A stretch of 54,665 bases of DNA, counting the filler, from Catajapyx aquilonaris (Eukaryota): assembly GCA_000934665.2 (NCBI GenBank). It is 2 parts of 2 records of this genome, joined end to end, with 100 filler letters (N's around TTAATTAATTAA, not from the genome) between each part and the next. Parts side by side here need not be neighbours in the genome. Positions count along the whole stretch, not along the records: positions 27,379 to 54,665 come from JYFJ02005078.1; 1 more part is not named here. One strand, given 5' to 3'. Positions 1 through 54,665 of this stretch are shown piece by piece. Position 1 is the first letter of the stretch, and each line of letters begins with the position of its first letter. The notes below the pieces were generated by a model. The model did no database searches, was not told where the DNA came from, and saw only the letters and a list, made by a program, of their open reading frames with translations. Made by a program: the position numbers and the translations under genes.

Positions 1-471
1 TCCTGGTTCAGGATGGTGGCCATTATAACACGAAAAAAATTCAGATTTCATCCAGAAACAATGAACAGACAATGAACAGACAATGAGCAATGAAAGATCG
101 AAATGTTCGGGTACTCCCAGGTATGCTGGAAGCACCAAATTTGGGTCAAAAAATAGGCCCTGCTTTCAAACCTCCGGGAAAAGTCCAACATTGCAAGTAG
201 GTCATCCTGGTCCAGGATGGTGGCCATTATAACACGAAAAAAATTCAGATTTCATCCAGAAACAATGAACAGACAATGAACAGACAATGAGCAATGAAAG
301 ACCGAAATGTTCGGGTACTCCCAGCTATGCTGGAAGCACCAAATTTGGCCCAAAAAATAGGCCCTGCTTTCAAACCTCCGGGAAAAGTCCAACATTGCAA
401 GTAGGTCAACCCGGTTCAGGATGGTGGCCATTATAACAAGAAAAAAATTCAGATTTCAACCAACAACAATG
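1..471. repeat. Tandem repeat, 204-bp unit, about 2.3 copies visible (runs off the window start)
   Basis: Unit starts TCCTGGTTCAGGATGGTGGCC at 1 and recurs with minor variants at 205 and 409; near-identical copies with an internal AATGAACAGAC duplication. Confidence 0.95.
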
Positions 472-1996
472 TGAAGTGTTGCATAGCAATGTACTAGACT
501 CTTTGACAGTTTGACTAGCAGAACTGTAGCCTATATTTTAGAGCAGAAGAAGTTTTGGTGTGCTCCTCATTTCCCTGCCCTCCTATACGCCTTCGACAGG
601 AATTACAACAGTGACTACCACAAATGAGGTAGCCATTTTGCCATAGAGTAATTCCACGCCGGAAGAGTCATTATCCAAAAATGAAGTAACGCATTGTGAG
701 GTGGCTATGACTTATTGCAGAGGTTCCCAAACTGTGATCCACGAACCTTCTCCAAGTGCTCCGCGAAGAGGTTGAGGGAAAAAATAATTCTTCAATAATT
801 AGTTAATGACTTAATTTAGTCTCTCACTTCAAGGAAAGGCAGCAAATGGTTTTGATGTCATGCAGTGATAAAGTACGAGGTGTGATCGAAAAGTTCTCGG
901 ATTTTCGATATACTCGTCCCGAAGAGTTGAGTTTTGAGGGGGTTCCTGAGAAAGCACCTTTTTTCGCCCCTCCTCCGCCCGCCCGGATCCTGGATTTGTG
1001 GTGGGTTGGGGGGTGGTATTGACCAGTTCCAGTTAGCGTATACAGATCCCAAAATTTGCACAAAAATTGGTCCTCATCTGAAACCACCAGGAAAAGTCTA
1101 AAACTGTAAATCGCCCATTTTGGGTGCAGACTGCCGCCATTCAAACACGAAAATAATTCAAAAAAAAAGGAACAATACATGATATATGGTCTGAGCCATA
1201 GTACCAATGTATTGACATTGTTGCAAAGAGAATTCTAGAGGCTAGACGTGTCTTTCTCTCACTCTCTGTTCAAAATCAAACTCTTGACTTGGTTAACGGC
1301 GCAGTTGGGTCTGTACACAGTGTTCCATACCACCCCGATTAGCCACAAAAAGTTAAATTCGTAAGAATTAAATTTTCAATCGGTCAAGAGTTAATACTGG
1401 TTAATACCGATCAAGAGCAAATATTTCAAATTATGACAAACGCATTCATCCATAGGAAACAACAGCTGACGGCATCACGATTCGTAAGAGCCAGCGCAGG
1501 GTTTGAGCATTGAGCTTATAGACAGTGTATATTATGGACTTTGGGTCGTCACTACTTTTCTGTTGTGGTCAAGCGTGTGTGGCCTTGTCTCGAGTCAAAA
1601 AATTGGATGGAATTCATCTAATCAACTTTGATCGCACTTAAGTTAAAGCTAACGATGAAGCCATTTAACGGAATATAACAGACTAAGACTTAAATTCAGG
1701 CCGGACCTTTGCAGTTTCCAATTCACTCATTCTAAGAGGCATCCAAAGTTCCCCAAATATGTACATCGGGTTCAAGAGGATAGCCAAACATATCTCCAAT
1801 GTCAAGTCTCAGACCATGCTGACGGTGGTCGGGGGGGGGGGGGGGTGTTTTCGTCGTGGACAATACTCAAGGTGAATGCAGCGCAAATAGATTCTAGGGA
1901 CAAGGAGATTGGTCATACTCCGAGGCAGCTACATTTTTACTTTCTTCGTGTCATTCATTCATTCAACCTTGATTCAACTTAACAAAAAGTGGTGAG

Positions 1997-2723
1997 ATCC
2001 CCCTCAAAAACGCACTCGTAAAAAACGCGCCAAGTCGTCTGCCGAAAAAACCTGTGAGATAGTGCCTGGGAGCCATGCCTTGTCCACTCCGCCGTACAAA
2101 GTCGTGAGATCGTGGTGGACGCCAAGCCTTTCTTCGAGGCTATAAGCTAAGTGAGATGACTTGGCCGGACTTGGTTCACGGGCACGAGGAACAATGCAAT
2201 GCGTGGTTTAATATAATAGAAAGTAAACTTTTAACACTCATTGGTAGAGCCATTACCCAAAAATGTGACCTTCGAATGGAATATTAACTTTTAACTGTCA
2301 ATGGTGGAGCAGTAACGTAACAACTCCACCTTCAAATTACAAATACAGTTCCTTGATTCATTAGAAGAATTATAAATATACTTGGACCTCTGATTCGTAT
2401 CACAGGACTACAAAATGTCATCTTCGAATCGCACATGATTACAATCGCGGTTTATTAGACTTGATAATTGAGTCGTACAGCTAAAATTGGGTATCTTGAC
2501 CAAATTCCAGCGAACTGAACCCGTATTGTTCCTCGTGCACGTGAACCAAGTCCGGCCAAGTCATCTCACTTAGCTTATAGCCTCGAAGAAAGGCTTGGCG
2601 TCCACCACGATCTCACGACTTTGTACGGCGGAGTGGACAAGGCTTGGCACCCAGGCACTATCTCACAGGTTTTTTCGGCAGACGACTTGGCGCGTTTTTT
2701 ACGAGTGCGTTTTTGAGGGGGAT
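1997..2723. mobile_element. MITE with about 199-bp terminal inverted repeats
   Basis: 1997-2195 is the near-perfect reverse complement of 2525-2723 (ATCCCCCTCAAAAACGCAC...GTGCGTTTTTGAGGGGGAT); non-coding interior. Confidence 0.9.
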
Positions 2724-2885
2724 AAAATAATATACGGTATCATTGTAATGGCGAAAATTTGTCTAAAATAAATAATTTGCGGGGTAACGTGGTAGTACAG
2801 TAGAAGAAAGGATGCTCCAGTTTCTCTCCTGCATGAATTTTCAGGTGTGTATTGAAATTACTTTTCTCTGGAACACTTCACAATT

Positions 2886-3725
2886 TCATGCTTTGTCTCC
2901 TGTATGAATTCGCATATGAATTTTCAAATTATGTGAATTACTCAGCTTTTTCTGGCACACCTCACAAGTGAATGGTTGGTCCCCTGTGTGCATGCGCATG
3001 TGAATTTTCAACTTACTTGATGTACGAAATTTTTGGCCACACATCTCGCAAGTAAATGGTTTTTCTCCTGTATGAATGCGCATGTGATTTTTCAAAGTAC
3101 TGGAATAATAGAGCTTTTTCTGGCACACCTCACAAGTGTATGGTTTGTCGCCTGTATGAATTTGCATGTGACACTTCAAATTTGATGAATCACAAAATCC
3201 TTTCTGGCACACCTCACAAATGAATGGTTTTTCTCCTGTATGAATTCGCATGTGGATTTTCAACTTACATGATTTACGAAATCTTTTCTGGCACACCTCA
3301 CAAGCAAATGGTTTTTCTCCTGTATGAATTTGCATATGCTTTTTCAAAGTACTGGAATCACAAAATCTTTTCTGGCACACCTCACAAGTGAAAGGTCTTT
3401 CTCCTGTATGAATTCGCATGTGATACTTCAACTTTGATGACTCACTAAATCTTTTCTGACACACACCACAAATGAATGGTTTTTCTCCCGTATGGGTTTG
3501 CATATGCTTTTTCAAAGTATGTGAATTACAAAATATTTTCTGGCAAACATTGCAGGATTTCTTTTTACTATGAGTTATGAGATGTATTTTCATGGCACGC
3601 AGGGTACCAAATATTTTCTGGCATATTCCGCACTCAAATGGGTATCTTCCACAACATATTCCCCTGCTCCTATCATCCTGGATGCCTTTCTCTTCTATGC
3701 CGCCTTCAGTTCTCAGTTGCACAAA
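2886..3725 (-). CDS. C2H2 zinc-finger gene A, exon 2 (9 fingers)
   Basis: ORF 2886-3788 has 9 CxxC-x12-HxxxH repeats with HTGEKP linkers. Acceptor ...ACATTCCAG|TTTGTG at 3726/3725 is phase 0, matching the exon-1 donor. Confidence 0.9.
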   Translation of the reverse strand, partial: FVQLRTEGGIEEKGIQDDRSRGICCGRYPFECGICQKIFGTLRAMKIHLITHSKKKSCNVCQKIFCNSHTLKKHMQTHTGEKPFICGVCQKRFSESSKLKYHMRIHTGERPFTCEVCQKRFCDSSTLKKHMQIHTGEKPFACEVCQKRFRKSCKLKIHMRIHTGEKPFICEVCQKGFCDSSNLKCHMQIHTGDKPYTCEVCQKKLYYSSTLKNHMRIHTGEKPFTCEMCGQKFRTSSKLKIHMRMHTGDQPFTCEVCQKKLSNSHNLKIHMRIHTGDKA

Positions 3726-4401
3726 CTGGAATGTTAAATTACAGTACATCAATTTCAATGGAGTGAAGCTTTCCACCATCTTTGCCATTTGCAGGGCATC
3801 TTTTGTTATAAAGGCTCAAGATGTTGCGCCACAGATCCACTTGTCAAATCACTGAATTTAGTGGGACCACATGAAATGTTGCAATGATAGAAACAATGAC
3901 CTCTGTTGGAGAGAGGTCCAAATGCACAAATTTATTCACATTTTAATGTACGAATATTTTGAAAACATCCACAAATTTCTTCGAGCTGTCATTTCTTATT
4001 CCCCTAATCACTCTAATGTATCCAAAGTCACAGCTGTTTCCGAATATGTCATGGGGTCAGAGTGTCCAGCACCCTCCATTTTCTGTAACATATCTACCCG
4101 AATCAATCTTATTTTGCAGAAAATACTGCACATCAATCATTGTCACTAATGTATTGGTGGAAATGGCTTTGTTACTATGCAAATAGCTGTTTAATATGCA
4201 TTCATAGGCTCTGATTCCGAATATGAAGTCAGGTCTTTCTATCAGCCTTCATTTTCTTGTAACAAAACCTACTTACCTGAATGTAGCGTAACTGAATGTC
4301 ACCAACACATTGGTCAACAATGGGTCTGTTAAACGCACACTTTCTGATATTAGCTGGAACTGATTTTGAATATAAAATCATAGATTTTCTATTGGCAGCA
4401 G

Positions 4402-4449
4402 TTTTCTATAAGGGACAAACAAACAAACTCACAAGCTCATTTATATAGA
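4402..4449 (-). mobile_element. Helitron-like 5' end fragment
   Basis: Minus strand A|TCTATATAAATGAG...GTTTGTTTGTTTGTCCCTTATAGAAA matches the 5' end of the Helitron at 17547. Confidence 0.55.
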
Positions 4450-4459
4450 TGTCAGTATT

Positions 4460-6174
4460 GGGTAAATCCACGTCAAGGCGATCACTCATGAAACCTCCCC
4501 TCCTCCGATTTTGACAAAATTTGGTAGAGTTGTAGGCTTCATAGAGTTATAGTATCGGGCCAAATTTCGCGTTAATTGGTTCGACCTGTTCGGCGTGGTA
4601 ATTCACGGAAATTGTTACCATCGGGCAGCACGCGGCGCGGTTTTTCGGACATTTTCTTGAATAACTTTTTTTCTATTGGTCGTATTTGGACAATGAGCAT
4701 ATCTATGGATAGATCACAGTTAGACGAATCATAAAAAGCCACTTTAATAAAAATATTGCGCAATTTCTGCTCCGGATTTTCGTAATGTGACCTTTGACCT
4801 CATTTTTAAGGAATTGAGGTATCTTCGATTTTGAGAATTGATGTGTCATATGAAAGGCCAGGACATGTTCTAGGCGACTGCCAAAAATCATGCTGGGCCC
4901 TCCAGAGGCTGTCGAGAAAATAAATAATACGTCTTCGAACTCCCAATAATGCATGTGTCAAGTAGTCGGGCTTAACTGAGAAACCCGGCAAACCCCCTAT
5001 GATGGAGAAATGACTCACATCTTGTGATGATTATTGTTTTGGTTGTATTCTTCTGACATGTTGGATACCTGTGAACAGGTTTTTGGGTTGATCCTTGGGG
5101 ACTTTGGGGTAGTCTGCTCCGAGCTCAGCAAGAGTTCGAAAGTGTCAGTTCTAAGCTTCTAGCTAACATGATCCTTTGGTGAGTGAGTATTACATTGCAC
5201 ATTGACATTGTTACATGTGGTTTACTATGACAGAGATTTTACAAACAGTTCTCTGTCACTAGAATCGTCATCATTTACAACTGCATGACTATATAATGAT
5301 AAGTAATGCTGATACTGTTGCAATCAAGGTAGCAATCCGTCTCTTTGTTTTTTAAAATTGATTTCATACTTGAAAATAGGAATCCCAGTCAAGATTATTT
5401 CCTACTTTTCCGAAGGGGCCATACCTGTCAGTGGGACTCAAGTAACATGCATTTTAACCAGTGCTGTTGCAATAGTTACTGTCGGTATGAACTCACTAAG
5501 GAGAGAGGGAAGATTGTGAGAGTAGGTTAAAAATAAAGGCACCATCAATCAGTGGAATCTTCACTTCCAGAACACGGGAGCCTATACAAGTAATTTTAAC
5601 ATTTTTCCACATCACATCATATCATTCCATAATCATAGGGGGTCTCACTGTGAAGCCCGATTACTTCATTATCGGCTGGTTAGAAGACGTTTTATTTATT
5701 TTCTTGACAGCCTCTGGTTGGCCCAGCATGATTTTTGGCAGTCGCCTAGAACATGACCTGGCCTTTCATATGACATATCAATTTTCAAAATCGAAGATAC
5801 CTCAATTCCTTAAAAATGAGGTCAAAGGTCACATTACAAATATCCATGGCACGAGCGGAAATTGCGCAACAGTTTTATTACAGTGGCTTTTTATGATTCG
5901 TCTAACTGTGATCTACCCGTAGATATGCTCATTGTCCAAATACGACCAATAGAAAAAAAGTTATTCAAGAAAATGTCCGAAAAACCGCGCCGCGTACTGC
6001 CCGATGGTAACAATTTCCGTGAATTACCACGCCGAACAGGTCGAAGCAATTAACGCGAAATTTGGCCAGATATTATAACTCTATGAAGCCTACAACTCTG
6101 CCAAATTTCGTCAAAATCGGAGATGGGGGGGTAAATTCTTACGCCAAAGTGATCGAATTGACATGGACTTACCC
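4460..6174. mobile_element. Non-autonomous foldback-type DNA transposon, about 540-bp TIRs, 4-bp TSD (TATT)
   Basis: 4460-~5005 is inverted against ~5630-6174 (ORF pairs 4572-/5862+ and 4703-/5650+ are mirror images). Ends GGGTAAATCCACGTCAA / TTGACATGGACTTACCC, both flanked by TATT. Confidence 0.88.
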
Positions 6175-6186
6175 TATTACCATATA

Positions 6187-6751
6187 CAGGGTGTTTATTG
6201 TAACTCTGCAAAGACTTTCAGGGCTAATAGAGGGGACCAAGGCTAGTATTTTTGACACAGGAACCCGTGTCCGGAAACGCCATCTAGAGGGGGTTCATAG
6301 ACAAGGAACGGGTGCGCTCAGACGAGTCACGAGGGAGGCTCTAGGCAAGCGGACTGTTTTGTTGGTAGATGGCACGCACTTGTTGCCAGGTTATGGCGTA
6401 TCGCGTCTTTGTAAGTAAACAACAACGTGATACGCCATAACCTGGCAACAACAGAACCGCTGTTGACTATCCGCGCGTCTCCTATGAGGCGGACTTTATA
6501 GTTGCTCGATGGCTCTGCTGTTGCCAGGTTATGACACATCGCATTGGTGTTTACTATCCGAGCGCCATCTATCAACAAAACAATCCGCTCGCCTAGAGCC
6601 TCCAACGCGACTCGTCTGAGCACACCCCTTTCCTTGTCTATGAACCCCCTCTAGATGGAGTTTCCGGACATGGGTTCCTATGTCAAAAACACTTGTGTTG
6701 GTCCCCTCGATTACCCCTGAAAGTCTTTGCAGAGTTACAATAAACACCCTA
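6187..6751. mobile_element. Palindromic Tc1/mariner-type MITE, copy 1
   Basis: TA|CAGGGTGTTTATTGTAACTCTGCAAAGAC ... GTCTTTGCAGAGTTACAATAAACACCCT; almost the whole element is an inverted repeat. Confidence 0.85.
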
Positions 6752-6806
6752 GGGAAAAGTTGCAGTTTCAATATTGGCCCAATATTCACACCAATATTGC
6801 TCAATA

Positions 6807-7378
6807 TAGGGTGTTTCCAGTAACTGTGTAAAGACTTGCAGCGGAAATAGAGGGGACCATGACAAGTATTTTTGACATAAGAACCCATATCCGGAAACGC
6901 CATCTATAGGGGGTTCATAGACAAGGAACGGGTGGGCTCAGACGTGTCATGCGGGAGACGCTAGAGGAGTGGACTGTTTTGTTGATAGATGGCACTGGGA
7001 TAGTAAACAAGGTGCGAAGTGCCATAACCTTGCAACAACAGAGCCATCTAGCAACTAACGTGTATGTCTCCTAGGAGACGCGCATATAGTAAACACTGGT
7101 CCTGTTGTTGCCAGGATATGGCTTATAGCGTCGTTTGTTTACTTACAACAACGCAATATGCCATAACTTGGCAACAACTGCTCGCCATCTACGAGTATCA
7201 GCAAAACAGTCCGCTCGCCTATCGCCTCCCGCGTGAAGCATCTGAGCTCACCCTTTCCTTGTCTATGAACCCCCTCTAGATGGCGTTTCCAGACACGGGT
7301 TCAAATGTCAAAAACACTTGTCTTGGTCCCCTCTATTACCCCTACAAGTTTGTCCCCTGAATTCATTTATACACCCTG
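6807..7378. mobile_element. Palindromic Tc1/mariner-type MITE, copy 2 (diverged)
   Basis: Same family as 6187-6751 (shared GGAAACGCCATCTA.AGGGGGTTCATAGACAAGG); ends ACACCCTG|TA. Confidence 0.8.
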
Positions 7379-7530
7379 TATTGCTACATGGGTAAGGTCA
7401 TAGATTGAAGCAGCTGCTCTCAGCAGTTATCCTCTCCAGTCCATCCAGACCCCACAAACGGGTTTCACTTGATTCATCCTAGTAGCATTATTAGCGTAAA
7501 ATTATGCCACCGTTTCAGCAGATCACTTAC

Positions 7531-7803
7531 CCCACTAGTCCTTCCAGATCCAACTCCTAATGGGTCGTCTTCATCTACGACCTCCCTATTCGTGTCCACC
7601 ACCATCTTCTCCTCCCCTGCTTCCTCCTTCTTGACCTCGAGGAGAGTGTCTTCCATGAGCGTGGTAGACTCATTGTCCAACCATGGTGGTGGTGCTTCCT
7701 GCTCCTCCTTCACCCTTAGCCTCCAACTCTCCTCGTCCACTGTGATGTCCTCCTCCTCCTCCTTCACTTCCTCCTCCTTCTTTATCCTCAGGATCAAGGA
7801 CAT
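7531..7803 (-). CDS. Zinc-finger gene A, exon 1 (91 codons, acidic N-terminal domain)
   Basis: ATG at 7803 (MSLILRIKKEEEVKEEE...DEDDPLGVGSGRTSG), followed by consensus donor GGG|GTAAGT at 7531/7530. The same exon precedes all three intact arrays. Confidence 0.8.
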
Positions 7804-7944
7804 GGCCCTGTGAGACGGCGGCGGGTTGAGTTCGATTCCCTCTCTCTGTGCAGAATGCTGCGGCCCGGTCTCTCGCTCTATCCAGTCTATCGAGGCCAAG
7901 TCACTCCGCCATCTTTCATCTAGTCTTCCTTCCCATTCTTTTAT

Positions 7945-7952
7945 ATGCAAAT
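7945..7952 (+). promoter_or_regulatory. Octamer motif ATGCAAAT in the conserved upstream block of the ZF genes (also 19631-19638 and 27126-27133)
   Basis: TATGCAAATGAGGGTGCGTTCCTACCCCCGCACCA is conserved about 140-150 bp upstream of the ATG in all three copies; function is inferred only. Confidence 0.35.
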
Positions 7953-8552
7953 GAGGGTGCGTTCCTACCCCCGCACCAGGATGGAAGGACGGGCTTATGC
8001 GCTATCACTCAGGAGTAGCCGCTACTGGTCCAGAGCTGCTACTTTCTGCAGCAACGCTATTCACAAGTCGCTGCGGCTTGTCTTCCGTCGTCGTCTGTTT
8101 GAAAGTGATGAAGTCACAGTTTCTTCCTCCGGGTTGGAGGCTATTCCACATTTCGGGTTAACTGTGCATCGACAAAGACGAAAAGGTAGGAAGAAAAGAA
8201 TCACAATGAATCTCACTATGTCTAAAAAAAAGTAAAACTATAGTGGCGGTGGTTCCATTTCAGATCAGGCCAGATCCAGAAAAGTTGTCAGGGCTTGGTC
8301 TCCGATTATTACGGATAAATTACACTAATTTGTAAGTACCGCTGTCGAAATGATGACGAATGACACTGGCTATTTTTCAGTGTTATTTTTTATTTGGCCT
8401 GAAAACAACCGCAGGGGTACCAAATCTGCTGTTTCTCGAAGTTCATTTTTTTCTCAACTTCGGACGCGTGTACCAATTTTCCTATACGTTACACAAAACC
8501 CACATTTGGAATGGAGCAACTGCCTACGTACGTAGGTCTGAATTTTCGATAT

Positions 8553-8952
8553 TTATTTATTTATTTATTTTCGTACCCCGTTGAGCTGTATAAGCCTTTG
8601 GGGGGGGGGGNNNNNNGGGGGGAGACGACTACAACAGACATACCCATATTCAGTTACACTAAAAATTCATGCGCTTGCTCACATTGTGCAGGAAATTGTG
8701 CAAATTGTGGAGATTTGGGCCCGCGACATTATTGATCATCGTCATAAGATTACCATTTGGGGCTGGCGGGAACGAGTACAGAAAGGAGTTGCGTGGTGTG
8801 GATAGGAGAGGGCAGTCATACAAAATATGAAATAAGTCAAAGGCTGCTGTCTGATTACATAACATACAGTCCTGCTCTGGCGTCAGCGAAATAAAGGTGT
8901 GCCCCACCTTGAGATGTGTTGAGCAATTTTTGACATTTATTATGAGACGCTT
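8553..8952 (-). mobile_element. 5'-truncated LINE (ORF2 C-terminal CCHC region + 3' UTR)
   Basis: CMLCNQTAAFDLFHILYDCP zinc knuckle, (TAAA)n tail, 14-bp TSD TGAATTTTCGATAT at 8539-8552 and 8953-8966. Confidence 0.88.
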
Positions 8953-9495
8953 TGAATTTTCGATATCATCGGGAGTGCAGTGTAACAACAACAATCTGAT
9001 CCACGCCTATTCTTCAGCGGATACGTACGTACACTCCTATAGGAAACGGGATGCTCCAGTTACGAATGCGAAGCCAAAAAGTGTATACTGTAAGTGGGGG
9101 TGACTTTGTGCCAAATCAAATTTTGTCGGATCTCGCGCCACTATTATTTGACGTTTTTGACTGAAACCAACGCCAGTAGACGGAGCCCTACGTATATGTT
9201 GTGCTACCTGGTAGCCAACTTGGAAAGCTCCTGAGACACCTCCAGCATTATTGGCAGTCACATTTCAAGTTTGCAAACGGCGAGTATTGTTGGCCCTTCT
9301 TCCGACTACTTTCCGTATAGTAGCTACCGGCACAGTTGCAATGAGAGTAAATCATGTATTTGAAGACAAATTATACAACATGTTGCAAGATTGAACTTGA
9401 TTTGTAGGAGATAAGAGGGTGTTAAGATGAATTTTGTGACATGCGGGGTGACTTTGTGACATCATCAACTTGTCACAATGACAGTCCAAGGATAT

Positions 9496-10850
9496 TAGTC
9501 CGGACGTTAAGGGATTCAACCGTGCATTTGGTGAAAAAAGCATGAAATTTGGATACAAATGTCCCTGAGAGCATACTCTTCAAATTCAGATATGGCGCCA
9601 CCCCCGTTTTCGCCCAGGAGGCGGGTTGGCTACACTGAAGCGAGTGACAAGTCTTCTTCTGAGCGAACTATGCTTCCTAGGCGGATATGTGCCAAACAAA
9701 TGTTGTGGGGAAACATGTATCCTACAGAAAGTATAGAGTAACTTTTCCACGTACGGTCAGTATTTTCGGAGCTACAGCGACTTGAACCAAATTAAGGGAC
9801 GAAAAAAAAGTCAACCGTGCATTGGTGAAATTTGGTGAGAATGTCCCAGAGACCATACTCCTCCAATCCAGATATGGCGCCACGGTCGTTTTCGCCCAGG
9901 TGGCCCGTAATTGCGGGTTGGCTACCTTGACGCGAGTAAAAAGTATTTTCTGAGCGTACTATGCCTCTCAGGCGGATATGTTCCAAACAAACATTGTACA
10001 GAAACATGTACTCTACAAAAAGTATGAAGTACCTTTTCCACGTAGAGCCCTTATTTTCAGAGCTACATCGACTTGAACCCATAGTCATGGAATTAAGGGA
10101 TGAAATGGTCAACCGTGCACTTTGGTGATGAAGACATGAAATATGGTAGGAATGTCCTAGGGACTACACTCTTCAAATTCAGATATGGAACCACCCCAGT
10201 TTTCGCCCAGGAGGCCCGTAATTGCGGGTTGGCTACCCTTCAGAGAGTGAAAAGTCTTTTTAAAGTCGCTTTAGCTACGAAAATAAGGGCTCTACGTGGA
10301 AAAGGTACTTCATACTTTTTGTAGAGTACATGTTTCTGTACAATGTTTGTTTGGAACATATCCGCCTGAGAGGCATAGTACGCTCAGAAAATACTTTTTA
10401 CTCGCGTCAAGGTAGCCAACCCGCAATTACGGGCCACCTGGGCGAAAACGACCGTGGCGCCATATCTGGATTGGAGGAGTATGGTCTCTGGGACATTCCT
10501 ACCAAATTTCACCAATGCACGGTTGACTTTCTTTTCGTCCCTTAATTTGGTTCAAGTCGCTGTAGCTCCGAAAATACGGACCGTACGTGGAAAAGTTACT
10601 ATATACTTTTTGTAGGATACATGTTTCCCCACAACATTTGTTTGGCACATATCCGCCTAGGAAGCATAGTTCGCTCAGAAGAAGACTTGTCACTCGCTTC
10701 AGTGTAGCCAACCCGCCTCCTGGGCGAAAACGGGGGTGGCGCCATATCTGAATTTGAAGAGTATGCTCTCAGGGACATTTGTACCAAATTTCATGCTTTT
10801 TTCACCAAATGCACGGTTGACCCATTATTCGTCCCTTAACGTCCGGACTA
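9496..10850. mobile_element. Foldback-like element, about 580-bp inverted arms built from about 290-bp subrepeats, TAT TSD
   Basis: Ends TAGTCCGGACGTTAAGGGA / TCCCTTAACGTCCGGACTA, TAT on both sides. The empty site is visible in the paralogous segment at ~13911-13925. Confidence 0.92.
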
Positions 10851-11109
10851 TATTGTTTACTGTTTTGACCTATGGTTCGGTCCTTTAGGGTACCGTGCCA
10901 CTAGAAATCATACACATCCAAATTCAAGTTTAAAGAAATCAGACACCTAGGACATCACGAAATTAAGGGCCTGAACTAAAAGACCAAAAACAAGATAAAA
11001 ATCTCTTTCATAATATTAGGCTACATTATAAAGGATCAACTTTATAAAATAATATATCATTGTAATGGCGAAAATTTGTCTAAAATAAATAATTTGCGGG
11101 GTAATTGCT

Positions 11110-12008
11110 GTAGTTTCTCTCCTGTATCAATTTGCAGTGATGTATTCAAATTACTTGATAACTTCCCAATTTCATGATTTGTCTCTTGTATGAATTCGCA
11201 TATGCAATTTCAAATTATATGAATTACGCAGCTATTTCTGGCACACCTCACAAGTGAATGGTTGGTCCCCTGTGTGCATATGCATGTGAATTTTCAACCC
11301 ACTTGATACACTAAATTTTTGGCCACACACCTCGCAAGTAAATGGTTTTTCTCCTGTATGAATTCGCATGTGAGTTTTCAAATGATTTGAATCACGGGAC
11401 CTTTTCTGGCACACCTCACAAGTGAATGGTTTCTCTCCTGTATGAAGTCGCATGTGATACTTCAACTGTGTTGAACTACAAAATCTTTTCTGACACACCT
11501 CACAAATGAATGGTTTTTCTCCTGTATGAACCAGTATGTGCTTTTTCATACTATATGAATCACGAAACTTTTTCTCGCACACCTGACAAGGAAATGACTT
11601 TTCACCCGTATGAATTTTCGAATGCTTTTTCAAATAACTGGAATCACTGAACTTTCTCTGGCACACCTCACAACTAAACGGTTTGTCTCCTGTATGAATT
11701 TGCATGTGAGTTTTCAAATGACTGGAAGCACGGAACTTTTTCTGGCACACCTCACAAGTGAAAGGTCTTTCTCCTGTATGAATTCGCATGTGATACTTCA
11801 ACTTTGACGAATTATAAAAGCTTTTCTGACACACCTCACAAATGAATGGCTTCTCTCCCGTATGAATTTGCATATGCGTTTTCACGAAATATTTTCTGGC
11901 AAACATTGCAGGATTTTTGTCCACGATGAGTTATGAGGTGTGTTTTCTTAGCACCCCGGGCACCAAATGTTTTTTGGCATGTTCTGCACTCAAATGGGTA
12001 TCTTCCAC
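11110..12008 (-). pseudogene. C2H2 zinc-finger pseudogene (paralog of gene A)
   Basis: Starts GRYPFEC like gene A. Frameshifting deletion in finger 2 (~11885), 7 intact fingers, AAG>TAG stop at 11232. Homology to gene A stops at 12008, so the acceptor and exon 1 are missing. Confidence 0.85.
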
Positions 12009-12223
12009 CCCGAGGAAGACGCCACTGCCTCCCGAACCGACAAGGTCTTGGTCTGGCGCACCTCTTCGACATGTTGGATGGCTGGAAAACACACTTCCTA
12101 GGGTGACCAGATGCACATAGTCGGGAAAAAGGAGGACAACATGTAAAAAAGGAGGACACCACAAAAAATTAAGACAGCGTAGTCATTCATAACTCATCAT
12201 TTAATCAATACATAATAAAGAGA

Positions 12224-12356
12224 GGAAAACGAGAGAACGATCTGACTTCATAGTTTCTTAACATTGTTTCTTTTAGTTGACACTGTTTACTCATATTGTT
12301 CTCTGAGGGTATTTCCATGGAAACCTTGATGAAGTCAGATCGTTCTCTCGTTTTCC
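12224..12356. repeat. 28-bp perfect inverted repeat (small MITE-like hairpin)
   Basis: GGAAAACGAGAGAACGATCTGACTTCAT (12224-12251) against ATGAAGTCAGATCGTTCTCTCGTTTTCC (12329-12356); no TSD seen. Confidence 0.75.
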
Positions 12357-12701
12357 GCACATTATTTTAATCTAATCATCACTTTTCCCGTCACTTTTTC
12401 GACTTTTTCGCACGACATATACACATAACATGAACAGGAGTACTTATGTAGTACTTTTTTGCGAGACATTGGCATTCCTTATGACTTTTATTTCCAGAAG
12501 TCAAACTATAAAATATGTTATAAATTTTATTGTTCTGATAAAACCCTGATTGAAAGCAGCATACACTATGTATGTACAGTACAGTAGTTCATTTAAAACC
12601 TCGAAACAGCTTATTTGAAGATACCTAGAACCACTTTCGGATTATACGTGTTTTCCGATCATCTGCACGACTGCATCAATTAGCACAGACAATCGGGAGT
12701 G

Positions 12702-13064
12702 TTAATATAATAATAATCCGGGTAGTGCACGAACTCCTTACGAGTTATATGGCACGGACCTTTATATTATTACTCATATCAAGAGCGCTCATATACATTA
12801 GTATACATCAGGACCTGATAACGTAACGCCCGGGCCCACGGGCAGGATGACAGGAGGGGATGTGCAAGGTCCAATGTCTTAACGTGGCCGTTTTAGTGAA
12901 CTCCCCCGGGTGGTTTAGTCTATTGGAAATACCACCCGAGACGAAGCCAGAGGCGACCCTGAACTCTGCACGAGATGAAGCGGGTGTCCCCGGGCTGGGA
13001 TCGAACCCGGGACCTTAACATCCGTGGGCTCATACGTTACCGCAGCGCCACTTCGTCTCCCCTC
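12702..13064 (-). mobile_element. tRNA-derived SINE
   Basis: Minus-strand A-box-like TGGCGCTGCGG and B-box GGTTCGATCCC, (ATT)n tail, 13-bp TSD ACAATCGGGAGTG at 12689-12701 and 13065-13077. Confidence 0.9.
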
Positions 13065-14719
13065 ACAATCGGGAGTGCAGTATAACATCTACAATCTGAC
13101 ACAGGCCTATTCTTCAGCGGAAACCCTCCTAGGAAACGAGATTCTCCAGTTACGAATGCGAAGCCAAAAAGTGTATCCTGTAAGTGGGGGTGACTTTGTG
13201 CCAAATCCATTTTTTTCGGATCTCGCGCCACTATTATTTGACGTTTTTGACTGAAACCAACGCCAGTTGACAGCTACGTATGTTGTGCTACTTACAAGGG
13301 AACGGTCAAGGTCGGATACCTCCGATTTGGTTAAAACTTGCTTGAGGGGTCATTCATATGCGATAGACACAGTGGTGAGAGTTTTAGCTCGCAACTTCCA
13401 GCCGTTTCCGAGATATGAGCGACAGAAACATCCGAATTTTGGCCGCGCGCATTTGCCGGGAGCCGCTCAGCCAGCTCCACATCCCTTCTACCTGCCCCCT
13501 TTACCCACTTTTTTTTCGATCCCACACCCCCACCCCTTACTCCCACACCAACATTTTTGTTTTCCATTGTTTCTTTGCTCCGGTATTTATTATGAGACAA
13601 TCAAGCTGCTTTCTTTCGCTTCTCCCCAACGCGAACACAAAATTGGCAACACGTCACATTTACAAAATAATGTGAGTTTTGCTAAAAAAAAATAATATCG
13701 ACAGATTCGCAATCGGACTGGGCAGGAGAGATTATAAAATGTCATACATAACTTGACAAGGCTGGGTTCCCATTACGCAATTTTAGGTATAGAAGCTCTT
13801 TATTAGCAGTTGACAGAAGCGAAAGAAAGCAGAGATACGAGGGTGTTATATGAATTTTGAGACATGCGGGGTGACTTTGTGACATCATCAACTTGTCTCA
13901 AAGTCAGTCCAAGGATATTATTTACTGTTTTGACCTATGGGACGGTCTTTCAGGGTACCGTTCCACTCCAAATTATACACATCCAAATTGAAATCCAAAG
14001 TAATGAGCCACCGAGGACATTATGAAATGAAGGGCCTGAACTAAAAGGCCAAAAACAAGACATTTTTTTAAATATGCTAAATTTCATAAAATAATATATC
14101 GGATGTTGTGAAGGCGAAATTTTGTCTGAAATAAATCGTTTGTGTGGTAACGTTGTTATATTTTCTGATTATCATGCTTAACATTAAGGAAATAAACAAT
14201 GTCACAAAGTCAGGGGATTGCGGGAAGACTTTGTGACAAATGTAAATGTGAATAATATTTTTGTAAAGGCTAAAGTTATTGATATGATCTGCACACGGAT
14301 ATGTAGGGGAAGAATGCGGGTTCCAACTTCTACAGGACATTCATTGGAAAAACATGAAACCGTTTCTGCTGATACGAAAAAACTCAAAAACTGTCACGAA
14401 GACACTTACTGTATGTCATTTATGGCCAACACTAATTTTAGCAGGATAGTGGTATAGCATTAGCTGTTACTGAGTCTCAGAATAGCAGTATTGCAATAGA
14501 TGCTACCTGAGGAGCCAGTTATATGTCGGCAAGAACAATTTAAATTGCTTCCAACCCAGCGCCGCGACGGACTGGCCTACCTGATCTGCGATGATAGGAG
14601 GATCGGGGATGTAGGCCGGCTGGAAGATATGCGACCAGCGCACGCCTGCCTCCAAATTTGGCCACCAGATGGGAGGAAGGTCAGCTCTCTCGAAATCGCA
14701 AGGAAGAGAGGACGCTCTA

Positions 14720-15009
14720 GTTTCTCTCCTGTACGAATTTGCAGGTTTGTATTCAAATATTACTTGCCAAGTTACTTTTCTCTGGAACACCTCACAAATT
14801 AATGGTTTGTCTCCTGTATGAATTAGCATGTTAGTTTTCAACTTCCTAGATTCACGAAATTTTTTGTCACACCTCACAAGTGAATGATTTTTCTCCTGTA
14901 TGAATTCGCATGTGAGTTTTCAAATGATTTGAATCACGGAACTTTTTCTGGCACACCTCACAAGTAAATGGTTTGTCTCCTGCATGAACTTGCCTGTGAT
15001 ACCGGTACT
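14720..15009 (-). pseudogene. Decayed zinc fingers downstream of the gene B stop
   Basis: Finger repeats continue out of frame after a deletion at ~15040. An in-finger TGA (GAG GTG TGA) is shared with the tail of gene C. Confidence 0.75.
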
Positions 15010-16725
15010 TCAACTTTGATGACTGACAATCTTTTTGAATGGTTTTTCTCCCGTATGAACCAGCATGTGCATTTTCAAACTATATGAATGACGGAACTTT
15101 TTCTCGCACCCCTCACAAGCAAATGGTTTTTCTCCTGTATGAATTAGCATGTGAGATTTCAACTGAGTTGAATCACGGAATTTCTTCTGGCACACTTCAC
15201 AAGTGAATGATTTTTCTCCTGTATGAATTCGCATGTGCACCTTCAAGTAACTTGAATCACTAAAATTTTTCTGGCACACCTCACAAGTGAATGGTTTTTC
15301 TCCCGTATGAATTTGCATGTGCTTTTTCAAACTATATGAATCACGCAACTTTTTCTGGCACACCTCACAACTAAATGGTTTGTCTCCTGTATGAATTTGC
15401 ATGTGAGTTTTCAAAGTACTGGCACCACGGAACTTTTTCTGACACACATCACAAGTAAACGGTTGTTCTCCTGTATGAATTCGCATGTGAATTTTCAACT
15501 TACATGATTTACGAAATCTTTTCTCGCACACCTCACAAGCAAATGGTTTTTCTCCTGTATGAACCAGCATGTGCTTTTTCAAAATATATGAATCACGGAA
15601 CTTTTTCTCGCACCCCTCACAAGCAAATGGTTTTTCTGCTGCGTGAATTCGCATGTGCTTTTTCAAATCACTTGGATAATTAAATTTTTTCTGGCACACC
15701 TCACAAGCAAATGGTTTTTCTCCCGTATGAATTTGCATGTGCTTTTTCAAACTATATGAATCACGCAACTTTTTCTGGCACACCTCACAAGTAAACGGTT
15801 GTTCTCCTGTATGAATTCGCATGTGAATTTTCAACTTACATGATTTACGAAATCTTTTCTCGCACACCTCACAAGCAAATGGTTTTTCTCCCGTATGAAT
15901 AAGCATGTGCTCTTTCAATTCAGATGAATGACGCAACTTTCTCTGGCACACCTCACAAGTAAATGGTTTTTCTCCTGTATGAATTCGCATGTGAGTTTTC
16001 AAATAACTGGAATCATGCAACTTTTTCTGACACACCTCACAAGTGAATGGTTTTTCTCCTGCATGAACTTGCATGTGATACTTCAACTTTGATGAATTAC
16101 AATATCTTTTCTGACACACCTCACAAATGAATGGTTTTTCTCCTGTATGAACCAGCATGTGCTTTTTCAAACTATATGAATCACGGAACTTTTTCTCGCA
16201 CACCTCACAAGCAAATGGTTTTTCTCCCGTATGAATAAGCATGTGCTTTTTCAATTCAGATGAATGACGCAACTTTTTCTGGCACACCTCACAAGTGAAT
16301 GGTTTGTCTCCTGTATGAACTTGCATGTGATACTTCAACTTTGATGAATGACAAAATCTTTTCTGACACACCTCACAAGTAAATGGCGTTTCTCCCGTAT
16401 GAATAAGCATGTGCTTTTTCAATTCAGATGAATGACGCAACTTTTTCTGGCACACCTCACAAATGAATAGTTTGTCTCCTGTATGAATTTGCATGTGAGT
16501 TTTCAAATTACCTGGACAGTTAAATTTTCTCTGGCACACCTCACAAGTAAATGGTGTTTCTCCTGTATGAATTCGCATGTGAGTTTTCAAATGACTGGAA
16601 CCATGCAACTTTTTCTGGCACACCTCACAACTGAATGGTTTGTTTCCTGTATGACATATTCCCCTGCTCCTCTCATCCTGGATGCCTTTCTCTTCTATGC
16701 CACCTTCAGTTCTCAGTTGCACAAC
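15010..16725 (-). CDS. C2H2 zinc-finger gene B, exon 2 (19 fingers)
   Basis: ORF 15010-16794 has 19 fingers; acceptor ACATTCCAG|GTTGTG at 16726/16725, phase 0. Confidence 0.92.
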   Translation of the reverse strand, partial: VVQLRTEGGIEEKGIQDERSRGICHTGNKPFSCEVCQKKLHGSSHLKTHMRIHTGETPFTCEVCQRKFNCPGNLKTHMQIHTGDKLFICEVCQKKLRHSSELKKHMLIHTGETPFTCEVCQKRFCHSSKLKYHMQVHTGDKPFTCEVCQKKLRHSSELKKHMLIHTGEKPFACEVCEKKFRDSYSLKKHMLVHTGEKPFICEVCQKRYCNSSKLKYHMQVHAGEKPFTCEVCQKKLHDSSYLKTHMRIHTGEKPFTCEVCQRKLRHSSELKEHMLIHTGEKPFACEVCEKRFRKSCKLKIHMRIHTGEQPFTCEVCQKKLRDSYSLKKHMQIHTGEKPFACEVCQKKFNYPSDLKKHMRIHAAEKPFACEGCEKKFRDSYILKKHMLVHTGEKPFACEVCEKRFRKSCKLKIHMRIHTGEQPFTCDVCQKKFRGASTLKTHMQIHTGDKPFSCEVCQKKLRDSYSLKKHMQIHTGEKPFTCEVCQKNFSDSSYLKVHMRIHTGEKSFTCEVCQKKFRDSTQLKSHMLIHTGEKPFACEGCEKKFRHSYSLKMHMLVHTGEKPFKKIVSHQS

Positions 16726-17159
16726 CTGGAATGTTAAATTGCACAACATCAATTTCGATAAAGTGAAGCTTTCCACCATCTTTGCCATTTGCAAGGTGTC
16801 CTTTGTTACAATGGCTCAAGATGTTGTGTCACAGATCCACTTGTCAAATCACTGAATTTAGTGGGACCACATGAAATGTTGCAATGATAGAAACAATGAC
16901 CTCTGTTGGAGTAAGGTCCGAAGGCACAAATTAATTCACATTTTAATGTACGAATATTTTGAAAAGATCCATAAATATTTCTTGGAGCTGTCATTTATTG
17001 CTCCCCTAATCAGTCTAATGCATCCAAAGTCATATAGACTAACCTATGTGAGAAAAGTGGCTGCAGGTTGTGTGATAGCCTAACAGGAAATTACAGGAAA
17101 TTCACTTACTGTACTCTACAACCATGTTTTGGTGACATCAGTTGGGTAATTATTATGCA

Positions 17160-17245
17160 CTAGCAGGATACCGGCGTTGCTCGGGTTATAAAATACTTTT
17201 CCATAGGAGTAACTCACTGATTTGGTAGTTGCCTTTGCAATAATT
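17160..17245 (-). mobile_element. Helitron 3' end remnant (same insertion as 23321-24383 in paralog C)
   Basis: Minus strand CCCGAGCAACGCCGG hairpin followed by CTAG|T; flank and sequence match 23321-23407. Confidence 0.8.
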
Positions 17246-17254
17246 GAAGGGGTC

Positions 17255-17494
17255 GGTGCAATACTGCCCTAACCCTCCCAAACCTGATTTCGAGAAAAAC
17301 GCATTTGAAAGTTTAAGATGACCCATAAATCACATTTTCCATGGGACAATTTTCATTTCTACCCCAATACACAAGGCACTAATAAGGAACATTTACGTGC
17401 TATTATGATGATGATGATGATGCACCACCCACTCTAAGAATGAACAAAATAAGGTGGCCGCGTGAGAAAAAAAGGGTTAGGGCAGTATTGCACC
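17255..17494. mobile_element. MITE with 21-bp perfect TIR
   Basis: GGTGCAATACTGCCCTAACCC / GGGTTAGGGCAGTATTGCACC. Confidence 0.7.
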
Positions 17495-17546
17495 CAACTT
17501 GTAATGCGAACTAAATTGGTCAAGAACGTATCCCAAGTTAGTTTAA

Positions 17547-17840
17547 TCTCTATCTCTATAAATAAGGAAGTTTGTCAGTTTGTTTGTCCCTTATAGAAAT
17601 CCAGGGGAAGGCCCCTACACCGCCTTAAATTAGCATATCGGGGATTACATTTTTCAAGGAATTTAATGCCGCATGTTTCAGCTTCCGAAAATGAACCTAA
17701 CACCCATAACTCGCATATTCCCAATTAACCAATTATCAATTACCTATTTAACAATATTCATAGATTTCCATGGTAATGCCCTCATTACATTGTAGGTCTA
17801 CCACCATAACATACCCGGGCAACGCCGGGTAACCTGCTAG
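17547..17840 (+). mobile_element. Short non-autonomous Helitron
   Basis: A|TC 5' end with GTTTGT repeats; 3' hairpin CCCGGGCAACGCCGGG followed by CTAG|T. Confidence 0.82.
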
Positions 17841-18043
17841 TGTTCATATACATGATATCAAATGAACTGTCGTGAGATGAGGAACATTTAGGTGGCAACT
17901 GGTTTAACCTAGATTGTAAAATTAAAATGTTAAAAAAATCGCATTATTGAGCAAAACGGACACATTTCATATTGTCCAATGTCATTGTTAAACACATGCT
18001 AAGGGTGTGGAATTAATATGGTAGCTATACATAGTCATCTGAT

Positions 18044-18978
18044 CCAAAGAGCTTAATACTAGGAAGAGTGGAAAAAGCGGTTTCCAAGCGTCGCCACTTT
18101 TTGGCCAGTTGTTTAGTCAACGTGTTTGGCTGACGACCACTACGCGGCGCCACTAGGCGGCACCGTCGAGTGCTGTCGAGAGGAATTTCAATAAACTGTG
18201 TTGATTTAATATCAAGAGGCACGTAATTAAGAGTTATAAATCTAAAAACTGACCAATATGAGGTCGTATGCGGCTAAGGCACTAATTTTGGACCCGAAAC
18301 TGATATTCGACGCAGCTTGCCACCCTGCACCTAACAATCCAAATAATCACCTCGTTGCTTAGAAATCACGTTCGAATTTTGAAATGGAACTAGTTCCAAG
18401 GCCGGCATAGTGGAGCGTAGACGGTCGGGGGATGGGTGCCGAGTGCTACTACTGCTGTTCGCGCACGGGGTCTCGGATCGCATTCTTTTCATTACCAAAG
18501 GACCCTCCACGGCTCTCGAGTTCACGATAGAAGAACAACAAGCCCGTCCCGCCACGACGAGATGGACATAGCAGCGGGGGGTACATCTTCCTGTCACGAC
18601 CATGTTCAGCATCATGACCAGTGTGTACAGTAGCCTACCGTGGTGTGTATTGTATAGCGCAGAGTGTGGGATTATTGTAGTGGCAATAAACTTCTGGCAA
18701 ACAATTTGCTTTTCGTGATGGTATTTATTCACAGGTCTTCTGCATCGTGTTTTGTCGTCCATTTTTACACCAACGAGAGGATACGAGTACTTATAGAGCT
18801 TATTTCCAACCTCTGGGGCTTTTATTGCCATATTTCCGGCACTGCCTCGATCTACCGTATTGTACAATACAGTATCGAGTTTGGCTGTCGATCGCCAGGT
18901 GGCAGGTCAGTCGATTGGAGACACGGTTGCTATGCTACCAGCTGTTTTTTCCACTCTTCCTAGTATTAAGCTCTTTGG
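18044..18978. mobile_element. Non-autonomous TIR element (33-bp TIR), possibly P-like, with a THAP-like relic
   Basis: CCAAAGAGCTTAATACTAGGAAGAGTGGAAAAA is inverted at both ends. 18432-18530 (+) reads MGAECYYCCSRTGSRIAFFSLPKDPPR. No TSD found. Confidence 0.7.
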
Positions 18979-19207
18979 TAATTCAGTGCCATCGCCGACG
19001 GGGAAAAAAACAAAAAACATTCAGAGACGGCTAATGTGTCCAGCACTGTACAGACTCTTACCTGGCGCATATACTAGTAGGTATTGGTGCAATCGTGCTA
19101 TGGTGGTATTCTCTCCAGTCCATCCAGACAACGCAAACAGGTTTCATTTGATTCACCCTAGTAGTATTTAGCGTAAAATTATGTCACGGTTTCAGCAGAT
19201 CACTTAC

Positions 19208-19483
19208 CCCACTATTCCTTCCAGATCCAACTCCTAATGGGTCGTCTTCATCTTTGATCTCCCTATTCGTGGCCACCACCATCGCTTCCTCCTCCTCCTC
19301 CTCTGCCACCTCCTTCTTGACCTCACAAAGGGTGTCTTCCACGAGCGTAGAATCACTGTCCAACCATGGCGGTGCTTCCTCCTCCTCCTTCACCCTTAGC
19401 CTCCAACTCTCCTCATCCACTGTGATGTCCTCCTCCTCCTCCTTCACTTCCTCCTCCTTCTTTATCCTCAGGATCAACGACAT
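19208..19483 (-). CDS. Zinc-finger gene B, exon 1 (92 codons)
   Basis: MSLILRIKKEEEVKEEE...DEDDPLGVGSGRNSG followed by GGG|GTAAGT donor. Confidence 0.8.
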
Positions 19484-20489
19484 GGCCCTGTGAGACGGCG
19501 GCGGGTTGAGTTCGATTCCCTCTCTCTCTCTCTCTCTCTCTGGACAGAATGATGCTGCGGCCCGGTCTCTCGTTCGAGGCCAAGTCACTCCGCCATCTTT
19601 GATTCTCTCTTTTCCTTCCCATTCTTTTTTATGCAAATGAGGGTGCGTTCCTACCCCCGCACCATGTCATGGAAGGAAGGCCTTATGCGCTATCCCTTCC
19701 CATTTCAACAATCGCTGCTGCTACTTCCGATATCAACGCTATTCGCAACATACAGGCTTTGGCTGCAGTAGTAATACTGTGTGTCAAATTGTCTGCATGA
19801 TTCTTAGCTTACTGGAATTTCATAATTACCCTGACAGAAAACCAACTTGTATATTGGCAGTTTCTTGCCGGAAAAATCGTCTATTTGAACAAAAGTCATG
19901 CTTAACACATACGTACCGGCATACTCCTGCATGGAATATAAAGTTAGATAATAGCGACAGGTACACATGAGCCAAATCGACACAAAGATGAAGTGGTTAA
20001 AAATATACTTTTATTTGGTCTACCAACCTACACCTGAGCATAATCACATACCACGTGCTGCTCCATCTTCAATGTCTGCCGGGCTGATTGTCAAATTTCC
20101 CAACCAGAATATGTCACTCTCCTGTATGAATTTGCATGTGACGCTTCAAATTTATTTTATTTTGTTTGTTTTACCTCACTCCCCGTAAATACATGTGGGG
20201 AGGGAGTTTATTCCCATAGAAAGAAGCAACGCAACAAAATGAAATGTTTACCACAGATATCCAATTCCTACGTGCTACCATGACAGTGAAAGAATGAAAA
20301 AAGGAGAAGAAAAAAAGAGAGTGTGTGTGTGGGGCGGGGGATTGTATGCATGTTTACATCAAATTTAGAAGGGTATCTCAGTATCAAATTTTTTATGTTC
20401 ATAGCTAGAGGGACAGGTGTTATCGCTAAACTTTTTTTGAATAGAACCTCAGGCCATCTGATATGACTTTTCTAATTCTTCACATAATA

Positions 20490-21130
20490 AAAAATTTTCA
20501 CAAATAAATGACCTCCCTCCTGCGTAAGTTTTCCAATCATAGGATAAAAGTTTCTTAAATGCCACAGCTCTAAAGCAAATGGCATCCTTTCATGTATAAA
20601 TTCTCATGTGCATGATCAACCTCCATGCATCAGGAAATTTATTCTGGCACGCCTCTCAAGTAACTCCTGCATGAATTCGAATGTGAGTATTCAAAGTACC
20701 TTGATACTTAAATTTGCTGTTGCACACCTCACAAGTAAAATAATGGTTTACTCCCAGTATGAATTTGCATGTGCCTTTTCAAATTCGTCGCATTACTCAA
20801 GTTTTTCTGGCATACCTCACATGTGAATGGTTTCACTTTTGTGTGACTTTGCATGTGCCTTTTCAAGCTATGTGAATCACGACATTTTTTCGGGCACACC
20901 TCACAGCTATATGGCCTCTCTCCTGTATGAATTTGCATGTGAGTTTTCAAATGATATGAATCACTAAATTTTTTCTGGCACACCTCACAAGCGAATGGTT
21001 TTTCTCCTGTATGAATTCGCATGTGAATTTTCAAGTGACCTGTCTGAATAAATTTTTTCTGGCACACTTCACAAGTAAATGGTTTGTCTCCTGTATGAAT
21101 TCGCATGTGATCTTTCAAATTACTTGGAAG
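20490..21130 (-). pseudogene. Truncated C2H2 zinc-finger array
   Basis: ORF 20729-21148 has 4 intact fingers, begins mid-finger at a deletion junction (~21130) and decays by frameshifts below 20740. Confidence 0.8.
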
Positions 21131-21805
21131 GGGATGACTTTGTGACATATGTAAATGTGAATAATGCTTTTGTAACGGCTAAAGTTATTGATATGATGTG
21201 CACACGGATATGTAGCGGAAGGATGAGGGTACAAACTTCAATAAGACATTCATTGGAAAAACATTCAACCGTTTCTGCTGATACGGAAAACCTCAAAACC
21301 TGTCACAAAGACACTTACGGTATGTCATTTATGGCCAACACTTACTTTAGCAGGATAGTGGTATAGCATTTGCCGTTACTGAGTCTCAGAATAACAGTAT
21401 TGCAATAGTTGCTACTGAGGAGCCAGTTATATGTCGGCAAGAACAATTTAAATTGCTTCCAACCCAGCGCCGCGACTGATCGGCGATGATCGGAGGATCG
21501 GGGATGCAGGCCGGTTGGATGATATGAGACCAGCACACGTCTACGTCCAAATTTGGCCACGAGAAGGGAGGAAGGTCAGCTCTCTCGAATTCGCAGGTAG
21601 AAAGAACGTTCTAGTTTCTCTCCAGTACGAATTTGCAGGTTTGTATTCGAATATTACTTGCCAAGTTACTTTCCTCTGGAACACCTCACAAATTAATGGT
21701 TTGGGCATGCCATGGTTTGTCTCCTGTATGAATTATCATGTTAGTTTTCAACTTCCTAGATTCACGAAATTTTTTCTGTCACACCTCACAAGGGAATGGT
21801 TTGTC

Positions 21806-22894
21806 TCATGTATGAATTCGCATGTGCTTTTTCAAATGACTGGAATCACTGAACTTTTTCTGGCACACCTCACAAGTAAATGGTTTTTCTCCCGTATGAA
21901 TTTGTATGTGCTTTCTCAAAGTACTGGAATCACGGAACTTTTTCTGGCACACCTCACAAGTGAATGGTTTTTCTCCCGTATGAATTCGGATGTGCTTTTT
22001 CAAAGTACTGGAATCACGAAACTTTTTCTGGCACACCTCACAAGTGAATGGTTTTTCTCCTGTATGAACCAGCATGTGCTTTTTCAAACTATATGAATCA
22101 CGGACCTTTTTCTCGCACACCTCACAAGCAAATGGTTTTTCTCCCGTATGAATTTGCATGTGCTTTTTCAATTCAGTTGAATCACGCGACTTTTTCTGGC
22201 ACACCTCACAACTAAATGGTTTGTCTCCTGTATGAATTTGTATGTGAATTTTCAAATGACTGGAATCACGGAACTTTTTCTGGCACACCTCACAAACGAA
22301 TGGTTTGTCTCCTGTATGAATTTTCATGTGATACTTCAACTTTGATGAATGACAAAATCTTTTCTGACACACCTCACAAATGAATGGCTTTTCTCCCGTA
22401 TGAATTTGCATATGCGTTTTCAAAGTAGTAGAATCACGAAATGTTTTCTCGCACACCTCACAAGCAAATGGTTTTTCTCCCGTATGAATTCGCGTGTGCT
22501 TTTTCAAATGACTGGAATCACGGAACTTTTTCTGGCACACCTCACAAACGAATGGTTTGTCTCCTGTATGGACTTGCATGTGATACTTCAACTTTGATGA
22601 ATGACAAAATCTTTTCTGACACACCTCACAAATGAATGGATTTTCTCCCATATGACTTTGCATATGGTTTTTCAGAGTATGTGAATCACGAAATGTTTTC
22701 TCGCACACCTCACAAGCAAATGGTTTTTCTCCCGTATGAATTTGCATGTGCTTTTTCAAATGACTGGAAACACTGAACTTTTTCTGGCACACCTCACAAG
22801 TGAATGGTTTGTCTCCTGTATGACATATTCCCCTGCTCCACTCATCCTGGGTGCCTTTCTCTTCCATGCCACCTTCAGTTCTCAGTTGCACAAC
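21806..22894 (-). CDS. C2H2 zinc-finger gene C, exon 2 (12 fingers)
   Basis: ORF 21806-22963; acceptor ACATTCCAG|GTTGTG at 22895/22894. The stop is a GGA>TGA change in a linker, with decayed fingers beyond. Confidence 0.92.
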   Translation of the reverse strand, partial: VVQLRTEGGMEEKGTQDEWSRGICHTGDKPFTCEVCQKKFSVSSHLKKHMQIHTGEKPFACEVCEKTFRDSHTLKNHMQSHMGENPFICEVCQKRFCHSSKLKYHMQVHTGDKPFVCEVCQKKFRDSSHLKKHTRIHTGEKPFACEVCEKTFRDSTTLKTHMQIHTGEKPFICEVCQKRFCHSSKLKYHMKIHTGDKPFVCEVCQKKFRDSSHLKIHIQIHTGDKPFSCEVCQKKSRDSTELKKHMQIHTGEKPFACEVCEKKVRDSYSLKKHMLVHTGEKPFTCEVCQKKFRDSSTLKKHIRIHTGEKPFTCEVCQKKFRDSSTLRKHIQIHTGEKPFTCEVCQKKFSDSSHLKKHMRIHT

Positions 22895-23320
22895 CTGGAA
22901 TGTTAAATTACACCACATCAATTTCGATAGAGTGAAGCTTTCCACCATCTTTGCCATTTGCAAGGTGTCCTTTGTTATAACGGCTCAAGATGTTGTGTCA
23001 CAGATCCACTTGCCAAATCACTGAATTTAGTGGGACCACATGAAATGTTGCAATGATAGAAACAATGACCTCTGTTGGAGTAAGGTCCGAAGGCACAAAT
23101 TTATTCACATTTTAATGTACGAATATTTTGAAAAGATCCATAAATATTTCTTGTAGCTGTCATTTATTGCTCCCCTAATCAGTCTAATGCATCCAAAGTC
23201 ATATAGACTAACCTATGTGAGAAAAGTGGCTGCAGGTTGTGTAACAGGAAATTACAGGAAATTCACTTACTGTACTCTACAACCATGTTTTGGTGACATC
23301 AGTTGGGTAATTATTATGCA

Positions 23321-24383
23321 CTAGCAGGATACCGGCGCTGCTCGGGTTATGAAATACTTTTCCATAGGAGTAACTCATTGATTTGGTAGTTGCCTTTGCA
23401 ATAATTATTAAGGCTATTCAATGTTGGAATACGTGTAACATGGAGCGTATTGCATGTGCATGGTCGAAACACGAAACTGCGGATGTCAGATTGTAAGAAA
23501 ATACACAATAGACCTTCAAAATCCAGCAAAATATGTAATGAAAAATTGAAGGTTGTGCAGTAAATGTAGAATAGCATTGAAAGACCGGCACCTCTCTTAG
23601 TCATTCCCCAACCCCAAAATGGCCAATCTGGCCGGGGTGACTGTGCCAGCAGGCAGCTGTGGGGTCACTGGAGAACTCAAGGCCCACCACGTGGTACCCT
23701 TCCTCTCCATGCACACAGATCAGTGGATAGTGAAGGGTGTCATAAGATTTGTGGGTCTTGGAAATTCTCTGGAGACGGTTGTCGCGAAGCTTCAACAAAA
23801 TGTAACTCTTACCATGCTCCTGACCACTCATGATCACAGCAATATATCTCATTGCAAGAAGGTTGATTGAATCGACCACGATGCTCACCTTGTGGTCGCT
23901 TGGTTGCATCGATGACCAAGTCAAATTCCAGAGGAGGAGGGCTCTCAAGTGCAAGTTTGAATCTTTTGACGTAAGTGTGAGTGGAATGGATCATCTCCTG
24001 AAGTTGCAGTATGATGTCCATGCATGTGCCGGTGAGTGCCCCTGAGGGGCTGGAGGAGTAGAGGTGGCAGCATGGGCAGGGGGCGATGTGACCCCTCCGG
24101 CCTTGAGAGAAGGGAAGGATGGCTTCCCCAGCAACTGAACAGGAGTTGTTTATACCACAATGCGCATTATTAGAACAGGGGGCCAACGTCCCAAAGTTCT
24201 TTTCGCCTCCTGTGGCCAAGGATGACCTCGGAGGGCAATAATTCCAATGTGCTTAAAACATTCCCAGTAAAAAACTACCCCTAATCATTGCCCTGGGGCA
24301 TATGTCGAGGCCTCCGTATGGATTTGCAGAGCGGACACCAAGACAGACATAGGTCTTGAAATACTGTATACATATAAGATAGA
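23321..24383 (-). mobile_element. Internally deleted Helitron carrying a RepHel fragment
   Basis: A|TC at 24383, hairpin + CTAG|T at 23321. Frameshifted peptide LQEMIHSTHTYVKRFK...KRPQGEHRGRFNQP...LQRISKTHKSYDTLHYPL...GEEGY is typical of the Helitron Rep N-terminal region. Confidence 0.9.
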
Positions 24384-25095
24384 TTGAAACAAAGGGCATG
24401 TCACATGTGGAGCCATATGATTGTCTCCAAAGCCGCCCTATAATTTTTTGTGCTTTTTTGTAACAATGATTAGACTGGAACTAACTGCCTTTAGGAATAA
24501 AAAATCTGCATAATACATGCGGAAAAAACGACAAATGGAGGAATAAAACTGACCAACAATGATTTTGTTACACAAACAATTTCAGCTGTTTCCTATGCAA
24601 TCGTAGGAGCTGATTCCGAATATGTCATGGGGTCAGAGAGTGTCCAGTACCCTACATTTTTCTGTAACAGATCTACCCGAATCTATCTTATTTTGCAGAA
24701 AGTACTGCACATCAATCATTGTCACTAGTGTATTGGTGAAAACGGCTTTGTTACTATGCAAATTTAGCTGTTTCATATGCATCCATAGTCTCCGAATATG
24801 AACTCAGGTTTTTCTATCAGGCTTCATTTTTTTGTAACAAAACTACTTACCCGAACGTTGCGTAACTGAATGTCACCAACTTATTGGTCAACAGCGGCTC
24901 TGCTAAATGCACAATTTCTAATATAAGTAGGAGCTGACGTTGAATATAAAATCATAATTTTTCTATTGACATCCGTTACTTCCTTAAGAGTACGTCCCAC
25001 ATTGCATAGTCTTTCCAAAACAGCTTCCAAGCCTGGGTGTAAGATTTAGATGGCTTTGGTGTGACCTTATGAGGCTGACCTTCTCCGACCAGGCC

Positions 25096-26299
25096 AGACT
25101 CTGTGTGCAATCACACATTAGCCGTCTCTATATGTTGTTTTTTTCCGTTGGCGATGGCGCGCCTCACTTGGCAACCCCATCAGGAAGTTCTTTCCATTGT
25201 TGCTTTCCACTGTTTACAAATAGCGAGTGACGCGGACGCTGAGACTATGAGGGTGAGTTCAGACTGGGCAATGGTCAGTGCTTACCGTGTTCTTGCCATT
25301 GTTGACACTGCTTGAGTGATGCTGGGCAACGGATCTTCCTGCCTACAGTAATTCAGTGGATGTCACAGGCATAAGCGGGCAGGGGGGGGGGGCATTTTTA
25401 TTTTGAGAAACTGTTTTATTTTCATCACACACGCCACCTGCTATGATGGAGTCACCGAATGGATGGTTGGGAAAGTGCTCGGTGTGCTCTTGTCTGCCAA
25501 TTTAATAAAATAAGGTCCACACTGAATGTCAACAGCTCCCAAACAATGTCGGAGTAACGAGTGGAATGGGAGAAGTGGGTGGGTGAGAGGGAAGGTGGGT
25601 TCACTGGGTAGAAGGTGGGTTGGGTACGGGACTTGTCGTAAACATGGTCGTGAGTAAGGTTCAGCGTTCAGGATCACAACGGGTTGGGGCACTTTCCAGC
25701 TACATCAGGAATGGGAGGTTGCTTGAGATGTCCTTTAATTTCCCGGTGCGAATATGATGCGAATGACATGTAGGGGAGGTTATTTTGAAATATGACGTCT
25801 TATGGGTACATAACAGACGCGGTGTCTGACATACAGGGCATGGCCTCCATTCCTTTAACGGTGGTCGAATTACGATGAAAAGACACAAAAACCCAAAGAA
25901 TCTGTCAGTTGACGCACTTTCAATTAGCACACCCCCGATCTTAATTGTCACCCCCTCCTCAGGCATGGAATACATTTCGTGTGCTGAGGACGAAAAGCTT
26001 TCCTTGAGTCCAGGGATAATTGACCTAAAGTGGATTGCTTCCAACATCGTTATTTTCCTGTATTTTCTTGTGTATCTCTGCACTGTGTAAGCAGGCAGAG
26101 ACACGTAGCTAGGTCATCTGCGTCACTCGCTATTTGTAAACAGTGGCAACAATGGAAAGAACACTAATCACTCTCCACATGCTGATGTTTGAATTGGCCC
26201 GCCGGACTGGGTTGCCAGGTAACGCAGTGCCATCGCCGACGGGGGAAAAAAAAAAAAAACATTCAGAGACGGCTAATGTGTCCAGCACTGTACAGACTC
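25096..26299. mobile_element. Element with imperfect ~140-180-bp inverted arms; interior possibly LINE-derived
   Basis: CACATTAGCCGTCTCT...TGTTTACAAATAGCGAGTGACGC is inverted against 26121-26280. One arm is also present in gene B intron (~18984-19058). Ends approximate. Confidence 0.6.
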
Positions 26300-26367
26300 T
26301 TTCCCAATGCACATAGTAGGTATTGGTGCAATCGTGCTATGGTGGTATCCTCTTCAGTCCTCCAGAC

Positions 26368-26605
26368 CAGGGTCACCTACATGAGTGCCTCCCCCACCTA
26401 GACAGGGTATTGCCTCTCCGCCATATTGGAGCTAACAGGAGCTACATGCAGTGAAAAAAAAACAATTGAAAAAAACAAAAACGAATCGCTTGCCAATTCC
26501 CTATCCTGCAGCATGGGGCGGCCATATTGGAGCTAGATTGCATAAGGACTACGTGAAGACAATACCCTGGTTAAGGTGGGGGAGGCAACCACGTAGGGGA
26601 CCCTG
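26368..26605. mobile_element. hAT-type MITE, 8-bp TSD
   Basis: CAGGGTCACCTAC...GTAGGGGACCCTG flanked by CTCCAGAC on both sides; empty sites in paralogs at ~7441 and ~19120. Confidence 0.92.
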
Positions 26606-26693
26606 CTCCAGACAACACAAACAGGTTTCATTTGATTCATCCAAGTAGTATTATTAGCGTAAAATTATGTCACGGTTTCAGCAGATCACTTAC

Positions 26694-26978
26694 CCCACTA
26701 TTCCTGCCAGATCCAACTCCTAATGGGTCGTCTTCATCTTTGATCTCCCTATTCGTGGCCACCACCATCTCTTCCTCCTCCTCCTCCTCCTCTGCCACCT
26801 CCTTCTTGACCTCACAAAGGGTGTCTTCCATGAGCGTAGTAGAGTCATTGTCCAACCATGGTGGCGGTGCTTCCTCCTCCTCCTTCACCCTTAGCCTCCA
26901 ACTCTCCTCATCCACTGTGATGTCCTCCTCCTCCTCCTTCACTTCCTCCTCCTTCTTTATCCTCAGGATCAACGACAT
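26694..26978 (-). CDS. Zinc-finger gene C, exon 1 (95 codons)
   Basis: Same acidic exon with GGG|GTAAGT donor at 26694/26693. Confidence 0.8.
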
Positions 26979-27278
26979 GGCCCTGTGAGACGGCGGCGGG
27001 TTGAGTTCGATTCCCTCTCTCTCTCTCTCTCTCTCTGGACAGAATGATGCTGCGGCCCGGTCTCTCGTTCGAGGCCAAGTCACTCCGCCATCTTTGATTC
27101 TCTCTTTTCCTTCCCATTCTTTTTTATGCAAATGAGGGTGCGTTCCTACCCCCGCACCATGTCATGGAAGGAAGGCCTTACGCGCTATCCCTTCCCATTT
27201 CAACAATCGCTGCTGCTACTTCCGATATCAACGCTATTCGCAACATACAGGCTTTGGCTGCAGTAGTAATACTGTGTG

Positions 27279-27378
27279 NNNNNNNNNNNNNNNNNNNNNN
27301 NNNNNNNNNNNNNNNNNNNNNNTTAATTAATTAANNNNNNNNNNNNNNNNNNNNNNNNNNNNNNNNNNNNNNNNNNNN
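27279..27378. other. Artificial contig-joining spacer
   Basis: Exactly 44 N + TTAATTAATTAA (stop codons in all six frames) + 44 N = 100 bp. Confidence 0.97.
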
Positions 27379-28874
27379 TGTAAATTCTTGTTCTTGATTA
27401 GCCTTTGAATAATTGTGGATGATGAGATACATTGGCGCGGGGCCTTTATGGTCGGGTCGCCGTAACTCTGACACAGTGATCACTTTTAGTCTTCATCTAC
27501 GAGTATCATTATTCCTTGATGGTTGTGGAAATTTTCACAGGTAGTCTTTCTGAACAGGAAGTTATTATTCTATATGAAAAATGGAGATGATTGTTATGAG
27601 AGGTCGCTGGGATCTCCAACCCAGCAGTTTTAAGTTCCACCCAAATATCAATAGGACTTCACCAAGGAAGGAATGCAGACAGGCTGGAGCAGCCCACATA
27701 CCTGAAGTGGCGAATCAAAAATATTATTCCAGGTGCTGCTTGGAATGGCCAGAAACGTTTTGTTACCATAACTAGGATGTGTATGAAACAATAGGTAAAA
27801 TTTATGAAGTTTACACTTGTCACTTAGGGACAGGAGTGGCACAAGTTGCATAACTAGCCCAGCGGCAATCAGCTCCGCAATTATAGGCGGGTTGTTCTCT
27901 GGCCAGCCTGGCAGCACTCAGTTGCACGTGGGCATCATCTAGATTTATCACCCCCATTATCCAATTAATTGTCAGGGCAGTGTCCGGGTCCATGGCTGCC
28001 TGGAGAGGACTTGTGGGACGCAGGCTGATGATGCTTCCAGGTGACGCTACAAAAATTCTGGAATCAAAAACATGAAAGTATAAGTTTGGAGGATATAAAG
28101 AGTCGCCTCTAGGAGGTCAGCTAATTATTATCCCCGAGCCCATCACCAAAATATAGCTGCTCAAGTACGACCAGGATTCTCGTTAGCTAAAGGTGATCGT
28201 CAAGGTAAACTGTCACTATTGTCACCGTGACCACCAGAAAGTAGTGCATAATGTCTGCCAAATGCTCGCGTTGAATTCATGATGGTTAGAGATGGCCTCC
28301 CATATAATTATGATCGGACAATACTCCCAATTAAATGTAATTATGAAGCATCAGAATATCTCCAAATCTATACCGGCTGTATATATTTATGTACGGGTTA
28401 AACCACCTTCATGACATTTTAGTCGTCCATGAAAGTTGTCCCGGAATTTACCAGCGATTTAAGCGGGATAAATATTAATTTTGATGAATTTATCGAGTCG
28501 AAAGTGTGTAGATGCGAGTATCAAGTGGAGCCCTGGTGGGCAGGCTCAAAGAGACATCTTCCTGCAGGCCATGTGTTAGCCTGCCTAAGAATGTCTGGGA
28601 AGACGTAACAATTCAGATGAATTGATATGACCGTGTGGCATCATTTCAATTCAAAACATTTTAAATCATGTTTTAAAATGTAATCACACTGAACTATCTC
28701 AAAAATTACCAGTTGGGTGCCAAAGATTGACAAGGGAGAAAGTTCCACATGTTTCGATGCTGTTGCACTGAGAATTAGCTTATGTTTCATTTTAGTCATT
28801 CTGAGCTAGAAATATATCCTAATGTCTCCAATTGCGTCGCCATACAGATGTAGTACGATTTTGTCATCATTAGT

Positions 28875-29070
28875 CTTGCTTCTTTTGTCGCAGGTCATTC
28901 AACAGTTCCACCCGCACCATCACATGCTCTTTTGCCATGTGACCTGGCGTTAAGGTCCCACCGCATTTTCATTCCAAGGTGTGACTCCATGATGTCATAG
29001 GTTGAAAAAATTGAGACTTTTTTATACAGAGATGCTGTGTTATCACTGTAGTAACAGTTCAGGTTTGGTT
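28875..29070 (-). mobile_element. Decayed DDE transposase fragment (Sola2-like)
   Basis: YYSDNTASLYKK..FFNL*HH / SHGKRACDGAGGTV resembles the SDG.A.QYKN...SHGK..CDG.GG.VK motif set. Confidence 0.7.
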
Positions 29071-29159
29071 TTCAACATCGCATCACGACCTAACAGAATA
29101 GTAATAAAAATCGACACAGATATGCTGAGGCTTGTATCAGAAGACAGTCACTGATGGTG

Positions 29160-29300
29160 AATTGTGTACGAATGTGTTTTCACAGATGACGGACGGACAC
29201 CTTCAGCACTTGATATGTAAATGAGATAGTAAGAATGGGAGAATGACGTCACAAGTTGTATAGCGAACTTTGATTGTCTTTTTTTTCTTCAATATCTGTC
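29160..29300 (-). mobile_element. Possible gypsy-like RT fragment
   Basis: ...TTCDVI... and ISSAEGVRPSSVK resemble the KC.F...YLGH.IS..GV.P...K end of LTR RT; heavily degraded. Confidence 0.35.
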
Positions 29301-29374
29301 AGAAATCTTTCATACGACAGTGTTATCAGCCAATTGAATCATTGGTACCTTGATCTCCAAAAGTTGAACCAAAC

Positions 29375-29535
29375 AACAATTCAACAATATGTCGACAGCA
29401 GCCAGCAATACAAGTGTCTCACCAATATTGTGAGGCTTCTTGTCTCTTGAAATTATTATATTCTGACCTTTGGTAGAATGCTAGACAGATGCTGGAGACA
29501 GATGTCAACTGCTTCATTGAACTTGATTTCTTTAA
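29375..29535 (-). mobile_element. hAT (Buster/Charlie, ZBED5-like) transposase fragment
   Basis: ISRDKKPHNIGETLVLLAAVDI matches the IAK.KKPHTIGE.LI.PAA.D motif. Confidence 0.75.
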
Positions 29536-30150
29536 ATGTCAGTCGCTACAACCTGTCTGCTACCTCCTGTCCTGTGTGCTACTGAAGAAGATACCAGTAA
29601 TCTTTTGTGTAACCAGTTTATGACGACTGTCATCCTACTGGTTCCACATGCAACACTTGTCTGTGCAATCATTGTTGCCTTTCCATTTGTGTTTGTTCCC
29701 ATATTCAATGGCACAATAGTGCAAAGCTATCACTTGGAACATTTTTCTCTGATGTATAGAAAATCATACGTCATCCGTGTTCAAACATGGGTTTTTAGCA
29801 TGTTAAAAAAATTAGCCTCCCAATTGGGAAAGGCCATCTTCGCTATTTTGCAATGCCACGCTGTTCTTTGTAAAATTTTGGGCTATACAACAGCTATGTC
29901 ACTCATTTCAAGAATTATTCACACCACTTATGAAGTCAAGTAGTAACTGATTTTTAATCATTCGTGTCAAGAAAGGATGTTTTTCTTAAGCCCTGCATGC
30001 TCTATGGTAGGCCTACTGTTCATGTCAAGAATCGGGTAATCTCTTATTCAGCACAGGTTTAGCGAGAGTTATACGTAGTAGGCAACTCTGCATTATTGAA
30101 GGAGAGGTCATCGTGAAGGCCGAATCTGTCTTACCTTATGCTTATTGCTT

Positions 30151-30373
30151 AGCCACCTTTCCGTCCGGTGACTGATCGGACCAGGATCGGACCCATGTGA
30201 AGTAAATATTTCGCTATGTAATGAATGGATTTCAACCAGACATAACTTTTTCGAGACCTTACAACATTTCCAAGGAGCCGTCACTTTTGGGTTTTGTTAC
30301 TTTATAATTCTGCGTCGACTTTCGCCAGCTTATGGCCCTGTCCGTCTGGCGCTCACCGGACGGAAAGCTGGCC
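30151..30373. mobile_element. Small MITE-like inverted repeat
   Basis: GCCACCTTTCCGTCCGGTGA against TCACCGGACGGAAAGCTGGC (19/20 complementary). Confidence 0.55.
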
Positions 30374-31707
30374 ACGCTGATTTCTTCATTGTCCTGCTTC
30401 TCTGCTGTTCTTGAAATGGGGAGATATTGGCCGCCTAATTTTTATATCTTCGTGAAACCCAGGTCATAGCTGCTCTCAACTTTATTTGAGATGAAAACAA
30501 GACTGAGTCATATGTGACCTTTATGTTTGGCGAAAGAGTGGATATCTCACTGTCGACTGCTGCAGAGAAGCTGTATTTTAAGAGCATCTGTTGTAAGCCA
30601 TTTGTGGGAGGGTGTGACAGAAATCATTGGTGATGAGGCACGTACATTATCGCAGAAATTACGAAAATTGTAAATAATGTGATTTTGCATTTCAGTACCG
30701 GATGATTCGAGTCCGAGAGAGCGACGTCGGAATGTGGTTTACCTCTGCAATCTGCCAGTAGATTGCAGATGGGCGTGGTTAGCAAGGGATGGATTGTATG
30801 ACGTTCCTTTCAATACAGGGACAGTTTTATCCTCTTTCTGAAATATGAGCGTTGCTTCCGGCCGCATCTTATTAACATGCAATTGTCCAGCATGAAGCAA
30901 CTCGGCGGAATAATAATTTCATCCCCTCCATTACTTTCTGCCTTTAGGAGTATATACTGTATGGTGTAGGCTATACTTCCTTATATACCTAAGGAAAGAT
31001 TTTTCAGCAGTTGTGAATTAAAGTTTTTCCCGCACATCCACCAAGAACACCACCTGGACCAGACCCTCCATCACCGAACTTCCTTATTGTCTCATGTACT
31101 GTACACCACCACTCAGCATTTGGGACAGAGCATGTTTTGAAATGTTATTTCAGGACTTACCAGGCCAAATGTTTTTATATGCACACTTTGCTGAAACCTA
31201 TATGATTCATTCAAGAAACAATAATTAGCACATGTGGCTAACAGTAGGACTACTGTAATCTGTATCACTCTAGTCTCTAGTCTCGATGTATTCCCAGTTT
31301 GATTTGTTTGTAGTAACAAGGTATCGTTTCCCTCAATTCCTGCTAGCACCTGACACTAGTTGGCCGGGTGTTAATTAACACGCAAGTGTTCTGCAGCATT
31401 GCTTATTAATGTCTCCTATCGTCTTGTGGCACATTGAACACTTGCATGTGCATATGATTAATGTTGGATGTCTACTGTGTGTGTTTCCTTTTTAAATCTC
31501 AGATGAATTGGAAGCTATCAATAAGAACCTTTTTCTTCTGGTTATAAAATCGTACGTCATCCATGTGCAAAAATCAGGGTTTTTGTCCGTCCTCCATTTT
31601 ATAAAAATTAATATATCACATTCGACACAATAACACTATATGGCTCAAAGCATGTACGGCAGAGGGTTGTATAGGACTTCCCCCAATATGTTTTTTTTTT
31701 TTTTTTT

Positions 31708-31905
31708 TGCATCCTTCGAGCTGACAGCGCTGCTGTTTTTCCTTCTGCATCATGAAGTGTCCCACGCAGTCGTGTCGCACCACGTCGTCAGCTCCATTGT
31801 TCATTTGTGCACCCTGGGCCTTCCTGCAAACTTGCGTTGGCGAGTTATCTTCAAATAAACTGTGGAAATTGCTCGTCTGAAATCCTTCAGTGACATTGCA
31901 TTTCG
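31708..31905 (-). mobile_element. piggyBac (PGBD-like) transposase C-terminal fragment
   Basis: MSLKDFRRAISTVYL...GRP / DDVVRHDCVGHFMMQKEKQQRCQLEGC, typical of the PGBD2/3 Cys-rich end. Confidence 0.75.
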
Positions 31906-32419
31906 CCCTTCAGTTCAAACAACGGCTTCCTCCGGGGTTAGAAAATTTCTTTACATGTCATTGACATGGTCGCAGACATAGGATGTATGGATACCTCATG
32001 TCTGCATCTGTGTTAATAAATATTATGATCCAAAGGTCTTTATGCGCATTCATGATGTCCCCTAATCAACGTGCCACCTGTTTTATTCGCCATGCTAGCC
32101 TTACTCCAGTTCCTGTCACACCTGGGAAACTGCCTTTGTCAACACGGTTCTCGATCTTGTTTTATTGTTGCAAAATGTTGCATACAGATTATACTAATTC
32201 AAATGCACCCATCTAGCTGTTATGTAGTATACTTACTTGCATTTTCTGTGCCTTAATGGTTTGGAACCGTACGACACACTTCACGCTTCTTCATTTCAAA
32301 ATGTATTGCCGTGATGTGCAGATATCTTCTCGGTTCCGTAATCGCCGGTGGGGAGATTATTTACCCACTGCTGTGGTTTGCACATGCAACCCGCAACTTA
32401 TTTCCCCAGGTTAAAGCAA

Positions 32420-32580
32420 ATACTGTATTGTGTATACTGCATGTGTGAGGCAGTCAGATATTACAACAAGAGGTGTATGCATCAGTATTTTTATTGTTGG
32501 AACTTCGGTATTGGTTGTGAAATTGTGACTCGCTGCGACGTGACTCTGATGACCCCAATGTCTAGCAGTATTGTAATGCA
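32420..32580 (-). mobile_element. Second Sola2-like transposase fragment
   Basis: HTPLVVISDCLTH resembles the H.SFV.ISD.L.HD motif; an HW lies upstream. Confidence 0.45.
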
Positions 32581-35267
32581 AATATCATGTTGCTAAATGC
32601 AAGTTGGAAAAATGATGTACGTATGACCGCTTTTTAGAAATTCTGCCCCACTGTGCGTTGCCTCTCCATTGTTCAAGTGGAAGCTGTATAACGTAATAGG
32701 CGCAGGTTACTAGATGTTGACCTTATTTCAGACCCGTTTTAAAACGACTGATAGCGAGTCATGGATTAAAAGTGTCCATAATGTGCCACGGCAGATTTTA
32801 AAGCGAGCCGGGAAGCTATGAGTTGGCTTATATCCCCCCCCAGGCAACGACAATCGCATTATGCTATATTACAGAGGAAATAGTAGTCATACGATGCATG
32901 TGTTGTATGTGATGCAAGTGAAGGTCAAAAATCGGATGGGGACAACAGAAGCAGGACGTTGATTTTCTAGTTAATTATAACCTTGTCATTGCAATCGTCC
33001 TTTTATCTGACTTAAATTGGTAGTGCGTAATTCTGGTGAAATTTCATAGACATTTCGTGCCGTTTATTTTTTTGGGAATGAGCAACTATTATCTCATCTG
33101 CAATAAAAATCGAGCAAATATTTGGCGCCTAATATGTTGCGATGTCTTCTTCAAGGTAGCCATTCTGCCGACACTGACCTTTCTGACTGATCTCGAAAGG
33201 CAGTGTAAGTATCCTATTTGCATCGATATTGTTAATTTCCAATCCAGTTTTGTAAGAAGGCCATGTTTGGCTGACAAGATCTTGTATGATGCTCACTATT
33301 CTTTCTGCCTTCTTGCGTCTCGACGTTGTGTTTGTTCCACGGTCCGTCTCTCTCCTTGATCGTGTATGTATCGTGGATAATCTTCTTTGTTGGACCAGAA
33401 ATATTTTTAATTTCTCACAACTGGCAGTTATGGGCACGATAACCAGACACCAAAATCGACCCATAAGGCTGCATTTGAAATGGATTATCCGCCTCGTAGT
33501 AGGTGACAAGGATGGCACAGTTGTGGTGAAGCATTTTGATGAATGGACAACACATTTTGTGAAAGTGAACGTTTTATGACTTCATATGAAGACCATCGTC
33601 ACACTTTGTACATTAAAAATAGCAGTGTCTACATCTGGGTTTTTGCCCCCTCTCTGTTGGGGAGCAACAAAACGATCTACTGTAGGCGATCAAATATTGA
33701 ATATTATTTCTGGTTTACTTGTGACTTCGGGATCGTGAACTGCATCTATTTCTATTTCCTTTTAGGAAGTATTTAGCGCTGGTTGAACGAGAGTGTCGGC
33801 ACCTCTGCATCTTGGAACGGAGACGGACAGAAGGTGTGCGTCGGTGTACCCTTCTCTCCTGTTCATCGTAAGGCCGAATCCTTCTTCGATGAGCCCCGTT
33901 GTCGTGCCTCTGAAATGGGAACTGTTGACCGTCTACTTTTCTTTCATCTTCGTGAAACACTCGTCAAAGCTTCTCACCTGTGATATACAGTATTCCCTTG
34001 CATTGTGAGGTTCAAATAATATTGAACCAGTATCATAATGCATTTTGTATCCACTAATTTTAAAAAAACACACACACATCTCTTATACTGTATATACGTA
34101 TGTACCGTAGAGTACACAGTACAGTTGGGTCATCAAAACGGTTTTTGGCAGGCGGACTTGAAATATGGGTTTCTTTAGTCTCGTATTGGAGCACATCTGG
34201 TCGTGTCGAGTATTATAAGTGTAGCCTTCCACTATTGCGTATTATTAAGTGTGTGACGTTCCCAATAATTGAAGGGTCGTCCCGAATAACGTTGTAAGTG
34301 ATCATTTTCACCAAATCACAACTATATGAATGATTTCTTTGTAAGCAGCCATCATGTGGAGGGCAACGCCTCTTGTCAGTCGCGCCAACTCAACACAAGC
34401 TCATTTCTGAGGATATTGGAGTAGTGTTTTTCTAGTCATGCACTGTTTAACTTTTATCATGTTTTCTTGTACTGTGCAAACACTCGGCCAATAACTGAAG
34501 CCTTACCGAGATTAATTCGAGTCGTGTAATGCGTAACATTAAAGTCATATTGTGTATTCGTGAGAATGGAAGGTATCGTGCATGGTCGAGTTTTTCATTC
34601 ACATATTGCTAAATCCCATGATTCGAGAAGAAATTATTATTAGCACAAGTGGCTAACAGTACCGTACTCTATTATGCATTTCTGATTATGTATTCGCATT
34701 GTGATTTGTTTAGCAGGAATTGTTTCCTGCAATTGCTCCGAGCACAGTCTGGCACTGGCTGGCTGTGTTTTAATAAAAATGTGGGACAGCTGGTTGCATT
34801 TAATGGGAATATTTTCTTTTGTGTATAGGATATGAGCTATTTGTTGCACTATAATGCGCTCTGTCCCGTTTGATTTAACAATTGGCATGAATGACTAATC
34901 ATTTATTCGAGCACATCCGATGTTTCGAGTCCGAGAAAGTGACGTCTAGTTGTGGTGTGTCACCCCCGTCATGGAATACAGCAGTATTTGGGAAATTGCA
35001 GATGGGATTGACCCGCAAGAGATGGATAGTGTGGACATCTTGCAACGGAGGGAAAGGTTTTCCGCTTTTTGAAATATGGGCGATGCTTCCAGCTCTTGCA
35101 TCAGCTTGACTTTACGGTCTTCCAGGAGGTTGGCAAACTTCTCCAAGAAGCCGTCCCAGCTCAAATAGGCGCACCTTATTAGCATGCACTTGTCCTGCTA
35201 CAGTCTATTGTAGCCTTAGTAGCACCTAATTAGTGTGTTCCCTATACACTAAAGTTGAAGTTGAACA

Positions 35268-35390
35268 AAAAGCATGTGAAGAAACCTGGCCGTCAATCTA
35301 TATTCAGCCCAGAAGAAGAGGAGATCTTTGTACCACATTCGGTTGCTGTGGGAAAGTTTGTATTCCTGTCAATCTTTTTGAGCTGCGCTG
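35268..35390 (+). mobile_element. pogo/Tigger-like transposase N-terminal fragment
   Basis: KHVKKPGRQSIFSPEEEEIFV...GKF/IPVNLFELR resembles the GR..VF...EE...GFP...DLR segment of CENP-B-type HTH. Confidence 0.55.
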
Positions 35391-38300
35391 ATCTCGCATA
35401 CATCTTGCCGTCTTGATATTTATTTTCAATGGTTGGAAGTAGTCCTTTCGTCATTTTACCACAGTGATCGCATAGTAGCGTATTGAGAGATGAGTTTGTG
35501 TTTCATCGTAGCTTGATGCCCAATTGCATATCAAACTTCTTCTATTGCTCCATTGATGGCTCAGACTAAATGACAGATATCACTTCATAAGGGATTTCCA
35601 TTTGATGGATATGAAAATAATTGTGCTAGCAGTATACTCTAATATATTGTGCATTACTCGTTATGTATTCGCATTTTGATTTGTTTGCAGGAATTGTTTC
35701 CCTCATCAATTTCTCCAAACACCTTGCACAGGCTGATAATGTGTTAATGAAGACACCAGTGTTCTGAAGCATTGCTTGTTGATAAGTACATATCTGAGGT
35801 TTGCATGTACGCATGTCAGGTTAAATTAAATAAATTCCCAGTTTTTCAGTTTGCCGCTAATATAGTCCAGCAATTATTACCGTAAAAACAAATTGGTGCA
35901 ATAATAATTTGGAAAATCCTAATGACACCTATATTTGGGGAAATGGTTGCTAATTACTCCTGCACTGTCCTTCGTTAATGTGGATGAGAGAATTATGTTA
36001 CCGGTACGTATTTATTTGAAATGCATACTCACCTTTATGCCGTCACAAAATGTCCTTGCACTAAACTGACCAGTCGGAGCACCCAAATATGAATCTCTGT
36101 CGTTCACGTGTTCGTAGTAATCCAACTTATTAAATTTACATTGATGAATGACGTAAAGTGCCTTGACTTGAAGTGAAAATGCTCTTGTCAGTCACCAGGG
36201 GAGAAAGTTCAGGCGCTATATGACTGTGGATACTGGCTTCCATGCTTTTCAGATGCGAGTAACTACTTTGGAGGCCTCAAAATGAGTCAAATACAGTGTC
36301 ATACACTCATGCAGCTTTCACATATAATTGACACTGGTGAAATTATTCACATAATATGCTACAATTGACACTTTGATCATGGCTCAAAAATGCTTCCTGT
36401 TACATAATGATGATGTGTGACCGGATATTTTTGTCACGAGTGAAGATAAGTTGATTCAACAGGCCTGCTGCACTGTAGCTTCATCTGAATTAATCTCCTA
36501 CTGCATGTGCAGTTGCTTATGCGTGCTCAGTTCCATGCGAAGATGTCACTAATGCAGCGTTAGATTTATTGCTGAAAAATGCTCTGCGGTTGACTGATTC
36601 ACCAACATGAAACAACAATTTACTGAATAAGTGCTTTTAGTAAGGAATGATTATCTGACTAAAATGTCTGTATCATAACAGTACTATGCAGAATACTAAT
36701 TGGACCATGTGAAATGGTTAGGTTAGGATGTTTTATTCAGATAATTTGCTATCTCCGGAACATCCAGCATCGTATATATTTGGGAAAAGGGTTACTACTT
36801 ACTCCTGGACTCTCGTTTGTTAAAGTTGATAATAGAATTATGTTGCGTCGTTATATGAAATGTAAACCTTGTTTACATCGTCATAAATGCATTTCAGGCT
36901 AGACTGAATATAGTCGCAACACCCATCAATGCGATGTTGTTTCCTCTGGAGAAAGTCTTCTTCACAACAATTCAACGTCTTAAATTCATAATGATTAATG
37001 ATGTCGTTCGTATCAGAAGCAATCACATGCAAAACGAAAAGGGTTACATCGATGCCAGGATAATTATTTGGTCTGATTGTCTTTTTTTGTTTCGTTGTTC
37101 GATATGCTTTCTGGTTGTCGGCAGCATTTGTAACACCCGAAGTATTGTATCAGTGGGACCGGAATCCATTGAGGTGTTTATTTTCTGAAGGCCATTTCTT
37201 CGTGTAAGTCGCTCTCTGTTCTGATCATATGCCCTGCTCCGCTCTTGCAACCCAGGTCTTCTTCGTAATTATTTCAGATAGTCTTTGTCGTTTATCGACA
37301 CTTCTCAGGTGGACTTAACTGGACAAAAATTATGAGTTATTAGTTTCGCGCTCAATTACACGAATGCGTGGGGAGTGTGACACATACCCTTTTCGTTATC
37401 GAAAAACGACTCCCCAAAGTAATTCCAGAATACAATACATTACTAAGGAAAAGTAAAAAAGCCGCCGCCTCACATGCGATCTCCTAACCGTTACATGTGT
37501 AATGTATGCTTTGCGAGACGTTTGGGATGGTGTAACAGAAATAATTGGTGATGGGCATAGTTACCTGTCATTGACATTATCTCAAATTATGGGGATGAAA
37601 TAATTATTGTTTTCTTTTGAATTTAGGCAGCGGATGATTCGAGTCTGAGAAGTGACGTCTGTCCGTGATATTCCTATACCCTGCTAATCTCATCCGCTTG
37701 ATTCAACAATTGGCATCAATGACTAGTATCTTATTTGGGCATATCCGTGGAGAATCTGCTGCCGTGGGGTTCGCCTACGATCCATTCGGATCTTTCCATC
37801 CGGTCCATCGGGCATTTCATGTATGATGCACATTGTGTCTCCAGTTTCACTGACTGTTAGTGGACCCCCCTGCCTTTTCTCATAGTCTTGGTTGTTTAAA
37901 GACATATCTCGGGAGTACTTAAAGTGGACAAAAACAATGAGTCCCTCAATTACAGGAATTGTTGGGCGAGTGTCATTGTCGTTAAACTGTATTAAAACAA
38001 CTCCCAAGTAATTCGTCGTAGTTTGAAATACCTCATGGCCGTCATGAATGCATAGGTCGAATTCGCAGTAGTTTTATAAAATTTGGTTTTTGTACTTATA
38101 TTCCTCAGTCACACAGAGGAGCACTTGCACCCTTCTTGTGTGAAGTGGGCATGTGCTTTCCGAAAGTCTTCGTGAAGGCCGAATTAGCCTTCCTGATCCT
38201 GTTCATCCGTATCCTATCTTAAAGTTATGGTATGTGTTGTGTCACAAATTTCTTGGTAAGAGTATGTAGGGCAGGAGCAATGTAAAATGAGCATATTCTG

Positions 38301-38526
38301 TGGCATTTGGTGCTAATTTGGTGCTTTACCTAATCACTTGATATGGTGGCAAAAAGATGACGTTGTCACTCGAGGGTTCCTTGTGTTTGATGTCGACAGA
38401 ATTATTATTCCATTTTATGGAGTCCGATGGCCAGTTTGTCTCTCTGGGTTGTCAATATCGAAGCTCTCCCTCTTATCTAGCCTGAGTCAAGTTTTATTGT
38501 GGCTGTGTAAAAATTTTAACTTCACA

Positions 38527-38757
38527 TATCTGTGACGCCTGGGAATCTAGCAGTCTGGGAGAATTGACGCCTGATGTCTTAGGCATTGTTTATGCTGCGG
38601 TCGGGACATTTGATGAGTACCCGCTCCCTCAGGCTCCCAATAGCCAGAGCCACTCGTCTGATGACCCTGCAGACTGTAGGCTGGGAAGCGTTGTCCAGGT
38701 CTGCAATGGTCGGCTGGAAACTTTCAGTGGCTAACAGTCTGAAGGCTATCTGGAGCT
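38527..38757 (-). mobile_element. PIF/Harbinger (HARBI1-like) transposase fragment
   Basis: LQIAFRLLATESFQPTIADL..ASQPTVCRVIRRVALAI...FSQTARFPGV matches L.ALRFYATGSFQ...GD...SQPTV...F...AGFPGV. Confidence 0.85.
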
Positions 38758-39499
38758 ATCTCGGGCTTCCTAAAAATTTGCGACTGTTAATACGGAAACT
38801 GTCGCACTGACGCTGACATGTAATATTTTGTGGGTACCTCCGACAACGCGTATGGAGACACCACTTTGTTACTTTGCATAGTGTGTGCCATTATCCTCTT
38901 TCCTGGTGAGGGTGTCAAAAGAGACATTACCTGGTAGCCTACTGGTGGTACAGTGTCTCGACATGTATTAATTTCGTCTTAATTCAGATCCCCAGAGAGA
39001 AATTGAAAGAGTTCATATCGGCTCAACTTACTGACTATAATGAGGACGCTTTGTAATCCACGTACTGTACAGTACATGCCGCGTATATTTGGGAATAGTG
39101 TTACTATTTACCCCTGGACTATCCTTTGTTAAAGTGGACGAGAAAATCATGTTACGTCATTATTTGAAATCTTGTGAACCGCCCGTTCTGGCCCCTTCCA
39201 ATGAAAGCCAGTTTTTATAGGCCATATTCTTTGATATCCACAATACACACTGGAGGTTGCTTTTGAAATACGTCATTTTGTCAAGGTAATGATTGCTTCC
39301 CACGGTCCCCCGATGGTAACTCTGTGTTATCGAAGTTTCCACTGCTACAATCGCTACAAATGTGCTTTAAAAGTACGCAGTTTCGGCTTTCTCTGTCCTG
39401 GTTTGTGGTATGTTGCTCATTTCATGTGAGAGTATACAGTATAGGGCATGAACAAACAAAAAAAACAAACACACATTTTGTTCAGTTAACGTTGGGGAT

Positions 39500-39605
39500 G
39501 GGGTGGCCTTGCCTGCCCTCCCCTACAACGTCACAGGTGCTTGGCGCAGTATAGCCATTGCTGCTGTTGCGCCATTAAACCATTAATCAATCAATCAATC
39601 AATCA
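39500..39605 (+). mobile_element. Retroposon 3' end with (ATCA)n tail
   Basis: GCGCCATTAAACCATTAATCAATCAATCAATCAATC; only the tail is recognisable. Confidence 0.4.
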
Positions 39606-42600
39606 TGAACAATGTGAAATACTGTGTGTCCTACTCCGTTATAATAAATTGTCCATGATGTTAGGCTAATGTCAAGGAGTATTGGAAGATTTTCAAGCCC
39701 GTGTCAACTCTATTCAAATACCGAATTTTAGGCTCACCAAATGTCGTCCATTTGGGTGTTTCATCCACTTCAGTCTTTGACTCTTCATGTCGTCATATAT
39801 AGAGTTTGTGTTGTTTTCCGCTGGGCTTAATAAATTCATTACCAAATTTTTATGCAGTCTCTTACTCACGAGTGTTTCTGTCCTTCTTGCGGCATGTGAC
39901 CTATGTAATTAAAAATTACACTCTTATCGATGTTGCTGGAATATGGTCGCAACACAACTTGTTATCGATCGATCGATCGATTTATTTCACTTCAGTGATA
40001 GGCTTCACTGAGGGACACTTCTCCATACACTGTACACTCATTAATAATAATTACACATAATTATGTAGTATCATAATTATTGTAGTAACAGCAAATGGTA
40101 GGCCTAGGGGAAGTACTATACGATCAGGTTTAACCTCTACGAAATTGAAAGTGGAGGATGAGTCAACTTACAATATATTGCCATGTCACTTGGCCACGTA
40201 AGTGAGAAAAATAAACATCTGGTTCAATTGGTGGTCTGTTGGTTGATGTAGAGGACTGACAACCCCCTTAATTACGCAGTACAAAAAAAATCCTAGATAA
40301 TGCTTAGTTGCCATCTCCTTGTTGACAAACATATCAAGAAAAAGAATGATTATGACCTTTTCGAAAAGAGTGATGGAGAGTGTTATTGCATATAAATTAC
40401 ATTTTATGCAAAGTACTACGCCAACTAGGTGAAATGGCAGGATTAATTAGCATCATTACTGACATATTCTGAAACCATTTCTCTCTCAAGTTACGATTTC
40501 GTATATTCTCCAACTATGCTATTGGTAGAAACTGGGACTGGTAAGAACCAATTTTGTCGAGAACTCCCCACCCCCCCTCCAATAAATACCTTCAAATGTT
40601 CGACTACATCATCATATCATTCACGCATATGTTATTTTTTGTGATGTCGAGGGGTGTCCTGCCATGTGTATCCTTCTCAGTATTGGTCCGCTGCCTTGGA
40701 GAGAAGGAAGCTATAACAAACGTCATGGGATGATATAAAAATCCACGGACTAGGACTAAGGTGGCTGCTGGTTGTAATTTATGACGATACCAGTCTTAGT
40801 GAAATAAAATCGTCAGCTTATTCCTATTTTATGCCAGTTACAATATAGTACACTACCATTGTTTAATTTTGTTTTTAAATAAAATTACGAAGTCGCAGCA
40901 CTACTACTGACCCGTACCATTTACCTGGGTAAGAGTAAGAGACCGTAATCGGTGTACTGTACCTGACCTTCCCACACCTACTCAGGCCTGCTCAGGAACA
41001 AAAAAAAATTGGCCGTGGCTCTTTCTGCAATGTTGTAAGGTTTCACTTGATGAGCCAAATCCTTCTGATCGTCAATATGATTCCTTAGTTTCCATTTGGT
41101 TCGACGCGTTAACTACGGTAGCAATTAACAGCACACTGTACCTATTCCTATAAAATGTTTACTATAAGCGGAAGTATTGCTTTGTTGAATATGTTAATAG
41201 CGTATGTGCTGCGTGACACTGGGATGCAGGACATTACTAAGAGTCATGATGCATGATACGAGTAACTCTGGGTGTTGGACATGCAAATGTGGATCCTCGG
41301 AGAAAAATGGGGAGAGTTCATATCGGCGTAACTGACGTATATGGGGACACTTAGTAATCCTCGTACAGCGTGTATTTGGGAAAAGTGTTTGTATTTACTC
41401 CTGGACTGTCCTTTGTTAAAGTGGAAGCATGAATTAATATTATGGTATGTCGTAGTTTTAAATACGGAATCCGCCTTCTCTTCTTTGTATTCGAGGCGGT
41501 TTATGTACTTGTATTCCTAAGTCACAAACAGGAGCACTTGCACCCTTTTTGTGTAAGGCGGCGTCGCTTGTCGAAGTGATCATCGGTGATCTAGTATTTC
41601 GTCACTAATTTCATATAAGAGTATGTAGGGCATATTATGAAATAAGCATATTCTGGGCATGAGATGCACAGGTGATTTCAAATGGTATTGCTATGTTTTG
41701 TCGATACATGGGACAACTTGTGTGTATGTGTTCTATTTCATGGAGCCACTCGTTGTTCATTTGCAAGGGACGTGTTGGTTTCTTCTTTCCTGATGAGATT
41801 GTGACACTTGTCGACGTGTACGACACGCGTCATGTATTTAAAAAATCCCTACTGGTCGTCATTAGATCATTTCGTTGGGTTGGGTGCAGTTAATTACGTT
41901 TATCAAAGAATGTGAATGGTCAGAAGGAAACGGTCCGTGTTCATATCGGCTGCATGAGGACGCTTCGTCATGCAATAATTATTACAATATCAATCATGAT
42001 AAAGGACAAGTTGAGTCTTTAAAGTGTGAATGGTCAGTCACACAATCTACCAATAATTGCCAACAAAGTGCGTGTAACTTCATGGCAAACTCTAGAGCAA
42101 CAAGTTGTACAAATAAAATTACGGCAGGAGTGTTCACATGTCAGCCGCGGGGTCTTCTTGCTTAGCTTCTCTCAGTGGCTGCTTCCGCTTTCCCTTTTCC
42201 TTTCGCCTTTCCGTCATATGCTTCTACAGCATGTAGGTCTCATGAAATATGCAAAGCTATCAACATGAACGGTTTCCTCTGGACAGGAAATCTTACATCA
42301 TCCATGTGCAAAAATCTAGGTTTATGTCCCTAGGTATGTTAATAAATAAGTCTGCCTATTGGTAAAGGCAATCTTTGCTCTTGTGCATTGTCATGCTGTT
42401 CCTTCTGCAATTTATGGCGAATACAACAGCTGATTTCAAGAATTATTCACAACATTCACGAAGTCAAGTATTCGTCTCACAAGGCGAAGTGTATGTCTGT
42501 AAGGTTAGTTCTCTGAATGGAAATGTATTCTTTTATGCATGGTGTAAGTTCCTCGCCAGGCTATACTAATATCTCCCGTGGGATTCAACAATATATTGTT

Positions 42601-45600
42601 ATCAATGCCTATATAATTTATTTGGGTCAAACCCGTGAAAAATCTGCTGAATAGTTGGTGCAGATTTTCGTACTTCCTTCTGGGAAAGAGAATTAGGCTA
42701 CATGGGGGACCCCATGTCTGCATTTCCTGTATTGGTACATATGGAGGATGCCAGGGTCTCTGTACGCGTAAGTCCCATGTGCAGATGTACGTTCCCTGTT
42801 CAAAGTGGCACCTATTTCATTCTCCATGTAAGTCGTACGGCCTTCTCCGCGCATCTTTAATTGTTAGCGCACAGTTATTATAATAATGATCTTATACAAT
42901 CTACTCGAATGAAGTGTTTCTGCCACTGATGGTACTTGACCTAACTAATTTTAAAAATCGCAACTCTTGTTGATGTTGCTGGAAGCATGATGACAGCACT
43001 TTTTTTTATTTCAAATTGCATTTTTCTTTCACACTGTGACCTAACTTGCATCCTCTCACTCCAAATATTTCTTATTATTGTCCCTTTTCTCCTACGTACT
43101 GGCAAGTAACAATACCTTTGAAATGATTAGTAAGCAGGAGCATTGTTATGTTGAAGATCATGATCAATTGCAGCCGTCTCCATGTCAAGTTTATTCTAAT
43201 GAATGTATAAGGTAGTGTATCGTCGCTCTGATTGTTCCTAAAATGTTCACCGTCCTCGTCCTCCTGAGAGAGGGATGTAGCTCATGTTTGCGTCTACTGT
43301 GTTGGTACATATCAACTGACAACTTTATATGTGTGGTCTACTGGATGGAGACACTGATACGTTTGCCACTAATAGAGTCGAGTAATTATTACGGTAAATA
43401 TGACTGTCGCATTTTTAGATTTCTAGAATGATTATTTCCCAATAGTTGTGGTAGATTTGGTGTGGCACGTCCCAAGAATGATTCCGCATGATGCTTCTTA
43501 CAATAATTATGGCTAAGACTAGGCATGACCAGGTCACCAAGCATAGCATAGCCATCAATCTCTGGCTCAAGGCCTACTACACCATACAGTGACAAAGTAT
43601 ATCCTCAGGCAATATTATCACGCAAAAAAAGGCAACCGAAAGGGATGAAAATCATAAAATAATATCCATAGAAACACCCATCGTCTGCTACTCTCTGAGT
43701 TCATAAAATATATGAAAGGTAATGACGTTGGATTGGAATACGGTATACATTTCCTCGTGTACACCTGTATTCAAGTTGTATTTTTCAACGTTGAGTTGAA
43801 GGGGGAAGATTGGTCCAGAATTGTTGTTACCAGTGTCATCTCTTCAAACAGATCACTTCATGTGACACTTTATTTTTAGGTTTATAGGATGATTACTTCC
43901 CAATACGTGCGACAATATGGCAGAAATTGCTCATCATTTGATTGTCGGGATGTTTCTGTTTCCTAATCATGCTCGCTGTGCGATTACATCCTGTTTTATT
44001 ATGCTGGTGATCAGTGCAATTATTATATCTTTGGGCACCTCCTGATGGTCGCCTCTCTAAATATTATACGTGTTCCATTTTGTCACCTGCTCGAAAGATA
44101 CACGAAATTATTAGGATCGGCGTGATATTTTCTGCATGCTCTGCTCAATAGCTTTGTGCAGACAATGCACTTCATCTCAAGGGAGCAGTTTGGTACCCTT
44201 CACTGCAGTAAAACACTGTTGCTTCCTATGTTGAGAAACATCATGTTTAATAGACTTCACTGTTTCAGACTGTGTCCCTCAGTGGGAGACAGCTTCACCG
44301 AATTTTAATTTGATCATGTAACGCTTCTCCCCATGTGAGTTGCTGTCCCATAAATCATAATAATTATTGAAACAAGTCCAAATTTGCATTCCTGTAGTTT
44401 CCCTGATTTGTCTTAGCAACCATTGTTGCAGTTTCTGGTCCAACAATGATCAACACTATATCTTGTCGTCACAATCGGTAGAGCGAGCTCTGGTGGGGAG
44501 GATTTACTGGCTGGGAGTATTTATACTAACGACTGAGGTGCGCGTGAGGTTTGTTATACTTCAGGTTAGAGCGAATGATGATGGGGGTAATCCGACTCCT
44601 TTCTCCTGCCCTTGGGTCGGCCCCTGGAGTCTCCCCGGGGTCTGATTCACCCCAGATTGGGGCAGATTCAGGTGTCGCCCTAGACAATTATTCCAAAAAT
44701 GGCGTAAAAAACGGTTGAAAAAAAATACGTTGTTCTCCAAATGGTGATGTCAGATACGGCGTGCGCATCAGTGACGTTTTGCTCTACCAATTACTCTTAA
44801 AAGTTGACTTGTCATTGTTATAAACCGCGTGATAAAGACACACATTTTGATATGAGCATTGAGCTTGTCTTAAATATGGTTGTTCCTGATGTCTCATGTT
44901 TCAATCCTTAGAAATGAAACACTGCCGTTTTATGCATTTATATAATATTGTAATTGGACAAGTAAACTCGACCGATCGTCAAGATTATTCCGGTTTCCAA
45001 GCGTAACGGTACGGTATCCAGTAGTTTGTGATCAAGTGGGAGCGGAAGCAATAATGCGTTTGGCAATAATGTAACGAGCTGGTACTCCTAATGACATTTT
45101 GATGGTACTTCCTAATACTTTAATAATTTGATGACAACCAAATTCCTACAGGGAGACATGTAATTAAACTGTGTCTCAGGGTTGGCAATACTTTCTGATG
45201 ATGATAAGCGCGGGATAAAAATAGGCTATATAAAAGTTAATGGTGTTGCATTGTAATGCGGTATACATTTCCGAGTGTACACCTACATTCACATAATGCA
45301 CTGCTTCTTTTCCGAGTCGGTTACAGCCAGTACCTGACTTGCAGTAACTGACCATCAGTAGCAAAACTTGCAGAAAGTGCAACAAGTTGAAGAAAAAAGT
45401 TATGCTGTTTTCAGGACGGCTGAAATTAAAAGATAGAAAATGAGTTCTTCTCGGGTTTCGCCTTTTTCGTGCCATGTTTTTAATGCTTGTCGCATGCTAT
45501 GTACTGTGACGACTATACATGGGGCACCTTGGATGTCTGGATGGAGCCAAGTACGTCGTTGCTTTGCAAGGCCCGTACAATTTTCTTATATCCTGATGAG

Positions 45601-47320
45601 ATTGTGCAACATAGACCTGACATGATCACGTGGCCTGGCGGTATAGAGATGGAATGTGAAATTATAGTACTCGTCATAATAATTCACATCCTCCTGGGCG
45701 CTCGTAAACAGCTTGATTATAGGGCGTTGAGTAAAATCCCCTGAACAAATTATCAGTTTGCGGCCTAGTAAACATTCGCTAAGACTGTTAAGACGGGAGT
45801 AATTATTCTGTCTCATTGTGCTGACATGTAATATTTTGTGGATACAACTGACAACTTGTATGTATTCTACTGGATGGAGACACTACATCGTTGCTTTGCA
45901 AGCCGTGTGCCATTGGCCTCATTTTTTGCATGTCGTCATCGAGTTTGTGTTGTTTCCCGCTGTTCCTTTTGGTTAAATAAATTCATCAGCAATGTATTAT
46001 ACTTTAATGAGGTGATTCTACGTCTTACGGTATGTGACCTAACTAATTATCATATGTTATGTCCAAGAGAATTTTTCATTCACACTGCGACTAAACCTGC
46101 AGATACTCTTTCTGCAAACTTTTCTTATCATCTCTTTATTACTGTGTGTGTCATGAATATATACCTGAGTTTCAATAAGGTTGAAACGCGGCTTTCTCTG
46201 CAATGTGTATGGATTCAGTAGCTTAGGAAAACCCTCGCAAACCATTCAGATAGTCAGGATTATTCCAGCTCCACTTTTGTCGTGCCATTATTTTTTCATC
46301 GCGTTGCATTTTTATGAACTAATTAATCAATTAATTATTCAAAAGGATAATTTCAGAGCTCACGCAGCAATAACACGTTGCCATCTCCTGTACCATACAG
46401 TTTCTTTTGCTGTAGTCACTATCTAGTCGGGAGGACTTCCTGGCTGAGAATATTTACTCGCCACAGAGGTATGAATGCACCCAGCAATATTTTCTTATCT
46501 CAGGTTAAAGCAAAAAAGCTGTTAGGTTCCCACTAATAGAGATGAGCAATTAATTCAATAATAGCGATCATTTTATGCTTCTCTGTACGTGCTCCTCAAT
46601 CTCCTGTTACGTTGTGGTGCGTTATTAATAATTTCCAGCAAGAATATTCTACGTATGTAGGGCATCATTGTAAAATTAGCCTATTAATGACATGAGATGC
46701 GACTGATTTCAAGTAATAAGTGCAAGTGTTTGTAGCTCTCATGATTTTTCCATGTGAATTGTATGATAGTTTTGAGCATTAGTTATATTCTCGAAACCTT
46801 GCTGTGAATAGTAGTTGTCACTGAAGACTTATGAAAATAGTAAATGTCTGATTGCAGAGAAATAATGCTGGGAACAGTCACCTTGGTTCCTTACTATACT
46901 GTAGGGAATACTGCGAATGTCAGGGATAATTAACATTTTGTATTAGTCGCTGGCTTGATTGCTCGACAGTTCCAGTTCTTCGTCGCTTCCAGGTGTATAG
47001 TGATGCCGCGTAGATTTCGGCGTAGCCTCTTGTTCATTTGCATGATGTTGTGAAGGAAGGTCTCCCCCCAACGGTACCGTGTGCACCTGTATTGACATAA
47101 CGCACTGTTTCTTTTCCGAGTCGGTTACGGCCAGTACCTGACCAGCAGCAAGTGTAACAAGTTGTAATACCTGTAATACCGTATACTACACCCTTCTGGC
47201 TATTTTTAATACTTTTTTGAGTTATTCATTGTATTACGTGTAACATACTAGGTCTAGGGACTTGCAAAATGGACAAACGGGTGTATTTTTGTGTGTAACA
47301 ATTTAAATGAGAAGAAAGAG

Positions 47321-47484
47321 ACTGGCAAGTTGAGGGCTCTCCAGGGAATCAAGCAGTGGTCGAAAGCAAAGGATTTGGGCTGATCTTCCTGTCTGGCTTG
47401 TCCATGGCGGACTCTTGATGGTTCTGGTTGTTCCCTCATGGCAACCACACATTCTGCTTGTAGCTCCAGTTCCCTCCTGTTGAA
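47321..47484 (-). pseudogene. Khc-73: Fragment of kinesin-3 (Khc-73/KIF13) motor N-terminus
   Basis: FNRRELELQAECVVAM...QPKSFAFDHC..DSL...N.AS against kinesin-73 PFNRRE.EL...C.V.M...QPK.FAFDHCF.SL....NFASQ, with small indels. Confidence 0.75.
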
Positions 47485-48559
47485 GCATCAGCCAGCCATC
47501 CCTCCACTTTCGAATTGCTTTTTGTGCTTCTGGTACATTATGCGGACCCAAAAGCTGTGGTGTATGATATTGATTACCAGAGTCAGAGGAAACCAGTATC
47601 GTCTTCTATGTCTCCGGTGGTGCTGCTTCTTCCCTCGTGTAATTATCTTAGTTCTGGTTTGACGGCTGTTCGGTGTCCACAAGTAATATGACCTTTTTTT
47701 CCAATCTTGTACCAAGAGTACTTGTTTTTGCGGGTTTACATGTATTTTGTGCAAGGAGAGTCTTGGTTGAAGGAACTGATTGGGCTTTGGTAGGGGGTCA
47801 TTATAATGTTGAGGGTAGTTGGTGTTTCGGAGTTTCTGGCCCTCCTGGTCGTCCTCTTAATAATTAATATTCGTTTCCCGATGAGCAATCTCTAGCCCAA
47901 TCTTCACCTGGTGTCGGCTTCCTGTGCACCAGAGTTTGTACTTGGGGCTCCGAATTTGAACGATGTTGACCGTTCGAATGTCAATGGTTTAATGAGAGAA
48001 CGAACGGATTTTCTTGTGTTTTGCATAAAACCACGGTGATTGGTACTAGGGTTACAATAATGAAAAATAATAAGTGTTACCAGTATGTTGTTATTGCTTT
48101 ATTTAGCCTTTGTCGGCCTGCAGCACATGCCTCTTGGCCGACTATTTCTCCGACGATCCATGATAGCGTGTTGATATAATCGCGATCCAGCGCTATGGTG
48201 TCCATTATAATTCCGACTTCGATCCCGGAATAAAAAGGTGCTTCAGGACCCGCGACGATTGTGGATGTGGTGGACCGATGTCGTCTAGTAGGACATCCGG
48301 TCTGAAAAAGGTATGGTAGAGGTATATAAGTTACTGAGTTTTCATTTAAAAAAATATGCATTGATACATTGCCTTACCGATACTGGGTGAGGGGAATAGT
48401 CACGTCCTCTATGGGGGTGTCCCAGAGTGGATCCTCTGAAATTAAACGAGTGGGCATTCGCTTCGAACGTATACGTATACTCGTTTGTTTAAAAGTGACC
48501 TGCTCTTTATGAAAGTCCATATGCGAAGAGAAGCCGCGCCTTTTTTTCCAGATCATGGT

Positions 48560-48690
48560 TCGACACTTCTGTGACTGCACCACCAATGTCTTGGTTGGAT
48601 GATTTAGAATCCGACTGTTGACACTGTCAAATAAGCCATTCATCTGCTTAACGAAGTCTGCCGTATGGCGAACTTCAGCTGGGACCACTG
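48560..48690 (-). mobile_element. P-element/THAP9-like transposase fragment
   Basis: HTADFVKQMNGLFDSVNSR matches the TA.F...MN.LFD..NS motif. Confidence 0.75.
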
Positions 48691-48879
48691 GGGGAACAGC
48701 AGGACAGCGTGTAGAGTGGGGCAGATATAGTAACTTACAGGGGGGGCATGAAGTGGGGCTGTCAGATTTGCATTAAACTTGCACAGTAGGTGTATCACAT
48801 GCCTACAATTTCACTGGTATGGGCCATTTTCTGCTACGGCCAGCCGTTGTCGATCTATGAGGTCCTTGAAGGTGAAGCA

Positions 48880-49720
48880 GACTTCAGCACAAAGTCTTCT
48901 TCCACTTCTTAGGCCACCACATTCTCCAGGTAGTCCTGAACAATTGTTTTTGACGACTTCACCGAACGACTGCACACGGTAGTGACGTTTGGAGGTTTGT
49001 ATAAGGACAGCCTGACCTGCGGACCGAAGTTCCGAGTCCTCTCCATCAAACAGACGAACATATTTCCCACGACGTCACCACTCATGGCAATAGTGTATTC
49101 CACCGTGTAACTGTGTGTTACAAGGTTCGTGTGTGACTGTGCGTATCCTAGGGTAAGTTTTTCTCCCTTGAAGGATAAGGTTCGTGATGAGTTCATCTCG
49201 TAGTTGAACCCACACTGGTCGGTGTTCAAACACAGTTCAGGGCGAAACTTGGGCGAAACATCCCTGAACTCATCCTGAAAGATCTTTGCTGCAGTGGCAA
49301 TCTGGGCTTCATCCTGGATATGTCTTTTACTGACCAACTTGGTCACTTTTCGGCTTGAAATTCTGTTGGATCTCCTGAACTTCTTGGCCCACTTATTGGT
49401 GGCTCTGAACTTGAGATTTCCATCGTCAAATTCGCGGAATTTTTCCATCGCCCAGAATCTCAAACGTGACGTCCGTATGATCTTATAGGTCCTTCTGGCA
49501 TCAGCAACAAACTTGTGTACATACCGATTGATTATTCTGTGTCTTTGGAGGGCGCCATTCACCTTCATTTGCTTCTTAAATATATAAAGTTGGCGAATAC
49601 TTTTCAGTTCCCGTGCTCCATGCTTCTGCAGGCTGGCCAATTTCCAGGTGGGGTGATTTTCATGCAGAAGAACAATTTCTATTTTTCTCTCCAGGCTGAG
49701 TGTCTCAATTCCTTTGGGTT
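48880..49720 (-). mobile_element. Truncated Tc5/Tc4-like (pogo-related) transposase: CENP-B-type HTH + start of DDE
   Basis: ORF 48909-49640: FRATNKWAKKFR...ISSRKVTK, NTDQCGF, THSYT, FGP. An upstream frameshifted segment reads LERKIEIVLLHENHP/TWKL. Ends before the second catalytic Asp. Confidence 0.85.
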
Positions 49721-49762
49721 TCTTCTGTGGTGGAGATTGTTCCCAGCTCGCTGATTGACTTC

Positions 49763-50957
49763 TTACCTAGCACGGCAAAGTCCACCACAATTCCCTGGTC
49801 GCATGGCGCTCATATTTCCAACGACCCTGTCAATAATGGCATTTTTAGAGGTCCTGTACCGCCCTTGTAATTCTCGGCAAAAACTACTCAACTTGTTGAT
49901 GCTATTGCACCTGCCACCTGAGTTAGTAGTAATGGTGCTATGTTCCTTGCCCAATTCAAAATTCACATGCGGTGCTTCCTCTACTACAATGGTGTTTGAC
50001 TGTCGACATGCTTGACAGTGAGTTTTATATTGCTGGACAAACTTGAATGTTGCATCACAGTTGCAACAAATAAGTTTGTTTGTTTGTTTTTACTACCCCG
50101 TTCCGGAGCGTTGCTCCTTTAGGGGGACACAACCACATCTCATACAGAGCCCATAGACATATATTTGCCCACATACATGCAAAAATTATATACATCAGAG
50201 ATAATCAGTTTCGTTGGTTCATGGAATGTCAAATGGAAACAATTTGGAGGGTGACGTTGGACATTTTCAAGATATTGACTACGGGGCGTTGTAAATATTG
50301 GACATTGAAACATAAGATGATGACAAGAAAAAATCTCACTCATATTGCACCAATCACAATTCTGGTCGGACGAGAACATAACCTTATGGCCTGCCATCCA
50401 AACAGATCTCGAATTATTTTTTAAATTTAGCCACAGGCGTAGATGCGATAAGGGCAAGTTGAAAGAGAAGTACTGTTCAATGGAAGGCGTGACCTTGTAA
50501 ACTGGTCCATATGCTGAGGAGTTGTTTATCCTCTCCAAATCTGCGTTGTGATGGAAAAGCTCCATACCATTCTGAATTTGTTCTAAATTCGTTGATTCTA
50601 GATCTTCCATAGTTAACAGTTGCAACAAATAAGGCGTATCTTCATGTCATGATTAGAAGTCATGTGTTTCAAGAAGCAAGATTGTCATTGTTGCAGAGTT
50701 TGATGGCTGCACTGCTACCAACTGGCTGGGCTTTCTTCAACTCTCTCAGTCTGGAAAATATCTGAGTGGAGAGAGAATATGTGAGTACGAAGCAGTTCAT
50801 AAGCAATACTGGATTTCAAAATTATTGTGTGCATGAAGCATTTGGTACCAATGCATGCCAGGGGATCTTCTGTCTTGCCTTCTGGCATGATCTCCATGTC
50901 TTTTATCTCACCATCAGCCAAGTCATCAGCGCTCTTCCATGGTTTCTGAATGGGCAA
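49763..50957 (-). mobile_element. Decayed multi-zinc-finger ORF split by a LINE (probably a DNA-transposon protein N-terminus)
   Basis: Removing 50075-50615 plus one TSD puts ORFs 50715-50957 and 49763-49966 in one frame, with two internal stops and three Cys/His fingers. Confidence 0.55.
50075..50615 (-). mobile_element. 5'-truncated LINE
   Basis: CDWCNMSEIFSCHHLMFQCP knuckle, (AAAC)n tail, 18-bp TSD ACAGTTGCAACAAATAAG at 50057-50074 and 50616-50633. Confidence 0.92.
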
Positions 50958-51061
50958 CAGGGAATGGTAGGATCATTCATAGGAGTTACTGCTACTATTC
51001 TAGTTGATGTTTATTTGAGTCATTGTTAATCAGTTATGTATTATTCAGTAGGTTCACTTAC

Positions 51062-51198
51062 TTTGTCTTCTGGTCTTAGGAGATAAATTAGTGTTCCATG
51101 TGGAATTACTTGTAACACTTCACTGTCATCCACGTCGGTGCCATCCTCCAGGTAGGCGGTCACATCGCACTCCTTGGGGATATCCAACTTTCCCTTCC
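51062..51198 (-). pseudogene. Isolated exon encoding a CIDE-N-like domain segment
   Basis: KLDIPKECDVTAYLEDGTDVDDSEVLQVIPHGTLIYLL (EDGTxVDD signature), bounded by TTTTAG acceptor and GTAAGT donor. Confidence 0.6.
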
Positions 51199-51539
51199 CT
51201 AAAATAATGACAAATAATGTGGGCTTCACTTCCTGTTACAGACGCTCAGGATGTAAAAGTTCTGTATACGTGGACAATTGTGATACCCCCTCGATGTACA
51301 GTTGAAGACCCCCATGCTGTCTACCTAATTTACGGGCAGGCCCTAAGACAAAAAAATTTCGTGTTTTACAAAACGGGCAGAAAAAGACTTCACTCAACCC
51401 TTAACTTGCAATGTCAATTCGAGCTACATCGTGAAATGTTGGGTCACTGGTGAGCCCTGGTGGTAATTCAATTATTTTAAATGTTGAATTCATGCAATTA
51501 ACATTTTTGTGCCATGTAAATTAAGCTCACATAAATCTG

Positions 51540-52589
51540 AAAGTGTAAGTAATGCAACACACTTGTATCACTTGTATCCCCAGGAATCCATGATATTCAG
51601 GAACTGTTATGGGATCCCAGTTCTTCATCTTTTTTCTCTTCTTCCCATCCATACCGTCTTGCGTTGCACACAGGTTTGTCTGTTCAACCAGCTGCGTCAT
51701 GACTTTGTCATCTAAGAACATATGAAACAGTTCGAGTGGTTTCAACTCTCCATAGTTCTTGTTTGCCTATTGCCACCAGTAAATGGAATGTGTTCATTTT
51801 GGTTTATGAAGCTGGTTGTTTTTGTCCATGTCCATCCAGGTGCTCCTTGAGGCTGCTGCACTGGACCATGTCCATCCAGATGCTCCTCCATTAGGCTGCT
51901 GCGTTGGATCATGCCCTGTTGCACCACCACGTCTGGACTTGGGTGCAGAACCTGGACACGGGGCATCTTGCCTGGTAGTGCGGTGTTTTTTTAAAGCCCG
52001 TCAATCAAATTGCTTGCATTATAATTTATTTTGCATAGTTGAACATTGCAACATTGTGATATAATATTGTAAAACTATGCTATGTGTGACGGCTAGTTTC
52101 ACCGAGCCAGTTTTATTATAAATCCTTAGTTTTGATTGTTGTCAACAATGATTGCTATGGCAATTCTTGAGCGAGCCCAGGTTGGTGAAACGAGCCCCGA
52201 GTGTCTGTCCCATAATGCAGTTAGCATTAGCAGAAATTAATATATCCATGTACACAGTATATCTATTTATCTTACCTGGAGGTTGATGGCTGAGGACTTG
52301 GACTACGTCTTGCCATTACCTCTTGTCCATCACTCTCCTCCTCCATATCTTCCACATCTCCTTCAACCTTCTCTGCCATGCCTTCCACACCTCCGTCACC
52401 CTCTTCTCCACCATCAATCTCATCAATTAGCTCCGTATCATGCAACAGCAATGAGCCCATTTCCGCAGGTTCCAGCACTTCAAATTCAATCTGCCCTGAT
52501 AGGTCCTGGTCTTCACCATCTGATTCCCTGGGATCATCCTCTTCCAGAAGGTCCGCAGTGTCACACTCCAAGAGGTTGGGGAATGCCAT
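51540..52589 (-). mobile_element. piggyBac (PGBD4-like) transposase 5' part, probably with an intron
   Basis: PLELFHMFLDDKVMTQLVEQTNLCATQ...W.PITVPEYHGFLGI at 51550-51745. The acidic segment 52276-52589 ends at CAG|GTAAG and fits an N-terminal exon (linkage inferred). Confidence 0.7.
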
Positions 52590-52614
52590 GGTGATGACTA
52601 CTGACTGGACACTG

Positions 52615-52856
52615 TACTGCTCTGGAGCCAGATCCCGGAGGAACTCCAACAGCGTATATGGACCTGGTCGCGCGTGAAGCGGCCAGGATTTCCATCGAGG
52701 TCAATGCCAGGAAGACAGTAACTCGACATCTATCTGCTGGCAGCAGGACACCCGCGGGTCCCCGGCCCACCATCTTTAGTCTCGGGGAGCAGCCGGTACT
52801 ACACTTGTCCGAGGGGGAGTCCACCAGATTCCTCGGGCGCACAGTGGCGTTTCATG
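52615..52856 (+). mobile_element. R2-group (NeSL/Utopia-like) RT fragment
   Basis: PEELQQ/DLVAREAARISIEVNARKTVTRHL...GPRPTIFSLGEQPVLHLSEGESTRFLG corresponds to RT domains 6-7. Confidence 0.7.
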
Positions 52857-53064
52857 GAGTTGAACCTGTTTTAATTTTGAATAACTTCAACATGGGCCCG
52901 GAAGGAGGGATCCACCTGATATGACCACGCCCTGAACATCTAGATGAACCAGGTGACCTCGATGACCCAGTAACCGACTCCAAGTGATCGTTCCGACTCA
53001 GATGGGGTGCCGACCATCTTGGACAAATACGGCGAGAGTAAGGAATGGCACGAACAACGCACAC

Positions 53065-53270
53065 TTTATACCAGTCCCCGTGTACCAGTCCTTCCTCATC
53101 CGTATCACAAACTAGCTGGCAAAGTGCTGGAATCAGCAAAGAGCTGATGGTGTCAAAAGTAGGAGATGGGTTGGTGTTACGGCACATTTTCGATATCGTC
53201 TGGGCGATATTTCGCACGTTGGGAATTGTAGGGCTGCGCTTGATGAGTTCCAAAAGAGACTGTATCACAG
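53065..53270 (-). pseudogene. Importin-alpha (karyopherin alpha) ARM-repeat fragment
   Basis: VIQSLLELI...VRNIAQTISKMCRNTNPSPTFDTISSLLIPALCQLVCDTDEEGLV matches PLL.L....RN.TW.LSNLCRNKNP.P......LP.L..L....D. Confidence 0.75.
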
Positions 53271-54300
53271 GTCGTCTGAGATGAATGTTAGGGCAGAGCC
53301 TGCCTGATCGGCGACCCGTGGATGACTCGAGCTCAGTAGGGTCACTAGTTTTGGGACAGCCCAATATAATATAATATATAATATACATATAATTATGGCA
53401 TTAGCTTTATGTGCACTTGATTTATATATGCTTTTGCTTGGAAACCACTTTCGGATATATCCGGGTCTGCTTGAAAGGGCAATTTTCCCATGGCTCGCAT
53501 TCGGTGTATGTCTGGTTTCACTTGCAACTCAATGTCAATAGAAAGGCATTGGATGGAGCATGCCTCCAGTGTAGCCAGATTATTTTCGACCCGAAGTGGA
53601 TTTATCTGGATTTGCTGGCAAGCTCCTCCCTTCGACCCGCCCACTCCCCCATTTTTGGGGAGAGGGCATATATACCAGTCCGTGTACCAATCCTTCCTCA
53701 CCACCCACCTTCCTCCTCTCCTGCTAATTAGTCCCTTCCTGTCCAGCTCACGCTTTCCTCTCCACGGCCGCTTGAAGAAAGAGATTCTACTAGTATGGCT
53801 GGTTCACGAGGCATACTAGAAGCTTTTCTGACGTCCGCTCCACCCTCCCTCTTCCCTTCTCAGAACTGTGACGTACCCACGGCCATTCCCTGCGGGCACG
53901 TCCTTTTTCTTATGGAAAAGTGGGGAGTCAGCCTGCATTTGAAATCTTGAATCAAATGTAAAATCGTCTCTATGTTTTTGAGCGATATAGTACCATTAAA
54001 TGCAACACACACTCGAACACACAGCTCTGTATCTTTCTTAATGAATCACACTGTAGAGCAGTACAACAAGGAAGAAGATTGTCGCACCAGTGTCAAAATG
54101 TGCATAAATGCACCACAAATTACAGGTCACATTTTAATGGCGTAAGTTACAGATTGTTTCTGGTTATGGAAACACAATTTCCTCCTAAAGACCTAAACTA
54201 AACCACACCCTGGCATGATACTGATGTAAATGTGTAAATGTGAAGGAACAATGTATTTTGTCGTCCACGACCAGGTACGTAATGAGCTTCAATCAGCAAA

Positions 54301-54555
54301 AAACTAAAAAATAGGAAAGCAGCCGGGCCAGACCATATCCCAAATGAACTTTTCAAAGTAGGAGCGGAATGCCTCACAAACGAAATATTAAACCTTTATA
54401 ATAAGATTTTAGATACCGGAGATATCCCCCACAGTTGGGCAGAAATAACAAATATACCGATATTTAAAAATGGAGACCCGACCGCCCCATTAAACTACAT
54501 GCCCATTTCCTTGGTAAATGTAATCTTAAAACTATTCACTTCTATACTGGCCAAA
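54301..54555 (+). mobile_element. LINE ORF2 RT N-terminal fragment
   Basis: Open frame without an upstream start: KLKNRKAAGPDHIPNELFK...IPHSW...PIFKNGD...NYMPISLVNVILKLFTSIL. Confidence 0.9.
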
Positions 54556-54665
54556 GAATCGCCGCATGCGAGGGGTCCGCCATTCGAAGATTTTTTGTAC
54601 GAGATTCAATGAATCGCCTGATTCAACACTGATTCATTGATTCAGATAGTGATTCACAGATTCAA

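What the first reader, a model, noticed from the sequence alone, without database searches (positions are those of the whole stretch)
27379..54665. Strand-biased mosaic of short TE fragments: candidate uni-strand piRNA-cluster-like locus
Seen: about 27 kb with no intact gene recognised, but many short pieces of unrelated TE superfamilies packed together. Of the 17 coding pieces I could recognise, 14 are on the minus strand (Sola2-like x2, gypsy-like, hAT, piggyBac x2, Harbinger, P, Tc5-like, ZF ORF, LINE, CIDE-N exon, kinesin, importin). Three are on the plus strand (pogo, NeSL/Utopia-like RT, LINE RT). Most are internal coding slivers without their own termini. Known: flamenco-type clusters accumulate antisense TE fragments. 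Inference: a plus-strand precursor would yield antisense small RNAs against many families, here unusually rich in DNA transposons.
Basis: partly seen in the sequence, partly recalled or inferred. Interest (0 to 1): 0.85.

Follow-up and report, generated by a model that had tools for sequence, protein, structure and literature searches.

The report
One-way transposon graveyard, piRNA role untested
This 27-kb piece of an arthropod-type genome is a pile of broken mobile-element genes and repeat copies that nearly all point the same way, the layout of a one-strand piRNA source locus, but no RNA data could be reached to show that it acts as one.

Summary
Tools back 8 of the 17 named pieces. Six are firm: Harbinger, Tc5, piggyBac, CIDE-N and importin-alpha on minus, and a LINE RT on plus. 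Two are weak: P-element and the LINE zf-RVT, both on minus. Kinesin was not found. Sola2, hAT, pogo and the NeSL RT could not be located.

Two annotation-free checks agree with the bias. All 37 of 37 internal repeat pairs are direct, none inverted. AT skew is negative in every 3-kb bin from 30 to 54 kb and flips where the plus-strand LINE lies.

The left edge (27279-27378) is an artificial N/TTAATTAATTAA linker, so the finding is a separate sequence piece with unknown flanks.

No RNA run was listed, so piRNA production is untested. Old local duplications, or a position inside an ordinary long transcript, remain live rivals.

DNA-transposon-rich uni-strand clusters are already known in insects. 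The scan has noted the same layout on at least 6 other pieces of this genome. Verdict: a reasonable, untested candidate of a known kind.

The parts
27279..27378 (.). Artificial joint: 44 N, TTAATTAATTAA, 44 N (a six-frame stop linker). The finding is therefore a separate sequence piece. Its adjacency to 1-27278, and its strand relative to that half, are not real.
   Evidence: sequence read; N runs
27379..54665 (.). The whole piece: a gene-free mosaic of decayed transposon fragments and repeat copies. Sense strands lie almost all on minus. The plus strand is T-rich (AT skew -0.091).
   Evidence: Pfam; repeats; skew
29638..47173 (.). Zone of interspersed repeats: 42 of the 44 repeat loci, in 14 of the 15 families. 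Units are at most about 1 kb and 65-83% identical. Every homologous pair is in direct orientation. Offsets are irregular, so this is not a tandem array.
38012..38935 (-). Decayed Harbinger/PIF transposase: one frame with in-frame stops, the best-conserved part at 38525-38827. Flanking repeat families recur at 41292-41803, 43302-43451 and 45495-45923 in the same orientation.
   Evidence: Pfam itself found nothing.
48377..48772 (-). P-element/THAP9-like transposase fragment (weak support).
   Evidence: Pfam TNP-like_GBD, E 0.021. No support from PDB or the atlas.
48888..49742 (-). Internal fragment of a Tc5-type (pogo-superfamily) transposase, matching residues 147-439 of a 614-residue relative at 42% identity.
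49766..50089 (-). It lies where the missing N-terminus of the Tc5 protein would be, so it may belong to that element.
   Evidence: no meaningful Pfam hit; geometry; the link to Tc5 is inference
50143..50646 (-). C-terminal part of a non-LTR (LINE) reverse-transcriptase protein (zf-RVT); moderate support.
   Evidence: Pfam zf-RVT, E 0.02; atlas, 24 of 30 hits in the zf-RVT set at score 0.95-0.96; the PDB search gave only noise
51044..51235 (-). CIDE-N domain fragment (profile positions 30-75 of 76): an exon-like or captured host-gene piece.
   Evidence: E 2.5e-5, above the curated cut-off
51530..51766 (-). N-terminal start of a piggyBac transposase domain (DDE_Tnp_1_7, profile positions 2-49 of 349).
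   Evidence: (E 6.2e-7)
52855..53528 (-). Importin-alpha remnant spread over shifted frames: ARM repeats matching importin alpha-3 residues 188-265, plus an Arm repeat. Probably a frameshifted retro-copy (inference).
   Evidence: E 2.2e-6; Arm, E 0.0047
54286..54609 (+). LINE reverse transcriptase, N-terminal part (matches L1 ORF2p residues 462-550 and R2). It is the only supported plus-strand piece, at the very end of the window, where AT skew flips to +0.16.
31619..31909 (-). ORF that by eye resembles a piggyBac C-terminal Cys-rich region; unsupported by tools.
   Evidence: translation; no hits. The resemblance is recalled, not tested.

Best explanation
The piece is a fragment of a uni-strand piRNA source locus. 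Its true ends are unknown because it is cut at both sides.

Proposed mechanism:
1. A long Pol II transcript is made from the plus strand.
2. Remnants of many transposon families (Harbinger, Tc5, piggyBac, P, LINE) and retro-copied host genes lie with their sense strand on minus, so the transcript is antisense to them.
3. Processing of that transcript would give 24-31 nt, 1U-biased piRNAs able to target those families.
4. Sense-oriented insertions are lost over time, because they add no useful antisense piRNAs or end the precursor early. This keeps the one-way layout.

Shown here: the mosaic, and the one-way orientation by three independent measures.
Inferred, not shown: transcription, its direction, and any small-RNA output.
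For: - Unrelated superfamilies are co-oriented: 7 of 8 tool-supported coding pieces are on minus. Local duplication cannot explain this for unrelated families.
- In the balanced Pfam scan, 5 of 126 minus ORFs and 0 of 157 plus ORFs carry a transposon- or host-gene-named hit.
- 37 of 37 internal repeat pairs are direct. Even when loci within 300 bp are merged, 16 loci in 2 groups give 14 free orientations, all alike (p=6e-5).
- AT skew is uniformly negative from 30 to 54 kb. It flips exactly where the one plus-strand LINE sits.
- That single sense-oriented piece is at the far right end. [quoted passage not shown]
- Uni-strand clusters holding LTR, non-LTR and DNA elements are described as the rule in non-drosophilid insects (PMC9962485, passages read).
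Against: - There are no expression or small-RNA data of any kind.
- No promoter or cluster end can be seen, because the left edge is an artificial joint and the right edge is the window end.
- Many co-oriented repeats are copies of a few families within 8-18 kb, which old local duplication would also give.
- Poly(A)-signal hexamers are not depleted on the plus strand: AATAAA 16 observed against 11.3 expected.
- Only 35% of the piece is accounted for.
- LTR/Gypsy enrichment, part of the flam-like definition, is absent.
Confidence: 0.35

Rival explanations
1. An ordinary repeat-rich stretch whose one-way look comes mostly from old local duplications. A few elements, above all a Harbinger family and short associated repeats, were copied nearby in direct orientation by unequal exchange or replication slippage and then decayed. 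The co-orientation of the few unrelated coding remnants is chance, brought out by selecting windows.
For: - The 44 repeat loci collapse into few families clustered in 29.6-47.2 kb.
- Harbinger-linked blocks recur four or five times within 8 kb, partly with shared junctions: the E-C adjacency occurs at both 38.9 kb and 43.3 kb.
- Coding pieces alone do not beat chance after allowing for 533 windows.
Against: - Offsets between copies are irregular and collinear runs are at most about 1 kb, so there is no large duplicated segment and no periodicity.
- Copies have different neighbours at most sites.
- Duplication does not explain why unrelated families in the repeat-free 48-54 kb part are co-oriented too (Tc5, P, LINE, piggyBac, plus CIDE-N and importin copies).
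- It also does not explain why AT skew is uniform across the unannotated 65%, under the inference that skew tracks the sense strand of the elements.
Confidence: 0.3
2. The piece lies inside a long ordinary plus-strand transcription unit, such as a giant intron or a long non-coding RNA. Sense-oriented insertions are purged because their splice and poly(A) signals disrupt the host transcript. This leaves antisense remnants without any dedicated piRNA role.
For: - It predicts the same orientation pattern as a piRNA cluster. This includes the co-orientation of the retro-copied host genes (importin-alpha, CIDE-N), which piRNA defence has no need for.
- The T and slight G excess on the plus strand is the direction reported for non-template strands in mammals; this is recalled and not tested for arthropods.
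Against: - No plus-strand exon or domain was found: 0 of 157 plus ORFs had a meaningful Pfam hit.
- Intronic antisense bias is usually modest and weakest for DNA transposons (recalled), whereas here it is nearly complete.
- Poly(A) hexamers are not depleted on plus.
Confidence: 0.2
3. There is no biological bias. The pattern comes from chance plus the composition of a T-rich strand.
For: Weak direct alignments could be favoured by a skewed composition.
Against: - Block-shuffled sequence with the same local composition gives 36 direct and 30 inverted shared 12-mers, against 205 and 51 observed.
- Strong pairs (E<1e-10) are all direct.
- The same method finds inverted pairs in the other half of the window.
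Confidence: 0.05

Closest known systems
Drosophila flamenco and flam-like uni-strand piRNA clusters (van Lopik et al. 2023, PMC10643416; search listing, passages read)
   Same: Transposon fragments are packed together with a clear strand bias opposite to the inferred transcription. Sense insertions are tolerated towards one end. There are no intact genes inside.
   Different: - Flam-like loci are defined by LTR/Gypsy enrichment, with the bias driven by Gypsy elements. Here DNA transposons and LINE pieces dominate, and a gypsy-like piece is seen only by eye.
- Flam loci span 227-1,085 kb; here 27 kb of unknown total is visible.
- The promoter, synteny, soma expression and piRNA output that define flam could not be examined.
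Uni-strand piRNA clusters of non-drosophilid insects: Tribolium (187 clusters with LTR, non-LTR and DNA elements), whitefly (MITE-rich clusters) and honeybee cluster 8 (DNA-transposon remnants). As summarised in PMC9962485 (search listing, passages read; the primary papers were not read).
   Same: They are discrete loci of mixed transposon classes, including DNA transposons, with antisense bias, presumed to be Pol II transcripts from one strand. The size range of tens of kb fits.
   Different: Those loci were defined by small-RNA mapping. This one is defined only by DNA layout.
Other one-strand transposon graveyards noted by this scan in the same genome (e1-7683629, e1-7683656, e1-7506408, e1-7596252, e1-7682800, e1-7683721)
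   Same: They have the same layout, similar lengths (19-60 kb) and the same dominance of DNA transposons. All are likewise untested by RNA.
   Different: They are different sequence pieces. I found no sequence likeness to this one. Those notes are unchecked AI notes.
Antisense-biased transposon accumulation inside long introns (general knowledge, recalled; no call)
   Same: One-strand orientation produced by selection against sense insertions within a transcript.
   Different: The bias is usually partial and weak for DNA transposons. No flanking exons are visible here.

Membership tests
flam-like uni-strand piRNA cluster (criteria of PMC10643416, passages read) | Strong strand bias of transposon fragments | tested here: met
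   7 of 8 supported coding pieces are on minus; 37 of 37 repeat pairs are direct; AT skew is uniform. Caveat: part of this may come from local duplication.
flam-like uni-strand piRNA cluster (criteria of PMC10643416, passages read) | Enrichment in LTR/Gypsy elements, which drive the bias | tested here: not met
   No LTR-element domain appeared in any Pfam scan. The by-eye gypsy-like RT near 28.2 kb had no PDB match. Supported pieces are DNA transposons, LINEs and host retro-copies. Pfam is insensitive here, so a few LTR remnants may be hidden.
flam-like uni-strand piRNA cluster (criteria of PMC10643416, passages read) | Large size (flam-syntenic loci 227-1,085 kb; de novo clusters over 35 kb) and a position outside centromere and telomere | tested here: inconclusive
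   27.3 kb is visible, cut by an artificial joint on the left and by the window end on the right. The chromosomal position is unknown because no genome is held.
flam-like uni-strand piRNA cluster (criteria of PMC10643416, passages read) | piRNAs from one strand only, antisense to the transposons; expression in the soma | not testable with these tools
flam-like uni-strand piRNA cluster (criteria of PMC10643416, passages read) | A defined Pol II promoter at the 5' end and conserved synteny | not testable with these tools
   The 5' side is an artificial joint. No relatives were found.
Generic insect uni-strand piRNA cluster (as summarised in PMC9962485) | Discrete locus enriched in fragments of several transposon classes, mostly antisense to one transcript | tested here: inconclusive
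   The mixed classes and one-way orientation are met. Enrichment against the genome and the existence of the transcript could not be tested.
Generic insect uni-strand piRNA cluster (as summarised in PMC9962485) | Abundant 26-32 nt, 1U-biased small RNAs mapping to one strand | not testable with these tools
Degenerate tandem array or segmental duplication | Regular period, or long collinear duplicated blocks | tested here: not met
   There is no preferred offset among shared 12-mers. Collinear runs are at most about 1 kb. TRF finds only two tiny arrays. Small, old, scattered duplications are not excluded.

The most novel reading that the evidence does not exclude
This arthropod genome may keep a whole set of flamenco-style one-strand archives: this piece plus at least six others noted by the scan. 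They would be built mainly from cut-and-paste DNA transposons and retro-copied host genes rather than from gypsy-type retroviruses. That would amount to a uni-strand piRNA defence aimed chiefly at DNA transposons, repeated many times per genome.
Probability: 0.2. Interest if true: 0.5.

Novelty: new member of a known kind. Interest (0 to 1): 0.3.

Why it matters
If small RNAs confirm it, this piece and its look-alikes would map the piRNA source loci of a little-studied arthropod from DNA layout alone. They would also show how such loci are built where DNA transposons dominate, rather than retroviruses. That helps genome annotation and comparative work on transposon defence, but it extends known biology rather than changing it.

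As it stands, the useful results are these:
- The orientation bias survives two annotation-free tests.
- The left 'boundary' of the finding is an assembly artefact.

Tried and rejected
RNA and genome access
- RNA data: no RNA holder was listed for 37379-47378, so read laying could not be used.
- No whole genome is held, so no genome background for the strand bias could be computed.

Pfam
- Six long read-through frames (stops as X) gave only piggyBac and lost CIDE-N, so long pseudo-proteins are less sensitive than ORFs.
I did not repeat it, because a focused read-through of the Harbinger stretch gave 0 Pfam families even at E<=1. Pfam therefore cannot annotate these remnants.

Other protein searches
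- Word-indexed protein searches found nothing for the Harbinger-like ORF 38582-38755(-) or the piggyBac-C-like ORF 31619-31909(-).
- PDB sequence searches found nothing for the P-like ORF, the piggyBac-C-like ORF, two gypsy-like read-throughs or the plus ORF 45484-45741. For 50143-50646 they gave only noise.
- The atlas gave no usable hit for the P-like ORF.
- Peptide-motif regexes for kinesin, RT and integrase gave no kinesin and only chance-like matches.
- tblastn with the fetched Tc5 and Harbinger proteins found one locus each, with no second copy and no plus-strand pogo.

Other checks
- Rfam: 0 families.
- Tandem repeats: 2 tiny arrays.
- No periodicity in repeat offsets.
- Poly(A)-signal depletion on plus: not seen.
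- Earlier-findings look-ups near this place, by sequence and in relatives all returned nothing.

Rejected idea: that the neighbouring minus-strand zinc-finger gene cluster shares a divergent promoter with the locus. The two halves of the window are joined artificially.

Full report
WHAT THE WINDOW IS

The 54,665-base window is not one continuous stretch. Positions 27279-27378 read 44 N, TTAATTAATTAA, 44 N. That is a six-frame stop linker of the kind used to join separate sequence pieces.

The finding (27379-54665) is therefore a separate piece, cut by the joint on the left and by the window end on the right. Its 'left boundary' is an artefact.

The left half (1-27278) holds tandem C2H2 zinc-finger ORFs, all on minus. 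It cannot be used as genomic context. I used it only as a method control. Earlier notes of this scan call the genome arthropod-like.

CODING REMNANTS: SYSTEMATIC SCAN

I scanned all 283 stop-to-stop ORFs of at least 45 aa in the piece (157 on plus, 126 on minus) against Pfam:
- all 283 at E<=0.01;
- the 150 ORFs of at least 59 aa at E<=2;
- the other 133 at E<=0.5.

Hits named after a transposon or a host gene:

| Hit | Position | E-value |
|---|---|---|
| DDE_Tnp_1_7 (piggyBac) | 51530-51766(-) | 6e-7 |
| CIDE-N | 51044-51235(-) | 2.5e-5 |
| Arm | 53268-53528(-) | 0.005 |
| TNP-like_GBD (P element) | 48377-48772(-) | 0.021 |
| zf-RVT | 50143-50646(-) | 0.02 |

That is 5 of 126 minus ORFs against 0 of 157 plus ORFs (Fisher p=0.017). 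All five lie in 48-54 kb. The remaining weak hits carry unrelated names and look like noise.

Pfam is a poor annotator here. It gave nothing for the 285-aa ORF that turned out to be a Tc5 transposase. It also gave nothing, even at E<=1, for a 308-residue read-through of the Harbinger remnant.

CODING REMNANTS: SPOT CHECKS

- ORF 48912-49766(-) matches Tc5-type transposases (E 1.7e-61, 42% identity). The hits carry PF04236 and PF03221.
- The read-through of 38012-38935(-) found 20 proteins at E<=1e-3 among 1.84 billion (best 8e-6). Of the 13 of those 20 that I scanned, 7 carry DDE_Tnp_4, HTH_Tnp_4 or Plant_tran, so it is a decayed Harbinger transposase. tblastn finds only this one locus.
- ORF 52855-53400(-) matches importin alpha-3 residues 188-265 (E 2.2e-6).
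- ORF 54286-54609(+) matches L1 ORF2p and R2 reverse transcriptases (E 1.7e-6).
- The zf-RVT ORF is backed by the atlas: 24 of 30 hits fall in the zf-RVT set.

Not supported:
- the P-like ORF beyond its weak Pfam hit;
- the piggyBac-C-like ORF 31619-31909(-);
- a gypsy-like RT that I see by eye near 28.2 kb(-);
- kinesin (no Pfam hit, no motor motif).

My guess for the last, 45484-45741(+), has no RT match. It lies over a repeat homologous to the 5' end of the minus-strand Harbinger.

Tally: 8 of the 17 named pieces are supported (6 firmly, 2 weakly), 7 on minus and 1 on plus.

ORIENTATION WITHOUT ANNOTATION

Repeat pairs:
- Self-BLAST of the piece gave 37 repeat pairs, all 37 direct and none inverted (word 7, E<=0.01).
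- At stricter settings on the whole window, 17 of 17 pairs inside the piece are direct. The left half shows several inverted pairs as well as direct ones, so the method does detect inverted repeats when they are present.

Shared words:
- Shared 12-mers number 205 direct against 51 inverted. Block-shuffled controls with the same local composition give 36 and 30.
- Shared 14-mers number 77 against 6.

Families:
- The pairs form 15 families and 44 loci. All but one family lie in 29.6-47.2 kb. Units are at most about 1 kb and 65-83% identical.
- Treating nearby loci as one event is the conservative way to count. Merging within 300 bp leaves 16 loci in 2 groups, all alike (p=6e-5). Merging within 500 bp gives p=0.002.

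Composition:
- AT skew on the plus strand is -0.07 to -0.13 in all eight 3-kb bins from 30 to 54 kb.
- It flips to +0.16 in the last 665 bases, exactly where the plus-strand LINE RT lies.
- This suggests that the skew tracks the sense strand of the elements. If so, most of the unannotated 65% is co-oriented too. That last step is inference.

IS IT MORE THAN CHANCE?

With 533 windows of this genome read, about 7 such windows are expected by chance, which is close to the number of such findings noted. That count alone is therefore not convincing.

The repeat and skew evidence is much stronger, but it carries its own caveat. Several 'families' are parts of one Harbinger-related element that recurs at 38.1-39.2, 41.3-41.8, 43.3-43.5 and 45.5-45.9 kb, partly with the same junction. 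Old local duplication, which makes direct copies by itself, can explain part of the pattern.

Against duplication as the whole story:
- offsets are irregular, with no period;
- collinear runs are at most about 1 kb;
- neighbours differ between copies;
- TRF finds no arrays of note;
- the repeat-free 48-54 kb part holds five or six unrelated remnants that are co-oriented as well.

MECHANISM

The best single reading (about 0.35) is a fragment of a uni-strand piRNA source locus transcribed on plus. Sense-oriented insertions would be lost over time.

The only supported sense-oriented piece lies at the far right. That fits the reported tolerance of sense insertions towards the 3' end of flam-like clusters (PMC10643416, passages read), but it is a single case.

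Rivals:
- old local duplications plus chance (about 0.3);
- a position inside an ordinary long plus-strand transcript, where sense insertions are purged for splicing or polyadenylation reasons (about 0.2). This would also explain why retro-copied host genes are co-oriented;
- pure chance or composition (about 0.05), which the shuffles and the left-half control make unlikely.

Poly(A) hexamers are not depleted on plus. This is mildly against strong selection on a plus-strand transcript.

Nothing here shows transcription. No RNA run was listed and no genome is held.

COMPARISON WITH WHAT IS KNOWN

Flam-like clusters are defined by LTR/Gypsy enrichment, strong strand bias, a position away from centromere and telomere, and one-strand piRNAs. 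Their sizes are 227-1,085 kb (PMC10643416).

| Defining feature | Here |
|---|---|
| Strand bias | Met |
| Gypsy enrichment | Not met |
| Size | Inconclusive |
| Position | Untestable |
| One-strand piRNA output | Untestable |

I therefore do not file the piece as flam-like. It 'works like' one only by hypothesis.

The better comparison is the uni-strand clusters of other insects. A review states that uni-strand clusters dominate outside the Drosophila germline. It also says that:
- Tribolium has 187 uni-stranded clusters with LTR, non-LTR and DNA elements;
- whitefly clusters are mostly MITEs;
- honeybee cluster 8 holds DNA-transposon remnants.

These points come from PMC9962485 (passages read); I did not read the primary papers. 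Richness in DNA transposons is thus not unusual.

The scan has noted the same layout on at least six other pieces of this genome, all untested by RNA. None shares sequence with this piece.

VERDICT

- Novelty: at most a new member of a known kind.
- Interest: about 0.3.

Noticed in passing
window 27279-27378: An artificial six-frame stop linker (N x44, TTAATTAATTAA, N x44) joins two separate sequence pieces inside one window. Findings that span it, or that use the other half as 'context', would be misled.
   Followed up: yes
window 2889-3815, 11235-12168, 14870-16815, 20732-21178, 21809-22984 (all minus): Tandem cluster of C2H2 zinc-finger ORFs with up to 19 fingers in a 601-aa ORF, 74-87% identical to each other at the DNA level. 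No transposon-named Pfam hit appeared among the 150 ORFs scanned in this half.
   Followed up: partly
window 7428-8009, 19107-19783, 26607-27278: A unit of about 0.6 kb repeated 2.3-3.6 kb upstream (on minus) of three of the zinc-finger ORFs. The last two copies are 97% identical. Each holds a 160-175 aa minus-strand ORF without a Pfam match, probably the shared N-terminal exon or promoter unit of these genes.
   Followed up: no
window 6168-7396; 9496-10077 with 10850-10260; 4457-4986 with 6177-5640: Large inverted repeats or palindromes (80-96% identity) in the left piece. They contrast with the complete lack of inverted pairs in the right piece.
   Followed up: no
window 52275-53803 (minus): The importin-alpha remnant runs over several shifted frames without obvious introns and ends in an acidic tail. 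It looks like a frameshifted processed pseudogene (inference).
   Followed up: partly
window 51044-51235 (minus): The CIDE-N match starts at profile position 30 of 76, with nothing recognisable upstream in frame. It is exon-like, so it is a relic of a real gene, a captured exon or a partial copy.
   Followed up: no
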